DNA from: a bacterium
Lineage (GTDB): Bacteria > Oederibacteriota > JAJYGY01 > DAIDJD01
NCBI GenBank assembly: GCA_035485275.1
Contig: DATHOE010000034.1
Location: 93,677-157,676, forward strand
DNA length: 64,000 bases
Reading direction: 5' to 3'
Below the pieces are notes generated by a model. That model made no database searches, was not told the origin of the DNA, and worked only from the letters and a program-made list of their open reading frames with translations. The position numbers were made by a program, and so were the translations under genes. Of this stretch, positions 1 through 64,000 are shown piece after piece (within the stretch, counting starts at the first letter, position 1; the number at the start of each line of letters is the position of its first letter).

Positions 1-1122
1 CCGGTGGTGCGTTCCACCACGCACGGCTCCGAGGCCTGGTCCGAGGAGGCCGACGCGGAGTTCCAGTGGAGCGTGCCGCCCGACGCCTCCAAGATCGCCG
101 GCTACTACTGGCTGGTGGACCAGGCGCCCGCGACCGTGCCCGGCCCCCCGGCCGCGGCCGGGGGCAGCCGCTACAGCACGAGCCCGGCGGCCTCGGTGAA
201 GGGCCTGGCGGACGGCGTCTGGTGGTTCCACGTGGCGGCCATGGACCGCGCCGGGAACGCGGGCGTCCAGGCCGGCCATTACTGCGTGCGTGTCACCCAC
301 GGCCCGCCGCCGCCGCCATTGAGCTCGCCCACCCATCCGCGGCCGGAGGAGGGCTACGCCAACCGCACGGCCGTGTTCCATTGGTCCACGCCCCAGTCCC
401 GCACGCCCGTCTCCGCCTGGCACTACTGCCTGGACCAGATCCCGGACACGGTGCCCGACCAGCGCGCCGCGCGCACCACCGAGCTGCGCGCGGAATTCAA
501 CGATCTGGCCGCGGGCGACTGGTGGTTCCACATCGTCAGCGTTGGTCCCGACGGCGGCCTGGGCCGCCTCGCCTCGCACTTCCCGGCGCGCGTGCGTAGC
601 GCCGGCTCCCTGCAGGGCCAGGTGACCAAGCCCAACGGCATGCTGCCCCAGGAGGGCGCGCTGCTGGAGGTCTTCCGCCAGGGGAAAAGCGTGGCCAAGA
701 CCGCCGCGGGCAAGGACGGGCGCTTCCGTTTCGACGGCCTGGATCCGGGCGAGGTCCTGGTGAAGCTGGACTTGGCGGGCCTGCCTTCGCTCCTGGTCGA
801 CGGCGTCAAGCTCGACGGCGCCTCCTCCACCCTGAACCTGAGCTGCGAATGCATGGCCTGGCCCTCGCCCACCGAAGGGGCGGCCCAGATCCGCTTCGCG
901 GTGCTGGCCAGGGAGCCGGGCAAGGTGGGCCTGAAGCTGTACACCGAGACCGGGCAGGGCCTGGGGGAGATGGAGGCCGCCGCCCCCCGCGCGGGCTACG
1001 TGAAGCTGACCTGGAACTGCTCCGAGGCCCCCGCCGGGAGCCTGCTGTGGCAGGCCACGGTGACGTCCGCGGACGGCAAAGCCGTCAAATTTCCCATCCG
1101 CAAGCTCAGGATCAGCCGCTGA
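1..1122 (+). CDS. 5'-truncated secreted/surface repeat protein (tandem repeats ending in WWFH motif, carboxypeptidase-regulatory-like beta-sandwich segment, C-terminal sorting-like domain)
   Basis: Frame of ORF 4..1122 is open to the window edge, so the N-terminus lies upstream. Two ~110-aa repeats each contain ...DGVWWFHVAAMDRAGN / ...AGDWWFHIVSVGPDGG. Segment GQVTKPNGMLPQEGALLEVF...DGRFRFDGLDPGEV resembles a CarboxypepD_reg fold. Confidence 0.55.
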   Translation, partial: PVVRSTTHGSEAWSEEADAEFQWSVPPDASKIAGYYWLVDQAPATVPGPPAAAGGSRYSTSPAASVKGLADGVWWFHVAAMDRAGNAGVQAGHYCVRVTHGPPPPPLSSPTHPRPEEGYANRTAVFHWSTPQSRTPVSAWHYCLDQIPDTVPDQRAARTTELRAEFNDLAAGDWWFHIVSVGPDGGLGRLASHFPARVRSAGSLQGQVTKPNGMLPQEGALLEVFRQGKSVAKTAAGKDGRFRFDGLDPGEVLVKLDLAGLPSLLVDGVKLDGASSTLNLSCECMAWPSPTEGAAQIRFAVLAREPGKVGLKLYTETGQGLGEMEAAAPRAGYVKLTWNCSEAPAGSLLWQATVTSADGKAVKFPIRKLRISR

Positions 1123-1151
1123 TTTGGGCATCCCAGGCGGGGCGCGATGCG

Positions 1152-1159
1152 TATATAAT
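1152..1159 (+). promoter_or_regulatory. candidate -10 element (TATATAAT) upstream of trxA
   Basis: TATAAT-containing octamer about 60 nt upstream of the trxA ATG, with GGAGGAAG ribosome-binding site just before the start; no convincing -35. Confidence 0.3.
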
Positions 1160-1219
1160 CTGCGGACGGTAAAAAGGTTCATAGGGGCCGCTTTCGTGGC
1201 CCCGCACAGCGGAGGAAGT

Positions 1220-1546
1220 ATGGGAAAGGCGATGACCATCACGCAAGCGAACTTCAAAACCGAGGTTCTTGATTCCAAGCAGCCTGTCTTGATCGATTTT
1301 TGGGCCGAGTGGTGCGGGCCCTGCCGCATGGTGGGCCCCATGGTCGAGGAACTGGCCGGGGAATACGCGGGCAAGGCCAAGGTGGGCAAGATCGACGTGG
1401 ACCACGAGCAGGACCTGGCCCAGAATTTCTCGGTGAGCTCGATCCCGACCCTGCTGGTCATCAAGGGCGGCAAGGTCGTGGGCAGCCGGGTCGGCGTCGG
1501 CAGCAAGGCCGACCTGTCCAAGATGCTGGATGAGGCTTTGCGCTGA
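1220..1546 (+). CDS. trxA: thioredoxin
   Basis: WCGPC active site within VLIDFWAEWCGPCRMVGP; 108 aa; RBS GGAGGAAG precedes ATG at 1220 (ORF 1124 upstream extension has no homology). Confidence 0.9.
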   Translation: MGKAMTITQANFKTEVLDSKQPVLIDFWAEWCGPCRMVGPMVEELAGEYAGKAKVGKIDVDHEQDLAQNFSVSSIPTLLVIKGGKVVGSRVGVGSKADLSKMLDEALR

Positions 1547-1560
1547 ACGAAGCGTCTTTT

Positions 1561-2283
1561 TTGGTGACGGGCGCCACTTCCGTGCTGGGAAGGGCGCTTT
1601 TGCGCCGGCTCTGGGCGGACCCCGCCTGGGCCGGCTTTGTTTTTTACCTGGTGGGGAGGGATGGCTCCGCGCTGGAGGCCCTGTGCCTGGAGGCCGGGGC
1701 CGCCGGACGCGGGGCCGAGGCCCTGGCGCTGGACCTGGCCGAGCCCTCCGCCGGGGAAGCCTGCGCCCGCGCCCTGGCCGCGGCCCCTCCGCTGGGAGGC
1801 TTCGTGTTCGCGGCCGGAAGCGCCCAGGACCAGGTCCTGCCGCTGATGGCCGAAGCCGCCTTTGAGCGGGTGCTCAGGGTGAACCTGGGCTTCCACGCCG
1901 GACTGCTGAAATTTTTCCGCGGACCCGGCCGCCTGGCCCCCGGCGCCCGCGGCCTGCTGGTTGGGTCCAACTCCGGCTTGCGCGGCCAAAAAGGCCAGGG
2001 CGCCTATGCCGCGGCCAAGGGAGGCCTGGTGGACCTGCTGGCCCTGGCCCCCCCCGGCCTGAGGATCAACGTGCTCCTGCCGCCCCTGATGCCCTCGCCC
2101 TTCCTGGACGCGCTCAAGCCCGCGGCCCGCGCGGAACTCTACGGGGCGCGCCTCATGGAGGACCCCGACCCGGCGGCCTCCTGCGCCGAGGCGGCGCTCT
2201 TCCTCCTGTCCGACCGCGCTTCCTACATACACCGCCAGGTCATCCACGCCGACAGCCGCGTGGGCGCCCTGGGCTGGGACTGA
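1561..2283 (+). CDS. SDR-family oxidoreductase (FabG-like ketoreductase)
   Basis: Rossmann N-terminus VTGATSVLGRAL, catalytic YxxxK in GAYAAAKGG, about 240 aa; TTG/GTG start 14 nt after trxA stop. Confidence 0.75.
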   Translation: MVTGATSVLGRALLRRLWADPAWAGFVFYLVGRDGSALEALCLEAGAAGRGAEALALDLAEPSAGEACARALAAAPPLGGFVFAAGSAQDQVLPLMAEAAFERVLRVNLGFHAGLLKFFRGPGRLAPGARGLLVGSNSGLRGQKGQGAYAAAKGGLVDLLALAPPGLRINVLLPPLMPSPFLDALKPAARAELYGARLMEDPDPAASCAEAALFLLSDRASYIHRQVIHADSRVGALGWD

Positions 2284-2289
2284 GGCGGC

Positions 2290-3408
2290 ATGCCCGTGCG
2301 CGTTTTCATCACGGCGCTGGGGCGCGTCAGCGCCCCCTTGGACGGCTCCGGGCTGGCCCCGGACCCGCGCCTGCAGGGCCGTTTGAGCGCGCGCCTGGAT
2401 GTGGAGGCCCGCCCGGGCGAACCCCGTTTGCACGCCCTGGCCCGCCTGGCGGCGGAAGCGGCCCTGGAAGGGGCTCCGGGGATCGGGCGCCTGGCCGCGG
2501 AGGAGAAGGGCGTTTTCCTGTCCTCCAGCAAAGGGGGCATGGAGATCTTCGATACGGCCCATCCGGACCCGGGCCCAGCCCTGTGGCGTTTTTTGAGCTC
2601 CAGCCCCGGCCAGGCGGTGCGCGACGCGCTGGGCTGGCGCGGCGGCGGGCGCAACAGCCCCCTGGCCTGCGCCACCGGCGCCTACGCCATCGGGCTGGCC
2701 TTTGAGGACATCCGCGCCGGGCGCCTGAGCGCGGCCCTGGCCGGCGCGGCCGAGGCCTCCTTGACCCCCTTGGTGGCGGCTTCCTTCGCCAGGCTGGGCG
2801 CGCTGTCCCCGGCGCGGGATCCGGCCGGCCTGCGCGGCCCCTTCGACCGCCGGCGTTCGGGCTTCGTGCTGGGCGAGGCCGGGGCGGCCCTGCTGCTGGA
2901 AAGCGAGGCAAGCCTGGCCCGCACGGGGCATAGGCCCCTGGCGGAGTTCAAGGGATGGGCCTGCACCTGCGACGCCTGGCACCTGACCTCGCCCCTGCCC
3001 TCGGGCCGCCAGGCCGCCCGTTGCATGCGCCTGGCCCTGGAGCGCGCGGGCCTGGCCCCCAGCGACATCGCCTACGTCAACGCCCACGGCAGCGGCACCC
3101 CGGCCGGCGACCTGGCCGAAGCCGCGGCCCTGCGCCAGGTCTTCGACGCCGCATCCGGTCCGAGGCTCAGCTCCATCAAGGGGGCCACGGGCCACACCTT
3201 GGGGGCTTCGGGCGCCCTGGAAGCCCTGGTCACGGTGCGGTCCCTGGAGCGCGGGACGCTGCCCGCGAACAGCTTTTGCCGCGACCCCATGCCCGAGCTG
3301 GCGCCCTGGCTGGCCCTGGAAGCCGAGGCCCTGCGCCCGGGCTCCGCGCTGTCCCTGAGCATGGGCTTCGGCGGGCACAATGTGGCGCTGGTCTTTTCCC
3401 GCGCCTGA
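2290..3408 (+). CDS. beta-ketoacyl-[ACP] synthase, elongating FabF/FabB-like (compact, 372 aa)
   Basis: Cys-His-His triad contexts PLACATGAYAIG, NAHGSGTPAGD, GATGHTLGASGALEA; C-terminal GFGGHNVALVF. Confidence 0.85.
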   Translation: MPVRVFITALGRVSAPLDGSGLAPDPRLQGRLSARLDVEARPGEPRLHALARLAAEAALEGAPGIGRLAAEEKGVFLSSSKGGMEIFDTAHPDPGPALWRFLSSSPGQAVRDALGWRGGGRNSPLACATGAYAIGLAFEDIRAGRLSAALAGAAEASLTPLVAASFARLGALSPARDPAGLRGPFDRRRSGFVLGEAGAALLLESEASLARTGHRPLAEFKGWACTCDAWHLTSPLPSGRQAARCMRLALERAGLAPSDIAYVNAHGSGTPAGDLAEAAALRQVFDAASGPRLSSIKGATGHTLGASGALEALVTVRSLERGTLPANSFCRDPMPELAPWLALEAEALRPGSALSLSMGFGGHNVALVFSRA

Positions 3409-3421
3409 AGCGGAGCTTGCG

Positions 3422-4588
3422 ATGTCCTGGACCGAAGAACTCGAGCTCGACCTTGAGGAGACCCAGTCCAAGGGGCTGCGCCGCAGCCTGCGCGTGTGCG
3501 CGCATCCTGAGGGCCCGCGCATCCGCCTCGATGGAAGGGAACTGGTCCAGTTCGCCAGCAACAACTACCTCGGCCTCAGCGCGCATCCCCAGGTCCTCGC
3601 CGCGGCCAAGGCGGCCCTGGACGAATACGGGGCCGGCGCCGGCGCATCGCGCCTGGTGGGCGGCGGCAGCCTGATGATCCACGCCGCGCTGGAGCGCGAA
3701 TTGGCGCGCTTCAAGGGCATGCCCTCCGCGCTCGTCTTCGCCACCGGCTCCTTGGCCAACCTCGGCCTGCTGGGGACCCTGGCCGGGCCCGAGGATGTCG
3801 TGGTCCTGGACAAGGCCTGCCACGCCACGCTCTACGACGGCGCCCGCCTGTCCGGGGCCGGGCTGGCGCGTTTTCCGCACCAGGACCTGGCCCGTTTGGA
3901 CGCCCTGCTGGCCGAAAAAAGCAAGGGGGCCCGGCGGACCATCGTGGTCGTGGAGGGCGTCTATTCCATGGACGGGGACATCGCGCCCCTGCCCGAGCTC
4001 CTGGAGCTTACGGCGCGCCACCGGGCCCTGCTGGTCGTGGACGAGGCCCATTCCACGGGGGTGCTGGGCGCTGGCGGCCACGGCATCCTGGAGCACTACG
4101 GCTTGGCCGCCCCCGAAAACCTGATCCTGAGCGGCACGCTGAGCAAAGCCCTCGGGAGCCTGGGGGGCTATGTGGCCGGGCCCCAGGTCCTGGTCGACAC
4201 CCTGGTCAACCACAGCCGCGCCTTCATCTACGCCACCGCCTTGCCGGCCTCCTGCGCCGCGGCCGCGCTGGAGGCCCTGCGCCTGATCGAGAAGGAGCCC
4301 GGGCACCTGCAGCGGCTGCGTGTCGTGCGCAAGGCCTTGGCCGAGGGTTTGACGGGCTTGGGCTGGGACTTCGGCCGTTCCCAGAGCCCCATACTCCCCA
4401 TTTTGGTGGGCAGGGCCGCGGCCGCGCTGGCCCTGGAACAAAGGCTTTTGGGGCAGGGATTTTATGTGCCGGCCATGCGGCCGCCGACCGTGCCCGCGGC
4501 CGCCTGCCGCCTGCGCCTGAGCGTGGGCGCCGCCCACGACCTGGGGCAGGTCGAGGCCTTGCTGGCCGTCCTGGGGAAAAAACCATGA
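3422..4588 (+). CDS. bioF: 8-amino-7-oxononanoate synthase-like alpha-oxoamine synthase (BioF-like)
   Basis: PLP-dependent AOS motifs NNYLGL, VDEAHSTGVLG, PLP-lysine in GTLSKALGSLGGYVAG; ATG at 3422 is residue 15 of ORF 3380; adjacent to bioD. Confidence 0.75.
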   Translation: MSWTEELELDLEETQSKGLRRSLRVCAHPEGPRIRLDGRELVQFASNNYLGLSAHPQVLAAAKAALDEYGAGAGASRLVGGGSLMIHAALERELARFKGMPSALVFATGSLANLGLLGTLAGPEDVVVLDKACHATLYDGARLSGAGLARFPHQDLARLDALLAEKSKGARRTIVVVEGVYSMDGDIAPLPELLELTARHRALLVVDEAHSTGVLGAGGHGILEHYGLAAPENLILSGTLSKALGSLGGYVAGPQVLVDTLVNHSRAFIYATALPASCAAAALEALRLIEKEPGHLQRLRVVRKALAEGLTGLGWDFGRSQSPILPILVGRAAAALALEQRLLGQGFYVPAMRPPTVPAAACRLRLSVGAAHDLGQVEALLAVLGKKP

Positions 4589-5208
4589 GCCCGGCAGCGC
4601 TGGCCTCCCTGGTCCGGGGCCCCGGTTATTTCGTCACGGGGACGGACACGGGCGTGGGCAAGACCTGGGTGGCCTGCCGTCTGGCGGAAACGGCGAGGGC
4701 GCGCGGGCTGCGTGTGGGCGTGTTGAAGCCCGCGGAGAGCGGCGGAGGCGGCGACGCGGCGGCCCTGAAAAAAGCGTCGTCCTGCCCGCTGCCCCTGGAG
4801 CTCATCCGGCCCTACGCCTTCGGCGCGGCGCTGGCCCCCTCGGCCGCGGCGGCGCTGGAGGGGAGGCGGGTCGCGCTCAAGCCCATCCTGAAGGCCTACA
4901 GGGCCGTGGAGGGCGTCTCGGATTTCACGCTGGTGGAGGGCGCGGGGGGGCTGCTGGTGCCCTACGGACCCGGTCTCGACGGCGCCTCCATTGCCAAGGC
5001 CATGGGCCTGCCCCTGCTCATCGTGGCGCGGCGGGGGCTGGGGACCATCAACCACAGCCTGCTGACTTTGGAGGCCGCGCGCGCGCGGGGCCTGAATGTG
5101 GCGGCGCTGGTGCTCAGCGCCCCGGGCCGCAAGGGCGATAGGTCCGTGGCCGGCAACGCGCGGCAGATCGCGCGTTTGGGCAAGGTGCGGGTGGTGGAAG
5201 CGGGATGA
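4585..5208 (+). CDS. bioD: dethiobiotin synthetase
   Basis: P-loop YFVTGTDTGVGKT, LKPAESG, LVEGAGG, TINH motifs; start overlaps bioF stop (ATGA). Confidence 0.85.
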   Translation: MSPAALASLVRGPGYFVTGTDTGVGKTWVACRLAETARARGLRVGVLKPAESGGGGDAAALKKASSCPLPLELIRPYAFGAALAPSAAAALEGRRVALKPILKAYRAVEGVSDFTLVEGAGGLLVPYGPGLDGASIAKAMGLPLLIVARRGLGTINHSLLTLEAARARGLNVAALVLSAPGRKGDRSVAGNARQIARLGKVRVVEAG

Positions 5209-5222
5209 ACAAAGGGACCATC

Positions 5223-5250
5223 GGCCGCCCTTAGGGGCGGCCCTTTTTAT
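5223..5250 (+). terminator. rho-independent terminator after bioD
   Basis: Perfect 8-bp inverted repeat GGCCGCCC-TTAG-GGGCGGCC followed by CTTTTTAT, between convergent bioD and uppP. Confidence 0.7.
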
Positions 5251-5266
5251 TCGCGCAGGGTCCGCT

Positions 5267-6070
5267 TCAGGACTGGAAGAAAAACCACAGCAGCGGGCTC
5301 AGGGCCAGGCGGTACCAACCGAAGGGTTTGAACGAAATCCTGGACAGCAGGCGCATGAACTGGCTGACGCTGAGCAGGGCCAGCACAAAGGCCGTGGCGA
5401 AGGCCAGGCCGAAGGCGAGAGGGAAGGCCCGCACCGCCTCGGACTTGTGGAGCTCCAGCAGGGAGGCGGCCAGGAGCACGGGCACTCCCGCCAAAAAGGA
5501 GAATTCCGCGGCCGTTTTGCGGTTCAGGCCCAGGAGCAGGGCGCCGATGATGGTGGCGCCGGAGCGCGAGACGCCCGGCCACAGCGCCAGGCACTGGAAG
5601 AGGCCCACGCCCAGAGCCTGAAGCAGGGTCACGGCGTCGACGCTGGCGCTGGTGACCACTTTCGGACGGAATTCCACGCCCAGGATGGCGGCCCCGCCCA
5701 GGGCCAGGCCGGCCACGGAGGGCAGCGGCCCCAGCATCTGGCTGTAGAAGTATTTTTTGAAGAGCAGGCCGCAGACCAGCACCGGGACGGTGACCAGGGC
5801 CATCAGCTGCCAGGCCCGCGCGCCCTGGAAGCCCGTCCCCTGGTCCAGGCCGGTGCGGCCGGGGCGGAAGAGGGCCTCGAAACGGTTCCAGTACAGGAAC
5901 AGCACGGCCAGGGCCGGCGCGCCCTGCAGGGCCACCCCGAAACTCCGGGTTAGCTCCGGATTGTCCTTGAGCAGGCTCCCCAGGATGATGATATGGGCGT
6001 TGGCGCTCACCGGAAGGAATTCCGTGACGCCTTCAGTGAGTCCGAACAAGAGTGCGTGGAGGATGTTCAT
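5267..6070 (-). CDS. uppP: undecaprenyl-diphosphatase (BacA/UppP)
   Basis: MNILHALLFGLTEGVTEFLPVSANAHIIILGSLL and polytopic membrane profile; ATG at 6070 (residue 37 of ORF 5267..6178; upstream extension non-homologous). Confidence 0.85.
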   Translation of the reverse strand: MNILHALLFGLTEGVTEFLPVSANAHIIILGSLLKDNPELTRSFGVALQGAPALAVLFLYWNRFEALFRPGRTGLDQGTGFQGARAWQLMALVTVPVLVCGLLFKKYFYSQMLGPLPSVAGLALGGAAILGVEFRPKVVTSASVDAVTLLQALGVGLFQCLALWPGVSRSGATIIGALLLGLNRKTAAEFSFLAGVPVLLAASLLELHKSEAVRAFPLAFGLAFATAFVLALLSVSQFMRLLSRISFKPFGWYRLALSPLLWFFFQS

Positions 6071-6226
6071 GCCGCGGCTCCAGGGGAGGTAATAATCGAA
6101 GGAGCTTACACGGAGCCGCCCTGGGAAGGAAAGCCAAACCGGGGTAAATTTCCCCAGGGGGCCGGGCCGCTTAGGCAAGTTTTTTTGTATAAAAGGCTTG
6201 GTTTAAAAGGCCATATTTTTTTAGTT

Positions 6227-6260
6227 TGTGCATTTATTCACAAGGCAATCTGTGTATAAT
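6227..6260 (+). promoter_or_regulatory. candidate act operon promoter: CRP/FNR-family-like palindrome TGTGC-N6-TCACA (6227..6242) plus -10 TATAAT (6255..6260)
   Basis: Read directly: tgtgcatttattcaca matches CRP consensus TGTGA-N6-TCACA with one mismatch; TATAAT 12 nt downstream; sits in the most AT-rich stretch of the window, about 105 nt upstream of actA ATG. Confidence 0.45.
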
Positions 6261-6365
6261 CGTTGGGTTTTCAGGAATCATCGGCCCGGGCCATGAAGGT
6301 CCGGACCAGGAACGGCGTCCCGCTGTCCAAAGCCGGGACGAACTTCGCACTTAGGCAGACCGCAC

Positions 6366-6965
6366 ATGCCTGTGAATAGCCCGCGCCTGACGGCGTTTTT
6401 GATGATCCTCATCTTGGCCGCCCTGTGCCTGTTCCTCACCCCCTTTGTCCAGACCCCGGGGCGTAACAACGGCTACTCACCCCAACAGCCCATAGCTTTT
6501 TCGCACCGCCTGCACGCGGGAATGCTGCAGATCAACTGCCAGTACTGCCACTTCACGGCCGAACGCGGCCCCCACGCCGGTTTCCCGGCCGTGGCCACCT
6601 GCCTGAACTGCCACCGTTTCGTCAAGGGAAGCACCCCCTTCAACCAGGGCGAGATCCAGAAGCTCTACAAGTACGCGGGCCTGGACGCCGACGGGAACCC
6701 CGATCCCAAAGGCAATCCGCAGCCCATCCCCTGGGTCAAGATCCACGTGCTCCCGGCCTTTGTGCGTTTCGACCACAGCCGCCACATCACCCAGGGCGTG
6801 ACCTGCCAGACCTGCCACGGGCCCATCCAGACCATGGACCAGGTGACCCAATATTCGTCGCTGGCGATGGGCTTCTGCGTCAATTGCCACAGGGACGTCG
6901 ACGCCAACGGCCTGCACGGCAAGAAGGTACACGCGTCCCTCGACTGCGCGGTCTGCCACTACTAG
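6366..6965 (+). CDS. actA: Alternative Complex III subunit ActA (membrane-anchored pentaheme cytochrome c)
   Basis: N-terminal TM helix; five CxxCH motifs (CQYCH, CLNCH, CQTCH, CVNCH, CAVCH); first gene of act cluster. Confidence 0.85.
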   Translation: MPVNSPRLTAFLMILILAALCLFLTPFVQTPGRNNGYSPQQPIAFSHRLHAGMLQINCQYCHFTAERGPHAGFPAVATCLNCHRFVKGSTPFNQGEIQKLYKYAGLDADGNPDPKGNPQPIPWVKIHVLPAFVRFDHSRHITQGVTCQTCHGPIQTMDQVTQYSSLAMGFCVNCHRDVDANGLHGKKVHASLDCAVCHY

Positions 6966-6976
6966 AGACTCCAACC

Positions 6977-9900
6977 ATGCCCGATACAAAAAAAACCTAC
7001 TACAAGTCCCAGGCCGAGCGCGAGGCGCTGCTGGATCCGTCCCTGCCGATGCCGGCGCAGATGCAGGAATCCGGCGTCATGGAGGAGAGCCTGGCGGGCG
7101 GGCTGGCCGGGCTCCTGGAGCAGTCCAACGAGCTGCGCATGGACCGGGCCGCCTTCCTCAAGCTGACGGGCTTCAGCTTCGCGGCCGCGGCCCTGGCCGG
7201 CTGCGGCAAGGCCGCTGAAAAGGCCCTGCCCTACCTGGTCCAGCCCGAGGAGGCCATCCCCGGCGTCCCGGTCTTCTACGCGTCGGTCTGCGGCGGCTGC
7301 TCGGCCGGCTGCGGCGTGCTGGCCAAGGACCGCGACGGGCGGCCCATCAAGCTGGAAGGAAACCCCAAGCACCCCCTCAACCACGGCGCCCTCTGCGGCA
7401 TGGGCCAGGCCTCGGTGCTGGGCCTCTACGACACGCACCGGCTGAAGGTCCCGCAGATCGGCGGCCAGGACACGGACTGGGCCTCCCTGGACGCGGCCGT
7501 CATGGGCGCCCTGAAGGACCTGCGCGCCAAGCGCGGCAAACTGCGCATCCTCAGCCGCAGCCTCATCAGCCCAGCCCTGAACGCCCAGATCGCGTCCTTC
7601 GTGGCCGCCCACCCGGGCGCCAAGCACGTGGTCTACGACCCCCTGTCCGCCTCGGCCATCCTCGACGCCCACCAGGAGACCCACGGCCGCCGGGTCCTGC
7701 CCCACTACCGCTTCGATCAGGCCGAGGTGATCGTCGGCTTTGACGCGGACTTCCTGGGCACCTGGATTTCGCCCGTGGAATTCGCCGGCGCCTACCAGAG
7801 CGGCCGCAAACTGCGCGGGCACGAGGGCCGCTTCTCCAAGCATTTCCAGGTCGAATCCGGGCTCACCGTGACGGGCAGCAAGGCCGACGAGCGGGCCACG
7901 GTGCGGCCCAGCGAGATGACCCTGGCTTTGGCCCACCTGGCCGTGAAGCTGGGCGCGCCCTCGGACTGGACCGGCAGGGGGGCCAACCCCATCGGCGCGG
8001 TCAATGCCGTGGACTCCGGCCGCCTGGACGCCATGGCCAAGGCCCTCAAGGCCGCGGGTTCCAAGGGCCTGGTGGTCTGCGGATCCCAGGATCTCAAGGC
8101 CCAGCTGATCACGAACTGGATCAACCACCGCCTGGGCGCCTACGGCACCACGCTGGACGTCAAGCGCCCCTCGCTGCAGCGCCAGGGCGACGACCTGGCC
8201 GTGGCCGCCCTGATCGAGGAGATGGGCAAGGGCCAGGTGCAGGGCCTCATCGTGCTCGACGGCGATCCCGTGGCGGAACTGCCCCAGGGGCAGGCCTTCG
8301 CCGACGGGATGAAGAAGGTCCCCTTCACGGTCAGCCTGGCATTGGCGGACGACGACACCGCCTCGCTGTGCGGCTTCCGCGCGCCGGACAACCATTGGCT
8401 GGAATCCTGGTCCGACGCCGAACCCATCGCGGGCATGGTGGGCCTGGCCCAGCCGGCCATACGGCCCTTGTACAAGACCCGGCAGGCGCTGGAAAGCCTG
8501 GCCGCCTGGCAGGGGAAGGACGGCCTGGCCCTCGACCTGCTGAAGGCCTTCTGGAAGTCCCACGTGTTCCCGGCGGCGGGCAAGGGCCTCTTCTTCGACG
8601 CCTTCTGGGACAGCACGCTTCAGGCCGGCTTTGTGGACAAGGCCGGCGACGCGCAGGGCGCCTCCGGGGATTTCCGCGAGCCGAAGATCGGCGGCCTGAA
8701 GGCCTCCTCCGACGGCATGGAAGTCGCCTTCTACCCCAAGATCGCCCTCCAGGACGGCCGCCACGCGGTCAATCCCTGGATCCAGGAGCTGCCCGACCCG
8801 ATCAACAAGATCTCCTGGGACCAGACCGTCGCGGTGAACGCGGACACGGCCAAGAACCTGGGCCTGGAGGAGGGCGACACGGTCCGCCTCAGCGCGCAGG
8901 GCACGGGCACGGTCCTGGAGCTGCCGGTGCACGTGCAGCCCGGGCAGGATCCGCGCACCTTCAGCGTGCCCATGGGATACGGCCGCGCCGGCACCGAGCG
9001 CTTCCACGACATCGGCCCGCGCTGGCTCCTGAACGTGCCCGTGGTGGACAAGGGCCAGCGCCTGGGCGTGAACGTGGCCGCCCTGGCCGACCCCTCCGAC
9101 GGCCGGCCCAAGTGGCACCGCTCCGGCGCCTCCGTCTCCAAGACCGGCGACAACGTCATGCTGGCCTGCACCCAGATCCACCAGACCCTCGACCTCCCGG
9201 CCTACATGGTCCCCCAGGCCGGCCCGCGCGTGCCGGCCGTCCAGGAGATGACCCTGGAGGAGTTCCGCAAGGGCGCCGAGGCCGAGCGCATGGATCCCGC
9301 GGGCAGCCTTTACAAGGACAGGGAATTCACCGGCCGCCGCTGGGCCATGGCGGTGGACCTGACCGCCTGCAACGGCTGCTCCGCCTGCGTGATCGCCTGC
9401 CAGATCGAGAACAACGTCCCGGTGGTGGGCCGCGAAGAGGTGCGCCGCGCCCACGAAATGCACTGGATACGCATCGACCGCTACTACCACGACGGCCCGG
9501 ACGGGCTGGAGACCATCAGCCAGCCCATGATGTGCCAGCAGTGCGGGCACGCCCCCTGCGAGCCGGTCTGCCCGGTGGCCGCGACCACGACCAACGCCGA
9601 AGGGATTAACCAGCAGGTGTACAACCGGTGCGTTGGCACGCGCTATTGCGCCAACAACTGCCCCTACAAGGTGCGGCGCTTCAACTGGTTCGACTATCCC
9701 GCCGTGTCCGGCTCCGAGACCTTGACCCTGAACCCGGACGTCACGGTGCGTTCGCGCGGCGTGATGGAGAAGTGCAACTTCTGCGTCCAGCGCGTGCAGG
9801 AGCAGAAGGCGGAGGCCAAGCGCGCCGGCCGCGGGGACGCCATGGACGACGGCGAGATCAAGACCGCCTGCCAGCAGACCTGCCCGGCCCAGGCCATCAC

Positions 9901-10033
9901 CTTCGGCGACATCAACGATCCCAAGAGCGCGGTCTCCCTGCTGGCCGGCGACGTGCGGGCCTTCAAGGTGCTGGAGGACCTCAACACCCGGCCCGCGGTG
10001 AGCTACCTGGCCCAAGTCCGAAACAAGAGCTGA
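6977..10033 (+). CDS. actB: Alternative Complex III subunit ActB (molybdopterin-oxidoreductase-like domain fused to 4-cluster FeS domain)
   Basis: About 1019 aa; C-terminal Cys clusters CNGCSACVIAC, CQQCGHAPCEPVCP, CVGTRYCANNCP, CNFCVQRV; Tat-like segment DRAAFLKL followed by LAGC. Start taken at first ATG (6977); true start uncertain. Confidence 0.85.
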   Translation: MPDTKKTYYKSQAEREALLDPSLPMPAQMQESGVMEESLAGGLAGLLEQSNELRMDRAAFLKLTGFSFAAAALAGCGKAAEKALPYLVQPEEAIPGVPVFYASVCGGCSAGCGVLAKDRDGRPIKLEGNPKHPLNHGALCGMGQASVLGLYDTHRLKVPQIGGQDTDWASLDAAVMGALKDLRAKRGKLRILSRSLISPALNAQIASFVAAHPGAKHVVYDPLSASAILDAHQETHGRRVLPHYRFDQAEVIVGFDADFLGTWISPVEFAGAYQSGRKLRGHEGRFSKHFQVESGLTVTGSKADERATVRPSEMTLALAHLAVKLGAPSDWTGRGANPIGAVNAVDSGRLDAMAKALKAAGSKGLVVCGSQDLKAQLITNWINHRLGAYGTTLDVKRPSLQRQGDDLAVAALIEEMGKGQVQGLIVLDGDPVAELPQGQAFADGMKKVPFTVSLALADDDTASLCGFRAPDNHWLESWSDAEPIAGMVGLAQPAIRPLYKTRQALESLAAWQGKDGLALDLLKAFWKSHVFPAAGKGLFFDAFWDSTLQAGFVDKAGDAQGASGDFREPKIGGLKASSDGMEVAFYPKIALQDGRHAVNPWIQELPDPINKISWDQTVAVNADTAKNLGLEEGDTVRLSAQGTGTVLELPVHVQPGQDPRTFSVPMGYGRAGTERFHDIGPRWLLNVPVVDKGQRLGVNVAALADPSDGRPKWHRSGASVSKTGDNVMLACTQIHQTLDLPAYMVPQAGPRVPAVQEMTLEEFRKGAEAERMDPAGSLYKDREFTGRRWAMAVDLTACNGCSACVIACQIENNVPVVGREEVRRAHEMHWIRIDRYYHDGPDGLETISQPMMCQQCGHAPCEPVCPVAATTTNAEGINQQVYNRCVGTRYCANNCPYKVRRFNWFDYPAVSGSETLTLNPDVTVRSRGVMEKCNFCVQRVQEQKAEAKRAGRGDAMDDGEIKTACQQTCPAQAITFGDINDPKSAVSLLAGDVRAFKVLEDLNTRPAVSYLAQVRNKS

Positions 10034-10036
10034 GGA

Positions 10037-11485
10037 ATGAAACCCATGCAATCTAGCGCAGCGGCCGTGGACGTGGATCCGGCCGATCAATCCTGGGTGG
10101 AGGGGAACAAGACCCTCGGCCAAGTCACCAAGGACATCGGCGACCACCTCGACGGCAAGCCCGGCGAGTGGTGGTGGATCGGGTTCGGCATCTCGCTCCT
10201 GGCCCTGGGCCTGGGCGGCTTCTGCATCGTCTACCTCATGTTCACGGGCATCGGCTGTTTCGGCCTGAACAAGACCATCGGCTGGGCCTTTGAGATCACC
10301 AACTTCGTGTTCTGGGTGGGTATCGGCCACGCCGGCACGCTGATCAGCGCCATCCTCTACCTGCTGCGGCAGCGCTGGCGGACCGCGGTGAACCGTTCCG
10401 CCGAGGCCATGACGCTCATCGCGGTCATGTGCGCGGGCCTGTTCCCGCTCATGCACATGGGCCGGCCCTGGTTCTTCTTCTACCTGGCCCCCTACCCCAA
10501 CACCCGCGGCTCCCTGTGGATGAACTTCCGCTCGCCGCTGGTCTGGGACATGCTCGCCATCTCCACCTACTTCACGGTCTCGCTGGTCTTCTGGTACCTG
10601 GGCCTGATCCCCGACCTGGCCACGCTGCGCGACCGGGCCAAGGGCGTGAAGAAGTTCATCTACGGCATCTTCAGCTTCGGCTGGGACGGCTCCAGCCGGA
10701 CCTGGAAGCACTACGAGCTGGTCTACCTGATCCTGGCCGGCCTGGCCACGCCCCTGGTGCTGTCCGTGCACTCGGTGGTGAGCTCGGACTTCGCCACCTC
10801 GCTGATCCCGGGCTGGCACACCACCATCTTCCCGCCCTACTTCGTGGCCGGCGCCATCTTCTCCGGCTTCGCCATGGTCCTGACCCTCATGCTGGTCGCC
10901 CGCAAGACCATGCACTTCGAGGAGTACATCACCCTGCGCCACATCGAGGCCATGACCAAGGTGATGCTCCTGACCTCCATGATCGTGGGCCTGGCCTACA
11001 TGACAGAGTTCTTCATCGCCTGGTACTCCGGCGACCGCTACGAGCAGCAGCACTTCCTGGTCCGCTTCCTGGGCCCATACGGCTGGTGGGCCTTCATCAT
11101 GTACGGCTGCAACATGGTCATCCCCCAGGTGCTCTGGTTCAAGGCGGTCCGGCGCAACCTGCTCCTGGTCTTCATCATCACGCTCAGCACGAACGTGGGC
11201 ATGTGGTTCGAGCGCTGGGTGATCATCGTCAGCTCCCTGCAGACGGACTTCCTGCCCTCCAGCTGGGAGCACTACCACCCCACGCCCTTCGACTACGGCG
11301 TCACGCTGGGCAGCTTCGGGCTCTTCTTCACCGTGTTCCTGCTCTTCGCGCGCTTCCTGCCCATGATCGCCATCGCGGAGATCAAGCACGAGGTCGCCCA
11401 CGGCGGCGCCCCCCACGGCGAGCATGAGGCCCACGGGGCCCACGCCGCAGCCGCGCTGCCGCGCGCCGAAGCGGAGGCCGTATGA
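10037..11485 (+). CDS. actC: Alternative Complex III subunit ActC (NrfD/PsrC-like quinol-interacting membrane subunit)
   Basis: Polytopic membrane protein with NrfD-like helices (FEITNFVFWVGIGHAGTLISAILYL...); ATG 3 nt after actB stop. Confidence 0.8.
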   Translation: MKPMQSSAAAVDVDPADQSWVEGNKTLGQVTKDIGDHLDGKPGEWWWIGFGISLLALGLGGFCIVYLMFTGIGCFGLNKTIGWAFEITNFVFWVGIGHAGTLISAILYLLRQRWRTAVNRSAEAMTLIAVMCAGLFPLMHMGRPWFFFYLAPYPNTRGSLWMNFRSPLVWDMLAISTYFTVSLVFWYLGLIPDLATLRDRAKGVKKFIYGIFSFGWDGSSRTWKHYELVYLILAGLATPLVLSVHSVVSSDFATSLIPGWHTTIFPPYFVAGAIFSGFAMVLTLMLVARKTMHFEEYITLRHIEAMTKVMLLTSMIVGLAYMTEFFIAWYSGDRYEQQHFLVRFLGPYGWWAFIMYGCNMVIPQVLWFKAVRRNLLLVFIITLSTNVGMWFERWVIIVSSLQTDFLPSSWEHYHPTPFDYGVTLGSFGLFFTVFLLFARFLPMIAIAEIKHEVAHGGAPHGEHEAHGAHAAAALPRAEAEAV

Positions 11486-12012
11486 CGCGCCGTTTCGTGG
11501 TCGGCTACTTCGAGGCGGACTCCGCGGCGATCAAGGCCGTCAAGGCCCTGCGCGCGGAAGGCTGGCAGATCTACGACGTCTTCACGCCCTACCCCGTGCC
11601 GGGCATGGACGAGGCCATGGACCTGCCCCATTCCTTCCTGGGCTGGGTGGCCTTCATCAACGGCATGGGCGGGGCCCTGGGCATGCTGGCCCTGGCGCTC
11701 TTCGTGTCCGTGATCGCCTGGCCGCTGAACGTCGGCGGCCGCCCCGACGCGTCCATACCCGCCTTCTTCCCGCCGGTCTTCGAGGCGGGGGTCCTGAGCG
11801 CGGGGGTGACCGTGGTCCTGGCCCTGTTCTGGGTCTGCGACCTCTGGCCGGGGAAGACCGCCAAGCTGGACCTGCCCCGCAGCACGGACGACCGTTTCGC
11901 GGTGGTGCTGGACGCCGACCAGTCCCCCCACGCGGGCGACAGGATCATCGGCGCGCTGAAAGCCCAAGGCGCGGTCGAAGTGGGTGAACAATCCGTCCGG
12001 GAGGCGCTGTGA
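11482..12012 (+). CDS. actD: Alternative Complex III subunit ActD (DUF3341-like)
   Basis: MTRRFVVGYFEADSAAIKAVKALRAEGWQIYDVFTPYPV N-terminus and two C-terminal TM helices; start overlaps actC stop. Confidence 0.75.
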   Translation: MTRRFVVGYFEADSAAIKAVKALRAEGWQIYDVFTPYPVPGMDEAMDLPHSFLGWVAFINGMGGALGMLALALFVSVIAWPLNVGGRPDASIPAFFPPVFEAGVLSAGVTVVLALFWVCDLWPGKTAKLDLPRSTDDRFAVVLDADQSPHAGDRIIGALKAQGAVEVGEQSVREAL

Positions 12013-13319
12013 ACAAGTGGGGCTTCCTGAACATACTCTTGGCGGGCGCTCTGGCTTTCGTGCTGCTGCTGCTGGCGGCCATGCACACCAACCCCAACAA
12101 GCGCAACCATTACTGGCTCCAGGGCATGGACGAGAGCCCGGCGCCGGCGGACTTCTCGGACAACCCCAATTTCGCCAACGGCCAGACCCTGCAGATGCCC
12201 CCGGACGGGACCCTGGCGCAGGGGGAGCAGCGCTATCCCTACGCCGGCGGCATGGACGAAGCCATCCGCGCGGGCAAGGCCCTCAAGAACCCCCTCGACC
12301 CCAACGACCCGCAGGTCCTGCTGAGGGGCAAGATCCTGTTCGAGCGCAACTGCATGCCCTGCCACGGCGTGGCCGGGCGCGGGGACGGCCTGGTCACGGC
12401 CGCCCGCCGCGCGGGCGGCTTCCCGCCGCCCCCCAGCCTGCTGGCGGCCCACGCCAAGGGGCTTCCGGACGGCTACATCTACAACTACATCTCCCGCGGC
12501 GGCATCCTGATGCCCTCCTACGGTGCCCAGATCAACCCCCAGGAGCGCTGGAAGGTGGTCTCCTGGGTCCGGCACATGCAGAAGAGCTTCCCCGAGGCCC
12601 TGCCCGCCACGGGCACGGCGCAGGCCAACGACGAGGCGGGACTGGTGCCCTCCACGACCCCCGGCTTTGACTACGACGGCCAGCCTCCGGTCGACGAGAT
12701 CGAGGCCAACGAGGCCCTGCAGCAGGCCACCATCGAGAACCGGGGCGAAGCCTCGGAGACCGACATGCCCCCGGCCATGGTGGCAGCGGCGGCGGCCGCC
12801 GCCGCGGCGTCAGCCGGGGCCGGAGGGGGCACCCCCTGGCAGCAGGCCCTCGTGGTCATCAACAAGAACGACTGCTTCACCTGCCACAACCCGGACCACA
12901 AGGTCATCGGGCCGGCCTTCAAGGACGTGGCCAAGCGCTACTACAGCCGGCAGCCCGGCATCATCCCGATCCTGGTGGCGAAGGTCAAAGCGGGAGGCGC
13001 GGGCAACTGGGGCCAGGTGCCCATGGCGGCGCACCCCAACACCTCGGACGCGGACCTGACGACCATCGTGAAGGGCATCCTTTATCTGGCCGACCCCAAG
13101 GGCAAGGGGACCAGCTCCATGGCCCCGAGCATGAAGCGGGTCATGGAACTGGTCCATTCCGGGGCGCCCATCCACTGCCCCGCCCTGGGCGCCGAAGCCA
13201 TCAACGGCCCGGCCTTCCTGACCGAGCGCGAGCCCCTGCAGGCCGAAGTGCGGCGCGTCAGCGGCCCGGACCTGGCCGCCCTGGGCCCAGGATCCGTTGA
13301 CCAGGAGACGAAACCATGA
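12009..13319 (+). CDS. actE: Alternative Complex III subunit ActE, extended diheme form (two c-type cytochrome domains joined by a poly-Ala linker)
   Basis: N-terminal TM helix; CMPCH with downstream ILMPSYG (Met ligand); poly-Ala linker AMVAAAAAAAAASAGAGGG; second domain CFTCHNPDHKVIGPAFKDVAKRYY...WGQVPMAAHPN; GTG start overlapping actD stop. Confidence 0.75.
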   Translation: MNKWGFLNILLAGALAFVLLLLAAMHTNPNKRNHYWLQGMDESPAPADFSDNPNFANGQTLQMPPDGTLAQGEQRYPYAGGMDEAIRAGKALKNPLDPNDPQVLLRGKILFERNCMPCHGVAGRGDGLVTAARRAGGFPPPPSLLAAHAKGLPDGYIYNYISRGGILMPSYGAQINPQERWKVVSWVRHMQKSFPEALPATGTAQANDEAGLVPSTTPGFDYDGQPPVDEIEANEALQQATIENRGEASETDMPPAMVAAAAAAAAASAGAGGGTPWQQALVVINKNDCFTCHNPDHKVIGPAFKDVAKRYYSRQPGIIPILVAKVKAGGAGNWGQVPMAAHPNTSDADLTTIVKGILYLADPKGKGTSSMAPSMKRVMELVHSGAPIHCPALGAEAINGPAFLTEREPLQAEVRRVSGPDLAALGPGSVDQETKP

Positions 13320-14482
13320 GCGAGGCCGCCTTGCCTAAAGATCTGCTTTCCCCGGGCCGGAAGCGCGGCCTCCTGGCCCTGGTGGTCCTGGGGGTCGTGA
13401 CCCTGCTGATTGGGGCCGCCATGGACTGCGCCGGGGTCTATTCCGGGGTCCTGATCGGCTTCCTGTTCATCATCGACCTGGGCCTCGGCGGGGTCCTCTT
13501 CGTCGTGATCAACAACGCCGCGGCCGCGCGCTGGGACGCCGTTTTTCGGCGCGTCCCGGAGGCCATGGCCACCACCCTGCTGGGCAGCGCCGGCCTGGTC
13601 CTGGTCTTCCTGTGGGCCGTCAGCCACGTCTATCCCTGGGCCCGGCCGGGCTTCATGGACAACCCGATCCCGGAGCTGGCCGGCAAGAAGGACTGGCTGA
13701 GCGTGGGCTCCTTCTCCTCGCGCGCCCTGGTCTACGTGGCCATCTGGACGGGCATGCTGTGCGTCATCCTGCGCAAGTACTGGGCCCAGGACCGCGACGG
13801 CGTCGACCGCACCACGATCATCCGCAGGCTGTCCATGCTCTTCCTGGTCCTCTTCGCCTACAGCTTCTCGCTGGCCTGCTTCGACTGGCTCATGTCCCTG
13901 GAGCCGACCTGGTACAGCGCCATCTTCGCCGTCTATTGCTTCGGCGGCGTCATGCAATGCGGGCTGGCGGTCACGCTCCTCCTGGTCCTGTACCTGGACG
14001 CGAAGGGCGTCTTCCAGGACAAGCTGCGGGAACAGCACCTGCACGACCTGGGCAAGTGGATGTTCGCCTGGAGCGTCTTCTGGGCCTACATCTGGTTCTT
14101 CCAGTACATGCTCACCTGGTACGCGGACCTGCCCGGCGAGAACCAGTATTACCTTTTGCGCTCCGGGCACTGGGCGTGGATGATGGTGGCGGTGGTGGTC
14201 GGGCGCTTCGCGGTGCCCTTCTTCGGGCTGGCCTCCCAGCGGGTGAAGAAGGACCGGCGGGTGCTGGCGACGGTGGCCGCGGTCGTGATCTTCGCGCAGT
14301 GGCTGGACCTGGTCCTGATGGTCCTGCCCTCCCAGGGCACGATGCGCAACCCTTTCGCCCTGCTGCTGCCCCTCGCGACGGGGGCCGGCTTCGTGCTGCT
14401 GTTCTTCAGGGCCTTCCGCGGCCGGCCCGCCCTGCGCCCGGCGGACGCGGCCATGGCATACAGCAGCCGCTATCTGACCTAG
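13316..14482 (+). CDS. actF: Alternative Complex III subunit ActF (NrfD-like membrane subunit)
   Basis: Polytopic membrane protein after actE with overlapping start; hydrophobic helices throughout. Confidence 0.75.
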   Translation: MSEAALPKDLLSPGRKRGLLALVVLGVVTLLIGAAMDCAGVYSGVLIGFLFIIDLGLGGVLFVVINNAAAARWDAVFRRVPEAMATTLLGSAGLVLVFLWAVSHVYPWARPGFMDNPIPELAGKKDWLSVGSFSSRALVYVAIWTGMLCVILRKYWAQDRDGVDRTTIIRRLSMLFLVLFAYSFSLACFDWLMSLEPTWYSAIFAVYCFGGVMQCGLAVTLLLVLYLDAKGVFQDKLREQHLHDLGKWMFAWSVFWAYIWFFQYMLTWYADLPGENQYYLLRSGHWAWMMVAVVVGRFAVPFFGLASQRVKKDRRVLATVAAVVIFAQWLDLVLMVLPSQGTMRNPFALLLPLATGAGFVLLFFRAFRGRPALRPADAAMAYSSRYLT

Positions 14483-14516
14483 AATGGGCTGTGAGGCCCC
14501 TTTTTAAGAGGTTGTC

Positions 14517-14744
14517 ATGGGAGACATAGGTTTTCCGGAATTGATGGTCATCTTGGTGATCGCCCTGGTGCTCTTCGGGGGCGGGAAGCTGCCCGAGGTG
14601 GGCCGCTCCCTGGGATCGGCGATCCGCGAGTTCAAGAACGCCATGCGGGACGTGGATCCGACCAAGGACGTGAAGGCGGACGCCAAGCTGGTGGACGCCA
14701 AGGTCGTGGACAAGGACAGTGGTTCAAAAGACCAGCACGCCTGA
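14517..14744 (+). CDS. tatA: twin-arginine translocase subunit TatA/E
   Basis: 75 aa; N-terminal TM helix MVILVIALVLFGGGKLPE followed by amphipathic helix SLGSAIREFKNAMRD. Confidence 0.85.
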   Translation: MGDIGFPELMVILVIALVLFGGGKLPEVGRSLGSAIREFKNAMRDVDPTKDVKADAKLVDAKVVDKDSGSKDQHA

Positions 14745-15456
14745 GGATCCCACCCTCTTTGAGCACCTGTTCGAGATACGCACCCGGCTGATCCGCTGCC
14801 TGGCGGTCTTCCTCGGCGCGAGCCTTGTTTGTTACCTGCGCGCCGGGGACATGTTCGACTTCCTTGCCGCGCCTGCGGAGGGCCATCTGGTCTTCACCCA
14901 CCCGGTGGGCGCCATGATGGCCTACATGAAGCTCGGCTTCATGGCGGGCCTGATCGTCTCCTCCCCCTATATTTTCTACCAGGTCTTCGCCTTCCTGCAG
15001 CCGGCCATGAACCCGGCCTGGCGCCGCACCGTGACCCTCAGCCTCGTGGTCGGCTACCTCCTGTTCGGCCTGGGGGTGGCCTTCTCCCTCAAGACCCTGC
15101 CCCTGGCCATGCATTTCCTGCTGTCCTACGCCCGTCCCGGCCTGCAGGCCATGATCAACGTGGACCAGTACTTCAGCTTCGTCTTCCTGATCACCTTCGG
15201 CAGCGGCTTCGCCTTCGAGATGCCCCTATTGATGTATTTCCTGGCCGCGGGAGGCTTCATCAGCAGCGCCACCCTGGTCAAGCAGTGGCGCATGGCAATC
15301 ATGGCCTGCCTGATCCTGGGGGCCGTGATCTGCCCCACGCCGGACCTGGTGACCTGGGCCCTGGTGTGCCTGCCCCTCTTCGGGCTCTACCTGGTCAGCA
15401 TCGGGGTGGTGCGCTGGGCCGAGGGGGCGCGGAGGAAGCGCGTGGAGACGGCCTAG
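14719..15456 (+). CDS. tatC: twin-arginine translocase subunit TatC
   Basis: LFEHLFEIRTRLIRCLAVFL..., six predicted TM helices, about 245 aa; GTG start overlapping tatA 3' end. Confidence 0.85.
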   Translation: MVQKTSTPEDPTLFEHLFEIRTRLIRCLAVFLGASLVCYLRAGDMFDFLAAPAEGHLVFTHPVGAMMAYMKLGFMAGLIVSSPYIFYQVFAFLQPAMNPAWRRTVTLSLVVGYLLFGLGVAFSLKTLPLAMHFLLSYARPGLQAMINVDQYFSFVFLITFGSGFAFEMPLLMYFLAAGGFISSATLVKQWRMAIMACLILGAVICPTPDLVTWALVCLPLFGLYLVSIGVVRWAEGARRKRVETA

Positions 15457-15543
15457 GCAAACGTTTTTCCGGCGTGCATCAAGCGGGACGGAACTTGTGC
15501 GTAATGTGGTTTGGGACGGTAGCGGTGACGGCGGAAGCTTGCG

Positions 15544-16650
15544 CTAAGGGAAGACGGTTTTTGCGAACCATTTTTTGAACTCATCGGTGCGCCTCTCAAA
15601 GAGCCACCAAACCAATGTCGCGTAGCATAGGACCACGCCGCAGACAGCGGCGTAGCCCAGGTAGCCTTCCAGCGTCGGCTGGCTCTTGTGGGGCAGCCTG
15701 AAGGCGTAGAAATAGAACGCCAGCAAAGGGAAATGGACCGTATAGAGGGTGTAGGAAACATTGGAGAGGTGCGCCGAAACTTGTTGGTACAGGGAAGGCC
15801 CTTTTTTCGCCGACGACAGGAAAGGCAGGGTGCACGCGAAGGTCAGCCCCAGGCAGTAGTCGCCGTAGGGAAGGGCGCCGCGCCGGCATAGGATCAGTAC
15901 GACAAGGAACGCGCCCAATAAGAGCATGAAAAAAGCTGGGCGCCGCATCAGCGAACTTATGGGGCTTTTTTCCGCGCTAAAGGAGAAAAATCCCATAAGC
16001 CAGATGAGGCCCATGAGCACCAAACCGGGAGGAAGGACAAATACGCCGACGCAAAACAGAAGAAAATAGACGGTTCTTAGGCTTGGACGGTATTTTGTTT
16101 GGAAGGCCAAATAAGCCAAGGGAAACAGCAGATAGTACCAAAATTCGTTGGCCAAGCTCCATAAGGGCACGTTGCTGCCGAAAACCGGACCGGTGATATT
16201 TTGCAGAAAAAACAGGGTCCTGAGGAACGCAGTGGCGCTGAGGTCGAAGGAGGTTTGGTCGCCGCTATTCACGAGCCGCGTATACTCCCCCAGATAGCCC
16301 TTCGGCCCCAGGGAAAGGCCCGTTCGATCCCAGAAAAAGGTCAGGACGAGGGCAGGAACGAGGACCATCCACAGGCGGCACATCCGGTTTAGGCCGTATT
16401 GACGCCATGTCCAACGGTCGGCGGCGACCGAATTCGCCACCGCCCCACCCACAAAGTACCCGCTCAATACGAAGAAAACGATGACCGCCTGGTGCCCGAG
16501 CCCGGTGAGGAAATAAAAAAAGGCGGTGAACGCATTGGGGGCGCCGATTTCCGGATAATCCACGAAGAAAAATCCCCGGGCATGGCCAAAGGCCACCGCC
16601 AAGGCTGCCCCTCCCCTGATCAGATCCAGATGAGAATTTCTCTCGGCCAT
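15544..16650 (-). CDS. acyltransferase family 3 membrane O-acyltransferase
   Basis: LDLIRGGAALAVAFGH...AVIVFFVLSGYFVG signature and about 10 TM helices. Confidence 0.8.
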   Translation of the reverse strand: MAERNSHLDLIRGGAALAVAFGHARGFFFVDYPEIGAPNAFTAFFYFLTGLGHQAVIVFFVLSGYFVGGAVANSVAADRWTWRQYGLNRMCRLWMVLVPALVLTFFWDRTGLSLGPKGYLGEYTRLVNSGDQTSFDLSATAFLRTLFFLQNITGPVFGSNVPLWSLANEFWYYLLFPLAYLAFQTKYRPSLRTVYFLLFCVGVFVLPPGLVLMGLIWLMGFFSFSAEKSPISSLMRRPAFFMLLLGAFLVVLILCRRGALPYGDYCLGLTFACTLPFLSSAKKGPSLYQQVSAHLSNVSYTLYTVHFPLLAFYFYAFRLPHKSQPTLEGYLGYAAVCGVVLCYATLVWWLFERRTDEFKKWFAKTVFP

Positions 16651-16788
16651 CGGTTTTCAGCTCGATAATTTTTTAAAAACCTTCGCCATAAAGATCATCG
16701 GAGATCGGATAATCCGACAGATATTGAGGTCAGGTTCAAGGGGGGTCAACTTGTAATTTAACGCCCAGCGGAGGCCCCGGGCTCGGCG

Positions 16789-16817
16789 TTGACAGCGGGG
16801 GGGAGGGGCGCAAAAAT
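16789..16817 (+). promoter_or_regulatory. candidate sigma70-type promoter (TTGACA - 17 nt - AAAAAT) upstream of the FkbM methyltransferase gene
   Basis: TTGACA at 16789..16794, 17-nt GC-rich spacer, A/T-rich hexamer at 16812..16817; located in divergent intergenic region. Confidence 0.35.
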
Positions 16818-16872
16818 ATACTGGTACTTTGGCCCTCAGATCGGGCTGCTTTGATGCATTGGAGCGGGGACA

Positions 16873-17772
16873 ATGGGATTTTTTGGAAGCCTGAATTTTG
16901 TCGTGAAACATCCGTTCAACCAGGGACATTCCTTTTCTGCGGTCAAAAGATACATAAACTGGCAGATCGCCTGCCGCTTGGCGCCCGGCGCCTTGGTTTG
17001 CCCGTGGGTGAACGGCACCAAACTGGTGGCCGGCCCGGGCGACCATGGCGTCACGGGCAACATCTATTGCGGACTGCATGATTTCGAGGACATGGCCTTC
17101 GTGCTCCACGCGCTGCGTCCCGACGACCTGTTCCTGGACATCGGAGCCAACGCCGGCAGTTACACCGTCCTGGCCTGCGGAGCCGTCGGCGCCAGGGGGA
17201 TCTGCATCGAGCCGGTCCCCGCCACCTTCTCGAAACTGCTCCTGAATATCAGGGTCAACGACCTCGGCGGACGGGTGCGAGCATTGAATGTGGGCGTGTC
17301 CGACAAGGCCGGAGTCCTGCTCTTCAGCACCGCGGAAGACGCGATGAACCATGTGGTCGAGGGGACCAAGGAGGGCACGGTCAGCGTCGAAACTCGGACC
17401 CTGGACGCGATCCTGGGCGAAGAGACTCCGGCCATCATCAAATTGGACATTGAAGGCTTCGAACTTCCGGCCTTGCGCGGAGGGAGCGCACTGTTTTCCC
17501 GTACGGGCCTGCAGGCCGTGATCATGGAGCTGAACGGGAGCGGCGAGCGTTACGGCTTCGACGAGAAGGACATCCTGCGCATGATGTCTGAATTCGGCTT
17601 TGAACCGGGCCTTTATGTCCCTGAAACGCGGCGGATAGCGGCCTTGGCGACGCCGAACAGAAAAGGGAACACGCTCTTCGTCCGCGACCGGGACAGGCTC
17701 GCCGGCCTGTGCCGGCAGGCCCCGGCTGTGGAGATATTCGGCGGGACCTATTTACGCCCGCCCAACGCGTAA
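16873..17772 (+). CDS. FkbM-family methyltransferase
   Basis: LFLDIGANAGSYTVLA ... IIKLDIEGFELPAL motifs typical of FkbM family. Confidence 0.8.
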   Translation: MGFFGSLNFVVKHPFNQGHSFSAVKRYINWQIACRLAPGALVCPWVNGTKLVAGPGDHGVTGNIYCGLHDFEDMAFVLHALRPDDLFLDIGANAGSYTVLACGAVGARGICIEPVPATFSKLLLNIRVNDLGGRVRALNVGVSDKAGVLLFSTAEDAMNHVVEGTKEGTVSVETRTLDAILGEETPAIIKLDIEGFELPALRGGSALFSRTGLQAVIMELNGSGERYGFDEKDILRMMSEFGFEPGLYVPETRRIAALATPNRKGNTLFVRDRDRLAGLCRQAPAVEIFGGTYLRPPNA

Positions 17773-17814
17773 ACGAGTTTTTGGGCGGGCGATTAGCGGA
17801 ACGCCGTGAAAGGG

Positions 17815-17843
17815 CTTTGAATATCCGGGTCGGCCAATATAAT
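17815..17843 (+). promoter_or_regulatory. candidate promoter (-10 TATAAT at 17838..17843) upstream of the metallophosphoesterase gene
   Basis: TATAAT about 57 nt upstream of GTG 17901, weak -35 CTTTGA 17 nt upstream; followed by small inverted repeat CTCCGG-N8-CCGGAG. Confidence 0.3.
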
Positions 17844-17900
17844 AAGGCTCCGGGACGCCGGCCGGAGTCCTGACAAAAACGTCGGCAAAGGACTTGGGTT

Positions 17901-18590
17901 GTGCCTGCAGAAGACAAACGCGACATCATCGTGATTCCGGACGTGCATGGCAGGGAGGACGTGCTTGAAGCCATGCTGCGCGCCACCAACTTCGTCGATG
18001 GCGAGGGAAGGCTGACGCCGTCCGACACATGGCTGGTGCAGCTGGGGGACATCCTGGACCGCGGCCCCCGTCCGCGGGCCTGCGTGGAACGGCTGATGTC
18101 CATTCAGCAGCAGGCGCCGTCCCGGGTGACAGTCCTTAAGGGCAACCATGAGGAGATGGCCCTGCACGCCGACGACCCGGCGGTGAAGCGCCTGTGGCTG
18201 CTCAACGGCGGCGGAAGCACCTTGGACGACTATGAGGGCGAGTTCGAACGCTTTCTTTTGCCAGGCGGGAAACATTATCAATGGCTCGACGGCCTGCCAC
18301 TTTTTTTCGAGTTCAAGAACGTCCTGTTTTGCCACGCCGGATTGGGGAAAAAACGGAAGGGGCGCCTGGAGGCCGATGGAGTGCTCTGGGACCGTCCGCC
18401 CCTTGAACGAGGACCTTACCGGGCCGTTGTTTGCGGGCACACGCCCACCGCCAGCGGCCACATTGAGGAGGTCGCGGGGGTCTGGCGCTGCGATCTGGGC
18501 TTGGGTCACGGCACGGAAAAGGCCCTGGAGGTCCTGGTCTTGACCGTGGGCGATTCGACCTTGGCGTCCCGGATAGTGCATTTCACCTAG
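17901..18590 (+). CDS. calcineurin-like metallophosphoesterase (PPP-family Ser/Thr-type phosphatase / ApaH-like)
   Basis: Metal-binding motifs PDVHGRE (GDxHG-like), LGDILDRG (GDxxDRG), LKGNHEE (GNHE), CGHT. Confidence 0.75.
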   Translation: MPAEDKRDIIVIPDVHGREDVLEAMLRATNFVDGEGRLTPSDTWLVQLGDILDRGPRPRACVERLMSIQQQAPSRVTVLKGNHEEMALHADDPAVKRLWLLNGGGSTLDDYEGEFERFLLPGGKHYQWLDGLPLFFEFKNVLFCHAGLGKKRKGRLEADGVLWDRPPLERGPYRAVVCGHTPTASGHIEEVAGVWRCDLGLGHGTEKALEVLVLTVGDSTLASRIVHFT

Positions 18591-18659
18591 TCCTACCGTA
18601 TAATTGCCCCCGATTTTCCTTGGTACCTAAGGTTTTTGAACCGTTCAGGAGATCGAATC

Positions 18660-19847
18660 GTGCCCAATTCCAGGTCCCTTTCTCGGTTCAGCGGCAAAGC
18701 GGGCCAGGACATTTCGGTATTGCATGTGATCGGCAGCCTCTCCGGCGCGGCCGGAGGCCCAAGCCGATGTGTTCCGGATCTATGCCTCGGCAGCTCCGCA
18801 GCCGGCATAAGGGTCGGGATCGCGTTCATGGACGGGGCAGGTGAGCTGTCCATGGAGGCCAAGCGCCTGCCAGGCCACGGCGTCCGGTGCCATCCCCTGC
18901 GTCTTTGGGACGCGCCTTGGGCTCTATGGCGGATTGCGCGGGATTACGACGTCGTGCACGTCAACGGCGTCTGGAGTTTTTTGCCCACCTTGGGCTGCCT
19001 GATCGCCCGGCTGCGGCATAAACCGCTGGTGGTGGCCCCACACGGCATGCTGGAACCCTGGTCCTTGGCCAAAAAAAGGCTGAAAAAAAAGTTGGGACTC
19101 TGGCTTTACCAGGGCAGGGTGCTGCGTATGGCCTCGGTATTGCAGGCCACGGCCGCGAGCGAAGCGACCAATATCCGGGACCTTGGACTCGGGAACCCGG
19201 TGGCGGTCATCGCCAACGGCGTCCAAATTCCGGCCATCAAGGGCAGCCTTGCGCGGCTTAAGGGGAAGGCGCGGCGCCTGCTCTTCCTTTCGCGCATCCA
19301 TCCCAAGAAAGGCGTCTTGGAATTGGTGCGGGCTGTGGCGGCCCTGCGCACGATCATAGGGGACGGGCATTGGATCGTGACCGTCGCCGGGCCCGACGAG
19401 GGTGGCCATCTAGCCGAAGTGCAGGCGGAGGCGCAGAGGCTCGGCGTCCTATCTTTCTTTGAGTTTCCCGGTTCCGTCGAGGACGAGGAAAAATGGTCCC
19501 TTTACCGCTCCGCGGACCTTTTTGTGCTTCCCACTTACAGCGAGAATTTCGGCTTGGTGATCGCCGAAGCCCTGGGCTGCGGCGTGCCGGTGGTGACGAC
19601 GCAGGGGGCTCCGTGGAGCGAATTGGAGAGCCATCACTGCGGCTGGTGGCACCCTATCGGCCAGAAGAACCTGGAAGCGGCGCTCAAAGAGGCGCTGCTT
19701 TGCCCTCCCCGGACCCTGAAGGCGATGGGCGGACGGGGCCGTAAACTGGTCCAAAAACGCTACGGATGGGACCTGGTGGTGGCCCAGCTGGAGCAGCTAT
19801 ACCTGTGGGTATTGGGAAGGCGGGGCAGGCCAGAGGGGCTTCATTAA
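18660..19847 (+). CDS. glycosyltransferase family 4 (GT-B)
   Basis: VLHVIGSLSGAAGG N-terminus, C-terminal VLPTYSENFGLVIAEALGCGVPVV (EX7E-type motif); GTG at 18660 preceded by AGGAGA. Confidence 0.8.
   Translation: MPNSRSLSRFSGKAGQDISVLHVIGSLSGAAGGPSRCVPDLCLGSSAAGIRVGIAFMDGAGELSMEAKRLPGHGVRCHPLRLWDAPWALWRIARDYDVVHVNGVWSFLPTLGCLIARLRHKPLVVAPHGMLEPWSLAKKRLKKKLGLWLYQGRVLRMASVLQATAASEATNIRDLGLGNPVAVIANGVQIPAIKGSLARLKGKARRLLFLSRIHPKKGVLELVRAVAALRTIIGDGHWIVTVAGPDEGGHLAEVQAEAQRLGVLSFFEFPGSVEDEEKWSLYRSADLFVLPTYSENFGLVIAEALGCGVPVVTTQGAPWSELESHHCGWWHPIGQKNLEAALKEALLCPPRTLKAMGGRGRKLVQKRYGWDLVVAQLEQLYLWVLGRRGRPEGLH
19071..19090 (+). repeat. A7 and A8 homopolymeric tracts inside GT4 coding sequence
   Basis: gccAAAAAAAggctgAAAAAAAAgttg read directly; encodes KKRLKKK. 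Confidence 0.85.
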
Positions 19848-19994
19848 AAGAAGGCAAGCTGGGGGGCTAGACTGGGATACCCGCTTAAAGTAAAATTACG
19901 CCCAGCTCGTTTTTGTTTCACAATCCCTGCCTGTTCTTCCGCGGCCTTCTTGTTCCACAAGAACCTGCGTGAAAAGGCTGAAAAGGCGACTACG

Positions 19995-20717
19995 ATGTTT
20001 CTTGGCGGGAGAATAAAGGCCCGGCTCGGATCGCGGGTTTGGTTTTGCATGTGTGCGGCGGCCGTTTTGATCATAAGCACCACGCCTGGCTTCGCCTCCG
20101 GCTTTTCCCAATCATCGAATGACTTTACGCTGTTCAACGGCGCGGATTATCCGCCCTTTCTTATCGGCCCCGGGGACATTTTGACCGTGTCGGTCTATGG
20201 GGAGAAGGATTTTCCAGACAGGTATCTGGTCGAGTCCTCAGGCAAGATCGTTTTGCCGCTTGCAGGCGAGGTCAAGGTGGCGGGCCTCACCCAAGCCCAG
20301 GCCGGCGCCGCCCTTGCGCGCCACCTTTTGCCCTTTGAGAGAAATCCCCAGGTCACGGTCCTGATCGCCGAATCCAACAACTATAACGTGTCGATCCTGG
20401 GGGCTGTGGCCCACCCGGGGAAATACCCCATCCATGGGAAAGCGGATTTACTGGATATTTTGGCTGATTCGGGCGGACCGACGGACCAAGCGGCCCTGAA
20501 CAATGCCGTTTTGATCCGACGTAACAGGCGCATTTCTTTACCCCTCAAGCAGTACCTTTTGGATACGGACTCCACCGTGTCACAGCCCCTGTTGTACCCC
20601 GGAGATGTCATAGTGGTGCCGGAAACCATCTGGCCGAGCCTGGCCGAATGGGGCATCATCGCGAGCATCATCACCAGCGGAGTGCTTGTATACGCCGCCA
20701 TTGAGAATCGCCCGTGA
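19995..20717 (+). CDS. polysaccharide export protein, OPX/Wza-like (short form)
   Basis: Signal peptide, PGDILTVSVYGEKDF (Poly_export motif), SLBB-like segment, C-terminal TM helix; ATG at 19995 (residue 16 of ORF 19950). Confidence 0.75.
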   Translation: MFLGGRIKARLGSRVWFCMCAAAVLIISTTPGFASGFSQSSNDFTLFNGADYPPFLIGPGDILTVSVYGEKDFPDRYLVESSGKIVLPLAGEVKVAGLTQAQAGAALARHLLPFERNPQVTVLIAESNNYNVSILGAVAHPGKYPIHGKADLLDILADSGGPTDQAALNNAVLIRRNRRISLPLKQYLLDTDSTVSQPLLYPGDVIVVPETIWPSLAEWGIIASIITSGVLVYAAIENRP

Positions 20718-22684
20718 ACAATCCCTCCCCCGGATTTACGCCCGCCGATCACAAGGGAATACGTCCCAATACGCGGTCATCCGTTCAGGCCGACGGCGCA
20801 CATCTTGGTTCGGAGTTGGCCGACATCCTTCGCTTGGTCCTCAAACATTGGAAGCTGATGTTGTTGGTCCTGCTGGCGGTGGCCTTGTCGGCGCTGGCCT
20901 ACGTGGAGACCGCGGTCCCCATGTGGCAATCCACGGCGACGGTCAAACTGCCGGTGGCGGACACGACCGGCGACCCGATGGAACAGCTGCTGCAGATGAA
21001 TTCCGCCAACGACCCCGTTGAAACCTATATGGAGGTCGCGAAGAGCCTCAATGTCGCTCTTCGCGTTGCACGGGATCTGGATTTGACGAATACGGCCCAG
21101 TTCGGGGGGGCCAAGGATTTGACCGCGGTCGCCGGGGCCCTTATCAACTCATTCTCGGTCACGACCGTGGAAGGGAGCAACATCCTCTCCTTCCGGGTGC
21201 AGGCCAGCGACCGGAGGTTGGCGGCGAGGCTCGCGAACGCGTGGGCGCAGGCGTTCATAGACGTCAACCTCGATTTCAACCGCACAGGGGCCGACAGCCG
21301 CCGTAATTTCATCGAGTCCCAAATGGCCGCGCTGAAGGTGACCCTAACCAACGGGGAAGAGGCCTTGACGAAGCTCGCCCAGCATCAGGGCGTTCTCCAT
21401 CAGGCGGGCGGCGAAACCCAGGATCAAGGCGAATCCCTGATCGCCGAGCTGCAGATGAAGGCCGAGGATCTGGAGATTGAGCGTAGCACGCTGGCGACCC
21501 GCTATAGTCCGAATAATCCTCGCTACAAGGAAGTGGACGCGGAGTACCGTGAAGCCGAGAGGGAGCTGCAACGACGGATGCTCCAAATGCCGACCCAGGA
21601 GATGGATTATTCCCGCTTGGCCCGGGAAGTCAAAGCGAACGAAGCGATGTACGACCTGCTTCTTGAAAAAGACCAGGAAACCAGGATTTCCGAGAATGTG
21701 GACGACAGCGGGATTGTGGTCGTGGACACGGCCCTCCCGGCCAACACCCCTTTTAGTCCGCAAAAAAAGCGGATCGTTTTGTTGGGCCTGCTGGTCGGGC
21801 TTCTGCTGAGTTTTTCCGCGGCATGGAGCCTGGAGCGCTGGCTCGACCAAGTCGGAGGCGAGGCGGAGCTCTTCCGTTTGAGCGGCCTGCCGGCCCTGGC
21901 CATGATCCCGAATTGGCGTTATGAGCTCAAAAGCACCCAGGCGGCCGGCGCGAAGCAGAAAGCCGGAGGCCCCTCCGAAGAAGGGCTTCCCCAGCAGGAA
22001 ATGGAAGGCTTGATCATCATGCCGTCCCTGAAGAACACCTACTACAGCGAGTCCTTCAAGATGCTGCGGACCAATCTGGCCTTCAGCCAGGTCGACAGGC
22101 CCATCAAGACTTTTTGTGTCCTGTCCGCGAACGCCTCCGAAGGCAAGACGACAATAAACTCCAATCTGGCGCTGACGCTGGCAGCGACCGGCAAAAAGGT
22201 GCTGCTGGTGGACGGCGACCTTCGCAAACCGAGGCTGCACAAGCTTTTCGGTCTGAAGGTCGGTTCGGACGTCGGGCTGCCTTTTTTGCTGAACGGGCAG
22301 GCCACCTTGGAGTCCCAGCTGCGCCAGGGTCCGGTTCCGGAATTGTCGATACTGCCCTGCGGGGTGATCGTCCCGAACCCGTCCGAACTCATGGCGTCCG
22401 CCATCCTTGAGAAGATCCTGCAGACTATGCGTGAGCGCTTCGATTACGTGATATTCGACGCCGCGCCTATTCTGCCCGTGACGGACGGCGTGGTGTTGGC
22501 GACGCGTTTGGACGGCGTCGCCCTCGTCGTGAAGCACGAGGGCACCCGCCGCCTCGAGTTGCGGGTGGCCTTGGAGCACTTGGCTTCGGCCAAGGCCCCG
22601 GTCTTGGGCACGATCTTGAATTCGGTGGATATGAGGAAATATTCCTACACCTACGGATACAAAAGCCAATCTTATGGGGATTAG
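20714..22684 (+). CDS. wzc: polysaccharide co-polymerase / BY-type tyrosine autokinase (Wzc-like)
   Basis: N-terminal TM plus coiled-coil chain-length domain; Walker A SANASEGKTT, A' VLLVDGDLRKP, Walker B DYVIFDAAP; C-terminal tyrosine cluster KYSYTYGYKSQSYGD. Confidence 0.85.
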   Translation: MNNPSPGFTPADHKGIRPNTRSSVQADGAHLGSELADILRLVLKHWKLMLLVLLAVALSALAYVETAVPMWQSTATVKLPVADTTGDPMEQLLQMNSANDPVETYMEVAKSLNVALRVARDLDLTNTAQFGGAKDLTAVAGALINSFSVTTVEGSNILSFRVQASDRRLAARLANAWAQAFIDVNLDFNRTGADSRRNFIESQMAALKVTLTNGEEALTKLAQHQGVLHQAGGETQDQGESLIAELQMKAEDLEIERSTLATRYSPNNPRYKEVDAEYREAERELQRRMLQMPTQEMDYSRLAREVKANEAMYDLLLEKDQETRISENVDDSGIVVVDTALPANTPFSPQKKRIVLLGLLVGLLLSFSAAWSLERWLDQVGGEAELFRLSGLPALAMIPNWRYELKSTQAAGAKQKAGGPSEEGLPQQEMEGLIIMPSLKNTYYSESFKMLRTNLAFSQVDRPIKTFCVLSANASEGKTTINSNLALTLAATGKKVLLVDGDLRKPRLHKLFGLKVGSDVGLPFLLNGQATLESQLRQGPVPELSILPCGVIVPNPSELMASAILEKILQTMRERFDYVIFDAAPILPVTDGVVLATRLDGVALVVKHEGTRRLELRVALEHLASAKAPVLGTILNSVDMRKYSYTYGYKSQSYGD

Positions 22685-22758
22685 CGACAAGTGTCGCGGG
22701 CGCAACCCGGTGGCGCCCGTCGACAAGGAGCATTTACAGTTAAGACGAAGGGGCGGCG

Positions 22759-24069
22759 ATGGGATTGTTGTCAAAAAGTGAGATTGGGCCGGCCGGAGTT
22801 TCCAAAAAAAAGAAAATCAGGCCACCTCACTTGAGTTCGGCGGCGGGCAGCGCGGGGCACGCCAGGGAAAAGGCGCTGGTCGTCACCTACAATCACGGGC
22901 TCAACGACCCGCCCATCAAGCAAGCCGCCGAAAGTCTCGCTGCCGAAGCTTACCAGGTCACGCTTTTGCAATCCCCCGTGCGACGGGCTTTTCCGACCGA
23001 GGCCCCGAAGGGGGTGTCGGTCGTGGAGTACTGGATGCCACGGCGCGGCGGGGGATTGAACAGTCTGGTTCGCTGGCTCAGTTTCTGGCTGTCCGTCAAA
23101 CGGGCCCTAAAGGACCTGAAGCCCGACGTCGTGGTCGCGTTCATGCCCCCGAGTTTGGCGGCGATGCCCGGCTTCCTGAAGCGCGGGAATGTGGTCGCCT
23201 GCATCTACGACGTCCCCGCCCTGAACACAATGGGGAGGCTGGACCGATGGATCTTCACGCGCGGGTTCCGCTTTTTGAAGAACGCCGGCGTTACCTGGTG
23301 CAGCGACTATTTCAGGGCGGTATTGACCAAGGATCTGGCCGACCTGAAAACGCTGCCGCTGGTCTGCCATAATTGCCCCCCGAAGGACTACTTCCACGCC
23401 CTACCGGCGGCCAGGGATCCCTGGCTCAGGAGGGAGCTCATCAAACTGGGGGCCCCCCTGAATCCCAAAGGCGGCGGCTGCATCCTGTTGAGGGCTGGCG
23501 CCATCGGCGAGTCCTGCGGGCTGGATGAGACGCTGGAGGCCATGTCCGGACTTCCCAAGGATTACGTTTTTCTCATGATGGGACGCCCGGATCCCGGCTT
23601 TTTGGAAGCGCTCAAAGCCAGGATCAAGGGGATGGGACTGCAGAACCGCGCCTTCGTCTGGAACCTGCCTTCGGATGAAGTGTGGAAGAAAGCCCTGATA
23701 GGGGCCGACATCGGGCATGTGATCCACGGCCCCTTCCAGTCGGCGGCCCTTCAGGAACAGTTTAAGTTGAATTCCAGCCTCTCCAATAACCGGATCTTCC
23801 AGTACATGGCCGCCGGGCTTCCTGTTCTCGCCTATGACGACCCCAGAATGTCGGGCCTGTACAAGGAAGTGGGCTGCTTTCGTTCGGCCCGGATCCTGAA
23901 TCTGCGCGAGGACCTGGAGGCCCATTGGAGGGAACTCGGCGCCTCGGCGGCCCTGCGCCGCCGGCTTGGACTCCGGGCGAGGCGCGCCCACCTGAAAAAG
24001 TATTGCTGGGAATATCAGTTCGCGCCGGTGCTGCAGGCCGTCCACGGACGCGCCGTGGAGCCCGCGTGA
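22759..24069 (+). CDS. glycosyltransferase (GT-B fold, family 1/4-like)
   Basis: C-terminal NRIFQYMAAGLPVLAYDDP-type motif and GT-B organisation; weaker N-terminal similarity. Confidence 0.6.
   Translation: MGLLSKSEIGPAGVSKKKKIRPPHLSSAAGSAGHAREKALVVTYNHGLNDPPIKQAAESLAAEAYQVTLLQSPVRRAFPTEAPKGVSVVEYWMPRRGGGLNSLVRWLSFWLSVKRALKDLKPDVVVAFMPPSLAAMPGFLKRGNVVACIYDVPALNTMGRLDRWIFTRGFRFLKNAGVTWCSDYFRAVLTKDLADLKTLPLVCHNCPPKDYFHALPAARDPWLRRELIKLGAPLNPKGGGCILLRAGAIGESCGLDETLEAMSGLPKDYVFLMMGRPDPGFLEALKARIKGMGLQNRAFVWNLPSDEVWKKALIGADIGHVIHGPFQSAALQEQFKLNSSLSNNRIFQYMAAGLPVLAYDDPRMSGLYKEVGCFRSARILNLREDLEAHWRELGASAALRRRLGLRARRAHLKKYCWEYQFAPVLQAVHGRAVEPA
22804..22811 (+). repeat. A8 homopolymeric tract near the 5' end of the glycosyltransferase gene
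   Basis: tccAAAAAAAAgaaaatc read directly, codons 15-18 (KKKK) of ORF 22759. Confidence 0.85.
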
Positions 24070-24097
24070 CGGCCAGCCGTTCGCTCCCCAGGGGCGC

Positions 24098-25603
24098 ATG
24101 AGAAGCCGCCGCATCTTGTCGGCCTATGGCAGCAGTTTGCTGGGGCTATTCTCCGGCATCCTGACCAATTTTTGGTTCCTCAAGGTCCTGACATCCCAAC
24201 TGTCGAAAAACGAATTCGGCCTTTACGCCTATGTACTGCAAATCACCGCCTATTTCGGTTTTTTGCTGCTCGGCATCGATTTCGCCGCCTCTCGCGACAT
24301 AGCCAAGAATCTGGCGCTGGGGCGCCAGGATGAGGCCTTCAGCGCCTACCAGGTGCTGGGACGTTTCAACAGGATCGCCGGGGCCGTATGCGCCGCCGGA
24401 ACCGTCATCCTGGCCCTGGTGATCCCCCGCCTGGGCTTGCGCGGCTGGGACCAGCCTTCGGTGCTTGTCGGTTTGACCCTGTTGGTGGGGTTCTCCCAGG
24501 TCCTCGGTTTTTTCCAGGTCACGCCCTCCGCGGCGCTCATCGGATCGCAACAGCAATGGATCGTCAACCTCCTGACCACGCTCAGGAGCGTCGCAACCAC
24601 ACTGCTGGCCTACGCGCTGCTTGAGGGCGGGGCCGGGATCTACTGCATCGCGATCGCGGGCGTGGTGACCGCGGCCCTGCACCTTTTGTGTTCCGACATT
24701 CTTTGCCGCAAATATTGCCCGTGGACCGTGGACCCGTCCCGGAAGACGCTGTCGCGCGAGAAGTTCAAGGAGCTGTTCCAGTTCGGGGGCCTGAACCATC
24801 TCGGCTATATGGCCTGGACCGTGGAGTCCACCAGCGACGTCTTCCTGCTGGGCGCCTACGGCGGGCCCGAGGCCGTAGCGATATACGTGCTTTGGTGGCG
24901 CTTTCCGTCCATGCTCATCAGCTTTTGCACCAGGCTGAGCGACGCTGCCTTTCCGACCTGGGTCGAAAGCAGCACCGATCCCGGAAACTCCTCCGCCCGT
25001 CTTTTGGAAAAGGTGGGTATGCTCAGCCTCGGGCTCGGCACCTTGGCCCTTCTCGGGACCGGCCTGTGGCTTCCGAATTTCGTGCGCCTGTGGCTCGGGC
25101 ACGACTATCTGGCCCTGCATCCGCGCTTTTTGGCCCTGGAGATGGGGGCCCTTGTGCTGGTGCGGGTGTTTGGGAACCTGTTCAGCATGTTCTGGCTCTC
25201 CCAGGGCAAGGTGCGCCTCACCACCGGTTTGAGCATCGTGCTCATGGTGACCAAACTGGGGCTGGGCATCGTCTTGACCCGCCTTTATGGCGTGGACGGC
25301 CTCCTGGGTGCCTCGATCATCAACGGCGTCGCCCAGTGCGCCGGCTTGGGCATACCCTTGTACCTGAAAAAGCACTTCAACGTTAAGACGCTGATTTCGG
25401 GCCTGGCGCTCACCGCAGGCGCGCTCCTGCTGGCGATTTGGATCGGCGGGGCCTTCATCCACGACGTTGGACCCTTTGGATTCGGGCTCGGCGTGGCCGC
25501 GACGGCCCTCTTTTGGGGTCTGGTGTGGACCGGGGCCGCCTGGAAGAGCGCGCTCAACAGCAATTTGCGGCAACTTAAGGTGTTCCGGTCCTGGCCCGCC
25601 TAA
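24098..25603 (+). CDS. wzx: Wzx-like oligosaccharide flippase (MOP/polysaccharide biosynthesis protein family)
   Basis: About 500 aa, 12+ TM helices, organisation typical of Wzx/PST family. Confidence 0.7.
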   Translation: MRSRRILSAYGSSLLGLFSGILTNFWFLKVLTSQLSKNEFGLYAYVLQITAYFGFLLLGIDFAASRDIAKNLALGRQDEAFSAYQVLGRFNRIAGAVCAAGTVILALVIPRLGLRGWDQPSVLVGLTLLVGFSQVLGFFQVTPSAALIGSQQQWIVNLLTTLRSVATTLLAYALLEGGAGIYCIAIAGVVTAALHLLCSDILCRKYCPWTVDPSRKTLSREKFKELFQFGGLNHLGYMAWTVESTSDVFLLGAYGGPEAVAIYVLWWRFPSMLISFCTRLSDAAFPTWVESSTDPGNSSARLLEKVGMLSLGLGTLALLGTGLWLPNFVRLWLGHDYLALHPRFLALEMGALVLVRVFGNLFSMFWLSQGKVRLTTGLSIVLMVTKLGLGIVLTRLYGVDGLLGASIINGVAQCAGLGIPLYLKKHFNVKTLISGLALTAGALLLAIWIGGAFIHDVGPFGFGLGVAATALFWGLVWTGAAWKSALNSNLRQLKVFRSWPA

Positions 25604-25775
25604 GGGCCGGCCGGTCCCATAGGTACCCGCGGTTCCCGCGCCCCCCTGAGGCCCCTGGCGACCCGTTTGACCCTATGCTATCGTGTGTGGGTTGCGGTTC
25701 CCGGCGGTGTTTTGTCCGGCCCGCGCGGGGACGGCGGACCGACAGTCCGCATATTTTGGACAGATATGGGAGCAG

Positions 25776-26918
25776 ATGGTGAGAATCGCAATCGCGAGTC
25801 CGGGGCGTTTTCATGTCCTGGATTTAGCGCGGGAATTGCATTCGCTGGGCCACGAGGTGCGTTTCTATTCCTATGTCCCGGGATTTCGTTCAAAACGTTT
25901 TGGACTGCCGGAGGCCTGCGGCCGGTCGATATTCTGGTGGGGCGCTCCCTTGCTCGCGCTGAACAGGGTTCTGGGTTTCCTGGGACTGGGGGCCCCCTTG
26001 AACTCGGTGCAGCGGGCCTGGTGCGACTGGGTCACCTCAACGCGTCTTGAGCCCTGCGACGTGATGATCGCCATGTCCGGTTGTTTCAGCCTGAGCATTG
26101 CCAAAGCGAAAAAACGTTGGAACGCGGTCATTTTGGTCGAGCGCGCCAGCCGCCACATCAACTCCCAGAAGGAGATCCTGGACGAGGTCCACGCCCTCCA
26201 TCCGGGCGCCGCGACCGTGCCCGACGTCGACGTGCACAGGGAACTGAGGGACTACGCCTTGGCGGACCGAATCGTGGTGCCCTCCAGGCACGTGGTGGAG
26301 AGCTTCGTCGAAAATGGGGTTCCGCGGGAACGTCTGTTCCGAAATCCGTTCGGGGTGGACCTTTCGATGTTCTCCCCCACGCCCGTTCCCGCAGGGCCGC
26401 CCACGGTATTGATGGTCGGGACTTGGTGCTACCGCAAAGGCTGCGACCTGCTGGTGGAGGCCTTGCGGGGCCTCGATTTCAGGCTTTTGCACGCCGGCCC
26501 GCTCGGCGACTGCCCTTTCCCCAGCGGGGCAGGCTTTGAGACATTGGGGATTTTGGACCAGACGAAGCTGAAAGAGGTCTATGCCCGGGGCCATATCATG
26601 GCCCTTCCGTCCAGGGAGGAGGGCTTGGCCTTTGTGCAGGCCCAGGCTCTGGCCTGCGGACTGGGCTTGGTCTGCTCCGACCGAACGGGCGGGGACGATC
26701 TAAGGGAGATACTGGAAGATCCCGGCCTGGTGACCGTGGTCAAGACCGGCGACGTCGGGGGACTGAGAGAGGGCCTTCGGCAGGCGATGCGCCTGGCGCA
26801 GTCGAAGAAGGGCCTACGGGACAGCTCCGGGGCTTCCTTGGAAAAGTTGTCGTGGAAGGCCTACGGGCTGCGCTATGACGCTTTTTTGCGGGGCCTGGTT
26901 CCTGCAAAGGCCTTATGA
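25776..26918 (+). CDS. glycosyltransferase family 4 (GT-B)
   Basis: MVRIAIASPGRFHVLDLARELHSLGHEV N-terminus; C-terminal IMALPSREEGLAFVQAQALACGLGLV motif; ATG at 25776. Confidence 0.8.
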   Translation: MVRIAIASPGRFHVLDLARELHSLGHEVRFYSYVPGFRSKRFGLPEACGRSIFWWGAPLLALNRVLGFLGLGAPLNSVQRAWCDWVTSTRLEPCDVMIAMSGCFSLSIAKAKKRWNAVILVERASRHINSQKEILDEVHALHPGAATVPDVDVHRELRDYALADRIVVPSRHVVESFVENGVPRERLFRNPFGVDLSMFSPTPVPAGPPTVLMVGTWCYRKGCDLLVEALRGLDFRLLHAGPLGDCPFPSGAGFETLGILDQTKLKEVYARGHIMALPSREEGLAFVQAQALACGLGLVCSDRTGGDDLREILEDPGLVTVVKTGDVGGLREGLRQAMRLAQSKKGLRDSSGASLEKLSWKAYGLRYDAFLRGLVPAKAL

Positions 26919-27982
26919 AGAAGGGTCCGCTGAATATCCTTTATCTGGGGGATTCCGCGCAGGGCACCACGTCCCTGCAACGGTGCATGGCGCTGCGCTC
27001 GCTCGGGCACCGGGTGACCATGGCGGACAGCGCTCCGCGGAGCATTGGGCTCCTCCATCGCGTCGATGACTGGCTGTACCGAAAGGGTTTTTCGGGGATG
27101 GGCCATCGCAGCCCGGCCACCAACCGGCAAATCCGACAGGAACTAGGGCGTAGGGTTTTCGACCTGCTTTGGATCGATAAGGGAATCTACATCACCCCCG
27201 AGACCATCGCCGCAGCCAAGGCCGCCAATCCCGGTCTGCTGGTTTTGGGCTATTCGCCGGACTACATGGCCGCGCGGCACAACAACAGCCGCTGGTTCAT
27301 CGCCCATTCCGCTTCGTACGACCTCTTCGTGACCACCAAATCTTATGCGGTGGAGTGGCACAAGGCGATCGGGACAAAAGACGTACTTTTTGTCGGCAAC
27401 GCCTACGACCCCGCGACGCACAGGCCGATGCGGATCGCCGCGGCGACGCGAAAGGCGCTGGGCGGGCCGGTTGGTTTCATCGGCTTTTATGAGGCGCCCC
27501 GCGCGGAGGCGGTCGCGTATCTGGGGGCGCACGGTGTTCCGACGAAGGTGTATTCCCCGGGATGGGACACCAGTTCGCCGGCCCCGGGGGTGACCGTCGT
27601 GGCGCGTCCCCTGTTCGGCGACGACTACGCGAAAGCAATCAACGCCTTCGACATCAACCTTTGCTTCCTTCGCGCCATGAACTTGGACGTGCAGACCCAG
27701 CGCAGCGTCGAAATTCCGGCTTGCGGGGCCTTCATGCTGGCCGAGCGGACGGCCGAGCACCAGGGACTTTTTAAAGAGGGTATCGAGGCGGATTTTTTCA
27801 GCAGCAAGGAAGAACTTCTGTCGAAATGCCGTTTCTATCTCGCGAATCCGGCAGTGAGGAAAAGGGTCGCCCTGGCCGGGTACCGGCGTTGCCTCCGTTC
27901 GGGTTACAGCAACCAGGCCAGGATGGAAAAGATGATTGAACACCTTTTGGGGTCCGTGCGGGGACGCGGGAAGGGAAGATGA
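26915..27982 (+). CDS. CgeB-like glycosyltransferase family protein
   Basis: C-terminal RSVEIPACGAFMLAERTAEHQGLFKEG...FFSSKEELLSKCRFYLANPAVRKRVALAGY resembles CgeB/GT1-like domain. Confidence 0.6.
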   Translation: MKKGPLNILYLGDSAQGTTSLQRCMALRSLGHRVTMADSAPRSIGLLHRVDDWLYRKGFSGMGHRSPATNRQIRQELGRRVFDLLWIDKGIYITPETIAAAKAANPGLLVLGYSPDYMAARHNNSRWFIAHSASYDLFVTTKSYAVEWHKAIGTKDVLFVGNAYDPATHRPMRIAAATRKALGGPVGFIGFYEAPRAEAVAYLGAHGVPTKVYSPGWDTSSPAPGVTVVARPLFGDDYAKAINAFDINLCFLRAMNLDVQTQRSVEIPACGAFMLAERTAEHQGLFKEGIEADFFSSKEELLSKCRFYLANPAVRKRVALAGYRRCLRSGYSNQARMEKMIEHLLGSVRGRGKGR

Positions 27983-29415
27983 GCTCGGCCACTTTGATGG
28001 GGGACACGCCCTTATTGCAGGTTCCCGCCGATACCCGGTATTTTAGGCGGATAGGATTCGGCCTCATCGCGGCCTGGGTCCTGGTTCTTTTGGCCGTCCT
28101 ATTCGTGAGCAATTGGTGCACGGAGAAAAACCTCCTGGCCGCGTTGGTTCTGAGTCTCGGTTTGAGCCCTATGGCGGCGTGGTTTTTGGAGGGCCAGGGC
28201 GGCGATTTCCCGATTTTCCAGTTGCATACACTATACTACGGCATGAATTACGGGCTTGCGTCGCTGTACGCCAATCCTCAATTGACCGCGGTGTCGGAAT
28301 CGGACCGCGTTGTCGCGCTGCAGGCGACCGCCATGGGCTTGGGGGTGATGCTGTGGGCGTATTACTTCATCGGGGTACGGTTGTTCCGGCGGATACGGCC
28401 GCTGAAGGTGACAACTCCCGTGCCCTATGAAAATTTTCTCAGATGGGCCTGGGTCATAGCCTTCATCAGCGCCATAAAAAAAATCACCGGAGTGGATTTT
28501 GGGCCCCTGGAGATGCTGGTTTACCAGCCTCTCCTGTACCTGGGGTGGATGGCCAACACTTTTATCCTTGTCGACTTGCTTGTCTACAAAAGGGGGAAGA
28601 AACTGCGGTCGATGTTTTTTTTCGGTTTGTTGATGTTCTTTCAGTTTTTTTCCGCCATCGGATCCGGCCTATTCTCCAACATCCTGATCCTCGTTTTTTT
28701 CATGATCTTCGTTTATTTGAACGTGAAAAAGCGGGTACTCATGAAGGTCATCGTCTTGAGCGTGGTGTTTTTCGTCATTTTGGAGCCGCTGAAAAACGAA
28801 TTTCGCCTGCTGACTTGGGGGCCCAAGAATACGTCCGTCAGCGCGGTTCAAAGGGCGTCGATTTTCGCGGAATTGCTCGTGTCGAAGTACAGCGCCTATT
28901 CTTCCGTCGCATCCACCTCCGTGAACCAGGTCGTCAGCAGGATAGACGACGCCTATACGTTGGCGCGAGTGATGCAGCAGACACCCGACTATGTCCCTTA
29001 TTCGAACGGCAGCACTTACTTATCCTTGCTCACCATTTGGATTCCACGCGCTATTTGGCCCGATAAACCACAAGGGAACATTGGAAATACGTGGGCCCAC
29101 TGGTACGGCCTATTGGACCAGGACGATTTCACGACCTCCTACAACCTGCCTTGGATCGTGGAGTTTTATATCAACTTCGGCTGGGCGGGGATCATCGTCG
29201 GCATGTTTTTGTCCGGAATCCTGTTTGCCTGGCTTGCCGCATTTTTTTGTTTCCCCGGGGCGAGCGCGTTGGAGTATTCGGCGGCGGTTCCCCTGCTTCT
29301 TAACCTTTGGTACGCCGAATCGAATTTCGCCCTGGTTGCCGGCGGGCTCATCATAGGGCTGGTCGTGCTCCGGGTGTACATGAAAGCCATGCCCTACCTC
29401 GCTTTCAAGTTTTGA
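27979..29415 (+). CDS. polytopic membrane protein, putative Wzy-type polymerase / O-antigen ligase-like
   Basis: 478 aa, about 10-12 TM helices with large loop; lower GC than neighbours; position between GT genes. Confidence 0.55.
   Translation: MSSATLMGDTPLLQVPADTRYFRRIGFGLIAAWVLVLLAVLFVSNWCTEKNLLAALVLSLGLSPMAAWFLEGQGGDFPIFQLHTLYYGMNYGLASLYANPQLTAVSESDRVVALQATAMGLGVMLWAYYFIGVRLFRRIRPLKVTTPVPYENFLRWAWVIAFISAIKKITGVDFGPLEMLVYQPLLYLGWMANTFILVDLLVYKRGKKLRSMFFFGLLMFFQFFSAIGSGLFSNILILVFFMIFVYLNVKKRVLMKVIVLSVVFFVILEPLKNEFRLLTWGPKNTSVSAVQRASIFAELLVSKYSAYSSVASTSVNQVVSRIDDAYTLARVMQQTPDYVPYSNGSTYLSLLTIWIPRAIWPDKPQGNIGNTWAHWYGLLDQDDFTTSYNLPWIVEFYINFGWAGIIVGMFLSGILFAWLAAFFCFPGASALEYSAAVPLLLNLWYAESNFALVAGGLIIGLVVLRVYMKAMPYLAFKF
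28476..28483 (+). repeat. A8 homopolymeric tract inside Wzy-like gene
   Basis: gccatAAAAAAAAtcacc read directly (encodes AIKKIT). Confidence 0.85.
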
Positions 29416-29416
29416 C

Positions 29417-30511
29417 ATGAAGATACTCGTCTTCCGGATTGGCCAATTGGGGGACGCCTTGGTGTCGGTGCCCGTCGTCCGGGCGGTCAGGGCCCTGTAC
29501 CCGCAAGCCCGGATGGACCTTTTGACCGACATGAAACGCGATCCCAACAGCGTCTCCGTGGACAAGGTTTTCGACGGATGCGGAATCTTCGAAAACGTTT
29601 TTTTCTACGGGTCGAAGGAGCGTTTCTTGAGGAATCCCCTTGCGCTGGCGGGGACCTGGCTGTCATTGCGGAAAAACGGCTATGACGGCCTGGTATACCT
29701 GGCGCCGAACCAGCGCTCGGGTTTCCAGATGCGCCGGGACGCCCTTGTCTTCCGATCCCTGGGGATCAAACGCATCTGGGGGCTGTCGTCCTCGGGCCGT
29801 ATTCTGCCCTCCTCCAGGCCCTTGCCGCGCCTGCCGGCCGAGGGCCGGACCCTTGCGGACAGGCTCATTCACGACGGATTGCCGATCAGCGTCGATGATT
29901 TCCGCTTCGATTTGGGGATCAGCGACGGCGAATATGGGGCCCTGCGCGGGAAGTTGGGGCAGGCCTGGCCCGGGGAGGGGGTCCGCGTCTACGCGGCCTG
30001 TCCCTTCACGGCCATGCCGGCGAAAAAATGGCCCTTGGGCCGTTACATCGAGGTATTCCGCCGCCTCCACAAGGAACAGGGCTTGAGCCCGATATTTTTG
30101 GGGTCGAAGGCGGATGGCGCGGAGGCTGAGGAATTGCGTCGCGCCATCGGAATCGGTTACAATTTCACTGGAATGAGCATCCGGGAGTCGGCGGCGATCA
30201 TGCGCCGCTGCGATTTTTACCTCGGCAACGACACGGGCACCATGCACTTGGCCGCCGCCGAGGGGCTCCGGTGCGTGGCGGTCTTCTCCGCGCGCACATA
30301 CCCCGGGATCTGGGAGCCACCGGGATCCGGTCACCGGATTCTCCGCACGGCGGTTCCGTGCGAAGGCTGCGAGCTTACCCACTGCGTCGAGCACAAGATG
30401 CAGTGCCTCGACCTCATCGGCGCCGACGCCGTCTATGAGGCCTGTGAGAGCCTTCTTGGAACGGCGGGTTACCCCCCGGGGGCTCAGGGACCTATAGCGG
30501 CAGGCAATTAG
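29417..30511 (+). CDS. glycosyltransferase family 9 (heptosyltransferase-like)
   Basis: MKILVFRIGQLGDAL N-terminus and YLGNDTGTMHLAAA motif typical of GT9. Confidence 0.8.
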   Translation: MKILVFRIGQLGDALVSVPVVRAVRALYPQARMDLLTDMKRDPNSVSVDKVFDGCGIFENVFFYGSKERFLRNPLALAGTWLSLRKNGYDGLVYLAPNQRSGFQMRRDALVFRSLGIKRIWGLSSSGRILPSSRPLPRLPAEGRTLADRLIHDGLPISVDDFRFDLGISDGEYGALRGKLGQAWPGEGVRVYAACPFTAMPAKKWPLGRYIEVFRRLHKEQGLSPIFLGSKADGAEAEELRRAIGIGYNFTGMSIRESAAIMRRCDFYLGNDTGTMHLAAAEGLRCVAVFSARTYPGIWEPPGSGHRILRTAVPCEGCELTHCVEHKMQCLDLIGADAVYEACESLLGTAGYPPGAQGPIAAGN

Positions 30512-30567
30512 CGTTTCATCGCCCCTTCCGCGGATGGATGGGGCGAGCTCCGTTTTTAAGGCGTCCG

Positions 30568-31428
30568 ATGACCAAGCTTCCGATCACCGTTCTCTTGGCC
30601 GTCAAGAACGAGGCGCTGAACCTGCCGAAATGCCTGGATTCCCTCGGGCCGGCCGTGAAGGTCTATGTCCTGGATTCGCAGAGCACCGACGATTCGGCCA
30701 AGATCTGCCGCCGCCGGGGAGCCGAGGTCGTACAGTTCCGCTACAAGAACAGCTATCCGAAAAAAAGGCAGTGGGCCCTGGAGCACTTGAGGATCACCAC
30801 GCCGTGGGTTTTTCTCCTGGACGCGGACGAGATCATAACCGAGGCCCTGTGGTCGGAAATCCGAGAGGTCATCTCGTCGCCGTCGAAGGTCAACGCCTTC
30901 CTCATCAAAAAACAGTTCCATTTTCTGGGGCGGCGCTTCACCCACGGCGGTTTTTCCCACGCAGCCATCCTTCTTTTCAGGAACGGGACGGCCCGTTTTG
31001 AAAGGCTCTTCGACGACGATTCGTCGGATCTGGACATGGAGGTCCATGAGCGTCTGATCGTGGATGGCGCCATCCGCCCCTTAAAAAACCCCGTCAGGCA
31101 CGAGGATTTCAAGAATTTGTCGGCCTATCTCGAGCGGCACAACAAGTATTCCTCCTGGGAAAGCGCGCTGCGCCTTCAATTCATGAAGACGGGGAAATAC
31201 GGGAACGACAGCATCCGAGCGAAGTTCTTCGGCAACGCCCAGGAACGCCGGCGTTTCCTGAAGAAACTCGTCATCCGGGCCCCTTTTGAGCCGTGGATTT
31301 GGTTCATCTACCATTACCTGATCAGGCTCGGTTTTCTTGAGGGAAGGCCCGGGTTTATCGCCTGCGTCATTCGGTCGAATTATATTTCGGACACCAGGGC
31401 CAAAATGTACGAGATGGCGAACAAATGA
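30568..31428 (+). CDS. glycosyltransferase family 2
   Basis: ITVLLAVKNEALNLPKCLDS ... VFLLDADEI (DxD) GT-A motifs; ATG at 30568. Confidence 0.8.
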   Translation: MTKLPITVLLAVKNEALNLPKCLDSLGPAVKVYVLDSQSTDDSAKICRRRGAEVVQFRYKNSYPKKRQWALEHLRITTPWVFLLDADEIITEALWSEIREVISSPSKVNAFLIKKQFHFLGRRFTHGGFSHAAILLFRNGTARFERLFDDDSSDLDMEVHERLIVDGAIRPLKNPVRHEDFKNLSAYLERHNKYSSWESALRLQFMKTGKYGNDSIRAKFFGNAQERRRFLKKLVIRAPFEPWIWFIYHYLIRLGFLEGRPGFIACVIRSNYISDTRAKMYEMANK

Positions 31429-31438
31429 AACCGAGCCG

Positions 31439-32659
31439 TCAGGAGGGCCAGGGTTTCCCGGCCAGCGCGACGCTCAAGCGGGCCGCCTGGGCTATGCCCT
31501 TGGCCGACGCGGCTGTGCTGTAGAGTTTGATGCGTTCGGATGCTTCGGTCGAGTAACGACGCCTGCGGCTTTTGTCGAGGAAAAGGTTCCGGAGGTGTTC
31601 GGCGAGTTTTTTCGCGTCCCCCGCGGCGAATAGTTCCCCTGTTTTTCCCGGCGACACCAAGTCCTGGGCGCAGCCGCATTGCTCGGTGGCGATGACGGGC
31701 AGCCCCATCTGCATGGCTTCGTTCACCACCAGACCCCAGGTCTCAAAGAGCGATGGCAGGACGAAAAGGTCCGCGGCCGCGAAGTAGTCGGCTAGGCGGC
31801 TTTGGTTCACGAAACCCGCCAGGACCGCCCGGCCCGGGGCCAGCCGCCGCGCCTGGGCCCGCAAATCGGGGGCCAGGGGCCCGTCGCCGACGAAAACGGC
31901 CTTCAGTTGGGGTAAATCCGGCAGGAGCGCCAGGGCGTCCAGCAGGGTTTGGGGCGCCTTCCGGTCGATGAGCTTTCCGGAAAAGAGGGCCACCACGTCC
32001 TTGGGGCCGATGCCCAAGGCGCTCCTCAGCGCGGCGGAGCGGGGGCGCCGATTGAAAAGGGCGGAGTCCACGGAATAGGGCGAAAAAACGAGGCGGTCTG
32101 GATCCACGCCGAGCCCGGAAAGATGGGTTCTTGCCCCCTTGCCGATCACCGCGAACGCGTCCACGGACGAATAAATCCGTTTCAAGATCCGGTTTCTCGC
32201 CCAGGATTTCAACGCATAGGCGGCCTTTCCCGGCCCGGAGGAGGCGTCCGCGCCGGGGGAGGGCCCGAATTCCCCACGCATCACCACACCCAGGCCCAGC
32301 CTGTGCGCGGCCCACAGCGTCTGCCATTCAAAGGGCCGCATGTAACCCGGCACCAGCACGCACTGGAAGCCGCCCCGCAGCAGCAAGTCCAGGGGGTGCC
32401 TCAGGCGCATCTGCCAGCGCCGCGTGGGGTCCCTGTCGCGGGACAGAAAGACGCTGGAGTAGCCTTCCAAAAGCGGCACGTCCCAGGTTACGCCGCGGCC
32501 GAAATCCGGGTCCTTCCCGTCGCGCAGGCTGGAGTCGCTGAGGTAGAAAACCGTCGCGTCGATGTCGCGTTCACGGCCAAGCTGCCGCCATACCGGGGCG
32601 AAATACTGAATAGGATGGGTTTGGAATATGGCGAGCTTGATCCGCAAGTTTGCCCTCAC
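31439..32659 (-). CDS. glycosyltransferase family 4 (GT-B)
   Basis: FVLPSLFETWGLVVNEAMQMGLPVIATEQCGCAQDLV motif; probable GTG start at about 32659 (GAAAGG RBS), overlapping upstream stop. Confidence 0.8.
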   Translation of the reverse strand: MRANLRIKLAIFQTHPIQYFAPVWRQLGRERDIDATVFYLSDSSLRDGKDPDFGRGVTWDVPLLEGYSSVFLSRDRDPTRRWQMRLRHPLDLLLRGGFQCVLVPGYMRPFEWQTLWAAHRLGLGVVMRGEFGPSPGADASSGPGKAAYALKSWARNRILKRIYSSVDAFAVIGKGARTHLSGLGVDPDRLVFSPYSVDSALFNRRPRSAALRSALGIGPKDVVALFSGKLIDRKAPQTLLDALALLPDLPQLKAVFVGDGPLAPDLRAQARRLAPGRAVLAGFVNQSRLADYFAAADLFVLPSLFETWGLVVNEAMQMGLPVIATEQCGCAQDLVSPGKTGELFAAGDAKKLAEHLRNLFLDKSRRRRYSTEASERIKLYSTAASAKGIAQAARLSVALAGKPWPS

Positions 32660-34401
32660 GAACCTTTCACGCTGAGGAAATTCCCGAGGCAAAGCGCGTC
32701 GATGTCGTTGCGCAAGTAGCAGGCGACCGCCTGCCGGGGAGTGTCCACCACGGGCTCATTCTCGTTGAAACTCGTGTTGAGGACTACGGGTGTCCCGCTT
32801 AAGCGTCCGAAACGCTCGATCAATGCGTAGTACCGCGGGTTCAGTTCGCTGGTCACCGTCTGCAGGCGTCCGGTGGAGTCCTCGTGGGTCACCGCGGCCA
32901 GCGCCCCGCGTTTCGCTTCCCGGATCCGGACGACATGCATCATGAAGGGGCTGGAAACGTCCTGCTCAAAATATTCGTGCACGGATTCGGCAAGGATGCT
33001 GGGGGCGAAAGGACGGAAGCCTTCCCGGCGCTTGATACGCCGGTTGATGGTGTCCTTCATGCCCGGCCATCCTGGATGCGCCAGGATGGACCGGTTCCCC
33101 AAAGCCCGCGGTCCCCATTCGCTGCGCCCCTGGTACCAGCCCACGATCTTGCCCTGGTTCAGCAGGCCGGCGACCGAGTCGAATAGGGCGTCGTCGTCCA
33201 GGCGTTTGTAGGCCAGGCCCCCCTCACGCAGCGCCGCTTCGATTTCATTTTCCGGGTATTCCGGGCCGAGGTAGGCCTGCATTTGGGCCGGGACCCTGGG
33301 ATTTCCGAGCACCTGGTGCCAGACATGGTAGGCGGCGCCGACGGCGGTGCCGTCGTCGGAGGCCGCGCATTGGATATAGGTCCGGCGGAAGGGGGTGTCC
33401 CGCAGTATCCGGGCGTTGCAGACGCCGTTGAGGGCGCAGCCGCCGGCGGTCACCAGGGCGTCTACCGGAACCCGGCCCGCGAGCCATCCGAGGCTCTGCA
33501 GCACGACCTCTTCAAAACGGGTTTGGCAGGAACGGGCCAGGTCCATCTCGCGCTGGGTGATCGGGTCGCCGCGGCGCCGGGGCGCACCCAATTCCGCCAC
33601 CAAGCGGTCGGTATAAAGGCGCGACAACACCGGGTTTGCGCCGGCGACGGTCGTCGGCATGCGGCCGTCGGTGCCGAGGGCGCTGATATAGCTTTGATCG
33701 AGCTTGAAATCGCCGTTCTTGCCGGCATCTAGGACTTTCCGCATGAACGGCGCGTAGACGTCCTGGCCGTAGGCCGACAGGCCCATGACCTTGTATTCCT
33801 CGCCCACCTGGTCGAATCCGATGAACTGGCAGATTGCGGTGTAAAAGATCCCCAATGAATGGGGCAAGTGCACCCGCTTGAGCACATCGATTTTCGTCCC
33901 ATGGCAATGGGCGTACATCGCCGATACGAAGTCCCCGGAACCGTCGTAGGAAAAACCCGCCGCCTCCTCGAATGGGCTGCAATAGAAGGCGCTGGCGATA
34001 TGGGCCAGATGGTGTTCAACGGGCACCACTTTGAAGCGGCAGGAGCTTTCAGGCTCCCCCAGGGCCTCCGCGACCATGCTTTTCAAGCTGAGGGTGTTTT
34101 TCCTGCGCGCCAGGTTCGCCCGCACATAGTCGAGCGCGCCGGCGGGATGCCCAAGCAGATAGGCCAGCTTGGCGGCCCCATTCGCGCTGTTGTCGTGGCC
34201 GAGGGCGATATAGTCGATGTCCTTGAGCTTGAGCCCCTCCATATCCAATACGCGCCGTAGGGCATGGGCAGGGAAGCAGGAGGCGTGTTTGATCCTTTCG
34301 CCCAGGCGCTCCTCCGCGATGGCGGCCGTGAGGCGTCCGTCCCGCACCAGACAGGCGGACGAATCGAGGTGGAAGAGGTTCAATCCGACGATCGCGGGCA
34401 T
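32656..34401 (-). CDS. carbamoyltransferase (NodU/CmcH family)
   Basis: MPAIVGLNLFHLDSSACLVRDGRLTAAIAEERLGERIKH N-terminal signature and HHLAHIASAF; about 581 aa; start at ATG 34401. Confidence 0.85.
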   Translation of the reverse strand: MPAIVGLNLFHLDSSACLVRDGRLTAAIAEERLGERIKHASCFPAHALRRVLDMEGLKLKDIDYIALGHDNSANGAAKLAYLLGHPAGALDYVRANLARRKNTLSLKSMVAEALGEPESSCRFKVVPVEHHLAHIASAFYCSPFEEAAGFSYDGSGDFVSAMYAHCHGTKIDVLKRVHLPHSLGIFYTAICQFIGFDQVGEEYKVMGLSAYGQDVYAPFMRKVLDAGKNGDFKLDQSYISALGTDGRMPTTVAGANPVLSRLYTDRLVAELGAPRRRGDPITQREMDLARSCQTRFEEVVLQSLGWLAGRVPVDALVTAGGCALNGVCNARILRDTPFRRTYIQCAASDDGTAVGAAYHVWHQVLGNPRVPAQMQAYLGPEYPENEIEAALREGGLAYKRLDDDALFDSVAGLLNQGKIVGWYQGRSEWGPRALGNRSILAHPGWPGMKDTINRRIKRREGFRPFAPSILAESVHEYFEQDVSSPFMMHVVRIREAKRGALAAVTHEDSTGRLQTVTSELNPRYYALIERFGRLSGTPVVLNTSFNENEPVVDTPRQAVACYLRNDIDALCLGNFLSVKGS

Positions 34402-34739
34402 AGTTACTCTTTTTTTGGAGGCCGGGCCCCCAGGCATGGGCGGGGCGTCGCGATAAAAACAGGGGATCCGGGGCTCCGGAAACGAGCGGAGTTCACCCGT
34501 AAACTCGGCGGGGAGCCTGAAAAACAGCCAAACCGCGGGCAGCCGGAATTGGGAGGGTCTCTATGGCGTGTATTTTCGGTTATGGGCCATTTCAATGTCA
34601 ACACCGACTCTGGGCCCTCGCTGGAGGGTCCCCTGGGAAGCCCTTTTTGCCATAGCGCCAGGCGCCTTTGGAAGCTAGGCGTTTTTGTTTCAAGCGCGGA
34701 TGAAACGGACTAGAAGCCCCGACCCATCTTGCGGAGTGC

Positions 34740-35894
34740 TCACGCAGCCGGCCCTCTAACGGGGGCTGCCGGCCGCCTTTGTGGCATAGAAAGCATGCAT
34801 ACGAACATCAGGAGGATCGTGGGAAAATTCTGGAGGATGATCGTTCTGTCATAGTCGCTGAACCAGCCCAAGCGATACAGGGCTATTTGGGCGTAACACA
34901 ATCCCGTCAGGGCCAGCGCCAGCGCCGCATGCCATTTGGAAGCGATGCCGTCGCGGAACAATAGCGCCAAAGGGAAGATGAAGCTAAGCATGTCATATTC
35001 CCCGTGGTAGACCACCAGCAGCGTCCAAATGACGAAAATCGAGAAAGTCGCGAGGTCGTCGAGATCGCCCCTCCGCACCCGCCGTACCATCGCGACAAAG
35101 GTGCCCGCCTGAAAGAGCAAGACAAGCGCTTTGGACTGCCATAGCCGGGGGTAGAGCGATAAAACGGCGTTGACGTCGGTGTCCCCCAATGCCGAGGCAT
35201 TTCTCAAGGTGTGAACATATTCCGTCACGAGGTTCCAGGGCGTCGTGGCGAGCCAGGTACTTGAAAATACGATGAGAATCCCATGGAGGGTCAAAGCAAG
35301 ACCCACCGGGGCATATAGCCCCAGGCACGCCATCCATAAAAGTCCGGGCAATGTGAAGGTCCATTTCAGCAGCGAGAACTGGAGCGCGATGGCGGCCCAT
35401 AACGGATGTTTTTTCAGCGCCAGCTCGTATCCCATCAAAAATAAGCCCAAGGCGAACAGGGTTTGCTGCCCATCCCCAATGTCCTCACGCCAGGGCCTCG
35501 AGGCGTAGACGAGCAATGAGAAAACCAGGAATTTGTCCAAGGGAATGCGGTTCAGCCAGCGTCTTCGGATCATCCAAAAAATGTATACGGTCATGCATAA
35601 TTTAGAGAAGAGCCAGATCATTTTTGCGGGCGTCCAATCCAAGGCCGCCAGCGGCCACAGACAAACTAGGCTGGCCGGCGAGTAATAGTGGAGACCGTCA
35701 CCCCCCCATTCCGTTTCGATCTTCAACCACGCCGGCCCAGAATGGTACGGATCTATGTGCTGGAGCAATAGACGGGATTCACACCAGGCTGAATCGTGGC
35801 TGAAAGCTACGGCATTCTTGACGTTCCAAACCGTTACGGCCAGAAAAAGAACCGCGAGCAAGGCCCGCGTTGGGGTCCAATGAAATCGAAGCAA
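34740..35894 (-). CDS. polytopic membrane protein, putative GT-C-type glycosyltransferase (DUF2029/GT87-like)
   Basis: 384 aa, about 10 TM helices; assignment from hydrophobicity pattern and context only. Confidence 0.45.
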   Translation of the reverse strand: MLRFHWTPTRALLAVLFLAVTVWNVKNAVAFSHDSAWCESRLLLQHIDPYHSGPAWLKIETEWGGDGLHYYSPASLVCLWPLAALDWTPAKMIWLFSKLCMTVYIFWMIRRRWLNRIPLDKFLVFSLLVYASRPWREDIGDGQQTLFALGLFLMGYELALKKHPLWAAIALQFSLLKWTFTLPGLLWMACLGLYAPVGLALTLHGILIVFSSTWLATTPWNLVTEYVHTLRNASALGDTDVNAVLSLYPRLWQSKALVLLFQAGTFVAMVRRVRRGDLDDLATFSIFVIWTLLVVYHGEYDMLSFIFPLALLFRDGIASKWHAALALALTGLCYAQIALYRLGWFSDYDRTIILQNFPTILLMFVCMLSMPQRRPAAPVRGPAA

Positions 35895-36093
35895 TTCAAA
35901 TCTCCCGGACGGAACCCGGGACCTAGTCTCGGGTAAACAATGGGGCGGATACGCGCCAAAAATGATTTTCCCTCTGTATTATTTCATTGTGTCTTAAAGG
36001 TAGCTCAGAGGCAAGAGGCCCAACCCTCGTGGGCACTCCTTAGGCCATTATGCTGCGCTTAATGCTTGGATCCAGGGATTGTAAGGGCTCGAC

Positions 36094-37170
36094 CTAAGTT
36101 TGTGTTAGGAGCTTCCCGGACCTGTCCCCCCAGAAATGCTTGAGCCAGAGCCTAGCCGGTCGATCGAAATAGGTGTCTAGGTATGCACATAAAACGAGCA
36201 AACCGGCAATGAACCCGATGCCAGACCACGGAGCCCAACTCTCGACTGGAACATTGAGGTGTTTGAAGAGCATGTGGACAAAAAATTCGCACGTAAGATG
36301 AAGCACATACACCGCATAGCTGGTCGCGCCCAAAAAGGCGTAGATCCGGGATTCCCGACCCGGCGCGGAATCCGCAGCTGCCCCGAGGTAGATCAGCGTC
36401 GGCGAAAGGATCAGAACGAAAAGCAGCTCATAGGTGCAACGGAATGCCTTGCTGGGTTCCAGGCCCAAAAATAAGAGCAGGCCGGCCAGCAGAAGTGGGG
36501 GATAGATTTTCAGCCCGGACCGCGGCAGCCGTTGCAGAAGAAGCCCCGCGCAAAAAGAAAAACATACGCGGGAGGCCGCTATCCATACGTCGTTCAGGCT
36601 CCAGGAGTCTCCCGCGATCATTGAGCCCGTTCTCCGCTGCGCGATGTACAACCCCATCGCACCCACTCCGGCTAGCGCCAGAAGCAGGCGCCGGTTTAGT
36701 CTCCGCCAAAAGGCGCCGTAAAAAGCGTTTGCAATCAATTCCCAAAAGAGGGTCCAGGCCACAAGCATTAGTGGATAAAACTCAGGAGAAATGTTGAGTG
36801 AAAATGGCGACGGCAGCATGATCAGGCCGAGAAGCAGAGACGCAACCATGCCTGTGATGCTAATGTGCAGCGGGTTCCCCATGAAAAAGTTTCCGATCCA
36901 GGGGATCAATCCGAGCAGCGTGCCCAGCAGGTAAAGCGGATAGAAACGGATCAAACGCAGGCGCATGAATTCCGCCCAGGTCATTGTTTGAGCCAGGCGC
37001 CCCGAATAAGCTTCGGACACCACAAAACCGCTGAGCGCGAAAAAGAAATCCACCGCCAAAGAGCCTTCCGGAAAATTGAAAGCGCCGAAAAATGTTCCGC
37101 CGTGGACTACTATAATCGCGATGGCCGCCACGCCGCGCATACCATCCAGGGTTAGGTAACGCTTTTTCAT
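36094..37170 (-). CDS. acyltransferase family 3 membrane O-acyltransferase
   Basis: YLTLDGMRGVAAIAIIVVHG...DFFFALSGFVVSEAY signature. Confidence 0.8.
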   Translation of the reverse strand: MKKRYLTLDGMRGVAAIAIIVVHGGTFFGAFNFPEGSLAVDFFFALSGFVVSEAYSGRLAQTMTWAEFMRLRLIRFYPLYLLGTLLGLIPWIGNFFMGNPLHISITGMVASLLLGLIMLPSPFSLNISPEFYPLMLVAWTLFWELIANAFYGAFWRRLNRRLLLALAGVGAMGLYIAQRRTGSMIAGDSWSLNDVWIAASRVCFSFCAGLLLQRLPRSGLKIYPPLLLAGLLLFLGLEPSKAFRCTYELLFVLILSPTLIYLGAAADSAPGRESRIYAFLGATSYAVYVLHLTCEFFVHMLFKHLNVPVESWAPWSGIGFIAGLLVLCAYLDTYFDRPARLWLKHFWGDRSGKLLTQT

Positions 37171-37430
37171 TGAGGATCCTTGGCGCTATTGATGAAGCCC
37201 TGCTGTGCTTGAGATGCCGGAGCGGACTGTCTTCAACGAAGCCACATTTTGGATCATGGGACGCGACAATGGAAGGGCACGAAGCGTGCACAAATGGGGA
37301 AGGGGAGGCATTTTCGCCATAGCCTGGGGGATTTTTTAACGGTATGTTCTGACCGCAGGGGCCAAGCCGTCTCCTATTGCCGCCTATGGCTTCGGCTCAT
37401 AAAAAACTTGTCTTACCCCCCGACACTTAG

Positions 37431-38549
37431 ATGGCCATGGCCAGCGAGGTTCATAAACGGCGTTTTTTGACCTTGGACGGATTACGCGGGCTAGGCGCGC
37501 TACTCATCATGGTCTTCCATTTTGGTTCGTACGGAATTTCTCCGGTGCCCATGTTCTGCAAGGGCTACCTCGCGGTCGATCTTTTTTTCATTTTAAGTGG
37601 AGTGGTGCTCGCTGAGGCCTATTCGGCACGCCTGGCCGCGGGTTTGTCCCTGGCGGAGTTCCTGAAAATACGCTGGATTCGTCTCTATCCCTTTTACGCG
37701 CTGGCCTTGGTTTCTTCCGTAGCGATGCTTTTATTGTACTTTTTGGCAAAATCCTCAAACATGGATTTTATCCACTGGGCGCCAACAAGGTTTGTGGCCG
37801 GGTTCACTCCCGGCAGCTTTTTGGTCGCGTTTTCTTTCTCGGCCTTCATGGTCCCGGCCCCCATCGCCGGAGCGCTATTTCCATTCGTGGTACAGGCCTG
37901 GTCCTTGTTTTACGAGCTCTTGGTGAACCTGGGATGGGCGCTGACGCGGGCAGGGCTCGGGCGCTTTCGGCTTGGGATCGTAATAGCCATCGCGGCCTGC
38001 GGATTGTGCATGTTCGGACACAACGATGGCATCGCCGCCGGGGGTGAATGGACTTGCTCGGACCTCGCGACGGGATGCTGCCGCGTCTCTTTTTCCTTCG
38101 GCGTCGGACTCATGATTCACGACATCGACAAGGCCCGCGTGCCCCGGGTGAACCCTTGGATCATTTTTTTGGTCGTCGTAGCCTTGCTTGCTGCGAATCC
38201 GCCGGAGGCCTGGTGGGGTCTGTTCGATTTGGCGGCCGTATGGGTCTTTTTGCCGGCCTGCGTTCTGCTCGCTACGGTGAGTGAGCCCAGGCACGCCTGG
38301 GAGGCACAGACGTTCACGTTCATGGGCAACGCCAGTTACGGTATTTATATGATCCACGGTCGTTTTCTTTCGGTCCTACATTGGGCCGTGGATAGGTTCG
38401 CCCTCAGCCCTTATCTTGGCGAGGTGTTGGTGACGGTGGGGGTTGTATTTTTGGCGCACTGGCTGGAGCGGGTTTGGGATAGGCCTGCCCGTTCGTGGCT
38501 GGCCGGGTTTATCGGCGGGGAATCCGCACCCAAACTAAAAAAACGCTGA
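37431..38549 (+). CDS. acyltransferase family 3 membrane O-acyltransferase
   Basis: FLTLDGLRGLGALLIMVFHF...DLFFILSGVVLAEAY signature. Confidence 0.8.
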   Translation: MAMASEVHKRRFLTLDGLRGLGALLIMVFHFGSYGISPVPMFCKGYLAVDLFFILSGVVLAEAYSARLAAGLSLAEFLKIRWIRLYPFYALALVSSVAMLLLYFLAKSSNMDFIHWAPTRFVAGFTPGSFLVAFSFSAFMVPAPIAGALFPFVVQAWSLFYELLVNLGWALTRAGLGRFRLGIVIAIAACGLCMFGHNDGIAAGGEWTCSDLATGCCRVSFSFGVGLMIHDIDKARVPRVNPWIIFLVVVALLAANPPEAWWGLFDLAAVWVFLPACVLLATVSEPRHAWEAQTFTFMGNASYGIYMIHGRFLSVLHWAVDRFALSPYLGEVLVTVGVVFLAHWLERVWDRPARSWLAGFIGGESAPKLKKR

Positions 38550-38740
38550 TTTTACGGATTTTTTGGGGAGCCTTGGTTGGGAACTCCGCCTCTAATGGGT
38601 TACAATTGACCTTGGAACCGGCTTGGCCGACAGCGGACGACGCGAATAGCGGCATTAAGATCGTCGACACCGTTTGGTGCCGTGGCTGAAGACCGGTACT
38701 GGCCCCAGGATCGTTTACAGTGTATTATAGCCGGTAATCT

Positions 38741-40330
38741 ATGCTGTTCTTGGACAAGCAAATGAACTTTGGTTGCGGAAAAATCGCCTTTGTGATGGCT
38801 GCCATCCTGGCCCTGGGTTTCGGCTGGGTATGCATGGTTTTGGCCAAGCGTTTACGTTGGGTTGACCGTCCCGGACACAGGAAGAGTCAGAAGCGGTCGG
38901 TGCCCTATCTGGGGGGGCTGGCTCTTTTTCTCGCCCTTGGCACGACCCTGTTTGTCCTTTATCAGGTGGGTTATTTTGTTGCGGAGCCGGGTTTCAGCAT
39001 TCCCTCTCTCCTAGCGTGTTTATCCCCGGCTTTGGCCGCCTGCGGATTGGGGCTCTGGGACGATATTTATGAAATGCCGGCCAGATACAAATTCGCCTTC
39101 CAAGGCCTCATCGCGCTCGGGTTCAGCCAGTTCGCGTACCGATTTTCCGTTTTCCACATTCCCGGTTTTTCGCCCCTAATTTTGGACCCTGAAGTAGCCG
39201 TCCTGGTCACCACGTTTTTCATGGTCGCGGTTGTAAACGGATTCAACATGATCGACGGCTCGGACGCCCTCTGCCTCGGTTCAAGCACGGTGACCTTGGC
39301 GCTTGTGTCCGCCGTGGCTGAGCTTGACGGACAGCCCCAATTCGCGATATTGGGCCTGGCGACCTGCGGCGCCTGCCTGGGTTTGCTGTACTGGAATCGG
39401 CCCCCCGCACGCATTTATATCGGGGACGCCGGCAGCCTGGGCTTGGGCTTCCTTGTGGCGGGTCTTGTGGTCGCACTGGGAGCGGGCGCCCCCGGACATT
39501 TCCTGCTGGGGCCGAAGGGTCTTCCGCGGGAGGCTTTCGCCTATCAGATCGTGGTGGCGTCACTATTGGTCGGCATTCCGGCCCTGGAGGTGCTGTTGAC
39601 GGTGGCGCGGCGGGGCCTGCAGGGAAGGAGCTTGGGCCGCGGCGACCAGGGACACCTGCACCATCGATTGGCCCAGCGCGGATGGCGGCCGGCCTCGATC
39701 GCCGGCGGAGCCATGGGGGTGAATCTCCTGTGTGGAAGCATAGCGTTGGCTTTTTTGTCCGGTGAAAAAGGCATGGCCGTGATGTGCGCGTTCATGCTGG
39801 CGATACTGTTGGGGTTGGGGCTGCAGTATTTGGACTATTTCCGGATGCTTCGATCGGATTGGCTGGACAAACGGCGCCCCCATTATGCGGTGGCGACCCA
39901 CTTTGCCGCCATGCAGGCCTCAAAACTGAAGTTGGCCAGCCATCGTGAGGAGGTTTTGGCCCTGGTGAAGCAGGCGTGCCACGAATTTGGGGCCCATGAA
40001 TGTCGCGTCAGCGTGCGGGACTCGTCGGACAGGCGATGGATTTGGAAATGGTCCGAACCGGCACCCGCGCAGGCGGGCCCCCGGGTGAAGGACAGGGTGC
40101 GCATCGCGGACACGCGCAACCATGCGTCCTGGACGATGGAAAACGACGACAGAGAACCGGACTTGAACATGAATCTTCGCGTGATCATGACCGAATTCAT
40201 GCGCGACGCGCTTGAACGTTTGGTTGAACTCATGGCGGGCCAGGAGAACGTCGTTCCAGAACGGGATGCCGGAAAGACGGACACACTGGACCTGGTTCTG
40301 AGTATCAAGGGTTTCAAAAACAGGCTCTGA
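38741..40330 (+). CDS. undecaprenyl-phosphate sugar-1-phosphate transferase, MraY/WecA (GT4-PNPT) family, with about 190-aa C-terminal extension
   Basis: LGLWDDIYE (DD motif), VNGFNMIDGSDAL, IYIGDAGSLGLGF; typical family length about 340-370 aa, this is 529 aa. Confidence 0.8.
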   Translation: MLFLDKQMNFGCGKIAFVMAAILALGFGWVCMVLAKRLRWVDRPGHRKSQKRSVPYLGGLALFLALGTTLFVLYQVGYFVAEPGFSIPSLLACLSPALAACGLGLWDDIYEMPARYKFAFQGLIALGFSQFAYRFSVFHIPGFSPLILDPEVAVLVTTFFMVAVVNGFNMIDGSDALCLGSSTVTLALVSAVAELDGQPQFAILGLATCGACLGLLYWNRPPARIYIGDAGSLGLGFLVAGLVVALGAGAPGHFLLGPKGLPREAFAYQIVVASLLVGIPALEVLLTVARRGLQGRSLGRGDQGHLHHRLAQRGWRPASIAGGAMGVNLLCGSIALAFLSGEKGMAVMCAFMLAILLGLGLQYLDYFRMLRSDWLDKRRPHYAVATHFAAMQASKLKLASHREEVLALVKQACHEFGAHECRVSVRDSSDRRWIWKWSEPAPAQAGPRVKDRVRIADTRNHASWTMENDDREPDLNMNLRVIMTEFMRDALERLVELMAGQENVVPERDAGKTDTLDLVLSIKGFKNRL

Positions 40331-40370
40331 GCCTGCTCAGGAATGCCTTCGTGAGACGCTGAGCTGCGGG

Positions 40371-41108
40371 TCAGCCTTTGGAAGTCGCCCCGCCTATTGG
40401 TTTGGATGCCTGTGCGACAACATTGCAATAGGAGTCGTATTTTTTTGGAAGCATGCGGTCCAGCGCTAGGCCGCTCAGATTCATCGATGGAATAAATAGG
40501 TAAGGCGTCCCGAAACGGAGATACCGCACAAGGCACATGGTCAGGTGTTGCCAGGACGCGAGAAAACTCGATGTGGTCTTGTCGGTGACGACGTTATCGA
40601 AGCCGTGTTTCCGCAACAATAACGCGAAGCCGGCCGCCGTATATCGGGCAAGGTCCTCCGGGCCGTCCTCTTCCCAAGTGAACGGGGTTACGATGAGGAG
40701 GCGTCCGCCCGGCCTAAGCACCCTTTTGAATTCGTCGAGCACTTGGTCTATATTTGGAACGTACATCATCACCTCGGTACTGAACACTCCGTCAAAGCTT
40801 CCGTCCGCGAAGGGCAGGGTTTTACCGTCGTAGAAGGCGTCAATGTCGCTGCGTTTGTCGTAGAAATCCATCTGCAATTCCAGGCCTACGTAGGTCCTCG
40901 CGTTATTGAACAAGGATCGATAGGGTTTGGTTCCACAGCCGAAGTCCAAAATATCGCCGTGAAAGCCCTCGGCGCGAGCGGCGACGGCGCGGTAGATCCC
41001 GCGGTGGATGATGTAGCTGGAGTTCACGAAAATTCCAACGGGTCCTGGCAGAAACTTGTGCTTTTGCACCACCGTTTCTCTGAATTTTTTCCTGAGCTTT
41101 TCTAGCAT
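40371..41108 (-). CDS. class I SAM-dependent methyltransferase
   Basis: ILDFGCGTKPY (motif I), FDGVFSTEVMMYVPN, LRPGGRLLI; start taken at internal ATG (residue 46 of ORF to 41243), uncertain. Confidence 0.65.
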   Translation of the reverse strand: MLEKLRKKFRETVVQKHKFLPGPVGIFVNSSYIIHRGIYRAVAARAEGFHGDILDFGCGTKPYRSLFNNARTYVGLELQMDFYDKRSDIDAFYDGKTLPFADGSFDGVFSTEVMMYVPNIDQVLDEFKRVLRPGGRLLIVTPFTWEEDGPEDLARYTAAGFALLLRKHGFDNVVTDKTTSSFLASWQHLTMCLVRYLRFGTPYLFIPSMNLSGLALDRMLPKKYDSYCNVVAQASKPIGGATSKG

Positions 41109-41223
41109 TAGGCCCCTCAAAAAACGGCGACGGCTTATATCCAAGGTCCATTTTGGAGGGCCGTTCCTAAAACGCCGGAACAGGACCGGGCCCTGGATCG
41201 GTCCGAACTCCAGAAACCGAGCT

Positions 41224-42186
41224 TCATCTCCAGCCTCGGACAAAGGCCCGCCGGACGTAGCCCTTGAAATCGCCGAGGGTCCACGATCCGACGAGCATGC
41301 GCGGGAGCTCCCAAGGGGAGGTGGATCTCCGTACCGCGCAGGAACGGGTGGTGAAGGCGAAGCGATAGCCGGAATCCTTCAGGGCCAAAATGCTGGCCTG
41401 GTCGTATTGCCCGTTGGGATAGGCGAAGTAGGGGCTCTCCAGGCCCCAGCGCCTCAAATCCAGGTAGGATCCCCGTACTTCGGACCTTTGTGACGCGGGA
41501 GGGCGGCCCGCGAGGATGAAGTGACTCCTTGTGTGTCCGCCGACGGACATCCCGGGAGTGGAGGCCCAGGAACGCACTTCTCCCAGGGACATTATCCGGT
41601 GGCTGGGCCGGGGCCTGGCGGGTACTCCGGCCTTCCCCGATATCTCGCGAAGGGCCCGGGCCTGCGCGCTGGGGGACATCGCTTGAAGGAGGTCCCAAAG
41701 GCGGTCGAAGGTGTCCATCCAGTTTCGGCCCGGTTCCGGGAGGAGGCGGATCCCGCGGTACACAAGGGGAGCCCGGCGGCCGGCGTTCCCGTCTGAGAGG
41801 ATCCGTTCCAGGGCGTCCCAAAGGAATTCCCGTTTCCGGTTCACGTACCCGGTGGCCAGAAAAAGGAGGGCGGGTAGCCTCATTTGGTGCAAGACCGGGA
41901 GTGCCCCGGTCACGTTATCCGAGTATCCGTCGTCGAAGGTCAACATGATCGCCGGACGCCGGCGGGGCTTCATGATGTCCTCGGCTCCTATGACGTCGAA
42001 ATTCTCCGCCAGCCAAACCAACTGGCGCCGGAAGGCTTCCGGCGTCACTGTGATCCCGAAGGGATCCGTTTCGAAGTTCGCGATTCGGTGGTAGCCGAGC
42101 ACCAGGAGGGGAGCTTCCCAGAGGTTCCTGAGGGCGTTCACCGGAAAATGCGAGACACCTTTGATGCGATCCATGGACCAAGACAT
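41224..42186 (-). CDS. polysaccharide deacetylase (NodB-like)
   Basis: AIMLTFDDGYSDN motif and NodB-like organisation. Confidence 0.75.
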   Translation of the reverse strand: MSWSMDRIKGVSHFPVNALRNLWEAPLLVLGYHRIANFETDPFGITVTPEAFRRQLVWLAENFDVIGAEDIMKPRRRPAIMLTFDDGYSDNVTGALPVLHQMRLPALLFLATGYVNRKREFLWDALERILSDGNAGRRAPLVYRGIRLLPEPGRNWMDTFDRLWDLLQAMSPSAQARALREISGKAGVPARPRPSHRIMSLGEVRSWASTPGMSVGGHTRSHFILAGRPPASQRSEVRGSYLDLRRWGLESPYFAYPNGQYDQASILALKDSGYRFAFTTRSCAVRRSTSPWELPRMLVGSWTLGDFKGYVRRAFVRGWR

Positions 42187-42227
42187 GCGTTTCCCCTGTC
42201 CCCTTGCGGACGTTCCTCCGGCCCGCG

Positions 42228-43619
42228 TCAGCGTGCGGGCCCGGGGGCCAAGATGGCGTCGTAGATCGCGTCCACGCGCCGGACGTAGTCGCCGGATGAC
42301 TGCACGGTCGGCATAGCGGCGCCGTAACGGGTCAAGGCTCCCGGCTCGCTGCGCATCCGATCTATCGCGCGCGCGAGGGAGGCGACTGAACCGATCTCGA
42401 ACACTCGCCCGAAGCGGTCCTCAATGTCATAGTCCCTCAGGGTCGGGATATCGGGCGCTATAACCGGGCGTTTGTGGGCGAAGGACTCGAGCAGGGTCAG
42501 CGGCAGGTTCTCCATGCACTGCGAAGGAATCAGTGTGGCATCGATCCTGGAGAAAAAGGATGCGATGTCGCGGTGCGGAAGCCACCCCAGCCATTCGACG
42601 GTGTGCATGCCCACGTGCCCGGGATAGCGGGCGCGTAGTTCCTTAGCGAAATCGCCGTCCAGGCTGCCCGCGACCACGAGGCGCACCGGCGACGAGACCA
42701 CGCCGCTTTCAAGCGCCTGAAAGACCTCCCCCAAACCCTTGTCCGGCGCGATCCTTCCAATATAGCCGAAGGTGACTTCTCCCGACGCTTTGCATTTTGC
42801 GCCGGCATCCTGCACCGGATCGTAGTACCAGGGGATGACGTGGACCATCTTCCTATCTATGCCGAACTGGGAGAAGAACTCCGCGCCGAATGAATTGGCG
42901 ACGATCAGGGCCCCCAAAGCGGGGAGGGCGAGCCTGGCCCTCTCCAGATTCAGGGAAACCCTCCGCTTCAGGCCGACACGGAGGATTCCGCGCTCGCTGA
43001 GGGACCGGTCGAAGGGGAAGAGGCTCGTCGCCTCCAGGAGTCGTTCGCCGAAAAGCGTCGAAACGAGCATCTCGTTGAGCCTTCCGGCCGTTCGCCTGCC
43101 GGCCCAGACGCAGCGGGCGCATTTGTCGAGTTCCGCGGTCCCGTCGCAGAGCCCGCCTTCGCCCTTCACGAGATGCGACCGCAGGCAACCCAGGCCCCAG
43201 TCGTGGGCGGAGAAGACGGCCGGGATAGAGGAACGCCTCGCGGCCTCGAAGATCCACCACATTCCCGCGCCATGGTGCATATGGACGATGTCCGGCTTGA
43301 TTCTGCCGAGCAGTTCGCGGCCGATCCCAACCGCCTCCTCCCACCTCGCCTCGTTCAGCACTTGGCCCGAGTAGAGGTGGTTCAGATTCACGACATGGTA
43401 AGGGAGGCCCTGGAAGGTGTATTCCAGGCGCGAAACGATTTTAGGGGCGGCGGGGGCGGGCAGTGGGCCCTCCCATCCGTCCTGCCCCGGCCAGGTCAAT
43501 AGCTCCACGTCCCGGCCATGGTTTTCGCGCAGGGCCCGGGCTTGGCGGAAGACGTTGTTGTTGTATCCGACCGGATCGGGCCAGGCGTATTTGCTGACGA
43601 AAAGGATACGACCTGGCAT
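42228..43619 (-). CDS. glycosyltransferase family 4 (GT-B)
   Basis: MPGRILFVSKYAWPDP N-terminus, GT-B organisation. Confidence 0.8.
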   Translation of the reverse strand: MPGRILFVSKYAWPDPVGYNNNVFRQARALRENHGRDVELLTWPGQDGWEGPLPAPAAPKIVSRLEYTFQGLPYHVVNLNHLYSGQVLNEARWEEAVGIGRELLGRIKPDIVHMHHGAGMWWIFEAARRSSIPAVFSAHDWGLGCLRSHLVKGEGGLCDGTAELDKCARCVWAGRRTAGRLNEMLVSTLFGERLLEATSLFPFDRSLSERGILRVGLKRRVSLNLERARLALPALGALIVANSFGAEFFSQFGIDRKMVHVIPWYYDPVQDAGAKCKASGEVTFGYIGRIAPDKGLGEVFQALESGVVSSPVRLVVAGSLDGDFAKELRARYPGHVGMHTVEWLGWLPHRDIASFFSRIDATLIPSQCMENLPLTLLESFAHKRPVIAPDIPTLRDYDIEDRFGRVFEIGSVASLARAIDRMRSEPGALTRYGAAMPTVQSSGDYVRRVDAIYDAILAPGPAR

Positions 43620-43683
43620 CAGAGGCGTCCATTCAGCGGAGCTTCTTAAAGACCGGCCGAAGGCGGCGCCGGCAGACTCCTGT

Positions 43684-44796
43684 CTACTTAAAGAACTCGT
43701 TCACCGCCTGAATCACCCGCTCCTGGTCTTCCGCTTTGAGGTCCGCGTAGAAGGGCAGGCTCAGGATCTCCTCATATAGCCCCTCGGTGACCGGCAGAGG
43801 GATGCTGTAGGGGGCGAATTGTGGCTGAAGGTGGTTGGGGATGTAATTGACGCCGCTGTCCACTCCCCGTTCCCGCAGCCAGGCCATCAGGCCGGCCCTG
43901 CGGCCGCGCAGAACCCTGACGACATAAGTGAAAGGGAAGACATCATCTATAGGCCATTTCAACAGACGGAGTCCCGTCAGGGGCCGGAAGGCCTGGTTGT
44001 ACCGGGCGAGGATTTCGAGTTTCCGCGCCTTGAATTGTTCCATGCGGTCCAGTTGGACCAGGCCAATGGCCGCGCTGATGTTGCTCATATGGTAGCGCCA
44101 TCCGACCGTCTCCACCTGGTATCTCCACTCGTCCTGGGCCCCCATGCGCTGCCAGCGGTCCCGGCTGATTCCCAACACCCTTTTTTTGCGGGCCAATGCG
44201 GCCACCGCGGGGTCCGAGGTGACGATCGCCCCGCCCTCACCGCAGGTGATGTTCTTGATCGGGTCGAAGCTGAAGCAAGTGATCTGCCCGAACGAGCCGA
44301 TACGACGGCCGCGGTGGGTGGATCCGAAGGCATGGGCGGCGTCCTCAACCAGAACGGTTCCGTGCCGCTCGGACAGCTCCAGGAGCCGGTCCATGTCCGC
44401 GGGGATGCCGCAGTAGTGGACCGGGACGATGGCACGGGTGCGGGCGGTCACCTTGCGGGCGACATCTCCGACGTCCAGATTCAGGGTTTCCGGTTCCACC
44501 TCGCAAAAGACCGGGGTGGCTCCGGCCGCACGGATGGCCTGGATCGTGGCGCAAAAAGTGAGGGAGGGTACGATCACCTCCGCGCCGGCCGTGATGCCGG
44601 CGGACTCCAAGGCCAGATGCAGTGCGGCGGTGCCTGAAGAGACCGCCACGGTTTCGCGTCCGTCGAACAAGCTCCGCAGGCGCTCCTCGAAATTCAGCAC
44701 CTGTTTGCCGAAGCCCAGCCATCCGCTGGAAAGTACTTCGGCGACGGCCCCGGCCTCAAGCGCGCCGGTGCTTGGTTTGGAAACTGGAATCGTCAT
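43684..44796 (-). CDS. DegT/DnrJ/EryC1/StrS-family PLP-dependent sugar aminotransferase
   Basis: PLP-lysine context SFDPIKNITCGEGGAI, about 370 aa. Confidence 0.85.
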   Translation of the reverse strand: MTIPVSKPSTGALEAGAVAEVLSSGWLGFGKQVLNFEERLRSLFDGRETVAVSSGTAALHLALESAGITAGAEVIVPSLTFCATIQAIRAAGATPVFCEVEPETLNLDVGDVARKVTARTRAIVPVHYCGIPADMDRLLELSERHGTVLVEDAAHAFGSTHRGRRIGSFGQITCFSFDPIKNITCGEGGAIVTSDPAVAALARKKRVLGISRDRWQRMGAQDEWRYQVETVGWRYHMSNISAAIGLVQLDRMEQFKARKLEILARYNQAFRPLTGLRLLKWPIDDVFPFTYVVRVLRGRRAGLMAWLRERGVDSGVNYIPNHLQPQFAPYSIPLPVTEGLYEEILSLPFYADLKAEDQERVIQAVNEFFK

Positions 44797-45824
44797 CCCT
44801 TACGCCTCTTGATATCCATGGATGCCGCAGCCTGAAAACCGCTCGCCATCCAGTTCTGGGCCAAAATCTCCGCCAGGTCCGGCGAGAAGTGGCGGCGCCA
44901 CAGCAGGACGGAGGCCTCCGCCGGCCTCGCCAGCCAGGAGAGCCTGGCGCCCCATTTTTCCGCGAAACTGCCGTCCAAACCATAAAAGGCCGCCCTCAAT
45001 CCGTAGGTATAACGCAGCGCGCGCAGGTACGCCGAAACCCTGCTTTGGGCGGCCAGCCACTTGGTGAATGCCTCCCGTTCCGAGCCGGGCCGAAGAAGGT
45101 CCTGCGCACAGCCGTGCCGCTCGCGGAGCAGATAGACGACGGTCACCAGCACGTCCTCAAATCCTTGCTGATCCCCGCTTTCGGCCCGCGATGTCTGGCC
45201 GGGGTGCTTCCTTAGCATGATCAGGGGCCGTTTCATGCAGGCCAAGCGCCCCACGGCCGCAAGGTTCAGCCAGAGATCCTTGTCCTGGACGCTCAAAAGC
45301 GAGAGCTTGTATCCGCCTAGAGCCAAAGCCTTTTCCCGGGAAAAGACCACGGATGAATGCGGAATAGTGCGGCGCATTTCCAGCATGTCCGCCATCAGGG
45401 CATCGTGCTGCGACGCATAACGATGCCGCCGGACCTCCCTGCCTTCAGCGTCAATTTCCACGCAGCTCGTGCCCAGCAACACGAGGTCCGGTTCGCGAAG
45501 CAGCTGGTCGATTTGCTCGCTTAATTTTTCCGGAAGCCAGAGGTCGTCCTGGTCGATGCGTGCGATCCACGAGCCCTTGGCGAGCCGCAAACCCCGGTTG
45601 AGCGTATCGGATAGGCCGCTGTGTTTTTTGGCGACGACCTTTATGCGGCGGTCTTTTTTGGCGAGGGATCGGGCCAGGGGGAGCGAACCGTCCGTGGAGG
45701 CGTCGTCCAGGATGATGAGTTCCAGGTTTGCATGGGTTTGGGCGAGCACGCTGGAGACTGCCGTGGCTAGCCAACGGGACCCATTGTAGACTGGCAACAG
45801 CACCGACACCAAAGGAGGTTTCAA
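44793..45824 (-). CDS. glycosyltransferase family 2
   Basis: VSVLLPVYNGSRWL ... LIILDDASTDGS ... RIDQDD GT-A motifs. Confidence 0.8.
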   Translation of the reverse strand: MKPPLVSVLLPVYNGSRWLATAVSSVLAQTHANLELIILDDASTDGSLPLARSLAKKDRRIKVVAKKHSGLSDTLNRGLRLAKGSWIARIDQDDLWLPEKLSEQIDQLLREPDLVLLGTSCVEIDAEGREVRRHRYASQHDALMADMLEMRRTIPHSSVVFSREKALALGGYKLSLLSVQDKDLWLNLAAVGRLACMKRPLIMLRKHPGQTSRAESGDQQGFEDVLVTVVYLLRERHGCAQDLLRPGSEREAFTKWLAAQSRVSAYLRALRYTYGLRAAFYGLDGSFAEKWGARLSWLARPAEASVLLWRRHFSPDLAEILAQNWMASGFQAAASMDIKRRKG

Positions 45825-46169
45825 AATTCAACCCGCTCCGAACATGCCCCGATCCGGGGCGTAAGGGTTTCCTTGGCCCGGCGTCATTGCCGTATTTTGG
45901 CCCAAATGGCGGGCAAAGGGGCAGGCCCCCTCTTGCCTTAATCGCCCAAGCCAAGCCCGGCCGAACACAAGGTGCCGCTATTCTTGGCTGAACCGGCCTA
46001 GCTTAACACGTGGCCCAGTCCGAATCCTCTAGTTTTTTTCGTGGATTCGGCGAACCGTTGCAGGTCCCAACTACGTTGCATCCGAACTAGGATACGCATA
46101 TTGAGATTGAAATCCCGGACTGCGCCTGAGATAAAAGCCGCAAGCCCCGCGCACGGAGGACCACCGATC

Positions 46170-47045
46170 ATGCCGAAACTTAAATTCGTCCGGGAGTTCC
46201 TTAAGAAAATCTCACCAGTCTGGAGCTTCTTTCGATTCCTCAAACACAGGGTTTTCCTGCCGCTAGTGCAGCGCAGCACTTTGAACGTCCTCGAAACGTT
46301 TCCGGTCTGTGCGCCGGCTGGGGCGGGGGGCTACGGGCCGAGGGCCGAGATCACGATCCGAGGCATTAACCAGCTTCTTCCGGGCTTATATTCGTTAGCG
46401 ATTTTGAACGGGGCAAAAGGGATAGAGCCGCGGTCTGCGGAAGGATGGCCGTTTCCTGAGGGAGATTTGGAAACCATAAAGGCTTTGGAGGCCTGCCTGG
46501 CGAAATTTGGAACAAGAAAGGATCCGCCGTACCTCAGGCTTTACGGGCACATTTTTAAAGACAGGGAACAAATAGAAACGGTTCTGGAAATCGGGATCGG
46601 ATCGAATAACCCCAGCATCGTCTCAAATAACCTGGGGAGCGCGGCGCCCGGCTCCACGCTTCGTGGCCTCAGGGATTTCCTTGGCGGCGCCCGGATTTAT
46701 GGGGTGGATGTGGATACCGACATTCTATTCACAGAGGACCGCATTCAAACCTATTTTGTAGACCAGACGGATCGGGCCTCCCTGGAGGCTCTGGGCCGGG
46801 AGCTGCCTGACGCCTTTGACCTGATCATCGACGACGGACTACTTGCGCCTGTGGCGGATCTGCCAACATTGAATTTCTCACTCGCGCGCCTCCGGATTGG
46901 GGGATGGCTGGTGGTGGAGGAAATTCCTGGTCGGGCCCTTGTTTTCTGGAAGGTCGTAGCCACGATGCTGGCTTTGTCGTTTAAAGCGACCATTCTCTCC
47001 AATGATGATGACAGTCTTATTTTTGTGGTCGAAAGAAAATACTAA
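46170..47045 (+). CDS. hypothetical protein, methyltransferase-like Rossmann fold (lower-GC gene)
   Basis: VLEIGIGSN ... RIYGVDVD ... LIIDDG pattern; ATG at 46170 (residue 44 of ORF 46041). Confidence 0.5.
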   Translation: MPKLKFVREFLKKISPVWSFFRFLKHRVFLPLVQRSTLNVLETFPVCAPAGAGGYGPRAEITIRGINQLLPGLYSLAILNGAKGIEPRSAEGWPFPEGDLETIKALEACLAKFGTRKDPPYLRLYGHIFKDREQIETVLEIGIGSNNPSIVSNNLGSAAPGSTLRGLRDFLGGARIYGVDVDTDILFTEDRIQTYFVDQTDRASLEALGRELPDAFDLIIDDGLLAPVADLPTLNFSLARLRIGGWLVVEEIPGRALVFWKVVATMLALSFKATILSNDDDSLIFVVERKY

Positions 47046-47108
47046 ATCAGGTATTGGGGCGGGGCCTGTTCCGCCAGGGGAGTCACCGTAAATGGCCCCG
47101 GTACCTTG

Positions 47109-48491
47109 TTAAGCCGGCCACCTTTTTGATCCACTCGAAGTCAAAATTTTCCAAATGAACGCGGTGAGTAAAAACAAAAAAAGAGGATAGTAAATACCTG
47201 AGCCATAGAAATATGGCACCGGAATACCAATCATCTCAATGCAAATAACACATATCGTAAAATAAAATTTGAGTCTCTTGTCGGAAAGGCTCAACATATT
47301 CTTCAATACCCACGGCAGCAACGCGATGACCCAGAACAGTCTGATCATCCAGGTGAACGGTGCGCAAAAAAGCGTGATGAGTATTCCGAAGTAATAGAAA
47401 GTCAATGTGGGATCCAGGAAATCCGGAGATGTTCCACGTGCGAAAAAAAAAGTCAGAGCCCACAATAGCAGCGGGGTGAAAATCATAATTAATAGTCTGG
47501 AGATATGTAAACGCGATGCCATTTCTCGGGTGCCTGATCCGTTTGAGTTCTGGTCCATGAGCCCGCTGTCGTCATATATAACTCCATCGATGGTGTTTAT
47601 GGAGTCGGGCCAAGCCCGGGAATATATTTGGATTTCCCTGGAGCTTAACGACTGATTTTCACTCCCCAATTCTTCCGATTGGAAAATACGGCCCAAACGA
47701 TGCATGAAATAATCTTGGTTTACCGAAATGCCGTCCAAAGCGAGGCTGCTTCCAAAAAGCACGGCTACACCTAACAGGAATCCAACTAAAGTTGGACGCC
47801 AGCGCGTTAAGAATATTCCGGGCATGAACAAAAGGGTGTCCAGTTTTAGGAAGGTGGCCACCGCAAGGCAGGCCCCTAATGCGCAATGAGCCCAATTTTC
47901 TTTGAATCGACAGGCCAGAAAAAAACCCATGGTAATGACAAAAAATGTAATTCCGTCGATATTTGCTGCTTCGATCTGGGAGACTGTGGGGTAAAACCAA
48001 AAAGCGGTACCCAATACCGCGAACATCGGAAACAAAAATATGTCCAGCCACACGACATAGGTTGCCGCCGCAATCGACGCGACAATGCATGAAAAAATTA
48101 AAAGCGTCCAAATCAACTTGGCGCGGGCATACCTAAAATAAGTGAAAGGAACAAACAGTCTTGCCGTCAATGGGGGCAATAAAAAACCGCTGTTGGCGAA
48201 CGAGCTATAATCCCAGGTGCGGATGTCTTTCGCCATATTGTTGTCATAGGGAGAATATCCATCCCTCACGGAGAATCCGGTGCTATAGAAATCAAAAAAA
48301 TCACCTTGTGGGCCATGGGCGACTAGATGGCAGGTCCAGCCGGAAATCCAGATAAGTCCGCTCAAAAAATAGAGCATCATTAAGATTTTAAGTTTTCGTG
48401 GCGCTCTTTCCACTGATACTCCCTGTCGCGTATGTTTTTCCTTCCTTAGACCTTGGACCCAGTGCCGGATGCTCGGGTTGGCGTCACGCAT
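47109..48491 (-). CDS. polytopic membrane protein (lower-GC), putative GT-C/DUF2029-like or polymerase
   Basis: 460 aa, many TM helices, Phe/Trp/Tyr-rich; visibly AT-richer than flanking genes; start uncertain. Confidence 0.5.
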   Translation of the reverse strand: MRDANPSIRHWVQGLRKEKHTRQGVSVERAPRKLKILMMLYFLSGLIWISGWTCHLVAHGPQGDFFDFYSTGFSVRDGYSPYDNNMAKDIRTWDYSSFANSGFLLPPLTARLFVPFTYFRYARAKLIWTLLIFSCIVASIAAATYVVWLDIFLFPMFAVLGTAFWFYPTVSQIEAANIDGITFFVITMGFFLACRFKENWAHCALGACLAVATFLKLDTLLFMPGIFLTRWRPTLVGFLLGVAVLFGSSLALDGISVNQDYFMHRLGRIFQSEELGSENQSLSSREIQIYSRAWPDSINTIDGVIYDDSGLMDQNSNGSGTREMASRLHISRLLIMIFTPLLLWALTFFFARGTSPDFLDPTLTFYYFGILITLFCAPFTWMIRLFWVIALLPWVLKNMLSLSDKRLKFYFTICVICIEMIGIPVPYFYGSGIYYPLFLFLLTAFIWKILTSSGSKRWPA

Positions 48492-48725
48492 ACTGTGTTC
48501 TAATTTTTTGATTTTGCGGATGCCTGAAAAACGAGGTGCCGGATTATAATTCCCGCTGCCATAAGAAGCAACGGGCCGGGGCGAAAGGCTGCGGAATGAT
48601 CCCCCGGGCTGGCGCCAATTGGATCGCGTTCCGAATGGATTTGACCCAGCATTTGCTATACACTTTGCGCTTTCAGGAGCCGGTCCGTTAGGGGGACTCG
48701 GCTTACCGTCTAGCCAGGTTGTCGC

Positions 48726-49484
48726 ATGAAGCTTTCAGTGGTCACTGTGGTCCGGAACGACCCGGCGGTGGCGTCCACGGTATCCAGCGTTTTGGCCCAG
48801 AAAGGCCTGGACGTGGAATGCGTCGTCATCGACGGCGCGAGTACGGACGGCACTTTGGCGGCCCTGAAACCCATGCGCCGGCGGATACGCCTTTTCAGCG
48901 AGCCTGACAGCGGCATCTACGACGCCATGAACAAGGGGCTGCATAGGGCGCGAGGTCGGGTGGTGGGCTTCCTGAACGCGGGGGACGTTTTTTTGGGGGA
49001 CCACAATTTGGCGGAGGTTTCCCGGGCTTTCAGCTCGGACAAGGGCCTGGGCGCCTGTTTTTCCGGGCTGGAAATCTCCGATCCCCAAGGGAAGCGGAAG
49101 CGCTGGTGGCCCGCCTCGGAGTACCAGCCCGGGGCCTTTGCCGCAGGGTGGATGCCCAGCCACCCGACTTTTTACGCCCTGCGCCGGCCCCTGCTCGATT
49201 TGGGCGGCTTTGACCTGCGTTACCGTCTGGCAGCGGATTACGACCTGATGCTCAGGGCCTTGGAACAGGCTCAGCTTCGTTCCGTGGCCCTGCCGCTTTG
49301 CCTGGTGCGCATGCGCAGCGGCGGCGCCAGCCAGGCTTCTCTGGGCGCCCTTTGGCGCCACAATAGGGAAGCCTGGTCCGCGGCCACCGCCGCGGGAACC
49401 GTGAGGTGCTCCTTTGGGCGCTTTTTGGCCCGCAAATGGAGCCATAAATGGCGCCAGGTCCTGGATGCGCGGTTTGCGCCCTGA
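48726..49484 (+). CDS. glycosyltransferase family 2
   Basis: LSVVTVVRNDP ... VVIDGASTDGT ... FLNAGD GT-A motifs. Confidence 0.8.
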   Translation: MKLSVVTVVRNDPAVASTVSSVLAQKGLDVECVVIDGASTDGTLAALKPMRRRIRLFSEPDSGIYDAMNKGLHRARGRVVGFLNAGDVFLGDHNLAEVSRAFSSDKGLGACFSGLEISDPQGKRKRWWPASEYQPGAFAAGWMPSHPTFYALRRPLLDLGGFDLRYRLAADYDLMLRALEQAQLRSVALPLCLVRMRSGGASQASLGALWRHNREAWSAATAAGTVRCSFGRFLARKWSHKWRQVLDARFAP

Positions 49485-49551
49485 CGGCGGAATCGCGTTT
49501 TTTGTCCAGTTAAGGCGGCCCTGACAGCCCGTTCAGAACTCAAGGGAAACC

Positions 49552-50607
<1,056 letters not shown>

Positions 50608-50608
50608 G

Positions 50609-52114
50609 GTGGCCCAGCAGGCCCCGGTCACTGGCATGCGCGGCGCGGCGGTCCAGGGCGCGTTCTGGAGCATCGCCTTGGCCGTCGGCAATAAGGCCGT
50701 GACCACAGTGGGGCAGGTCGCGCTGGCTTGGTACCTTTTCCCGCGGGACATGGGGATCGTCGCGATGGCGGCCTCGGTGGTGGCGCTGGCCACTTTCTTC
50801 ACGGCCAGCGGCATCGACGACCTGCTGGTGCAGCGCCACGACTCCTATGAGCAGGACGCAACCCAGGTATTTTGGCTGTCCCTTTGTTTCAATGTCGTCG
50901 CGATGGCGGTCGCCGTGGCCTTGATCCCCTTCGCGGTCCGGCATTTCGGGGACGGGCGGGTGGGCCGCCTGATGCTCATCCAGGCGGCGAGTTGGCCGGT
51001 CTCCACCGTCACGCTGGTGCTCCGCCCGCAATTGGCCAATGTCCTGCGCTTCAAGGCCATCGCCGCGATCCGGCTCGGGGAGGGCGTGGTATTCACCGGC
51101 TGCGCGGTTTTTCTGGCCGCCCAGGGTTGGGGGCCCTACGCGCTCGTGTGGCCGACCCTCTTCTCGGCGATCTTTTCCGCCGCGGCTTTTTGGTGCCTGG
51201 CGGACAGGCCGCCCATGGGCTGGCCCAAGCCGGTTTCCTGGCCGGCCTACATCACCCCCGGCCTTCTGTTGATGGTGGGCAACTTCGTGGGGGTGATGGC
51301 GATCCAGATGCCGAACTTCATCATCGGAAGCCTGATGGACGCCCGCGGGACCGGCCTCTACGCCTGGGGCTACCTGGTGGCATCCCAGGCGATCTTCTTG
51401 CTGGTCCTCAATCTCCGCGGTTTGTTCACGCCGTTGTTTTCAAAACTGAAATCCGAGCCGGAGCGCCTGGCCAAGGCCACCGCGCAGGCCGCGTACGCCA
51501 TCACCGCGGTGGTCGCCCCGATATGCGTCCTGCAGGCGTTTTTCGCCCGTCCCCTGATCGAGACTTTTTTTCCGGCGCGCTGGACGGACGCGGTGCTGGT
51601 GGTGTACTGGCTGAGCCTGGGCTTTTGCGCCCAGCCGGTCGCCTTGATCACGCAGGCCGCCCTGATCGCGAAGGCCAGGTTCGGCCTGGCCTTGAGGCTG
51701 GCCCTGCTGCAGGCCGTCCTGGGGGCCCTGGGGGTGGCCTGGGGATGCCTCAAGAGCGGCATCGAGGGCGCGGCCGTGGGCGCGGCGGTTAGCGCCGTCC
51801 TATGCCTCCCGCTCAACCTGTGGATACTGCGCGGCGAGGTGGGCTGTTCCTGGCTCCGCTTGTTGGACGCGCCCAAAGCCATCCTATTCGGCGCCCTGGC
51901 TTTCCTTCCGTCGTGGGGGATCTTTTGGGCCTTCGGCGGCGCCTACCATTGGTGGTCCAACGCGGCGGAGGGCGTCGCCTACTGCGCGGTCCTGGCCCTG
52001 GTCTACAGGCTTTTCGACCCAGGCATGTTCGATGAACTCTCCGGATTGAGGTCCCTGATGCGGGGCGCCCCGGGGAAGCTTCCAGACCTTTCAAGGGGGG
52101 AGCAGTGCCCCTGA
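50609..52114 (+). CDS. Wzx-like flippase / polysaccharide biosynthesis protein (MOP family), second copy
   Basis: About 500 aa, 12-14 TM helices; GTG start 2 nt after gmd stop. Confidence 0.7.
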   Translation: MAQQAPVTGMRGAAVQGAFWSIALAVGNKAVTTVGQVALAWYLFPRDMGIVAMAASVVALATFFTASGIDDLLVQRHDSYEQDATQVFWLSLCFNVVAMAVAVALIPFAVRHFGDGRVGRLMLIQAASWPVSTVTLVLRPQLANVLRFKAIAAIRLGEGVVFTGCAVFLAAQGWGPYALVWPTLFSAIFSAAAFWCLADRPPMGWPKPVSWPAYITPGLLLMVGNFVGVMAIQMPNFIIGSLMDARGTGLYAWGYLVASQAIFLLVLNLRGLFTPLFSKLKSEPERLAKATAQAAYAITAVVAPICVLQAFFARPLIETFFPARWTDAVLVVYWLSLGFCAQPVALITQAALIAKARFGLALRLALLQAVLGALGVAWGCLKSGIEGAAVGAAVSAVLCLPLNLWILRGEVGCSWLRLLDAPKAILFGALAFLPSWGIFWAFGGAYHWWSNAAEGVAYCAVLALVYRLFDPGMFDELSGLRSLMRGAPGKLPDLSRGEQCP

Positions 52115-53370
52115 GAATATCCGCGGCCCTGCTGTACGCGGTCGCTTTCATGGCCCAATACCATTTTTTGATGGTCCCCCATTTCGGCTATTGGGGCTTC
52201 GGGGACCTCAGCGGCGTCCTGGAGTGCCTTTATCTTCTGCCTTTGATGGTGGCGCCGGCCCTGTGCATGCCCGAGCGGATCGACCGCCCGTCGGCGCTGT
52301 TCGCGTTTTTGAACTACACGATCATCTATGTGCCCGTCTGCGTGCTGCTGTTCCATTCCACGCTGACGTCGATCAGCCTCGCGGACCAATGGGCGATATT
52401 GATCGCCTTGGCCGCCAGCACTGCCTTGCTCTTTGAGGTCCCGCGTTTGCCCTCCATCCCCCTGCGCCGGGGCAGGCTGAGCGGGGGCGCGATTCTGGCT
52501 GCCTGCTGGTGCGTGCTGGGCGCGGTGGTGCTGATGACCCTCGCCGTCAACAGGATCGGGTTCTTCGGGTTCAAGGGGATCGGAGCCGCCAGGGCCGCCT
52601 ACACGGAAAATATCCGCCCTCTGGGCCCCTATTTCGGGTACTTCGACGCCTGGTGCGGCCTGGCGATCATCCCTTTCCTGTTCGTGGTCTGTTTAAGGAA
52701 AGACCGCCGCTGGGGCTGGCTGCTCCTGAGCGCGGTGTGCGTGCTGCTGTTCATGACCTCGGGGCGCAAGACCGCCCTGCTCACGCCCTTGGCGGTTTTG
52801 GGCAGCTATTTCGGGGTGAAGAAGGGTCTCAGGACCCCGGCGCTTTTGTTCGTGTTTTCGGGCCTCTTGCTGGTCCCCTTCGTCTTCGGGGCCCTCGGGC
52901 TCTCGGGCCCCCGCGACCTATACTACAATGTCATCAATTTCAGGATCTTCGCGGTGCCACAGATCCTTATCCCGCAGTATTACAGCTATTACCTGGCCAA
53001 CGGATTCACCCACTTCCGCAGCATCAATGTGGTCAACCGGTTTTTCTTTGGAGGGGCGGCGTTCGAGCAGCCCTGGGCCGCCATCGCCCGCTTCTATTAC
53101 AAGAAAAAATTCACGGCCGATGCCGTGTTCTATGCGACCGACGGCCTGGCGGCCTTGGGCATCGTGGGGATCCCCTGCGTGACCGCGGCTTGCGTTTTGG
53201 TTTTTTGGATCTTTGATTCCCTGCAAAAGGGGCATTCCGCGCTGTTGATGCTCCCCTGCATGATGCCCTTCCTTTTTTCGTTGTTCAACAATTCGCTGTT
53301 TACTACGATGCTCACCGGCGGTGGCTTCGTGCTGATGGCGCTGTTCTATCTGCTTCCGGATACCGCGTGA
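52105..53370 (+). CDS. polytopic membrane protein, putative Wzy-type polymerase
   Basis: 421 aa, about 10 TM helices, follows Wzx-like gene with overlapping start. Confidence 0.5.
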   Translation: MPLRISAALLYAVAFMAQYHFLMVPHFGYWGFGDLSGVLECLYLLPLMVAPALCMPERIDRPSALFAFLNYTIIYVPVCVLLFHSTLTSISLADQWAILIALAASTALLFEVPRLPSIPLRRGRLSGGAILAACWCVLGAVVLMTLAVNRIGFFGFKGIGAARAAYTENIRPLGPYFGYFDAWCGLAIIPFLFVVCLRKDRRWGWLLLSAVCVLLFMTSGRKTALLTPLAVLGSYFGVKKGLRTPALLFVFSGLLLVPFVFGALGLSGPRDLYYNVINFRIFAVPQILIPQYYSYYLANGFTHFRSINVVNRFFFGGAAFEQPWAAIARFYYKKKFTADAVFYATDGLAALGIVGIPCVTAACVLVFWIFDSLQKGHSALLMLPCMMPFLFSLFNNSLFTTMLTGGGFVLMALFYLLPDTA

Positions 53371-53410
53371 AAGCCGCGCCCATCCGTTGTTTTAGGAGTC
53401 CGGGATTCCA

Positions 53411-53983
53411 GTGAAGTCGGCCGTACGGAAATGGTGGGGACGTTGCGCCGCTTTGGCGGTGTGTCTCCTTTTGATGCAAGTGGCCTGGTTCGAGTATGTG
53501 TTCAGTTGCCCGGCCCCCGCGCTCCAGGCGGACATGCTGGCGGTCTATGGCGGGGATCCCCCGCGCTACGCCCTGGGCTGGGCCGTCGAGCGGCAGGGCC
53601 GCTTCAATTTTCTGGTCTTTTCCGACGCCCACGCCGATTTTTTGGCCCAGATGAAGGGCCAATATGGTCCGCCGCGCGCCGCGCGCTTGCTGCTCGAACC
53701 GCGGGCCCGGTCCACCGCCCAGAACGCGCGTTATGTGGCCGTGCTCATCCGCGACCATGGGTGCAGGAGCGTGCTGGTCATCACGTCCTGGTGGCACCTG
53801 CCCAGGGCTCTCTTTTTGACCCACCTTGCGTTGCTGGGCAGCGGCGTGGAAATTTCCGGCCTGGGCTCGGAGCTGCGTCCCTCGGTGGCGTGGAACGATC
53901 GCCGCGTGTGGGAGGAGCTGATCCGGTTCTGGGGCTCGTTGCTGACGTTCACGTCGGACACCCACAACACCTCTTTTCTTTAG
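53411..53983 (+). CDS. DUF218 (YdcF/ElyC/SanA-like) family protein
   Basis: STAQNARYVAVLIRDHGCRSVLVITSWWHLPRA pattern typical of DUF218. Confidence 0.6.
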   Translation: MKSAVRKWWGRCAALAVCLLLMQVAWFEYVFSCPAPALQADMLAVYGGDPPRYALGWAVERQGRFNFLVFSDAHADFLAQMKGQYGPPRAARLLLEPRARSTAQNARYVAVLIRDHGCRSVLVITSWWHLPRALFLTHLALLGSGVEISGLGSELRPSVAWNDRRVWEELIRFWGSLLTFTSDTHNTSFL

Positions 53984-54000
53984 CGTTCCAGGGACAGGGC

Positions 54001-55917
54001 GTGGCCAAAGTGCGTATCTCATTTTTGGGAAAAGGCGGCGCGTTTTGCGCGCTCCTGGTTTTGGCGGCCTGTGTTCAGGCCCACGATTATTTTGTCGCCC
54101 CCTCTGGGATGGACAGCAACCCCGGCACCCTGGACCAGCCCTTCCGGACCCTTGCCTGGGCGGTCCCCTATGTCCGCGCGGGGGATACCCTGTATCTTCG
54201 CGCCGGGGTGTACCGTCAGGCCGTCAGCGTCGAACACGGCGGCACCGCGTCGGCGCCGGCCGTGTTCAGCGCCTACGGGGCGGAAGCCGCGGTTTTAGCG
54301 GGTAGCGATCCCCTTGTCGGAACCTGGAAAAAATACGACGGGAAGATATGGTGCCTGGACGGCGTGTCACGCACCTCGGACCTTTTCGTGGACGGCCAGG
54401 AGATGTCCATAGCCCGATGGCCGACTGCGGGTCCCGGTGCGCCCATGGACCAGGGATGGGCCCTCACCGGCGCCGGAACCAACGCGGCGGTCGTCGCAGA
54501 TCCCCATTTACCGGACCTTCCCCTGGTCGGGGCCCGGGTGCACATCGTCCCCGGCTTGGCCTGGGTCAGCTTCACCCGGTCGATCAAGGAATACGGGCGG
54601 GGAAGGCTCACCCTGTCGAGCCCGGTTTGCGGCGCGACGCCCGCCTATTGCCCCAGGCCCGGAAACCGCTATTTCCTTTACGGGAGCCTGGCCCTCTTGG
54701 GCGGCCCCGGCGAGTGGTACCAGGACCCGGCGACACTGCGGATCTACCTCTGGGCCCCGGACGGCCGCGACCCCGCCGACCACCTGGTTGAGGTGGCGCG
54801 GCGCAAGGCGGTCATCCGGGACGACGGCTATTCCCACGTCGAATTCCGGAATCTGCACACCTTCAGCGGGGGCATCAAGATCAGCCGCTGTGTGGGATGC
54901 AGGGTGATCGGGGTGGACCAGCGTTACGTGCAGCGCTATACGGAGGTGGAGGGATATTCCGCCGAAAATCCCACGAATTCGCTCTACGCCGGAAGCGACT
55001 GCGAATGGGCGGACGGATCCATTGAGGGAAGCAGCGGCGACGGTCTGGCGGTTTCCGGCACGCACCAGCACGTGCACGACATGCTCATCCACGACGTGTG
55101 CCGGGAAGCCAGCTACTCGGGGGCCCTGGCCCTGCTCGGAAGCGGGCAGGTCATCGAGAACAACACCCTCTATGACAGCGGTCGCTATCTCATCAACCTG
55201 GGGACAACCCACGGCGGACGCATCGCCCACAACGACCTGTACAATTCCGGCTTGCTGACGAACGACTCGGGGGCCATCTATTCATATGACACCGACGGCG
55301 CCGGCATGGTCATTGCCTTCAACGACGTGCACCATGCGCCCGGCACCCGCGGTGTCGGGATCTACCTCGACAACGGCGACTCCGACTACGTGGTGCTTCA
55401 CAATCTTGTCCATGACTGCGCCTGGGCCGGGGTCGAATTGAACCTGCCGAGCAACTGCAATGTCGTCTGCAACAACACGCTTTGGAATTGCAAGCATTGG
55501 GTTTGGGCCGACGGCAACATCCATTACCACTCGATGACCGGCACGGTGCTGGCGAACAATGTGGTCAACGGGACCGAATTGCTGGTGAGGGACCGTTTGG
55601 CGCCCGTCCAGGTGCGCAACGCCGCCCTGCTCCAGCCGCCGCAGCTCTTCGCGCCGGGCGGCTTCTCACTGGCCGCGGGCTCCTGGGCCATCGCTTCGGG
55701 GGTTTCGATCCCGCCCTATACCGACGGCGGATGCGGCGCGGCCCCGGACCTGGGGGCCATCAATTACGGCTGCGGCCAGGATTGGAGCGCGGGTTGCGCC
55801 CGCAGGCCGGCGGCCTTCCCGTATCCGGCGCTGGAAATGCTCGGCATGGGTCCGTCCCCGGGCCCGGACCCCCGGACGGAGCACCCTTCGGCCGGCGGAG
55901 CTGCGCCGTGGAACTAG
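54001..55917 (+). CDS. secreted right-handed parallel beta-helix repeat protein (pectate-lyase-like fold; candidate polysaccharide lyase/hydrolase)
   Basis: Signal peptide ISFLGKGGAFCALLVLAACVQA; repetitive NN/ND-rich beta-helix pattern (NNTLYDSG, AHNDLYNSG, AFNDVHHAPG, LHNLVHDC, CNNTLWNC); GTG start 54001 or 54010; upstream part of ORF 53431 is an off-frame artefact. Confidence 0.65.
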   Translation: MAKVRISFLGKGGAFCALLVLAACVQAHDYFVAPSGMDSNPGTLDQPFRTLAWAVPYVRAGDTLYLRAGVYRQAVSVEHGGTASAPAVFSAYGAEAAVLAGSDPLVGTWKKYDGKIWCLDGVSRTSDLFVDGQEMSIARWPTAGPGAPMDQGWALTGAGTNAAVVADPHLPDLPLVGARVHIVPGLAWVSFTRSIKEYGRGRLTLSSPVCGATPAYCPRPGNRYFLYGSLALLGGPGEWYQDPATLRIYLWAPDGRDPADHLVEVARRKAVIRDDGYSHVEFRNLHTFSGGIKISRCVGCRVIGVDQRYVQRYTEVEGYSAENPTNSLYAGSDCEWADGSIEGSSGDGLAVSGTHQHVHDMLIHDVCREASYSGALALLGSGQVIENNTLYDSGRYLINLGTTHGGRIAHNDLYNSGLLTNDSGAIYSYDTDGAGMVIAFNDVHHAPGTRGVGIYLDNGDSDYVVLHNLVHDCAWAGVELNLPSNCNVVCNNTLWNCKHWVWADGNIHYHSMTGTVLANNVVNGTELLVRDRLAPVQVRNAALLQPPQLFAPGGFSLAAGSWAIASGVSIPPYTDGGCGAAPDLGAINYGCGQDWSAGCARRPAAFPYPALEMLGMGPSPGPDPRTEHPSAGGAAPWN

Positions 55918-55940
55918 GGCGTCCGGCAAGGCAGGGGCGG

Positions 55941-57149
55941 GTTTGCCTTCTTTGGCATCGTTTTGGGCCATACCATCACGCCCGCTTGAAGGCCGTCCAG
56001 GCCTTGCGGGACTGCGTCGGGGTCGAGTTCTCCTCCGTTGATCCGACCTACGCCTGGGACAAGGTGGCCGCGAAATCCGGCTCCAAGATGGTGACCTTGT
56101 TTTCCGACAGCTTTTCGCAGGACATCCCGGTCCGGAGGATCGAACGCAGGCTCGGGGAGGTCTTCGCCGCCATCCGCCCCGCGGCGGTCGTCATCCCCGG
56201 TTGGTCCGACCGGGTTCCGCTGGCGGCCCTCGAATGGTGCGTCAGGCAGCGTGTCCCCGCGGTGCTGATGTCGCCGAGCCAGCGGGGCGATGCGCCCCGG
56301 GTCTGGTACAAGGAGTGGCCGAAAAGGCGGATCGTGAGCCTCTTCAGCGCGGCCTTGGTCGGCGGTGCGCCCCAGAAACGCTATTTGACGGAGCTGGGCT
56401 TTCCCGGCGAAAGGGTCTTTTTCGGTTACAACGTCGTCGATAACGCCCATTTCTCCAAAGGGGCGAGGAAGGCGCGCAATTCCGGGGAGGCGCTCCGCAT
56501 GCGGCTGGGGCTTCCAAAGGATTACTTCCTGGTCTCGACCCGCTTTGTTCCGAAAAAAAACCTGGAGAGATTCCTGGCGGCCTACGCCGCCTATACACGG
56601 AAGGTTTCAGGGCGACCCTGGAGCCTAATCCTCCTGGGCGACGGACCCCTGCGGCCCAAGCTGGAAAGCATGGTCGACGCGCTGGGTTTGCGGAATTTTG
56701 TGGGCATGCCTGGCTTCAAACAATACAATGACTTGCCCGTCTATTATGGATTGGCGAAAGCCATGGTGTTGCCGAGCGCGTCTGAGCAGTGGGGCTTGGT
56801 CGTGAATGAGGCCATGGCGGCCGGCCTGCCGGTGCTGGTGTCCGGCGCTTGCGGCTGCGCGGAAGACCTTGTTCGTGACGGGGTGAACGGTTTTTTGCTG
56901 GACCCCTTGGACACGGAGCAAATGGCTGAAGCCCTTCTCAGGACCAGCCGGGCGAAGAAAAAATTGGCCCACATGGGCGCGCTGGGCGCCCGGATCATAG
57001 GGCAGTGGAGTCCGCGGACCTTTGCCGAAGGCCTGTCGCGGGCCTTAGAGTCGGCGCTGAGGGCCCCGTCGGCCGGATTCGGGCCCCTCGACAGGATGAT
57101 TCTCGGCGTGGTCCAGCGCCAGAATCTAAAAGGTTACCGGGATCAATGA
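55941..57149 (+). CDS. glycosyltransferase family 4 (GT-B); start codon unresolved
   Basis: SASEQWGLVVNEAMAAGLPVLVSGACGCAEDLV motif; no canonical start found just upstream of the homologous region. Confidence 0.7.
   Translation, partial: VCLLWHRFGPYHHARLKAVQALRDCVGVEFSSVDPTYAWDKVAAKSGSKMVTLFSDSFSQDIPVRRIERRLGEVFAAIRPAAVVIPGWSDRVPLAALEWCVRQRVPAVLMSPSQRGDAPRVWYKEWPKRRIVSLFSAALVGGAPQKRYLTELGFPGERVFFGYNVVDNAHFSKGARKARNSGEALRMRLGLPKDYFLVSTRFVPKKNLERFLAAYAAYTRKVSGRPWSLILLGDGPLRPKLESMVDALGLRNFVGMPGFKQYNDLPVYYGLAKAMVLPSASEQWGLVVNEAMAAGLPVLVSGACGCAEDLVRDGVNGFLLDPLDTEQMAEALLRTSRAKKKLAHMGALGARIIGQWSPRTFAEGLSRALESALRAPSAGFGPLDRMILGVVQRQNLKGYRDQ
56553..56560 (+). repeat. A8 homopolymeric tract inside GT4 coding sequence
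   Basis: ttccgAAAAAAAAcctgg read directly (encodes PKKNL). Confidence 0.85.
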
Positions 57150-57185
57150 TGTCATTCGGTCAATTAGCGGGCGTCGGGTTGAAAC

Positions 57186-58472
57186 GTGGGTAGGCCGAAA
57201 ATAGGCATCGTCTCCGGAATTCTGAACCCCAGATACGGCGGACCACCGGCGGTGATACGCGGCCACATCCGCGGGCTCGGCTCGCGGGCCGAAGTGAAGG
57301 TCTTCGGCGTGCAGGATCCCGGGGACGAGGCGGAGTTGCGCGGCCTCTATCCGGGATGCGAGCTGTTTCCGAGGGCCTTTCCGAAGCGCTGGTTCAGGGG
57401 CCAGGGCCTGCGCCAGGCTCTGGTCGAGCAGGCGCCGGGCCTGGATCTCCTCCACGCCCACATGCTTTGGGACCACACCGTGTGGGCGACGGCCCACGCC
57501 GCGCGCAGCGCCAAGGTGCCCTTCATCGTTTCGCCCCACGGCAACATTTTGAACGTCGAACCGTGGTGGCCGCCGCACAAGGTCGCCTACCGTGAAATCG
57601 TCCTCAAACCCCTGCTGAAAAATTGCGCCTTCGTGCACGCCCTGAGCGAGCGCGAGGCCGAAGGCTGCCGGCGCTTCGGGGTCGTCTGCCCCATCCGCGT
57701 GATCCCCAACGGCCTGCCGCTGTCCGACTACTCCCTGCGCAGGGATCCGGAGCTGGCGCTGGAGACCTGGCCCGCCCTGAGGGGACGGAGGGTCCTGCTG
57801 TTCATAGGTCGCCTGGCGCCGCTCAAGGGCCTGGACATGCTGTTGAACGCGTGGAGCCGCTGCCTGCACGACCCGAGTTTGCGCGACTGGATTTTGGTGA
57901 TCGCCGGCCACGACTACCGTGGCTACGCCCAGCAGGTCGCGCTCCAGGTGAAGGCGCTGGGTCTGGAGGGAAGCGTGATCCTTCCGGGACCCGTGCTGGG
58001 GGCCCTGAAACAGTCCCTGCTGGGCCATGCCGAGGCCTTCGCCCTGCCCTCCCGCACGGAAGGCTTCAGCGTCGCCCTCCTGGAGGCCCTGTCGGCGTCC
58101 CTGCCCTGCGTGTACACGACCGAATGCCATTTCAGCGACCTGGCCAAGAAGGGCGGGGGCTGGGAGGTCCAGCCCAACGCCGGCGACCTTTCCGAGGCCC
58201 TCGAGCTCGCGTTGCGGCAGACGCCGGAACGCTTGAAGAGCATGGGCGCGGCCGGGAACGCCCTGGGCCGGGCCAAGTACAGCCTTGAACGGGTGGCGGA
58301 CCAGCTGCTGGACATGTATAGGACGGCGCTGGGGCGGCGGGGGCTTCCGCCGCCGCGGAACGCCGGCCTGGCATACCATAAAAACGGGGCCCAAAAAGGG
58401 CGCGGGCCGGCGCAGACGGCCGTGCAATTCAGCTGGCGCAGGACCGGAGGCGGATGGGCTCGTCCGGCCTAG
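57186..58472 (+). CDS. glycosyltransferase family 4 (GT-B)
   Basis: KIGIVSGILNPRYGGPPAV N-terminus; FALPSRTEGFSVALLEALSASLPCV motif; GTG start. Confidence 0.8.
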   Translation: MGRPKIGIVSGILNPRYGGPPAVIRGHIRGLGSRAEVKVFGVQDPGDEAELRGLYPGCELFPRAFPKRWFRGQGLRQALVEQAPGLDLLHAHMLWDHTVWATAHAARSAKVPFIVSPHGNILNVEPWWPPHKVAYREIVLKPLLKNCAFVHALSEREAEGCRRFGVVCPIRVIPNGLPLSDYSLRRDPELALETWPALRGRRVLLFIGRLAPLKGLDMLLNAWSRCLHDPSLRDWILVIAGHDYRGYAQQVALQVKALGLEGSVILPGPVLGALKQSLLGHAEAFALPSRTEGFSVALLEALSASLPCVYTTECHFSDLAKKGGGWEVQPNAGDLSEALELALRQTPERLKSMGAAGNALGRAKYSLERVADQLLDMYRTALGRRGLPPPRNAGLAYHKNGAQKGRGPAQTAVQFSWRRTGGGWARPA

Positions 58473-59569
58473 GCCGCGATTTTTTTGCGCAAATCCATGA
58501 AGGGCTTTTCGACCAGCAGGTAGGACGCCGCACCCAATACCAGCGAAAAGACGATACAAAAAAATTGGGACTCCAACGATTCGCCTCCGAACAAGATCAC
58601 GGCCGCCAAGAGGCCGACCGTATGAAGCAGGTACAGCGAATAGGAGATGGTCCCCAGCCAGTGGAACGCTAAAAAACCCGGGGTCCTTCCTTGTTTCGTC
58701 TCCGTGGGCGCAAGTTCCAGCATCACCAGCGTCAGGATCAGGAACGCGCAAGCATAGGGCATGATCCATCGGTTCAGTTCGGATCCGTGAAACCTGAGGT
58801 TGAGGACCGGGACCAGGAAATTCAAGGCTATCGCCAGGAAAAGAAAGCCGAGCGTCCGGCCCCGGGGCCCGTAAAAATTTTTCAGCTTTTCGAAACTCGC
58901 CTTTTTGACGGTCCATTCCGCGAGCAGGGCCCCGAGGTACCAGGACCAGAATGTGGTGATGAAAACTTCCTGCGCGACAATCCGCCAGGGATTCGCCTCG
59001 GCGATGAAACGGCTCACGAAAAAATACCAGACGAGCGCGGCCATGAAGGCCAGGGTGAGCTGCTTCAGGGAGAAATCCAGCGCTTTGAAAGCCAGGGCGT
59101 AACAGAGATAAAACTGGGCCTCGAGAGCGATGGTCCAAAACGGGCCGTTGATCGTGCGCCAGCCGAGGGGATAGAAATTGTGCGCAAAAATGAAGTGGAA
59201 GAAAACGTCGTAGGCGCCCAGCGGGGGGCTGATGTCCCCCGTGGTCCGGAAACAGCCGGCAATCAGGCAAACGACGATCGCGAAGTAGTAAGCGGGCACG
59301 ATCCTGAATATGCGGTTCAGCGCGAACGGCCGCAAGGCCAAGCCCCCCTGCCCCCGTTCCGCCCGTATGGCCTGGGGGCGATGGATGCAAAAACCGCTCA
59401 ACACGAAGAAAATGCTCACCCCCCAGAAGCCCAAATTACGCAGTATGGGGTGGTAGCCGTTCAGGTGGTCGTAATATTGGCGGTACATATGGAAAACCAA
59501 CACGGCGAAGGCGGCAATTCCACGCAACACATCCAAGGAATCCAGGCGTTGTTTTGGCGCTGATTGCAT
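58469..59569 (-). CDS. acyltransferase family 3 membrane O-acyltransferase
   Basis: LDVLRGIAAFAVLVFH ... SIFFVLSGFCI signature. Confidence 0.8.
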   Translation of the reverse strand: MQSAPKQRLDSLDVLRGIAAFAVLVFHMYRQYYDHLNGYHPILRNLGFWGVSIFFVLSGFCIHRPQAIRAERGQGGLALRPFALNRIFRIVPAYYFAIVVCLIAGCFRTTGDISPPLGAYDVFFHFIFAHNFYPLGWRTINGPFWTIALEAQFYLCYALAFKALDFSLKQLTLAFMAALVWYFFVSRFIAEANPWRIVAQEVFITTFWSWYLGALLAEWTVKKASFEKLKNFYGPRGRTLGFLFLAIALNFLVPVLNLRFHGSELNRWIMPYACAFLILTLVMLELAPTETKQGRTPGFLAFHWLGTISYSLYLLHTVGLLAAVILFGGESLESQFFCIVFSLVLGAASYLLVEKPFMDLRKKIAA

Positions 59570-59763
59570 ATTATTTTTTACTGATTTCGATGGGGGCGAT
59601 CATCGGGCGGGACATCCATCACCTTATCTGGCATGACGCTGAAAAAATGTTTTCAGGCCGCGTTTTCCAACCGAGATTTTGAATAAGCCTCTTGTTCGTG
59701 AATGATAGTCCCCGTATTTCTTGGTGTCCACCGGTATCGGGGAAGCCGCGCCGTGGAGGCGAT

Positions 59764-60498
59764 TTACGAGGCGGTCAGCGCCGCGTTTTCCCCCAGGAAG
59801 CCTTCGGCCTCGGCGCCGGCCCGTTCCAGCCCTTCCTGGAGCCGTCGCAGGTCCCCGTTTTGGTCCCCGTTGTCCCGGTTGAAACGCAGCTCCTCCCCGA
59901 ACCAGAAGACTCCATGGGCAAAGGGCGGCGCCACGACCATCCGGTCCCAGCTCTTCAGCCTCGGGGCCGGCCGGCAGGCGAACGCGACGGGGACGACGGA
60001 GCAGCCGCTGAGGCGGGCCAGCTTGACGGCCCCGTCTTTCGCCTCGCGGCGGGGTCCCTTCGGGCCGTCCACGGTGAGCAGGACGTGTTCGCCGCGTCCG
60101 AGGAAGCTTTGCAGCTCCAGCAGGCCGGTGCTGCCGCCCCGTGTGGAGGAGCCGCGCGCCGGTTCGAGCCAGCCCAGGCGCACCAGGGCCCGGCTGATCA
60201 GCTCGCCGTCGAAACTTTGGCTGGCCAGGGCGTGCAGTGGCTGGCCGCGGTAAAAACCGGCGATCAGGGAGTTTTCGTGCCAGACGGCGTAGATGAAGGG
60301 TTTTTCGGGGGCTGCAAAGGGCGACAGGGAGGTCTGGCCGGCCTCCTTGATCTTCCAGGTGGCGGCAAGGCCCCTCAAGGTCCAGGCCCCCAGGCGTGGA
60401 ACCGTGGAAAGGATCAATTTTTCCTTCAAATTTCTGGGCTGCATATTTTTTTTATCCCCAAATTGAAAGCAATTGTCCAGCGCCTTTAGATCGGGCAA
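59764..60498 (-). CDS. DUF374-like lysophospholipid-acyltransferase-family protein
   Basis: FIYAVWHENSLIAGFY ... LASQSFDGELISRAL ... LLTVDGPKGPRREAKDGAVKLARLSGCSVVPV pattern; start (60498 or 60444) uncertain. Confidence 0.55.
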   Translation of the reverse strand: MPDLKALDNCFQFGDKKNMQPRNLKEKLILSTVPRLGAWTLRGLAATWKIKEAGQTSLSPFAAPEKPFIYAVWHENSLIAGFYRGQPLHALASQSFDGELISRALVRLGWLEPARGSSTRGGSTGLLELQSFLGRGEHVLLTVDGPKGPRREAKDGAVKLARLSGCSVVPVAFACRPAPRLKSWDRMVVAPPFAHGVFWFGEELRFNRDNGDQNGDLRRLQEGLERAGAEAEGFLGENAALTAS

Positions 60499-60578
60499 CT
60501 TTGGGCCGTTTTCGCCGTATCCTTAAGGTGGGTGAAGAAAAGACTTTGGACGTCGGGCAAGGCCTTTGGGGGAAAACC

Positions 60579-61889
60579 ATGACCATGATGCGAGCCACGA
60601 TTCTGGGCCTCCTTTTGGCGGGCCTGCCTCCCCTGTGCGCGCAGGGCGCCCAGCACGCTTGGGGAGGCGTCCAAAGCGGGGGCGCCCCCCGCCAGGCGGC
60701 CCCCGCGCGGCAGCCCCTGGTCATCAATATGGGCCGGCCCAGCAGCGGCTACGCCCGCAATTTCCCCTCCCAACAACGGGCCCAGGCGGCCCCTGCGGCG
60801 CGGCCCTCCTGGGGCCACGTCAACTGGTCGGCGTCGGTCTCCGGCCGGGGGGCGATGCCCGGCCGCTCATACGGCGCGGCGCAGCCTCGCACAGCCCGGC
60901 CCTCCGCCTCGTCCTGGGCCGGTTCGGCCTTCGGCGGGCTGCGCCCGGCAGCGGGAACGCGCATGGCCGTCGCCCGCCACCACCATCCTTACACCCAGGG
61001 CTATGTGCGCCACAAACTGCGCACCCTGGGCGTGACCGCGGAACCCAGCCTGATCACCGACCGCTCGGAGATGCTCCACACCGACGCGGCGCATTCGACC
61101 ATCCGCTACCCCACACGGGGGCCCCAGGGCGCGGCCCTGCCCACGCGGCGCCTGAATCCGGCCCAGGCCTCGGACGCGGCGCTGGTGCGCGCGCACATGG
61201 GCAGGGTGGACGATCCCGGCTGGCGGGCCAACGTGGAAAGCTACAACAGCATCGAGAACAGGCCGGGACACTACTATTGGCACAAGGACAACGGCTTCAA
61301 CTATTGCCATTACCTCGACGCTTCCGGCTATCAATGGTACGGATGGTACCTGGGGGACGGATTCTTTTGGACCCGGGATTTCAACGGCCGCTGGTGGTGG
61401 TATGACCAGGCGGACGCGCGCTGGGACTTCTATAACGACAATTTTTGGTGGTGGCAGGACCCGGACCACGTCGGCGACCTGTATTGCTACAACGACGGGG
61501 CCTACATACCCGTCAATTCGGCCGAGGACCAGATCGTCGTGAGCCAGCCCGACACCACGGACTACCAGACCTTCACCAGCCCGGACGGCAGCCGCGAGGT
61601 GAAGCTGGTCGCCGGAGGCTCGGACGCCTTCCTGTACGACACCGCGGTGCCGCCCTCATTCGACCCCGTGTACCTGGCCTCAGGCGTGCAGAGCGTGCAG
61701 TTCTCGGACACCAGCAACGGCCGGCCTTTGGAGATCGTGCTCAGGCTCGACGACGGTTCCTTCGACCTCTTCGACGCCCAGGGCCAGGCCTATGGCCCGG
61801 GCAACAACGACACGGACGCCGCGAACTATGAAAGCGGCGACGGCTCGGCCCCGGGGGACACCATCCCCTCCCAGCCGGTCAATCCCTGA
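60579..61889 (+). CDS. secreted hypothetical protein with disordered Ala/Pro/Arg-rich region and Trp/Tyr-rich repeat domain
   Basis: ATG at 60579 preceded by GGGGGA; signal peptide MTMMRATILGLLLAGLPPLCAQGA; aromatic block with RWWWYDQ / NFWWWQD. Confidence 0.6.
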   Translation: MTMMRATILGLLLAGLPPLCAQGAQHAWGGVQSGGAPRQAAPARQPLVINMGRPSSGYARNFPSQQRAQAAPAARPSWGHVNWSASVSGRGAMPGRSYGAAQPRTARPSASSWAGSAFGGLRPAAGTRMAVARHHHPYTQGYVRHKLRTLGVTAEPSLITDRSEMLHTDAAHSTIRYPTRGPQGAALPTRRLNPAQASDAALVRAHMGRVDDPGWRANVESYNSIENRPGHYYWHKDNGFNYCHYLDASGYQWYGWYLGDGFFWTRDFNGRWWWYDQADARWDFYNDNFWWWQDPDHVGDLYCYNDGAYIPVNSAEDQIVVSQPDTTDYQTFTSPDGSREVKLVAGGSDAFLYDTAVPPSFDPVYLASGVQSVQFSDTSNGRPLEIVLRLDDGSFDLFDAQGQAYGPGNNDTDAANYESGDGSAPGDTIPSQPVNP

Positions 61890-62775
61890 GGCGGGCGGGG
61901 TAGCGGCCCGCCCGGATGAGCTCCGCGAGGCCGGCGGCGACCAGGGCCTTGTCCTCGCGGTAGGTGATCCCGAACCAGGCGTCGCTTGAGGGCAGCACCG
62001 TGACCTCGGCCCGGCCGTCCTTGACCAGGCCGTCCACGACCCCGGGCACGTAGAGCTCGCCCTTCGCCAGGAGCTCCTCCCGCCGCAAAAAGGCGTCAAA
62101 GGCGCGGCCGAGGTGGCCGAAGATCGAGGGCGTGAAGCCGAAGAAGTTCATGGAGACGGTCTCGCGGCCGCTGAAGACGGCGCCGCTGACCTGGTCGCGC
62201 GCGCCTTCGGGCGTTTTCTCGATCTTGAGGGTTTCGACCACGCCGCGCAGCTTCCCGCCCTCCACCGCGCAGATGCCGCGCGACACGGTGCCGTGCTCGC
62301 TGAGCGTGGCCTTGAGTTCGTAGCCGACCATGCAATAGTCCGCCAGGGCCCCGTCCTTGGCCGCCCGGAGGCGCCGGGCCATGGCGTCGAAGCCCTGGCG
62401 TCCGTAGAAGTCGTCGGCGTTGACCATGGCGAAGGGCTCTTGGATGAGGCCCTCGGCCATGAGCACCGCGTGGCCCGTGCCCCAGGGTTTTTCCCGGCCC
62501 TCCGGCCGCTTGAACCAGGCCGGGGTCTTGTCCAGCTCCTGGTAGGCGTAGTCCACGGCTATTTTTTTCTCGAAGCGGCTCCCCAGATCCCTTTTGAAGG
62601 CCTCCGCGAAATCCGGGCGAACCACGAAAACGGCCTTGCCGAAGCCGGCCCCCACCGCGTCATGGAGCGAATAGTCCAGCAGGGTCTCGCCGCCGGGGCC
62701 CACGGGATCCATCTGTTTCAGGCCCCCGTAGCGGCTTCCCATGCCGGCTGCCAGGATCAGGAGGGTGGGCTTCAT
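61879..62775 (-). CDS. sugar-phosphate nucleotidyltransferase
   Basis: N-terminal LILAAGMGSRYGG nucleotide-binding motif; about 298 aa. Confidence 0.7.
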   Translation of the reverse strand: MKPTLLILAAGMGSRYGGLKQMDPVGPGGETLLDYSLHDAVGAGFGKAVFVVRPDFAEAFKRDLGSRFEKKIAVDYAYQELDKTPAWFKRPEGREKPWGTGHAVLMAEGLIQEPFAMVNADDFYGRQGFDAMARRLRAAKDGALADYCMVGYELKATLSEHGTVSRGICAVEGGKLRGVVETLKIEKTPEGARDQVSGAVFSGRETVSMNFFGFTPSIFGHLGRAFDAFLRREELLAKGELYVPGVVDGLVKDGRAEVTVLPSSDAWFGITYREDKALVAAGLAELIRAGRYPARLRD

Positions 62776-62829
62776 GGTCTCTCCGGTGAGAAAGCGTGGC
62801 GTTTTCCGTGCGCCGGGGGTTTAATGCGT

Positions 62830-62846
62830 CCTGGCTCGAAGCCAGG
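62830..62846. other. small perfect hairpin (CCTGGC-TCGAA-GCCAGG) in divergent intergenic region upstream of panD
   Basis: Inverted repeat read directly from sequence; no T-run. Confidence 0.5.
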
Positions 62847-62883
62847 CCCCCGGCCGTCCCTGAAGCTCAATGAAAGGCCATCC

Positions 62884-63294
62884 ATGTCCATCACCGTATG
62901 CACCGGCAAGCTCCACCGCGTCCGCGTCACCGGCGCGCGCCTCGACTACGAGGGAAGCATCACCATCGACAGCCGCCTCATGGCGGCGGCCGGCATCCTG
63001 CCCTTCCAGCTGCTGCACATCAACAGCATGGCCAACGCCGTCCATTGGGAGACCTACGCCATCGAGGGCGCCGCCGGCAAGGGGGAGATCCTCCTCAACG
63101 GCTGCCCGGCGCGCCTGTTCCAACCGGGCGACCAGGTGATCATACTGGCTTTGGAGCAGATGGAGCGGGCCCAGGCGGCCCGGGTGCGCCAGAAGGTGGT
63201 GCTGGTGGACGAGCACAACAGGATACGCAGCGTGGAACTGAAGGGCCTCAGGCGCAGGTCCGGGGCTCAGCCCCGGACGAGGCGCTCGGTCTGA
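62884..63294 (+). CDS. panD: aspartate 1-decarboxylase (pyruvoyl-dependent)
   Basis: GKLHRVRVTGARLDYEGSITID with Gly-Ser self-processing site; 136 aa with a C-terminal Arg-rich tail. Confidence 0.8.
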   Translation: MSITVCTGKLHRVRVTGARLDYEGSITIDSRLMAAAGILPFQLLHINSMANAVHWETYAIEGAAGKGEILLNGCPARLFQPGDQVIILALEQMERAQAARVRQKVVLVDEHNRIRSVELKGLRRRSGAQPRTRRSV

Positions 63295-64000
63295 TCGAGC
63301 AGCACCAGGGCCTCCTTGACCACGGCCTCCGTGCCGCGGCCCCCGGGTGCCAAGGCGTCGACGGCCAGGCGCATGCTGGCGCAGATGCGCAGGGCGCTGA
63401 CCTCGCGCCCCTGGCGCGCGCCGCAGCGGGCGGGCTGGCCGATGTGGCCGTGGCGCTCCAGAAGGGTCTCGTACACGGCGCGCGTCTCGGCGTGGTCCAG
63501 GTAGCCGTCGCGTTTCAACAGGAAGGGGAACAGGGAGGGGACGGCGTCCCAGCCGGGCTCCTGCGCGAAGGGGCCCCGGTCCAGGGGCCCCAGGGGAAGG
63601 GCTTCCAGGGCCCCGCCCGAGGCGAGCCTTTTTGTCACCGCAACGGCGAAGGCCCGCAGGAAGCCTTCCACGGCCTTGTCCGGCAGGAGCCGGAAGGCCT
63701 TCATTTCGGTCAAGGCGGCCTCCCATCGCAGAAGCAGGCCCAGGTTGCATTCGCGGACCATGGAGCCGCGCCCTTCCCAGCCTTTGGGCCAGTCCGAACG
63801 CGCCGAGTAGGCGGACAGGGAAGCCGGCAAGGACCTCCGCTGCCAAAGGGAGGCCAGGGCGGGCGGAACCAGCAGCGCCGCGCTGAAGGCGGGCCCGGTC
63901 ACGAATTTTGAGCCGGTGAGGGCGATCAGGAAGCCCTGCCCCAGGTAGGCGCGCAGCGTCGCCGGCGACAGGCGGAACTGGCAGGCGTCCACGAGCACGT
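63267..64000 (-). CDS. PLP-dependent enzyme, aminotransferase class V-like fold (C-terminal part; N-terminus beyond window)
   Basis: Frame open to window end; LTGSKFVTGPAFSAALLV resembles class-V PLP-lysine region; 3' end overlaps panD by about 28 nt. Confidence 0.4.
   Translation of the reverse strand, partial: VLVDACQFRLSPATLRAYLGQGFLIALTGSKFVTGPAFSAALLVPPALASLWQRRSLPASLSAYSARSDWPKGWEGRGSMVRECNLGLLLRWEAALTEMKAFRLLPDKAVEGFLRAFAVAVTKRLASGGALEALPLGPLDRGPFAQEPGWDAVPSLFPFLLKRDGYLDHAETRAVYETLLERHGHIGQPARCGARQGREVSALRICASMRLAVDALAPGGRGTEAVVKEALVLLDQTERLVRG

Follow-up and report, generated by a model that had tools for sequence, protein, structure and literature searches.

Positions 1561-5208 of the window, which is the whole 64,000-nucleotide stretch of bacterial DNA that was analysed, carry four genes on the plus strand: a divergent, 3-ketoacyl reductase-like SDR (1561-2283, 240 aa; Pfam adh_short, adh_short_C2, and KR), a FabF-type elongating ketosynthase or KAS (2290-3408, 372 aa; ketoacyl-synt N and C domains, PF00109 and PF02801), the 8-amino-7-oxononanoate synthase BioF (3422-4588), and the dethiobiotin synthetase BioD (4585-5208). 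The family models agree with the four ORFs that the preliminary description had placed here, and its intergenic gaps are confirmed by the sequence, with 6 nt between SDR and KAS, 13 nt between KAS and bioF, and -4 nt between bioF and bioD, where the bioD start overlaps the bioF stop as ATGA. These gaps leave no room for a dedicated ACP between the operon genes, and no AcpP-like ORF was found in the window. The operon is closed by an intrinsic-terminator-like hairpin on the plus strand (5223-5242; eight G-C pairs with a T run behind them), placed between bioD and uppP, which converge. At the other end, a thioredoxin gene (1220-1546, plus strand; TIGR01068, 124.5 bits, cut-off 96.8) probably opens the transcript, and it also lies 5' of the module in the window's relatives L081-L086 and L092 and in a further relative, the P0058 contig. 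Its co-transcription with the module can only be inferred, since a weak terminator-like hairpin (1535-1553) overlaps its 3' end. The family of the SDR and its place upstream of the KAS are as first described, but its translation probably begins before 1561, at a CTG (1543) that shares bases with the stop codon of the thioredoxin gene. By Pfam, the rest of the window encodes alternative complex III, Tat, and polysaccharide genes.

The two downstream genes are assigned to biotin synthesis. The bioF ORF opens at 3380, and the ATG at 3422, preceded by GGAG 8 nt upstream, matches residue 1 of E. coli BioF, to which the product is 37.6% identical over residues 1-380; the PLP-lysine motif GTLSKALG is present in the translation. 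The score against the BioF model TIGR00858 (414.9 bits) lies 11.5 bits under the cut-off of 426.45, yet this is the top alpha-oxoamine synthase model, exceeding the BioF/Kbl subfamily model (340) by about 75 bits, KBL by 90, and serine palmitoyltransferase (321) by 94. A serine palmitoyltransferase, which would have undone the biotin reading of the preliminary description, was therefore rejected, also because translation of the gene is coupled to that of an unambiguous BioD (TIGR00347, 147.5 bits, cut-off 83.3; P-loop GTDTGVGKT). The small shortfall of BioF would also suit a cluster that makes a biotin-related antimetabolite or some other amino-ketone, in which the alpha-oxoamine synthase would take a non-pimeloyl acyl-ACP from the KAS and the reductase, and Streptomyces clusters for biotin-pathway antibiotics are reported to reuse bio-like genes (PMC13336041). 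Nevertheless, such a product is very improbable, since BioD is a clear equivalog, the module adjoins the whole late pathway (BioA, BioD, and BioB) in other lineages, and it occurs once per contig examined, among housekeeping neighbours (thioredoxin, uppP, and the respiratory complex) and with no resistance or export genes.

The KAS is of the elongating type with a full Cys-His-His triad, as initially proposed. The residues are C127, H266, and H302, accompanied by K297 and F360 (FabF K335 and F400), and all of them are invariant in the family. The AF2 model (pLDDT 89.7) has the FabF fold with a TM of about 0.9, its best structural matches are FabF proteins, and the register is the same in HMMER alignments to FabFs of solved structure. 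These features, together with the FabF-type domains, led to the rejection of BioZ, a FabH-like enzyme with a Cys-His-Asn triad, as its identity. Relative to FabF, the protein lacks some 40 residues, with a remodelled N-terminal half, a shortened 116-135 loop, and Gly198 replaced by Val or Ile, and it scores 233.2 bits against the FabF model TIGR03150, in an alignment limited to residues 115-369, where the cut-off is 493.75. Housekeeping fab clusters have the order plsX-fabH-fabD-fabG-acpP-fabF, and the KAS is not part of such a cluster, as no AcpP, FabD, or FabH homologue lies within the 64 kb. Housekeeping FabF was rejected on the low score and on the separate, Lys-marked clade, recurring beside bio genes of several unrelated lineages, to which the KAS belongs.

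This mark is K81, which stands at the FabF Ile108 back-gate position, and F166 is the retained equivalent of FabF Phe202. The I108-to-K change is found in 23 of 23 family members, in which G107 is likewise invariably replaced by Ser, and the pair S80-K81 (FabF 107-108) is invariant in all 43 members of the Lys-type clade, whereas position 108 is I, V, L, or M in 141 of the 164 other FabF-like KASs fetched. In FabF of E. coli, a hydrophobic gate through which long acyl chains can move is made of I108 and F202 near C7-C8 of the bound chain, I108F limits elongation to the C6-to-C8 step, and the methyl ester of glutaryl-ACP reaches exactly the depth of this gate (PMC9006962). The lysine may pair with a free distal carboxylate and shut the pocket to longer chains; the pocket geometry around K81 is not fixed by the AF2 model, because the loop that follows it (residues 82-101) has a pLDDT below 50.

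The SDR is similarly distant from its housekeeping counterpart. Its top NCBIfam match is FabG NF004200, at 76 bits for a cut-off of 273, and it reaches 66.5 bits against FabG TIGR01830, for which the cut-off is 297.75; housekeeping FabG was rejected on these scores. As with the KAS, the fold and catalytic residues are those of the housekeeping enzyme while the scores do not reach half of the curated cut-offs: FabG S138, Y151, and K155 are aligned with the Ser of GSNSG and the YxxxK motif YAAAK. The absence of housekeeping fabF/fabG orthology, on which the preliminary description had made its proposal depend, thus holds for both enzymes. Moreover, the SDR ends in ADSRV where FabG has xDGGM, and the C-terminal Arg is common to the window SDR and the bio-cluster SDRs of L043, L171, L172, and L174. 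The partner SDRs read [DE][SG]R[IV], compared with xGG in 58 generic FabGs, with Arg where the FabGs have Gly.

The phylogenetic placement that had been suggested for the KAS sets it apart from generic FabFs. The Lys-type KASs, a clade delimited in this analysis and not a curated family, form one clade with a bootstrap of 93/100 in a neighbour-joining tree of 68 sequences and 395 columns (distance method only), and six further Lys-type KASs likewise stay below every NCBIfam cut-off. Their genomic contexts are those of biotin synthesis: SDR-KAS-BioF-BioD-BioA in L043 (an FCPU426 MAG), BioB-SDR-KAS-BioF-BioD in L171, SDR-KAS-BioF-BioA-x-BioD in L172, SDR-KAS-BioF-BioA-BioD in L174, and BioB-KAS, with overlapping genes, in L173; the Lys-type KAS of L175 has no bio neighbours. 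A bio-cluster location is therefore seen in five of the six independent Lys-type contexts outside the window's lineage, whereas a bio-like gene of any kind lies at most 5 kb away in one of 122 generic FabF loci (Fisher p = 1.4e-7). The Lys-type KAS adjoins late biotin genes also in the relatives of the window (L081-L086, L091, and L092).

Within the window's lineage, unrelated genes (those for thioredoxin and a giant fn3 surface protein) share in the synteny as well, so simple inheritance accounts for part of the linkage between KAS and bio genes there. This observation could also favour an SDR-KAS pair unrelated to biotin, which would make or alter another short acyl product (a lipid, a signal, or a secondary metabolite) and stand beside bioF-bioD through inherited gene order. 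The P0058 contig, where trx-SDR-KAS is kept and PhyH and a hypothetical gene replace bioF-bioD, and L175 are consistent with it. However, in four or five other lineages, with otherwise unrelated neighbours, the KAS clade, usually with an SDR, occurs inside bio clusters, generic FabF loci are almost never found in such clusters, and the bioB overlap in L173 and the small distances to bioF speak for units of co-translation, which makes a function outside biotin synthesis improbable.

Genes of the remaining biotin and fatty-acid pathways are missing from the vicinity. Searches by tblastn with the E. coli proteins detected no BioA, BioB, BioC, BioH, AcpP, FabD, FabH, FabZ, or FabI in the 64 kb, apart from a 40-bit generic methyltransferase match in the polysaccharide cluster, so that the lack of bioA, bioB, bioC, and bioH reported earlier stands. 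Homologues of bioC, bioH, fabZ, and fabI are likewise lacking in the clusters of L043 and L171-L174, and no FabZ homologue was found in the window, L043, or L171-L175. The absence of bioC and bioH covers 64 kb only, and the KAS and SDR could serve biotin through a methyl-ester, BioC-like route, in which a carboxyl methyltransferase encoded elsewhere would cap malonyl-ACP and an esterase would uncap pimeloyl-ACP methyl ester, the dedicated KAS and reductase being needed because the housekeeping enzymes of the lineage refuse methyl esters. Candidates for these activities lie in some clusters: an LCM-family carboxyl methyltransferase (PF04072, 166 bits) directly 3' of bioA in L043, an Rce1-like/CPBP hydrolase-family membrane protein directly 3' of bioD in L171 and L172, and a PF00144 serine-hydrolase-family gene inserted between KAS and bioF in L086. 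Nevertheless, no accessory gene is common to all the clusters and the window has none, an invariant Lys at the base of the acyl pocket is a better match for a free carboxylate than for a methyl ester, and Desulfovibrio, the only tested precedent, has no bioC or bioH; the methyl-ester route is therefore unlikely, although less so than a role outside biotin synthesis.

The recurrence of the KAS and SDR in the biotin clusters of several uncultured lineages indicates that the seven-carbon pimelate arm is most likely their product. The dedicated pimelate-arm module envisaged in the preliminary description is supported by comparative, sequence-based evidence, namely the clade of its own and the bio linkage, and SDR-KAS-bioF-bioD, together with trx, is probably a dedicated front end for biotin synthesis that elongates an omega-carboxy acyl-ACP to pimeloyl-ACP. 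In this pathway, the KAS would condense an omega-carboxy acyl thioester with malonyl-ACP; glutaryl-ACP is the most plausible acyl substrate, and malonyl-ACP may be another in a first round. The SDR would reduce 3-ketopimeloyl-ACP, plus 3-ketoglutaryl-ACP if there were two rounds. The carrier protein, dehydration, and enoyl reduction would be provided by housekeeping FAS II (AcpP, FabZ, and FabI), and the route would be independent of methyl esters. BioF would then convert pimeloyl-ACP and L-alanine into KAPA, BioA, encoded elsewhere, would form DAPA, BioD would produce dethiobiotin, and BioB, also encoded elsewhere, would complete biotin.

The arrangement had been described as non-canonical, a view that leaves out Desulfovibrio, which has FAS-like genes within its bio cluster (PMC545781, PMC10102598). 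The extended cluster DVU2558-DVU2565 comprises the FabZ-like DVU2560 and DORF42491, the KR DVU2561, the ACP DVU2562, and the KAS DVU2563, in addition to the nitroreductase-like DVU1220 (PMC545781, PMC10102598). The DVU2560-2563 route was proposed in 2004, received genetic support in 2023, and is known from genetic evidence only (PMC545781, PMC10102598); the KR, ACP, KAS, and FabZ-like genes of the D. vulgaris bio cluster are needed for growth without biotin, in an organism that has no bioC or bioH (PMC10102598). This cluster is the closest precedent, likened to the window by gene content and description; a profile search and a plasmid search gave generic FabFs only. Both have the KAS and KR among bio genes and no bioC or bioH (in the window, within 64 kb), the Desulfovibrio pair being a FabF-annotated KAS and a 3-oxoacyl-ACP reductase among bioF/A/D/B, and in both the KR precedes the KAS, an order taken from locus tags in Desulfovibrio. 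Unlike it, the window cluster has no dedicated ACP, FabZ-like, or nitroreductase-like gene, bioA and bioB do not adjoin it, and the host is an uncultured bacterium that carries alternative complex III and is not a Desulfobacterota or Chrysiogenetes anaerobe.

Other systems share individual features with the proposed pathway. BioZ of alpha-proteobacteria is also a dedicated condensing enzyme of the bio cluster, which replaces BioC and BioH; it joins glutaryl-CoA, a C5 dicarboxyl thioester, to malonyl-ACP, and housekeeping FAS II finishes the free-carboxyl 3-ketopimeloyl-ACP (PMC7645780). However, BioZ is a FabH-like KAS III, whereas the window KAS is FabF-type, with Cys-His-His and a reductase of its own, and no CaiB-like supplier of glutaryl-CoA lies nearby. 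The BioC-BioH route of E. coli, as in the present proposal, uses FAS-type elongation, with two rounds in E. coli, to reach a C7 omega-carboxy acyl-ACP used by BioF, but it combines a dedicated methyltransferase and esterase with housekeeping FabB/FabF and FabG, and the window shows the reverse, with a dedicated KAS and KR. In cispentacin synthesis by AmcF-AmcG, a FabF-type KS extends a C5 dicarboxylate starter, 2-oxoglutaryl-ACP, by a single malonyl unit, with FabD and FabI borrowed (PMC10698177). AmcF is a short FabF-type KS (model length 369) like the window KAS; nevertheless, the window has no CLF-like partner, adenylating enzyme, or dedicated ACP, its context is biotin and not a cyclopentane amino acid, and the AmcF model NF058662 gives 179-225 bits with the window KAS and other Lys-type KASs, all under the cut-off of 325.

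If the KAS and SDR do build the pimelate arm, a two-enzyme, methyl-ester-independent route to pimeloyl-ACP may extend across several uncultured phyla, respiratory organisms included, and not only sulfate-reducing anaerobes. We propose tentatively, as a reading somewhat less secure than the biotin role itself, that a KAS with a carboxylate-binding Lys and an SDR with a matching C-terminal Arg could represent the minimal core of the Desulfovibrio-type pathway, for which the ACP, dehydratase, and enoyl reductase would be borrowed from fatty-acid synthesis.

The window module comprises a ketoreductase (KR)-like SDR of 240 amino acids (1561–2283; Pfam adh_short, adh_short_C2, and KR), a FabF-type ketoacyl synthase (KAS) of 372 amino acids (2290–3408; both ketoacyl-synt domains), BioF (3422–4588), and BioD (4585–5208; TIGR00347, 147.5 bits against a cut-off of 83.3). 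All four open reading frames lie as placed by the preliminary description, with its gaps of 6 and 13 nt and a 4-nt ATGA overlap. The alpha-oxoamine synthase, for which an affiliation with serine palmitoyltransferases (SPT) had been considered, has as its best model the BioF TIGR00858 (414.9 bits, cut-off 426.45), followed by the BioF/Kbl subfamily (340.5 bits), KBL (325 bits), and SPT (321 bits); this ranking, together with the coupling to BioD, led to the rejection of SPT and KBL and supports an assignment as BioF. A hairpin of 8 G–C pairs with a T run lies 3' of bioD (5223–5242), a sigma-70 promoter scan of positions 900–6400 returned no site, and upstream of the thioredoxin gene (trx) or the SDR neither the window nor any of six related loci showed a BirA-operator-like palindrome. 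The reported absence of bioA, bioB, bioC, and bioH from the 64 kb was borne out by tblastn with the E. coli proteins, and AcpP, FabD, FabH, FabZ, and FabI of E. coli as queries found no homologue there either, the lone exception in these searches being a 40-bit generic methyltransferase match inside the polysaccharide cluster.

The trx gene (1220–1546) lies upstream of the SDR, and no ATG, GTG, or TTG precedes the Rossmann beta1-TGxxxG motif of the SDR in the window (1534–1566); the annotated start, TTG 1561, would place the N-terminus at 'VTGATS'. A CTG codon at 1543, in frame with the SDR, shares bases with the trx stop codon (TGA, 1544–1546) to form CTGA, and the same junction occurs in the 58%-identical relative L081 (9157–9160; region 9145–9185), where the gene caller set the SDR start much too late. 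These junctions suggest that the SDR starts by CTG initiation or by termination–reinitiation coupled to trx.

Within the lineage of the window, the order giant surface protein–trx–SDR–KAS–BioF–BioD is held down to approximately 50% KAS identity (L081–L085 and L092). The surface protein, of approximately 2155 amino acids with fn3/Big domains, has its C-terminus at 4–1122 of the window and extends upstream, as seen in the relatives L081 and L084; together with an UPF0164/Toluene_X outer-membrane-type protein, it is syntenic with the trx–bio module lineage-wide. Since unrelated genes thus take part in it, lineage-internal synteny alone is weak evidence, and the argument for a biotin role is carried by recurrence across lineages. 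The genes downstream of the module comprise uppP in convergent orientation, an operon for alternative complex III, tatAC, and an extended stretch devoted to polysaccharide synthesis. The complex III-like operon, which is complete (6366–14482, followed by tatA/tatC), encodes a cytochrome c7-type ActA, a molybdopterin/FeS ActB, an NrfD-like ActC, ActD, a cytochrome c ActE, and ActF, and such an operon is likewise located 3' of the bio module in L081. The polysaccharide/O-antigen-type region (15500–62800, approximately 47 kb) encodes many GT4/GT2 glycosyltransferases, two Wzx-like flippases, Wzy, Wza/Wzc-like export proteins, a carbamoyltransferase, and acyltransferases. Its G+C content is 0.50–0.65 (minimum 0.50 at 46–48 kb) versus 0.70 in the first 14 kb, and no gene was called at 45.8–48.7 kb using the GC3 filter.

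Against the FabF equivalog, with its cut-off of 493.75 bits, the KAS scores 233 bits in an alignment that covers just its C-terminal two thirds, and the SDR scores 76 bits against the 273-bit cut-off of the FabG model that fits it best. A search of 5.8 billion proteins delimited a discrete KAS family (P0001–P0058) of 362–405 amino acids and 47–99% identity, below which a score gap (276 to 215 bits) leads into ordinary FabFs of 410–420 amino acids. These scores, the separate clade, and the gene context rule out that the KAS and SDR are the housekeeping FabF and FabG, which the preliminary description had named, along with a canonical bioC/bioH pathway elsewhere, as counting against a dedicated function. 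BioZ was also rejected as an identity for this enzyme, being of the wrong KAS class. Residues C127, H266, H302, K297, T270, and F360, equivalent to C163, H303, H340, K335, T307, and F400 of FabF, are kept family-wide, in agreement with the full Cys–His–His triad (C127, H266, H302) described earlier, and F166 (FabF F202) is likewise kept. Every family member carries Lys (K81 in the window) in place of FabF Ile108 and Ser in place of Gly107; in addition, Gly198 is replaced by Val or Ile and the loop equivalent to FabF 116–135 is shortened, and the register is the same when HMMER aligns the KAS with the Synechocystis and S. aureus FabFs of solved structure. The AlphaFold model of the KAS (pLDDT 89.7, pTM 0.91), for which Foldseek retrieved FabF structures at a TM of ~0.9 and 31% identity, confirms the predicted FabF fold. 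Its sole low-confidence stretch, residues 82–101 right after K81, takes the place of the FabF 109–135 region lining the acyl pocket and may become ordered only upon dimerization or substrate binding.

In an alignment of 164 sequences, consisting of the FabF-like KASs of loci fetched by similarity plus references, the FabF 108 column holds I, V, L, or M in 141, and Lys there is confined to the window family and L043, a locus outside the window's lineage that was the one useful result of a genome-contig scan with the single window KAS, which otherwise gave generic FabFs of at most 46% identity. With the L043 KAS as a query, another large family came up along with numerous diverse proteins 366–433 amino acids in length, all with '[ST]SK' at the 108 site. 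In a neighbor-joining tree (68 sequences, 395 columns, 100 bootstraps), all 43 Lys-type KASs form one clade (support 93), Ser–Lys is invariant among them (43/43), and the window family branches deeply within the clade (support 100). Six diverse Lys-type KASs reached no NCBIfam cut-off and, therefore, the group is not curated. A profile from 26 diverse Lys-type KASs turned generic, matching mostly housekeeping FabFs and surfacing no Desulfovibrio proteins; the top 150 matches of a 43-sequence clade profile against protein representatives were all giant multi-KS polyketide synthases; and tblastn against PLSDB plasmids with a Lys-type KAS gave only generic FabFs (at most 39% identity). Two family members were among the matches listed in a metagenome-contig scan with the family alignment, the others being generic FabFs, which served as the control set for the comparison of bio linkage.

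Outside the window's lineage, six Lys-type KAS contexts were available, L043 and five others (L171–L175) picked solely on how long the surrounding sequence was, and five of the six are in bio clusters. In L043, a candidate division FCPU426 MAG, the SDR (8992–9711), KAS (9713–10891), BioF, BioD, and BioA are consecutive; the orders in the others are BioB–SDR–KAS–BioF–BioD (L171), SDR–KAS–BioF–BioA–hypothetical–BioD (L172), BioB–KAS (L173), and SDR–KAS–BioF–BioA–BioD (L174). The sole exception, L175, has a Lys-type KAS (7767–9248 region) without bio genes; its neighborhood is planctomycete-like, with PSCyt2/PSD1/DUF1501 genes, and a 73-aa ORF with no Pfam match precedes the KAS. By comparison, among the 122 generic FabF loci flanked by at least 3 kb, only 1 has a bio-like gene within 5 kb (Fisher p = 1.4e-7). 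The SDR–KAS pair could instead have a non-biotin function and adjoin bio genes by coincidence, as L175 would allow, and also the contig of the most distant family member (P0058, JGI 3300047160), which retains the giant protein, trx, SDR, and KAS and has a PhyH-family dioxygenase and a 185-aa protein in place of bioF–bioD; however, the arrangement recurs across lineages, which makes such a coincidence quite improbable. Similarly, production of a biotin-like antimetabolite by the operon is unlikely, as the module is contiguous with complete late pathways in other lineages and the surroundings in the window are housekeeping.

The partner SDRs of the window, L043, L171, L172, and L174 are only 21–38% identical pairwise and share a C-terminal '[DE][SG]R[IV]' motif with Arg (ADSRV, LDSRI, FESRV, LDSRI, and LDGRV, respectively), at the site where 58 FabG-like genes of generic loci have 'xGG'. 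The dedicated pimelate-arm module put forward in the preliminary description is supported by comparative evidence: the clade, the Lys/Arg signatures, and the bio-cluster linkage. The window, L043, and L171–L175 clusters lack homologues of bioC, bioH, fabZ, fabI, and acpP, a Pfam scan found no hidden ACP or dehydratase among the unannotated neighbors in related clusters, and identity of the module with the BioC–BioH scheme was rejected.

In the proposed mechanism, the KAS would load an omega-carboxy acyl group and condense it with malonyl-ACP, Lys81 would pair with the free carboxylate, and the SDR would reduce the 3-keto product, each cycle being finished by housekeeping FabZ, FabI, and AcpP. 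Glutaryl would be the best geometric fit as substrate, malonyl being possible for a first round. In E. coli FabF, I108 and F202 gate the pocket at about C7–C8 of the bound acyl chain, the I108F mutation leaves C6 to C8 as the main elongation, and the glutaryl-ACP methyl ester on the active-site cysteine corresponds to a C7 acid in length and, hence, reaches the gate (PMC9006962); because of this depth, Lys81 would sit where the distal carboxylate of the glutaryl-enzyme intermediate lies. BioF would then consume pimeloyl-ACP, followed by BioA and BioD, with bioA and bioB presumably encoded elsewhere. The borrowed steps have precedents in BioZ, which converts glutaryl-CoA into 3-ketopimeloyl-ACP, completed by FAS II (PMC7645780), and in AmcF–AmcG, a FabF-type KS for which 2-oxoglutaryl-ACP is the substrate and which depends on borrowed FabD and FabI (PMC10698177). 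From the sequences we infer these substrates, a role for the Lys and the Arg, and independence from methyl esters. Alternatively, the dedicated KAS and KR enzymes could serve a methyl-ester route, to which several accessory genes might belong: an LCM-family carboxyl methyltransferase directly 3' of bioA in L043 (14823–15680; PF04072, 166 bits), Rce1-like/CPBP membrane proteins directly 3' of bioD in the mutually unrelated clusters L171 (11097–11819) and L172 (13296–14147), and a serine-hydrolase-family insert, a 526-aa PF00144 (beta-lactamase/esterase family) gene between KAS and bioF in L086 (2712–4292), a relative from the window's own lineage. The methyltransferase and the Rce1-like proteins could be a methylation/de-esterification pair for the pimelate carboxyl, or unrelated. 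However, these genes are not universal among the clusters and the predicted buried Lys favors a free carboxylate, so that a methyl-ester route seems rather doubtful.

Within bacterial biotin synthesis, the least settled question is how the pimelate arm is made, and the known solutions, namely BioC–BioH with its esterase variants, BioI, BioW, BioZ, and the recently named BioE–BioL module, leave many genomes unexplained. The described system closest to the window module is found in Desulfovibrio, whose extended bio cluster has DVU2561 (KR), DVU2562 (ACP), DVU2563 (KAS), and two FabZ-like genes flanked by bioB/A/F/D. Since bioC/H/G/W are missing there, a 2004 study predicted that this cluster represents a new pimeloyl route (PMC545781). 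RB-TnSeq in 2023 showed that this cluster and a nitroreductase-like gene are needed for growth without biotin, and its authors considered the pathway probably limited to a few anaerobe phyla, with its biochemistry still undefined (PMC10102598). The idea of FAS-like genes inside bio clusters is not new, having been in the literature since 2004, and a literature search found no other account of such a KAS/KR pair within bio clusters. As judged from the published cluster description, both systems have the KR-then-KAS order adjoining bio genes, whereas the window module lacks the ACP, dehydratases, and nitroreductase and belongs to a different, respiratory-looking organism with alternative complex III. 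The window module may be a reduced variant of a known, biochemically unsolved kind of FAS-like bio cluster, and its distribution suggests a smaller KAS and KR core occurring well beyond a few anaerobic phyla. Ser–Lys at FabF 107–108 and Arg at the SDR C-terminus provide a concrete, testable sequence signature that could help to annotate biotin prototrophy in MAGs and steer mutagenesis and in-vitro work on ketosynthase handling of a free omega-carboxylate and, together with the minimal gene set, make the question of the pimelate route directly testable.

Follow-up and report, generated by a model that had tools for sequence, protein, structure and literature searches.

Alternative complex III (ACIII) is widespread, but in the literature that could be searched we saw no report of how its transcription is regulated. 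A palindrome in the promoter region of an ACIII operon raises the question of which regulator would bind there, and with what effect on the respiratory complex. The window, by which we mean the whole 64-kb stretch of DNA analysed, has as its closest relative in the species-level collection L001, a MAG of candidate division FCPU426 with 88% ActA identity. FCPU426 is a rare uncultured phylum of soil and hot springs whose functional literature is essentially nil. The sequence-only reading had placed TGTGCATTTATTCACA at 6227..6242, between the divergent genes uppP and actA, and had put a TATAAT hexamer 12 nt downstream of it. Both were confirmed in the sequence, TATAAT being at 6255..6260, and the position between uppP on the minus strand and actA on the plus strand was confirmed by gene calls and Pfam.

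The inverted repeat and its conservation

The 16-mer lies inside an 18-bp inverted repeat. The repeat and the genes around it are as follows:

5267..6070, minus strand: uppP, undecaprenyl-diphosphatase, 267 aa (Pfam BacA, 1.5e-62), outside the conserved unit
6226..6243, no strand: predicted operator, an 18-bp inverted repeat with arms TTGTGCA and TTCACAA around a TTTA spacer (match to the Rex consensus, conservation in four genomes, half-sites identical to those of an S. avermitilis operator)
6366..14482, plus strand: ACIII operon with actA, actB, actC, actD, a cytochrome c gene (ActE-like) and actF (Pfam, public gene calls)
6366..6965, plus strand: actA (gene calls)
14517..15456, plus strand: tatA and tatC, directly after actF

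Within the operon, actC belongs to the NrfD family. The cytochrome c gene at the ActE position (12009..13319) specifies a protein of 436 aa, which far exceeds the length of canonical monohaem ActE, and a single Cytochrom_C domain was detected in its product, at residues 106-190; the length of the protein at this position varies among relatives (314 aa in L166, 385 aa in L163). In L173, tatA is divergent from actA, and Tat export genes appear linked to ACIII in this group, a plausible linkage, as subunits of the ActB type are usually substrates of Tat.

The intergenic region had been described as the most AT-rich stretch of the window. This is correct at a scale of 60-86 nt, at which 6176..6261 has the lowest GC content (29%, against 63% for the whole window), but at 100 nt and above the segment at 47.1-47.3 kb is equal or lower. 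The uppP/actA intergenic region as a whole has 53% GC because the actA leader is GC-rich. A polysaccharide-synthesis cluster (15.5-63 kb) takes up most of the remainder of the window. Low-GC islands within this cluster (36-44% against 63%), at 47109..48491 and about 28555..28754, take in genes for a GT87-family glycosyltransferase and a Wzy-like polymerase, and their composition suggests horizontally acquired cassette genes.

We then compared the repeat with its counterparts in relatives. The operator alignment comprised the window, L081 (92% ActA identity), L001 (88%) and L162 (78%); the upstream region of L161 (79%) ends just 5' of TATAAT and falls outside it. In the four genomes the operator varies only at positions 7 and 11, which leaves 16/18 columns invariant, as compared with 37% of columns at fourfold-degenerate sites of actA in the same genomes (binomial P = 9e-6 for 16/18). 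The half-site bases, seven per arm, are invariant except for position 7 in one genome, and position 11 lies in the spacer, which reads TTTA or TTTC. T4 and G5 are intact in both arms. GTATAATC is likewise invariant in the same four genomes, and most of the 11 nt that separate the operator from the -10 hexamer vary. Two bases to the left of the 18-mer, GT, are also conserved, with no such extension on the right. By this comparison, the putative operator is under strong purifying selection.

Which genes precede actA varies from one relative to another, yet the operator is kept; since the neighbours differ, the conserved elements belong to actA. The gene uppP (5267..6070) stands between a bioD-like gene and actA in the window only. 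In a second clade of relatives (clade 2; the window and its close relatives form clade 1), bioD is directly upstream of actA (466..1149 in L163; also in L082), and L001, L081 and L162 have yet other neighbours there, the promoter module having stayed with actA through repeated rearrangements. A seemingly conserved upstream block in clade 2 was rejected as a regulatory element, as it is the 3' end of the bioD-like coding sequence.

How unusual the repeat is depends on the pattern with which it is described. As a CRP site, TGTGA-N6-TCACA, it had been called a near-perfect match, and nine of the ten core bases do agree, but an equally good hit arises readily by chance: with up to one mismatch, the pattern has a single match in the 64-kb window, and 52 of 100 shuffled windows also contain at least one. 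The chance of the pattern falling in the AT-rich patch is 0.2% in composition-matched shuffles, and 0.7% for the whole intergenic region. As a Rex operator, described by the 18-mer TTGTGAANNNNTTCACAA, the site matches at 13 of the 14 specified bases and has in addition a spacer made wholly of A/T. With up to one mismatch this 18-mer also has one match in the window, as against none in 100 shuffled windows, and its chance in the AT-rich patch is 0.003% (3e-5; composition-matched shuffles of the patch). Thus, a CRP match within 64 kb is unremarkable, and the Rex-operator match is far rarer.

The operator is not repeated nearby. We found no second copy with fewer than three mismatches in the 64-kb window, and none in 20.9 kb of the close relative L174. 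This weighs little, because there is no other energy-metabolism operon in that DNA. Among about 160 ACIII loci of other phyla, no Rex-like site matching at 12 or more of the 14 specified positions was found.

Promoter architecture and the actA leader

The effect of a bound regulator would depend on where the repeat lies in the actA promoter. Besides the operator, the upstream region contains these elements:

6184..6196, plus strand: conserved block TTTTGTATAAAAG, about 75 nt upstream of the predicted transcription start site (TSS); common to the window, L081 and L001 despite differing upstream genes, absent in L162
6216..6222, plus strand: T-tract at about -51 to -45, possibly UP-element-like in function
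6233..6238, plus strand: putative weak -35-like hexamer TTTATT, 16 nt upstream of the -10 and within the operator spacer
6255..6260, plus strand: TATAAT, -10 hexamer of actA (invariant in seven of seven related upstream regions; enriched in intergenic DNA)
6353..6359, plus strand: Shine-Dalgarno-like AGGCAGA, 6 nt before the actA ATG, in the conserved AAGGCAGA

TATAAT occurs ten times in the window, counting both orientations, and intergenic DNA, 5.4% of the total, contains six of these occurrences. Four plus-strand operons have it upstream, those of trx, actA and the genes at 18636 and 48726, with no recognisable -35 at any of them. TATAAT is a credible working -10 for this organism, whose promoters appear to depend chiefly on that element. 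At actA, TTT(A/C)TT is kept 16-17 nt upstream of TATAAT in all seven sequences; TTTATT matches TTGACA at only three of six positions, and a scan with consensus promoters found no canonical promoter here. The arms of the repeat are poor candidates for a -35, as TTCACA and TTGTGC would give spacers to TATAAT of 12 and 23 nt, respectively. ACIII is common in Bacteroidota, whose promoters are of the TAnnTTTG type. Such a promoter was considered and rejected: the conserved AGTTTG is one base off and the A is missing, and TATAAT is a clear working -10. Elsewhere in the window, the minus-strand gene 47109..48491 and the plus-strand gene 48726..49484 diverge from a region in which ATTATA and TATAAT overlap (48543..48550); these hexamers may be two -10 boxes placed back to back, with bases in common.

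With this -10, the TSS is predicted near 6267, about 7 nt after TATAAT. For a predicted TSS at 6266-6268, the operator centre (6234.5) is at -31.5 to -33.5 and the operator extends from about -41 to -24. A dimer occupying this stretch would be in competition with RNA polymerase, and the position relative to the predicted TSS suggests repression. Class II activation by a CRP/FNR protein does not fit, as the centre is near -32.5 and not -41.5, and we found no -10-like hexamer 30 nt downstream of the operator centre.

Other features surround this core. T-runs are found at the same place as the T-tract in L081 and L162. Directly upstream of the operator, a weak hairpin (GGCTT...AAGGCC) is followed by a T-run, together covering 6195..6222, and L081 has a different hairpin with a T-run at the same place; hairpin and T-run could shield the promoter against transcription arriving from upstream, or the T-tract could act as an UP element. 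The block TTTTGTATAAAAG shares TGTATAA with the -10 block, and may be a second regulator site or an UP-like element. As a second promoter it is unconvincing, having no -35 and, in L081, a G at the first position of the -10.

Downstream of the predicted start, AAGGCAGA is conserved in the window, L081, L001, L161, L162 and L082. About 60 nt of GC-rich sequence (6283..6345) are inserted in the actA leader, and L081 and L001 lack this insertion. It includes a hairpin, GTCCCG...CGGGAC (6317..6339), also present in L161 and L162 and free of compensatory changes. In a second predicted leader helix, ACTTCGC pairs with the Shine-Dalgarno-like AGGCAGA.

Candidate regulators

We consider it moderately likely that the 18-bp repeat at 6226..6243 is an operator for the redox-sensing repressor Rex. 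The CRP pattern TGTGA-N6-TCACA is contained within the Rex operator TTGTGAA-W4-TTCACAA, and where Rex and E. coli CRP sites differ (T1, A7, T12, A18 and an A/T spacer) the site follows Rex. The same ambiguity has a precedent: in the work of Pagels et al., the motif was first noticed as TGTGAn6TCACA, Rex binding was shown, and the motif was refined to TTGTGAAW4TTCACAA (PMC2883068). Mutational work on S. aureus Rex indicates that positions 4 and 5 matter most and that the spacer is best A/T-rich; one-mismatch sites bind about twofold more weakly, and the sites fall within core promoters or next to them (PMC2883068). The structure of T. maritima Rex bound to DNA shows minor-groove contacts of the wing with the outer TT, and contacts of Lys49 with G5 and A6 (PMC8836258). 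Contacts of the wing with the outer TT would account for the invariance of the outer TT/AA here, and the conservation of T12/T13 could be due in part to the overlapping -35-like hexamer. The DNase I-footprinted operator of S. avermitilis rex-hemAC1DB is TTGTGCACGCGTTCACAA, and the footprints of Streptomyces Rex at rex (-39..-17), nuoA1 (-42..-16) and atpI (-50..-22) all cover the -35 and lie at respiratory operons (PMC5355995). ACIII as a target of Rex is not reported in the searchable literature.

If the repeat is a Rex operator, a Rex dimer with NAD+ would occupy the -35 position of this chiefly -10-dependent promoter, exclude RNA polymerase and so keep the ACIII operon off. As the NADH/NAD+ ratio rises, NADH-bound Rex would leave the DNA and the respiratory complex would be made. 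We infer from the DNA the identity of the regulator, the TSS, and the direction and signal of regulation.

The window itself names no regulator. Rex proteins combine a winged helix (PF06971) with a Rossmann domain (PF02629), and CRP/FNR regulators combine PF00027 with PF13545. In the 64 kb, phmmer with approximate sequences of E. coli CRP and FNR as queries, together with Pfam, found no CRP/FNR gene, and phmmer with likewise approximate sequences of Bacillus and Thermus Rex, together with Pfam, found no Rex gene. Pfam detected no regulator gene among about 50 ORFs of the window. No regulator gene was found in the 20.9 kb of L174, and no rex is annotated in the 10 kb past the window's right end in a close relative.

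More distant relatives have a different box at the same operon:

L082 1924..1937, L163 1198..1211, and L164/L165 (clade 2): TTGAT-N4-CTCAA; 68-71% ActA identity
L170 551..564 (L170/L171): TTGAT-AGAG-ATCAC; 62% ActA identity, with a Crp-like regulator gene directly upstream
L172 569..582: ATGAT-N4-ATCAT; 62% ActA identity
L173 882..895: ATGAT-N4-ATCAT; 56% ActA identity
L167 505..518: GTGAT-CCGG-ATCAT; 61% ActA identity
L168: ATGAC-GGCC-ATCAT; 56% ActA identity, one mismatch to the core

An exact TGAT-N4-ATCA core occurs in four of five lineages (L170/L171, L172, L173, L167 and L168), compared with 4 of 154 upstream regions of other phyla. The regulator gene of L170/L171 (3..365 in L170) encodes the C-terminal part of a Crp-like HTH protein (PF13545, 4.7e-17). 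In its recognition helix, TRETAVRLL, the protein has the R-E-x-x-x-R arrangement of CRP, from which GTGA half-sites are predicted; a homologue search with the L170 CRP-family fragment gave no matches. Judging from these boxes and this gene, a CRP/FNR-family regulator very probably controls ACIII in those distant lineages, and ACIII is likely part of a CRP/FNR-family regulon in distant FCPU426-like lineages. The box is absent from the upstream regions of the window and L081 even with one mismatch allowed. The window site matches TGAT-N4-ATCA at five of eight positions and has A/T where the box has T/A next to TGA. In clade 2 the box is 5 nt before the homologous TATAAT, with its centre near -24.5, and the clade-1 operator is 8 bp farther from the shared -10. 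A different motif at a different position on a homologous promoter is more readily explained by a change of regulator than by one site having drifted. We tentatively propose such a replacement as possible: ancestral CRP/FNR control through TGAT-N4-ATCA, by a protein whose gene one lineage would still have beside the operon, loss of the box in the window's clade, and the rise of a Rex operator 8 bp upstream.

The boxes in sister lineages are also the best argument for the alternative that a CRP/FNR-family protein with CRP-type specificity, an orthologue or paralogue of the sister lineages' ACIII regulator, binds the repeat. Such a regulator would most likely repress from over the -35 and, less likely, activate from an unusual position. 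It would explain the 9/10 match to TGTGA-N6-TCACA, it would agree with the CRP/FNR-geometry boxes at the same operon and with the R-E-x-x-x-R helix of the adjoining gene in L170/L171, and a single family with shifted specificity is the more economical account; to our knowledge, CRP-family regulators are near-universal in bacteria, which adds to its plausibility. We regard this alternative as a serious rival, yet as less likely than Rex. Over the whole window the pattern is no commoner than expected by chance, and positions 1, 7, 12 and 18, together with the T/A after TGA, follow Rex and not the TGAT...ATCA box of the lineage. With its centre near -32.5, the site fits neither class I nor class II activation, no CRP/FNR gene was found in the window, and the 8 bp between the clade-1 site and the clade-2 box mean that the two are not the same site by descent.

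The repeat might instead be bound by a regulator of some other family, or reflect promoter architecture, a -35 or UP-like element with no dedicated regulator. The coincidence of the spacer with the conserved TTT(A/C)TT at the -35 position, the extension of conservation by GT past the left end only, and the failure to find a regulator gene in the window are all in keeping with this, but symmetric conservation of both 7-nt arms is unexpected for a -35 or an UP element, and the arms read as -35 hexamers leave the unsuitable 12- and 23-nt spacers. Moreover, the other TATAAT promoters of the window have nothing similar upstream, and a 13/14 operator match has a chance of only about 3e-5 in the patch, so that we hold this explanation to be improbable. 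Highly improbable, in our judgement, is an element acting at the RNA level, that is, a leader structure, a riboswitch or a terminator of upstream transcription. The weak hairpin and T-run at 6195..6222 and the leader hairpin at 6317..6339, common to part of the clade, could be taken to hint at one; against this, the palindrome is upstream of the predicted TSS and its arms are short and A/T-rich, a search of 6050..6450 with Rfam (E up to 1) returned nothing, and the leader hairpin has no compensatory changes and is missing from L081 and L001.

Thus, of the original proposal that a CRP/FNR-family protein controls this respiratory operon, the palindrome holds up as a conserved predicted operator for a dimeric regulator in the ACIII promoter, and redox or respiratory control is a sensible theme for it. 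The family, given the fit to the Rex motif, was probably wrong, and the direction of control is probably repression.

Significance and relation to known operators

Read as a Rex site, the operator predicts that ACIII expression tracks the NADH/NAD+ ratio, and its motif could define a redox regulon in these genomes. If the proposed replacement is true, control of an aerobic respiratory complex has switched from a CRP/FNR-type signal to the NADH/NAD+ ratio, and this would be the first regulator assigned to any ACIII operon. The contrast with the sister lineages offers a compact example of the turnover of binding site and regulator on a homologous promoter. The element is nonetheless a standard bacterial operator of known type, and its significance is local, not conceptual; mildly new are ACIII as the target and the apparent regulator turnover between sister lineages.

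The E. coli CRP consensus is AAATGTGATCTAGATCACATTT. The repeat shares the core geometry of the CRP site TGTGA-N6-TCACA and nine of its ten core bases, whereas its flanking and inner positions differ from that consensus. In E. coli, class II activation by CRP or FNR is centred at -41.5 and class I activation at -61.5 or further upstream in steps of one helical turn, whereas the site here is near -32.5 relative to the predicted TSS. Closer at hand, the FNR-type TTGAT-N4-ATCAA boxes of the sister ACIII promoters share with the repeat the operon, the promoter region and the dyad geometry, and also overlap the core promoter; their half-site is TGAT, in contrast to GTGCA/GTGAA here.

The S. aureus Rex box TTGTGAAW4TTCACAA agrees with the repeat at 17 of 18 positions, and the A/T spacer is shared. 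In S. aureus, Rex represses from sites inside or adjoining the core promoter, and the site here likewise overlaps the predicted core promoter. S. aureus Rex acts mainly on fermentation and anaerobic genes, whereas the target here is an aerobic quinol:cytochrome c oxidoreductase. In this respect the operators of Streptomyces Rex (rex-hemAC1DB, nuoA1-N1, atpI and cydA1, in S. avermitilis and S. coelicolor) are nearer: there, as is predicted here, the operator covers the -35, and the target is respiratory. The hosts are unlike, an actinomycete in the one case and an uncultured FCPU426 bacterium in the other, and the spacer is GC-rich in Streptomyces but A/T-rich here (TTTA), as in Staphylococcus. 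The closest counterpart is the operator of S. avermitilis rex-hemAC1DB, which is likewise 18 bp long with a 4-nt spacer and has identical half-sites, TTGTGCA and TTCACAA, including C6.

Follow-up and report, generated by a model that had tools for sequence, protein, structure and literature searches.

The actE gene of this bacterial act operon encodes a non-canonical protein, an ActE with additions, in which the ActE heme domain is followed by a long alanine-rich linker, a second monoheme domain of the c551/c552 type and a conserved C-terminal tail. ActE is the small heme subunit of alternative complex III (ACIII), a respiratory complex of bacteria that oxidises quinol, and cytochromes like the second one normally serve as freely moving electron shuttles. 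An ActE-c551 fusion of this kind is rare but genuine, a variation on a design already known. A built-in electron carrier is the best-supported mechanism, by analogy with other carriers and from the logic of the domains: the c551 domain would be a tethered shuttle that takes electrons from the ActE heme to an acceptor, a reading to which we give a probability of about 0.6. In the window (the whole stretch of DNA that was analysed, 64,000 nucleotides), the operon and the parts of the protein lie as follows:

6366..6965, + strand: actA, 199 amino acids with five CxxCH motifs (translation; cytochrome c7/c3 families)
6977..10033, + strand: actB, 1018 amino acids, molybdopterin-like and 4Fe-4S subunit
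10037..11485, + strand: actC, NrfD-type membrane subunit (PF03916, 3e-24)
11482..12012, + strand: actD (PF11821 ActD, 1.3e-45)
12009..13319, stop codon included, + strand: actE, diheme fusion protein of 436 amino acids (uninterrupted reading frame; identical JGI gene call)
12024..12086, + strand: N-terminal hydrophobic helix of ActE, residues ~6-26, membrane anchor (sequence LNILLAGALAFVLLLLAAM; AF2)
12090..12593, + strand: ActE proper, N-terminal arm and monoheme domain, residues 28-195 (PDB and Pfam matches)
12594..12836, + strand: linker, residues 196-276, 81 amino acids (composition; low AF2 confidence)
12837..13094, + strand: c551/c552-type class-I cytochrome c domain, residues 277-362 (PDB, profile, Foldseek)
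13095..13316, + strand: conserved C-terminal tail, residues 363-436, 74 amino acids (conservation, dN/dS)
13316..14482, + strand: actF, membrane subunit of 388 amino acids (operon position; multi-helix and hydrophobic, no Pfam match)
14517-14744, + strand: tatA (PF02416), directly after actF
14719-15456, + strand: tatC (PF00902), after tatA

The initial annotation had described actE as one gene for a diheme protein, and on this point it is borne out. No internal stop codon is found in the translation of the 436 codons of 12009-13319 (+). Its GTG start codon shares GTGA (12009-12012) with the actD stop, its stop codon shares ATGA (13316-13319) with the actF start, and gene prediction by JGI on the source contig gave an identical gene. 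An artefact, in which a missed stop or an error of sequencing or assembly had joined adjacent actE and c551 genes, is already refuted, and no point in its support was found. A missed stop or frameshift between the domains was looked for and is absent, identical architecture is found in at least 14 independent assemblies, purifying selection in this frame spans the linker and the tail, and neither a signal peptide nor a start context stands upstream of the second domain. CxxCH motifs number two in the protein: the first, CMPCH, spans residues 115-119 (nt 12351-12365), and the second, CFTCH, spans residues 289-293 (nt 12873-12887). Its length is about twice the usual one, as had been claimed: across ~75 cluster representatives monoheme ActE measures 181-310 amino acids, mostly 186-230. 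A canonical ActE (monoheme, ~160-210 amino acids) differs from it in both length and heme count.

The N-terminal half is ActE because of its operon position and its homology. The operon reads actABCDEF-tatA-tatC with actE between actD and actF, and monoheme ActE of the solved complexes (6F0K, 6BTM, 6LOD chain E) holds the same place and has a homologous arm and His/Met heme domain. Against the PDB this half matches 6f0k_E (E 3.4e-17, residues 51-194), 6btm_E (E 1.3e-13, residues 30-191) and 6lod_E (E 1.7e-9), while PF13442 and PF00034 match residues 106-190. In 14 homologues ActE proper has 59 invariant columns, among them CMPCH and M168-P169, from which a His/Met ligation motif is predicted with Met168 (nt 12510-12512) as the axial residue. 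The CMPCH domain is therefore a genuine ActE, as first annotated. In the solved complexes the ActE heme is presumed to be the last of the ActA-ActE wire, and likewise here. Compared with the monoheme ActE of R. marinus, F. johnsoniae and R. castenholzii, the fusion has twice the length, a second heme domain and the tail. The anchor also differs: in all three solved ACIII complexes ActE is held by a lipid on an N-terminal lipobox Cys, whereas here there is a transmembrane helix (AF2 places a helix at residues 3-27, pLDDT 85-90), with no lipobox Cys and no Cys at all before residue 115. A lipobox is missing from the monoheme relatives L085 and L086 too, so that it is a lineage-dependent feature of ActE.

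In the case of the second domain the initial annotation was right in part. It had assigned residues of about 270-436 to a class-I cytochrome c; the cytochrome is there, at 277-362, but the last 74 residues form a separate conserved tail that had been overlooked. The domain matches 2d0s (E 9.8e-18) and 1a56 (E 1.2e-15) in the PDB, a profile search gives E 9.4e-28, and PF00034 reaches 22.8 bits on the isolated C-terminal half (cut-off 21.3). Its AF2 model (pLDDT 73-89) superimposes in Foldseek on 2d0s, 3zox, 1ynr and 351c with TM 0.73-0.78 and rmsd 2.6-2.8 A, and a second CxxCH domain devoid of a cytochrome fold is thereby excluded. There are 31 invariant columns in the 14 homologues, including C289, C292, H293, P338 and M339, with the CxxCH close to the N-terminus of the domain and the axial Met339 (nt 13023-13025) in a Pro-Met loop some 45 residues further on. 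Identity to the c551/c552 proteins of Hydrogenophilus (2D0S), Nitrosomonas (1A56) and Pseudomonas (351C) is 40-45% over ~78 residues, and the CxxCH motif, the Pro-Met ligand loop and the four-helix fold are common to this c8 family and the domain, which is basic (net +3, pI ~9). The difference lies in the setting: free c551/c552 is a periplasmic protein of ~80 amino acids, whereas here the domain is no free soluble protein but an internal part of a membrane-anchored 436-residue complex subunit, in its C-terminal portion and ahead of the 74-residue tail. All of the 80 matches listed from a scan of species-representative genomes match the c551 domain only, and none of these 80 is a full-length relative of the fusion. 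The closest c551 relatives among the matches listed are Bacteroidota lipoproteins with an Ala-rich tether of their own (L003, 9830-10255), 52% identical in the heme domain.

Full-length homologues (n=14, 377-448 amino acids) occur in separate assemblies of independent metagenomes (JGI, ENA, Logan, NCBI); the order of parts is unchanged in them, and identity ranges down to 48%. Against the 79%-identical homologue dN/dS is 0.20 for the N-terminal arm, 0.25 for the ActE heme domain, 0.35 for the linker, 0.15 for the c551 domain and 0.14 for the tail; these values are from the closest pair only, synonymous sites being saturated in more distant homologues. With dN/dS of 0.14-0.35, each of the five regions is under purifying selection. 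Other ACIII operons carry ActE-c551 fusions that lack the tail (P0020, P0022, P0024, P0026), of which P0024 and P0026 have short linkers of ~15-20 amino acids; in L084 and in L082, which carries P0022, a tail-less fusion occurs with an ActB that is only ~52% identical. The homologues at 48% identity, the distant tail-less forms and dN/dS below 0.4 together indicate that the fusion is old and maintained.

The linker had been annotated as alanine-rich and of low complexity, and this description holds: it is 26% Ala and 10% Pro, has a net charge of -12 with a single K/R, and includes a run of nine alanines (residues 259-267, nt 12783-12809). AF2 gives pLDDT <50 for residues 213-273, which predicts disorder, and searches of Pfam and NCBIfam with the isolated linker matched no family. 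Among homologues its length varies 2.5-fold in the clade, from 37 to 93 amino acids, at 20-57% Ala and 10-19% Pro, and only 2 columns are invariant in the 14 homologues. The linker is more than a mere spacer, since in the subclade of the window it includes a moderately conserved stretch (STTPG[FY]...). An anchor, a long Ala/Pro-rich linker and a monoheme domain, in this order, make up the plan of a tethered carrier, and the ActE fusion has all three. Cytochrome cy, the R. castenholzii lipoprotein c551 and the Bacteroidota c551 (L003) are built to the same plan, with a linker that is flexible and Ala/Pro-rich. In R. capsulatus the cytochrome cy linker has 69 amino acids, of which ~45 residues suffice for respiration (PMC7876108), and the linker described here lies in the range of that 69-residue one. 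What sets the fusion apart from carriers of the cytochrome cy type is that the donor subunit itself serves as its anchor, in place of an isolated helix or a lipid, and that it has the extra tail. A long, exposed stretch of low complexity could also be a place for cutting a precursor, which would free the c551 domain and tail into the periplasm much as FbcH of Bradyrhizobium, a cytochrome b-c1 precursor, is cleaved. Such a polyprotein is very improbable here, since no cleavage motif is conserved in the linker (the 2 invariant columns), a fused form would bring no advantage over two genes, and the forms with only ~15-20 linker residues (P0024, P0026) occur.

For the tethered shuttle, the path of electrons would begin with menaquinol, which would be oxidised at ActC. 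As in the solved complexes, electrons would travel by way of the [3Fe-4S] cluster of ActB and the five hemes of ActA to that of ActE. A hop to the tethered c551 domain would follow, and this domain would swing on its linker to reach, from ActE, a docking site on a neighbouring acceptor. The tether would hold the carrier at the membrane in a 1:1 ratio, and a freely diffusing cytochrome would be unneeded. What speaks for this reading is that the domain belongs by sequence and fold to the c551/c552 carrier family with an invariant heme motif and Met ligand, and that the linker is biased in composition, variable, poorly conserved and modelled with low confidence. Small class-I cytochromes are experimentally shown acceptors of ACIII, as examples the cytochrome c of R. 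marinus and the lipid-anchored cytochrome c551 of R. castenholzii, and in Melioribacter the ACIII-cox cluster includes a c551/c552 gene (PMC3534657).

A further comparison is with F. johnsoniae, where electrons are proposed to reach the oxidase from ACIII by way of a shuttling N-terminal sixth-heme domain of ActA (PMC8552683, PMC5928083). There too a subunit of ACIII carries an additional monoheme cytochrome c domain on a tether, but at the N-terminus of ActA, whereas the c551 domain is on the C-terminus of ActE, and the two domains belong to different cytochrome families. The ActA described here has no extra sixth-heme domain and so is not of the F. johnsoniae type; as it has five hemes only, the role of the extra heme is vacant. 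Identity of the c551 domain with the F. johnsoniae module was considered and rejected, with the heme-motif region alone aligning (E 0.02-0.11). The two look like independent solutions.

The acceptor of the shuttle would most likely be a heme-copper oxidase without a fused cytochrome c of its own, and another c-type-dependent reductase would be equally possible. It is worth noting that cytochromes of the c551 type have further partners, nitrite reductase and peroxidases among them, and that cd1 nitrite reductase classically receives its electrons from c551. Hence one can picture the tethered domain at a branch point, feeding a periplasmic or membrane reductase and not a heme-copper oxidase; candidates are a nitrite reductase of the cd1 or Cu type, N2O reductase, cytochrome c peroxidase and an extracellular acceptor chain. 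We regard this as possible but somewhat doubtful. In its favour, the operon is away from cox genes: no oxidase genes were found in the 64-kb window, nor in the ~10 kb around the operon of six relatives, and act operons apart from cox genes have been linked to ACIIIs serving periplasmic acceptors (PMC9386147, PMC3534657). The nearest monoheme relatives also adjoin narGHJI. Against it, no such reductase lies within the 64-kb window of the 297-kb contig, and no other acceptor or reductase gene was found there or in the flanks of the relatives (up to 10 kb). The operon is flanked by biotin and fatty-acid-like genes upstream and by tatAC and polysaccharide genes downstream. The actF-tatA-tatC order recurs in the relatives L081, L082, L083, L084 and L089, and the nearest named relatives of ActB are Acidobacteria MAGs at ~50% identity.

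The tail is the least certain part of the mechanism, in which it would probably be a docking or retaining peptide. It follows the pattern S-x-K-x-V-x4-H-S-G-x-P-x2-C-P ... G-P-x2-L ... V-x-R ... E-x2-P, with 12 invariant columns in the 14 homologues, and is confined to this clade. Comparison with Pfam, NCBIfam, PDB and Foldseek folds gave no match. AF2 models of the tail in the full protein and in c551 plus tail have pLDDT ~50 and no readable docking geometry; these used 14 sequences, with which confidence is usable in the two heme domains only. A C-terminal sorting signal or a second transmembrane helix was rejected, the tail being without a hydrophobic stretch. It may affect the actual mobility of the c551 domain and may mediate docking in a supercomplex.

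The tail could even pin the c551 domain in place and make it a fixed seventh heme, not a shuttle. The domain would then be permanently docked on ACIII or on an ACIII-oxidase supercomplex as a static wire, with the linker merely spanning the distance, as the diheme cytochrome subunits of actinobacterial bc1-aa3 supercomplexes act. Twelve invariant positions and a dN/dS of 0.14, a conservation like that of folded domains, fit a binding interface, and the ActE domain has weak matches to QcrC. This arrangement is nevertheless unlikely, because tail-less fusions are maintained in ACIII operons (P0020, P0022, P0024, P0026), linker length varies as described above, and no residue in ActA, B, C, D or F was found to co-vary with the tail. 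In a comparison of tail-bearing with tail-less operons, itself confounded by phylogeny, none of these five subunits offered a usable partner for the tail Cys or His; the sole clade-specific Cys was ActC C63, inside a transmembrane helix. The invariant His-x6-Cys-Pro of the tail (His383, nt 13155-13157; Cys390-Pro391, nt 13176-13181) presumably recalls the Cys-Pro heme-regulatory motif with a nearby His. By that analogy it would be a third ligand or redox site that gates or locks c551 onto a specific acceptor, which could work as a thiolate on a heme or metal or as a reversible disulfide with a partner. We hold this to be quite improbable; if true, a redox tail would make the fusion a self-contained, redox-regulated quinol:acceptor module, undescribed for any complex III analogue.

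The electron exit point of ACIII is still debated, with ActE assumed to be the exit. In Flavobacterium ActE is dispensable, and the tethered ActA domain would do the job there. A classic carrier cytochrome on the C-terminus of ActE, together with a five-heme ActA, would be natural "Rosetta-stone" evidence that electrons can leave through the ActE heme to c-type carriers. It would also suggest that handing electrons over was solved at least two times in evolution, each time on another subunit. For structural and kinetic work and for chimera engineering, the fusion offers a donor and a carrier paired at a defined 1:1 ratio. The organisms that carry it are uncultured, which is a practical limit.

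Other departures from monoheme ActE exist. The literature describes a four-heme "ActE-like" protein in MBNT15 (PMC9386147) and an ActD-ActE fusion in Melioribacter (PMC3534657), and database proteins include multi-heme variants with 4 hemes (P0038/P0056) and 7 hemes (P0055/P0086). ActE is thus a hot spot for domain fusion. These forms have other types of class-I domain or are fused on the N-terminal side, and none of them combines a c551 domain with the tail.

The fused actE gene lies in an operon that can be assigned to an alternative complex III (ACIII), since the neighbours of actE are act genes:

6366-6965: actA, 199 aa, with five CxxCH motifs
6977-10033: actB, a molybdopterin-like part and a 4Fe-4S part
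10037-11485: actC, of the NrfD type
11482-12012: actD (PF11821, E 1.3e-45)
12009-13319, forward strand: the actE fusion, between actD and actF
13316-14482: actF, directly after actE
14517-15456: tatA and tatC, directly after actF

Translation gives one open reading frame of 436 codons with 0 internal stops. Its GTG start overlaps the actD stop (GTGA, 12009-12012) and its TGA stop overlaps the ATG of actF (ATGA, 13316-13319); such overlaps typically mark operon genes whose translation is coupled. The window is part of a 297,763-bp contig in JGI metagenome 3300050821, and JGI gene calling there gives an identical 436-aa gene. Among 5.8 billion protein clusters, a word-indexed search recovered 14 full-length homologues with the same order of parts (377-448 aa, 48-80% identity); their sources are JGI, ENA, Logan and a single NCBI MAG. 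All homologue loci that were fetched (6/6) are actABCDEF operons, followed by tatA-tatC wherever the contig extends. In comparison with a homologue of 79% identity (locus L088), dN/dS is 0.20 in the N-terminal arm, 0.25 in the ActE heme domain, 0.35 in the linker, 0.15 in the c551 domain and 0.14 in the tail, and because it is low in every region, the entire reading frame must be translated and constrained. The initial annotation had described a single uninterrupted gene, and the homologues and dN/dS values bear this out. They exclude a missed stop, a frameshift and a chimeric assembly, and it is hardly conceivable that the fusion is an artefact.

The order actF-tatA-tatC, seen also in the relatives L081, L082, L083, L084 and L089, suggests that export of ActB, which is Tat-dependent, is co-expressed with the complex. 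Within an ActB motif that binds an Fe-S cluster (CQQCGHAPCEPVCP), His858 (9548-9550) is invariant throughout the tail-bearing clade, and four other operons have A, K or N at this position, which is probably phylogenetic signal. Antisense to actB and actC there is a 1493-codon open frame (6962-11443, reverse strand) where JGI calls no gene; it is an expected by-product of high G+C, not a gene.

The protein can be divided as follows:

Residues 6-26: hydrophobic helix (AF2 pLDDT 85-90)
Residues ~28-195: ActE proper, from alignment with solved ActE chains
Residues 196-276: linker, 26% Ala and 10% Pro, with a single basic residue and a net charge of -12
Residues 277-362: c551/c552-type class-I cytochrome domain
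Residues 363-436 (13095-13316): C-terminal tail with 12 invariant positions

The N-terminal half is indeed ActE, as first proposed for the domain with CMPCH: a PDB search matches it to 6f0k_E (E 3.4e-17), 6btm_E (1.3e-13) and 6lod_E (1.7e-9), and CMPCH (115-119) and a Met168-Pro motif are invariant among homologues. By position and homology the product belongs to the ActE family, but it departs from the description of a monoheme, lipobox-bearing protein of about 200 aa. R. marinus, F. johnsoniae and R. castenholzii each have a lipid-anchored ActE, whereas here the lipobox cysteine is absent and a hydrophobic helix is found instead. The proposed Ala-rich, low-complexity linker is also present; it includes nine alanines in a row (259-267), has pLDDT <50 (AF2), varies from 37 to 93 residues in the family, and gave no match when searched in isolation against protein families. 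The second domain, originally placed at about 270-436, has a class-I c551/c552 fold at 277-362 only, the remainder being a separate tail. A profile search supports the fold (E 9.4e-28), as do matches to c552 of Hydrogenophilus (2d0s, E 9.8e-18) and Nitrosomonas (1.2e-15) and an AF2 model (pLDDT 73-89) with TM 0.73-0.78 and rmsd 2.6-2.8 A to c551/c552 structures. CFTCH (289-293) and Pro338-Met339 are invariant, and the domain is basic, with family members ranging from +2 to +6 in net charge. Its sequence, ligands and fold make it a c551/c552 cytochrome, although not a free protein. Among the matches listed, its closest genomic relatives are Bacteroidota lipoproteins with an Ala-rich tether of their own. 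As an example, Hydrotalea sandarakina (L003, 9830-10255) has a lipoprotein c551 with 52% identity to the domain. The proteins encoded there and at similar Bacteroidota loci (L004-L080) are ~140 aa long and consist of a lipobox, a tether rich in Ala and Ser, and a c551 domain; they represent the same tethered module in stand-alone form.

An exhaustive HMMER search with the family profile covered 1.84 billion cluster representatives, with domains assigned by HMMs from the family alignment and by CxxCH counts. The resulting architectures are listed here by cluster representative; the counts are not frequencies, because the search ranking favours two-domain proteins:

ActE, c551 and tail: only the window's own cluster and its fragments
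ActE and c551 without tail: five more clusters (P0020, P0022, P0024, P0026, P0034)
ActE and two c551 domains: one (P0021)
ActE and other class-I domains: P0038 and P0056, both ~584 aa, have four hemes (ActE homologues plus three class-I cytochrome c domains, four CxxCH in total); P0055 (782 aa) and P0086 (793 aa) have seven, both being ActE homologues plus six such domains with seven CxxCH in total; P0074 and P0124 have two
ActD-ActE fusions: ~10
Ordinary monoheme ActE: ~75, of 181-310 aa but mostly 186-230 aa, so that 436 aa is about twice the usual length, as initially stated

For two tail-less fusions the location in an ACIII operon could be confirmed, namely for P0022 (in L082) and for a 299-aa protein like P0026 (in L084, whose ActB has 52% identity to that of the window). 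The next ActB relatives are Acidobacteria MAGs (~50% identity), whose ActE is monoheme (219 and 271 aa). Scanning 185,579 species-representative genomes by pattern gave, among the matches listed, c551-domain matches only, suggesting that the lineage may be absent from that collection. The ActE-c551 architecture is real, conserved and rare. No description of it was found in the searchable literature, a scope outside which the 2013 survey of Refojo et al. falls, and it appears to be undescribed there; the concept is familiar to the field, and for Melioribacter a fusion of ActD with ActE has been noted (PMC3534657).

The nearest monoheme relatives carry narGHJI immediately upstream of the ACIII operon (L085, 2867-9290; L086, 1-6115), and L085 has a 295-aa cytochrome c gene ahead of narG. 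The monoheme ActE of L086 (15085-15900, Acidobacteria MAG GCA_016191085.1) carries a Cys/Met-rich insertion, MNCCKTAMETGMTAGTECCMGMVTAGQSDTAGLPPCCSGMK, between N-terminal arm and heme domain. About 12 database ActE representatives with an insertion there show split domain matches, e.g. P0062, P0064, P0071, P0076, P0095, P0096 and P0101.

In solved ACIIIs, electrons pass from menaquinol to the [3Fe-4S] cluster of ActB, the five ActA hemes and the ActE heme. R. marinus ActE reduces caa3 oxidase, HiPIP (high-potential iron-sulfur protein) and soluble cytochrome c, and the R. castenholzii complex reduces auracyanin and a lipid-anchored monoheme cytochrome. In F. johnsoniae, ActA has a mobile domain at its N-terminus that holds a sixth heme, and oxidase activity does not require ActE (PMC8552683, PMC5928083). 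The ActA in the window has five hemes only, and the F. johnsoniae domain aligns with the c551 domain around the heme motif only (E 0.02-0.11). The cytochrome cy linker has 69 residues, of which ~45 are enough for respiration (PMC7876108); the family's linkers are of the same order. Given the five-heme ActA, a carrier-type cytochrome on a cy-like linker and c551 relatives that are themselves tethered, the most economical reading (probability about 0.6) is that the c551 domain, which hangs from the ActE C-terminus, would act as a tethered shuttle, taking electrons from the ActE heme and handing them to an acceptor nearby. The fusion would work like cytochrome cy, the sixth-heme domain of ActA and the cytochrome fused to caa3 oxidases, but it is a member of none of these groups. 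It would provide evidence from nature that electrons can leave through ActE to c-type carriers, and it would be a second, independent case of a "built-in carrier" in ACIII; it also adds a conserved tail.

This tail, seen in the window's clade only, has 0 matches in Pfam, PDB or the fold library, and its structure prediction is of low confidence (AF2). Its invariant positions include Ser374, Val378, His383-Ser-Gly, Pro387, Cys390-Pro391, Gly400-Pro401 and Leu404, and Glu433 is conserved near the C-terminus within Glu-x-x-Pro. Such conservation suggests that the tail serves as a binding interface; looking for co-varying residues in other ACIII subunits gave nothing usable. An interface of this kind might pin the c551 domain in place as a fixed seventh heme, which we consider doubtful, as fusions lacking the tail are maintained and the linker varies freely in length. 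The invariant His383-x6-Cys390-Pro391 presumably resembles Cys-Pro heme-regulatory motifs and, speculatively, may be a ligand or redox site.

No oxidase or reductase gene was found in the 64-kb window or in the fetched flanks of relatives. ACIII operons not adjoining cox genes have been linked to periplasmic acceptors (PMC9386147, PMC3534657), which makes it a serious possibility, if a tentative one, that a non-oxidase partner takes the electrons. Proteolytic release of the c551 domain is very improbable.

Upstream of the operon (1561-5208) are genes for a short-chain dehydrogenase, a ketoacyl synthase, a BioF-like aminotransferase and a BioD-like protein (AAA_26), a biotin/fatty-acid-type order repeated in L081 and L087 (~53% ActE identity). 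Downstream (15544-63911) are ~48 kb of polysaccharide biosynthesis and export genes, with many GT1, GT2, GT4, GT9 and GT87 glycosyltransferases, Wzx/Wzy/Wzz-like proteins, Poly_export, a carbamoyltransferase, a GDP-mannose dehydratase and acyltransferases, as well as ORFs without a family at 46041-47045, 52105-53370, 57126-59390, 59692-61889 and 62898-63911.

Follow-up and report, generated by a model that had tools for sequence, protein, structure and literature searches.

How many polysaccharide assembly systems are encoded by a gene island that carries two flippases and two polymerases? The question is raised by a 44 kb island of an uncultured diderm bacterium, located at 15544-59569 of the window, the 64 kb stretch of a 268 kb contig that we analysed. 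A sequence-only reading of this DNA had placed about 38 genes in a row here and proposed two clusters fused head-to-tail; our recount gave 35 back-to-back genes, bounded by tatC and a DUF374 gene. Gene families were typed with Pfam and NCBIfam profiles and the scores read against curated cut-offs. This placed 34 of the 35 genes in glycan-assembly families, confirming a surface-polysaccharide locus; the island is a real, ordinary example of this known kind. It is compositionally distinct from its flanks, with a GC content of 0.604 against 0.688 and 0.682 and third-position GC (GC3) of 0.52-0.88 against 0.87-0.96. At the left edge, GC3 is 0.70 in the first gene, AT3a, and 0.92 in the neighbouring tatC; at the right edge, the DUF374 gene (59764-60444) is already in the higher-GC flank (GC 0.68). 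GC per gene ranges from 0.46 to 0.69 across the island, a compositional mosaic. A contig from a different sample and a different assembler (L090) matches window positions 28762-48987 with 100% identity over 20,226 bp. This match covers the proposed junction of the two modules, thus the layout does not stem from misassembly. The left junction of the island is also present in a 297 kb JGI contig. We note that several long antisense ORFs in the window are high-GC artefacts.

Among the 35 genes there are one phosphoglycosyl transferase, one OPX protein and one PCP. The initiating enzyme (38741..40330, + strand) is a long WecA-like polyprenyl-phosphate HexNAc-1-P transferase (PF00953, E 8.1e-31; TIGR02380, 90 bits against a cut-off of 326). 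Its clade comprises about 30 full-length homologues and has a conserved C-terminal domain of ~150 residues, for which there is no Pfam or PDB match. The OPX exporter and BY-kinase of the sequence-only reading were both borne out. The OPX protein (19950..20717, +) is short, about 222-255 residues, and consists of Poly_export and one SLBB domain (PF02563, 73.9 bits against a cut-off of 28); a hydrophobic segment at its C-terminus was read directly from the sequence. The OPX proteins of relatives share 49-52% identity with it, and its matches to TIGR03027, EpsE and EpsY are all sub-threshold. Its gene overlaps by 4 bp that of a Wzc-like PCP-2a co-polymerase with a C-terminal BY-kinase (20714..22684, +), recognised by Wzz, GNVR and AAA_31 domains and by TIGR01007 (170.5 against a cut-off of 108). 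The Walker A, A′ and B motifs and the C-terminal tyrosine cluster RKYSYTYGYKSQSYGD of the kinase are directly legible. The island contains no LMW-PTP or PHP phosphatase. It does encode a calcineurin-like (PPP-type) metallophosphoesterase (17901..18590, +; PF00149, E 2.5e-11) with weak matches to Ser/Thr phosphatases, which is the likely, though still candidate, partner phosphatase of the kinase.

Two Wzx/Wzy-type pairs are present, as had been proposed. Wzx1 (24098..25603, +; PF01943, E 4.4e-14; multiple TM segments) and Wzx2 (50609..52114, +; PF13440, E 1.7e-44) are both MOP-family flippases. Wzy1 (27979..29415, +), three genes downstream of Wzx1 and overlapping the preceding glycosyltransferase gene, is a repeat-unit polymerase with about 10 TM segments, matching PF14296 just below its cut-off (25 bits against 26.6), an XrtY-associated Wzy-like model (E 5.4e-18) and TIGR04370 (E 3e-6). 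The gene for Wzy2 (52105..53370, +) overlaps that of Wzx2 by 10 bp, and the two are adjacent in the relatives L171 and L172. Wzy2 gave no Pfam match, its family being without a Pfam model; it was assigned as a Wzy-type membrane enzyme from a structural model, whose fold resembles WaaL/RodA/FtsW, and from its relatives, 22 of 74 of which match TIGR04370 (repeat-unit polymerase). None of the 74 matches a ligase model, and none matches Wzy_C (PF04932). The wzx and wzy genes had been described as duplicated. BLASTP at 1e-5 gave no match between Wzx1 and Wzx2, and hhalign of Wzy1 against the Wzy2 family gave a probability of 3%; with no detectable sequence similarity between them, the pairs are not duplicates.

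The genomic context of the long WecA gene was readable in eight relatives (L002/L003, L004/L005, L006, L007, L008, L171 and contigs of P0011 and P0027). It adjoins the OPX and/or BY-kinase gene in all eight and both of them in six; in a ninth case, a 3 kb contig (L091), WecA is followed by OPX. The closest relative with a readable context, L171, has a metallophosphoesterase gene (67% identity) 2 kb upstream of WecA (57%)-OPX-BY-kinase (59%), followed directly and on the same strand by Wzx2 (51%) and Wzy2 (46%). Genes that had been assigned to different modules thus form one contiguous backbone elsewhere. The order in L002 is WecA-OPX-BY-kinase-methyltransferase-Wzx-GT4c (66%)-Glyco_trans_1_2 (67%)-Wzy1 (44%), the GT4c order being kept in the window, and in L172 it is Gmd-Wzx2-Wzy2-DUF218-beta-helix, at 66-90% identity. 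Wzx2, which is 68% identical to its L172 homologue and 33-38% to those of L002, L004 and L006, is the flippase type that adjoins WecA-OPX-BY-kinase in relatives. Since the export genes precede such a flippase in L171, L002, L004 and L006, the Wzx2 set travels with the exporter. Neither half of the island is self-sufficient: the lone initiating transferase lies in the supposed second module, and the lone OPX and PCP/BY-kinase in the first. The two proposed modules therefore split one conserved backbone, and the head-to-tail fusion of two clusters is not supported. The locus is composite in a narrower sense, in that it combines two variable cassettes found singly in relatives: L002 has GT4c-Glyco_trans_1_2-Wzy1, and L172 has Gmd-Wzx2-Wzy2-DUF218-beta-helix. 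These are not two complete clusters. Homology gave no indication that the second-module genes belong to an unrelated pathway.

We consider it probable that the island encodes one Wzx/Wzy-dependent surface-polysaccharide system, in which a single initiation enzyme and export apparatus serve two flippase/polymerase cassettes. That WecA, OPX and PCP are common to both cassettes we infer from gene content and synteny. Two independent pathways lying side by side, like colanic acid (wca) and O-antigen (rfb) in E. coli, seem unlikely, although not far-fetched. The OPX/PCP/Wzx1/Wzy1 part would then make a capsule or exopolysaccharide and the WecA/Wzx2/Wzy2 part an LPS O-antigen, with WaaL ligation and Wzz sizing encoded elsewhere. 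Wzx/Wzy clusters are commonly adjacent in enterobacteria, O-antigens typically start with WecA-type initiation, and both the LPS-core-type GT9 gene inside the island and the DUF374 gene at its right edge would suit such an arrangement; it would, however, leave the first module without an initiating transferase. The gene order of L171, the Wzx2-type flippases that follow the export genes in L002, L004 and L006, and a Wzy2 family of which 22 of 74 members match the polymerase model and none a ligase model also argue against it. Further initiating transferases, WaaL, Wzz or a beta-barrel partner may sit outside the 64 kb window, and either cassette could use components encoded there.

The mosaic composition is consistent with recent recombination, and cases are known in which different Wzy enzymes use one and the same unit (PMC4815439). 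Both would fit a single polymer, with one flippase/polymerase set redundant, a decaying leftover of cassette exchange, or serving only to add a different linkage to one repeat unit, as does the Wzy-beta that Pseudomonas acquired from phage. This is improbable, given that the four wzx/wzy ORFs are all intact and full-length and their third-position GC is normal, that each polymerase stands with its own flippase in an uninterrupted same-strand run with its own glycosyltransferase set, and that the flippases are unrelated in sequence, which fits different substrates. We give very little credence to protein O-glycosylation by the second half, with Wzy2 as a PglL-like oligosaccharyltransferase and not a polymerase: Wzx2 does match an ‘O-glycosylation flippase’ model, weakly and far below its cut-off (4e-13), but the Wzy2 family lacks Wzy_C in all 74 members and includes TIGR04370 matches, linkage to OPX and BY-kinase is kept in L171, and a beta-helix glycan-active protein is co-conserved.

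In the single system with two cassettes, the WecA-like transferase (38741) would place HexNAc-1-phosphate on undecaprenyl phosphate and repeat units would be assembled by up to 12 cytoplasmic Leloir glycosyltransferases. About 13 glycosyltransferases had been counted; 12 are soluble (eight GT4/GT1-type, three GT2 and one GT9) and the figure of 13 is reached only with the WecA-like enzyme. Encoded on the + strand are GT4a (18660..19847; PF00534, E 3.9e-25; sub-threshold HpsP and XrtY-associated glycosyltransferase matches), the GT4-like GT4b (22759..24069; PF13579 and PF13524), GT4c (25683..26918; PF13692), the CgeB-like Glyco_trans_1_2 enzyme (26915..27982; PF13524, E 4.3e-27), the heptosyltransferase-family GT9 (29417..30511; PF01075, E 2.2e-17; heptosyltransferase I/II matches sub-threshold) and GT2a (30538..31428; PF00535, E 3.3e-8). 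A second + strand run (48726-58472) opens with the WcaE-like GT2c (48726..49484; PF00535, E 2.3e-16; wcaE model sub-threshold at E 2.9e-19) and includes GT4f (55908..57149; PF00534, E 1.6e-31), 36% identical to the GT4 after Wzx in L004, and GT4g (57252..58472; PF00534, E 7e-24). On the - strand are GT4d (31439..32692; PF00534, E 6.2e-32), GT4e (42228..43619; PF00534, E 1.7e-18) and GT2b (44793..45824; PF00535, E 1.7e-29), a Leloir type resembling chondroitin synthase and EpsE (PDB 2z86 at 9e-25; EpsE and TuaG matches sub-threshold). Two GT87-like (GT-C) membrane enzymes on the - strand may attach side residues in the periplasm: 34740..35894 (PF09594, 38 bits against 25; multiple TM segments) and 47109..48491 (42.5 bits against 25; about 10 TM segments), the latter where the GC of the island is at its lowest (0.46). 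Four Wzy/GT-C-like membrane proteins are thus present where three or four had been suggested. No polyprenyl-phosphate-sugar synthase of the GT2 family turned up that could supply the GT87-like pair.

Donors would include a GDP-6-deoxyhexose derivative, via GDP-mannose 4,6-dehydratase (Gmd, 49552..50607, +; TIGR01472, 545 bits against 415), which is 90% identical to its L172 homologue and upstream of Wzx2 in both, and an amino sugar, via a DegT/DnrJ-type sugar aminotransferase (43684..44796, -; PF01041, E 1.2e-107). The nearest solved structures to the latter are ArnB (7e-73) and perosamine synthase (4e-59), and its PseC match (E 5e-90) is under that model's cut-off. Methyl, carbamoyl and acetyl groups would come from three methyltransferases, a NodU/CmcH-type O-carbamoyltransferase (32656..34437, -; PF16861, E 2.2e-66; PF02543, E 2.3e-48) and four acyltransferase-3 (PF01757) proteins. 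These are AT3a, a membrane O-acyltransferase encoded at the left edge (15544..16650, -; E 1.6e-23), AT3b (36094..37170, -; E 2.2e-18) and its paralogue AT3c (37431..38549, +; E 1e-19; 31% identity), and AT3d at the right edge (58469..59569, -; E 2.1e-26). A NodB-type deacetylase (41224..42186, -; PF01522, E 2.1e-18; partial PgaB/IcaB-like matches) would remove N-acetyl groups. Family profiles confirmed the sequence-only reading for gmd and for the aminotransferase, deacetylase, carbamoyltransferase and acyltransferase genes, and the many decoration enzymes agree with the heavily decorated product that it suggested. Two of its three methyltransferases stand, an FkbM-family enzyme (16873..17772, +; PF05050, E 4.9e-20; TIGR01444, 84.6 bits against 37.7), whose gene opens a long + strand run (16873-31428), and a class I SAM enzyme (40371..41243, -; Methyltransf_11, PF08241, E 3.7e-15). 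The third, weakly supported (46170..47045, +; GC 0.54), is a probable MycE/TylE-like sugar O-methyltransferase (MycE, 3ssm, E 6.3e-5; 8ia9, E 4.5e-4; FtsJ, E 0.004).

Lipid-linked units would be flipped by Wzx1 and Wzx2, polymerised in the periplasm by Wzy1 and Wzy2, and the polymer carried outward by the PCP/BY-kinase and short OPX, the PPP-type enzyme being the likely phosphatase. A secreted right-handed beta-helix protein (54001..55917, +; PF13229, Pel9A-like; 3vst at 4e-10, 9rx2 at 6e-9), 69% identical to its L172 homologue, has a hydrophobic leader terminating in LAAC. This probable lipoprotein is a candidate glycanase, lyase or epimerase that would modify or trim the polymer. A DUF218 gene (53474..53983, +; SanA/YdcF/ElyC-like; PF02698, 46 bits against 27.6), 69% identical to its L172 homologue with position kept, is called in the source annotation; it is masked where the beta-helix ORF is falsely extended at its 5′ end. 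The synteny suggests a compact ancestral backbone, phosphatase ... WecA-OPX-BY-kinase-Wzx2-Wzy2-DUF218-beta-helix, that would have been split up in the present genome. Between BY-kinase and Wzx2 there are now about 28 kb (22.7-50.6 kb), a stretch that holds WecA itself, the second cassette (Wzx1, GT4c-Glyco_trans_1_2-Wzy1) and most decoration genes. As to direction, insertion here and deletion in relatives would both fit the synteny; the closest relative, L172, already has Gmd before Wzx2, like the window.

The island resembles several known systems. As a link to PEP-CTERM/exosortase-associated EPS loci, the island has matches to XrtA OPX, chain-length and kinase models and XrtY Wzy and glycosyltransferase models, all far below cut-off; in the gene set of the window we detected neither an exosortase nor a PEP-CTERM protein. 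With the E. coli group 1 capsule and colanic acid systems (Wza-Wzb-Wzc, WzxC, WcaD) it has in common OPX, a tyrosine-cluster PCP-2a/BY-kinase, MOP flippase, Wzy, many GT2/GT4 enzymes, Gmd and O-acylation; GT2c and GT2b match WcaE and WcaA below threshold, and colanic acid also has a beta-helix protein of unclear role, WcaM. It differs in its WecA/MraY-type initiation (WbaP-type WcaJ in colanic acid), its PPP-type phosphoesterase in place of the LMW-PTP Wzb, its short one-SLBB OPX and its two flippase/polymerase sets. The Myxococcus xanthus EPS, BPS and MASC systems have Class-3 OPX proteins, a class with a median length of 256 residues, and inserted DNA is reported to separate cluster members in M. 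xanthus (PMC9603273). The island OPX is likewise a short Poly_export-SLBB protein near this median, with a sub-threshold EpsY match and a PCP/BY-kinase as in M. xanthus, but its C-terminal hydrophobic helix could be Wza_C-like and size does not settle its class. Having one OPX/PCP for two Wzx/Wzy sets also distinguishes the island, among whose genes we detected no PgaA-like beta-barrel partner. Klebsiella K loci, Acinetobacter KL and pneumococcal cps combine a conserved export block with a variable serotype block; L002, L004 and L171 are similar, with a WecA-OPX-BY-kinase-Wzx block followed by variable glycosyltransferases and Wzy. The island shares the low, mosaic GC of such loci, whereas it has two variable blocks at once and a split conserved block. 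A precedent for two flippases and two polymerases is the unipolar polysaccharide (UPP) adhesin of Agrobacterium tumefaciens, for which a preprint describes two Wzx and two Wzy homologues, each specifying one of two polysaccharides whose biosynthetic pathways its title terms overlapping (bioRxiv 10.1101/2021.04.22.440995). Component sharing is here deduced from gene content and synteny and not from genetics, and whereas the UPP genes are spread across several loci, here all lie in a single 44 kb island.

The stretch from 15544 to 59569 holds 35 genes at about 94% coding density, according to a gene model that combined third-position GC, Pfam matches and the source's own gene calls; the sequence-only reading had counted about 38. 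A glycan-related family match was found for 34 of the 35 genes, the exception being a phosphoesterase (17901-18590), and this confirms the earlier observation of a surface-polysaccharide locus. The gene list drawn up in that reading is essentially right. Its single OPX exporter and PCP/BY-kinase, its two Wzx-like proteins (both MOP flippases), gmd, the DegT aminotransferase, the deacetylase, the carbamoyltransferase and the four acyltransferase-3 (AT3) genes are all present in the island. Three or four Wzy/GT-C-like membrane proteins had been claimed and four were found; the claim of about 13 glycosyltransferases plus a WecA-like enzyme becomes 12 soluble glycosyltransferases and one WecA-like transferase. 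Two of the three proposed methyltransferases are clear and the third is weak. The list also needs a correction: a false extension of the beta-helix gene, 190 codons long and at its 5' end (53431-54000, plus strand), hid a DUF218 gene (53474-53983). Long minus-strand antisense ORFs of 1493 aa (6962-11443) and 754 aa (57126-59390) are spurious and of a kind typical of high-GC DNA. Strand and gene spacing predict three transcription units, at 16873-31428 (plus strand, 12 genes), 40371-45824 (minus strand, 5 genes) and 48726-58472 (plus strand, 8 genes), with several genes, single or paired, between them.

The window comes from a metagenome contig of 268.5 kb (ENA ERZ27253678, k141_388256). The block between tatC, which ends at 15456, and a DUF374 gene starting at 59764 has a GC content of 0.604 (0.46-0.69 per gene). 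The flanks have a GC content of 0.68-0.69, with third-position GC of 0.87-0.96, and carry housekeeping genes: bioF/bioD-like genes, an undecaprenyl-diphosphatase, an alternative complex III operon (6366-14482) and tatA/tatC on the left; the DUF374 gene, an unassigned secreted protein, a nucleotidyltransferase and panD on the right. In composition the block stands out as an island, and it is itself a mosaic, with low-GC patches at 34.7-41.2 and 46.0-48.5 kb. The lowest GC of the island (0.46-0.54) is in the patch at 46000-48500, where genes for a MycE-like methyltransferase and a GT87-like membrane glycosyltransferase sit on opposite strands; this patch looks like the island's most recent acquisition. 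Just outside the island, 60579-61889 encodes a secreted protein of 436 aa with a Trp/Tyr/Asp-rich C-terminal half and no Pfam or NCBIfam match.

Two explanations of such a block were considered and rejected. For a mobile integrative element, no tRNA and no integrase, transposase or IS family match was found, and the island edges show no significant repeats. A chimeric assembly is ruled out by a Logan contig from SRR7093796, obtained from another sample with another assembler, which is 100% identical to 28762-48987 and runs across the supposed junction; the locus is thus not an assembly artefact. On a 297 kb JGI contig the order tatC-AT3-FkbM-phosphoesterase-GT4-OPX-BYK-GT4-Wzx is also kept (BYK denotes the BY-kinase). 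A search for regulatory RNA found no Rfam match, and the ops antiterminator element GGCGGTAG is absent.

The closest homologues of TatC (tatC, 14719-15456) form a small metagenomic clade, 58-86% identical, and the next are at 40% or below; no close TatC was found among GTDB species representatives. The host belongs to an isolated and poorly known uncultured lineage. Downstream of tatC, two related metagenomic loci carry unrelated genes (PIN/VapB in L086 and, in L088, the gene for an F5/8 type C protein of 1014 aa), and the site is therefore variable. The alternative complex III operon directly upstream of tatA/tatC is complete, with a multihaem cytochrome, a molybdopterin-like Fe-S subunit, NrfD-like, ActD, a cytochrome c and an ActF-like membrane protein; its synteny with tatA/tatC is kept in both of these relatives.

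The sequence-only reading had proposed two clusters (18.6-31.4 and 38.7-59.6 kb) fused head-to-tail. The first contains the only OPX (19950-20717) and the only PCP (BYK, 20714-22684) and no initiating enzyme; the second has the sole initiating enzyme and lacks an exporter. Eight relatives have readable context, and in each of them the gene for the long WecA-like transferase (38741-40330) adjoins OPX and/or BYK. Loci L002 and L003 read WecA-OPX-BYK-MT-Wzx-GT4c-GT1_2-Wzy1, the last three at 66, 67 and 44% identity to their window counterparts (25683-26918, 26915-27982 and 27979-29415); L004 and L005 read WecA-OMP-x-BYK-OPX-x-MT-Wzx-GT4-GT4f (GT4f, 36% identical to 55908-57149). The order is WecA-OPX-BYK-Wzx in L006, BYK-WecA in L007 and L008, WecA-OPX on the contig of protein P0011 and OPX-BYK-WecA-Wzx-GT-Wzy_C on that of P0027. 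Where a flippase gene follows in these eight, its product is closest to Wzx2 (50609-52114), never to Wzx1 (24098-25603). Locus L171 carries Metallophos (67%) and, further on, WecA (57%)-OPX-BYK (59%)-Wzx2 (51%)-Wzy2 (46%, truncated where the contig ends). Locus L172, from a closer relative, has Gmd (90%)-Wzx2 (68%)-Wzy2 (66%)-DUF218 (69%)-beta-helix (69%) in the same order as the window.

Elsewhere, then, WecA, OPX, BYK, Wzx2 and Wzy2 make up one compact same-strand array, and this backbone bridges both proposed modules. Since each module also lacks either initiation or export, the idea that two self-sufficient clusters were fused at their ends fails. The composite nature of the locus survives in another form, as two variable cassettes. 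The simplest account is that the compact backbone has been pulled apart in the window genome, the direction of this change being set by parsimony and not by a phylogeny. The roughly 28 kb now separating the end of BYK (22684) from the start of Wzx2 (50609) holds the second flippase/polymerase cassette, consisting of Wzx1 and the L002-type variable block GT4c-GT1_2-Wzy1. WecA, displaced on this account, and most of the decoration genes, low-GC patches included, lie in the same stretch.

Both flippases are well supported, Wzx1 scoring 53 bits against 28.2 (PF01943) and Wzx2 152.7 bits against 23 (PF13440). The sequence-only reading had called the wzx/wzy genes duplicated; the two pairs are not duplicates, because Wzx1 and Wzx2 have no BLASTP match at 1e-5 and hhalign gives a probability of only 3% between Wzy1 and the Wzy2 family. 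The island does contain the repeat-unit polymerase of a Wzx/Wzy-dependent system. Wzy2 (52105-53370) is a membrane protein of 421 aa that matches nothing in Pfam or NCBIfam. Only six homologues are close, and a profile search extended its family to 1637 or more representatives at 50% identity. None of the 74 aligned family members matches Pfam, and 22 of them match TIGR04370, 'oligosaccharide repeat unit polymerase'. A first AF2 model, made from 6 sequences, had a pLDDT of 50; the Wzy2 model discussed here has a pLDDT of 95.5 and a WaaL/SEDS-like fold. Foldseek found no significant match to it in the PDB. The Wzy2 gene shares 10 bp with Wzx2 and adjoins a Wzx2 orthologue in two relatives (L171 and L172). 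The name Wzy2 was assigned because of the TIGR04370 matches in the family, the overlap with Wzx2 and this adjacency.

The WecA-like protein is the sole phosphoglycosyl transferase of the island. It matches PF00953 (E 8.1e-31), has about nine TM segments and is a member of the MraY/WecA superfamily. Its score against the WecA model TIGR02380, 90.1 bits, is below the cut-off of 326, and any sugar specificity given to it is putative. At 529 aa the protein is unusually long; past the transferase core it has a conserved C-terminal domain of some 150 residues (39850-40330), in which RP, Q, E-G and W are invariant. This domain has no match among Pfam families or PDB sequences. About 30 metagenomic proteins form a clade with the long WecA, 32-60% identical over the full length, C-terminal domain included. 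Among GTDB species representatives only three MAGs have the full-length protein, and when metagenomes were scanned with the WecA alignment, no more than two clade members came up, both short. Outside the window, an 809 aa protein (P0110, on a 348 kb contig) combines a WecA-like transferase with the HAMP, HisKA and HATPase domains of a histidine kinase; such a fusion of initiating transferase and sensor kinase is unusual.

The OPX matches PF02563 (73.9 bits against 28), with SLBB domains present. It is a short protein of 222-255 aa, made up of Poly_export and a single SLBB, ends in a hydrophobic segment of about 22 residues and has no Pfam match to Wza_C at E <= 0.01. Under the class definitions of PMC9603273, Class-1 (Wza-like) OPX proteins have a C-terminal Wza_C helix across the outer membrane, and the Class-3 OPX proteins (Myxococcus type) are likewise short. 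The hydrophobic helix that closes the window OPX may cross the outer membrane, or the protein may depend on a barrel partner. In the island and its flanks no gene matches a beta-barrel family that could represent a PgaA-like 18-stranded partner, which may be encoded elsewhere in the genome, and an OMP_b-brl gene adjoins in one relative only (L004). In L171 two ORFs, Poly_export and SLBB (11551-12266), stand in place of a single OPX gene, through either a frameshift mutation or a sequencing error.

BYK comprises Wzz, GNVR and AAA_31 domains and scores 170.5 against a cut-off of 108 (TIGR01007). Walker A (SEGKT), A' (VLLVDGDLRKP) and B (VIFDAAP) motifs can be read, and five Tyr residues fall within the last 14. 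An export module of the E. coli Wza-Wzb-Wzc type (group 1) would have an LMW-PTP or PHP phosphatase next to the kinase; the window instead has a PF00149 metallophosphoesterase (17901-18590) upstream of the OPX and BY-kinase genes. A 67% identical copy of this PPP-type enzyme lies upstream of WecA-OPX-BYK in L171 (7428-8120). As no LMW-PTP (Wzb) or PHP phosphotyrosine phosphatase occurs among the island's 35 genes, the PPP-type enzyme may be the phosphatase of the BY-kinase. A bolder scheme can be drawn, in which regulation and export follow a design peculiar to the lineage: the cytoplasmic C-terminal domain of WecA could couple initiation directly to the kinase/export machine, the PPP-type phosphatase replaces Wzb and one machine serves two unrelated Wzx/Wzy pairs, one of them with the unmodelled Wzy2 family; as a whole we consider it unlikely.

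Gmd scores 545.3 bits against an equivalog cut-off of 415 (TIGR01472), and its presence makes GDP-perosamine a plausible product of DegT (43684-44796). DegT is nevertheless closest to ArnB and gets higher scores from the ArnB and PseC models. An Arn-like modification of lipid A by DegT, GT2b (44793-45824) and the deacetylase was considered and rejected: GT2b is soluble and chondroitin-synthase/EpsE-like, and there is no ArnA or ArnT family match. The L-Ara4N pathway has ArnA, an ArnC-type Und-P transferase and ArnT, and the window shares with it only the ArnB-like aminotransferase. The GT87-like proteins match PF09594 (38.0 and 42.5 bits against 25) and have multiple TM segments. The three GT2 proteins were considered as a possible source of donors for them, but none is like the Gtr or DPM1 type of polyprenyl-phosphate-sugar synthase.

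The island shows how a capsule/EPS locus diversifies, with a conserved initiation and export backbone and exchangeable flippase/polymerase cassettes. Three leads come out of it: a Wzy-type family that is large and unannotated, a variant of WecA carrying an extra domain, and a candidate non-canonical BY-kinase phosphatase. Current understanding of polysaccharide assembly is unchanged; the main value lies in annotation and in the surface chemistry of the organism. The PEP-CTERM/exosortase EPS system differs, as no window gene matches the XrtA or XrtY exosortase families and matches to the associated families are all sub-threshold. The island is a Wzx/Wzy-dependent pathway with Wza/Wzc-type export, and all of its components are of a well-known kind. 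Wzx/Wzy systems that adjoin or overlap one another are familiar; in E. coli, for instance, wca lies beside rfb. The UPP adhesin of Agrobacterium is described (bioRxiv 10.1101/2021.04.22.440995) as involving two Wzx and two Wzy proteins in overlapping pathways.
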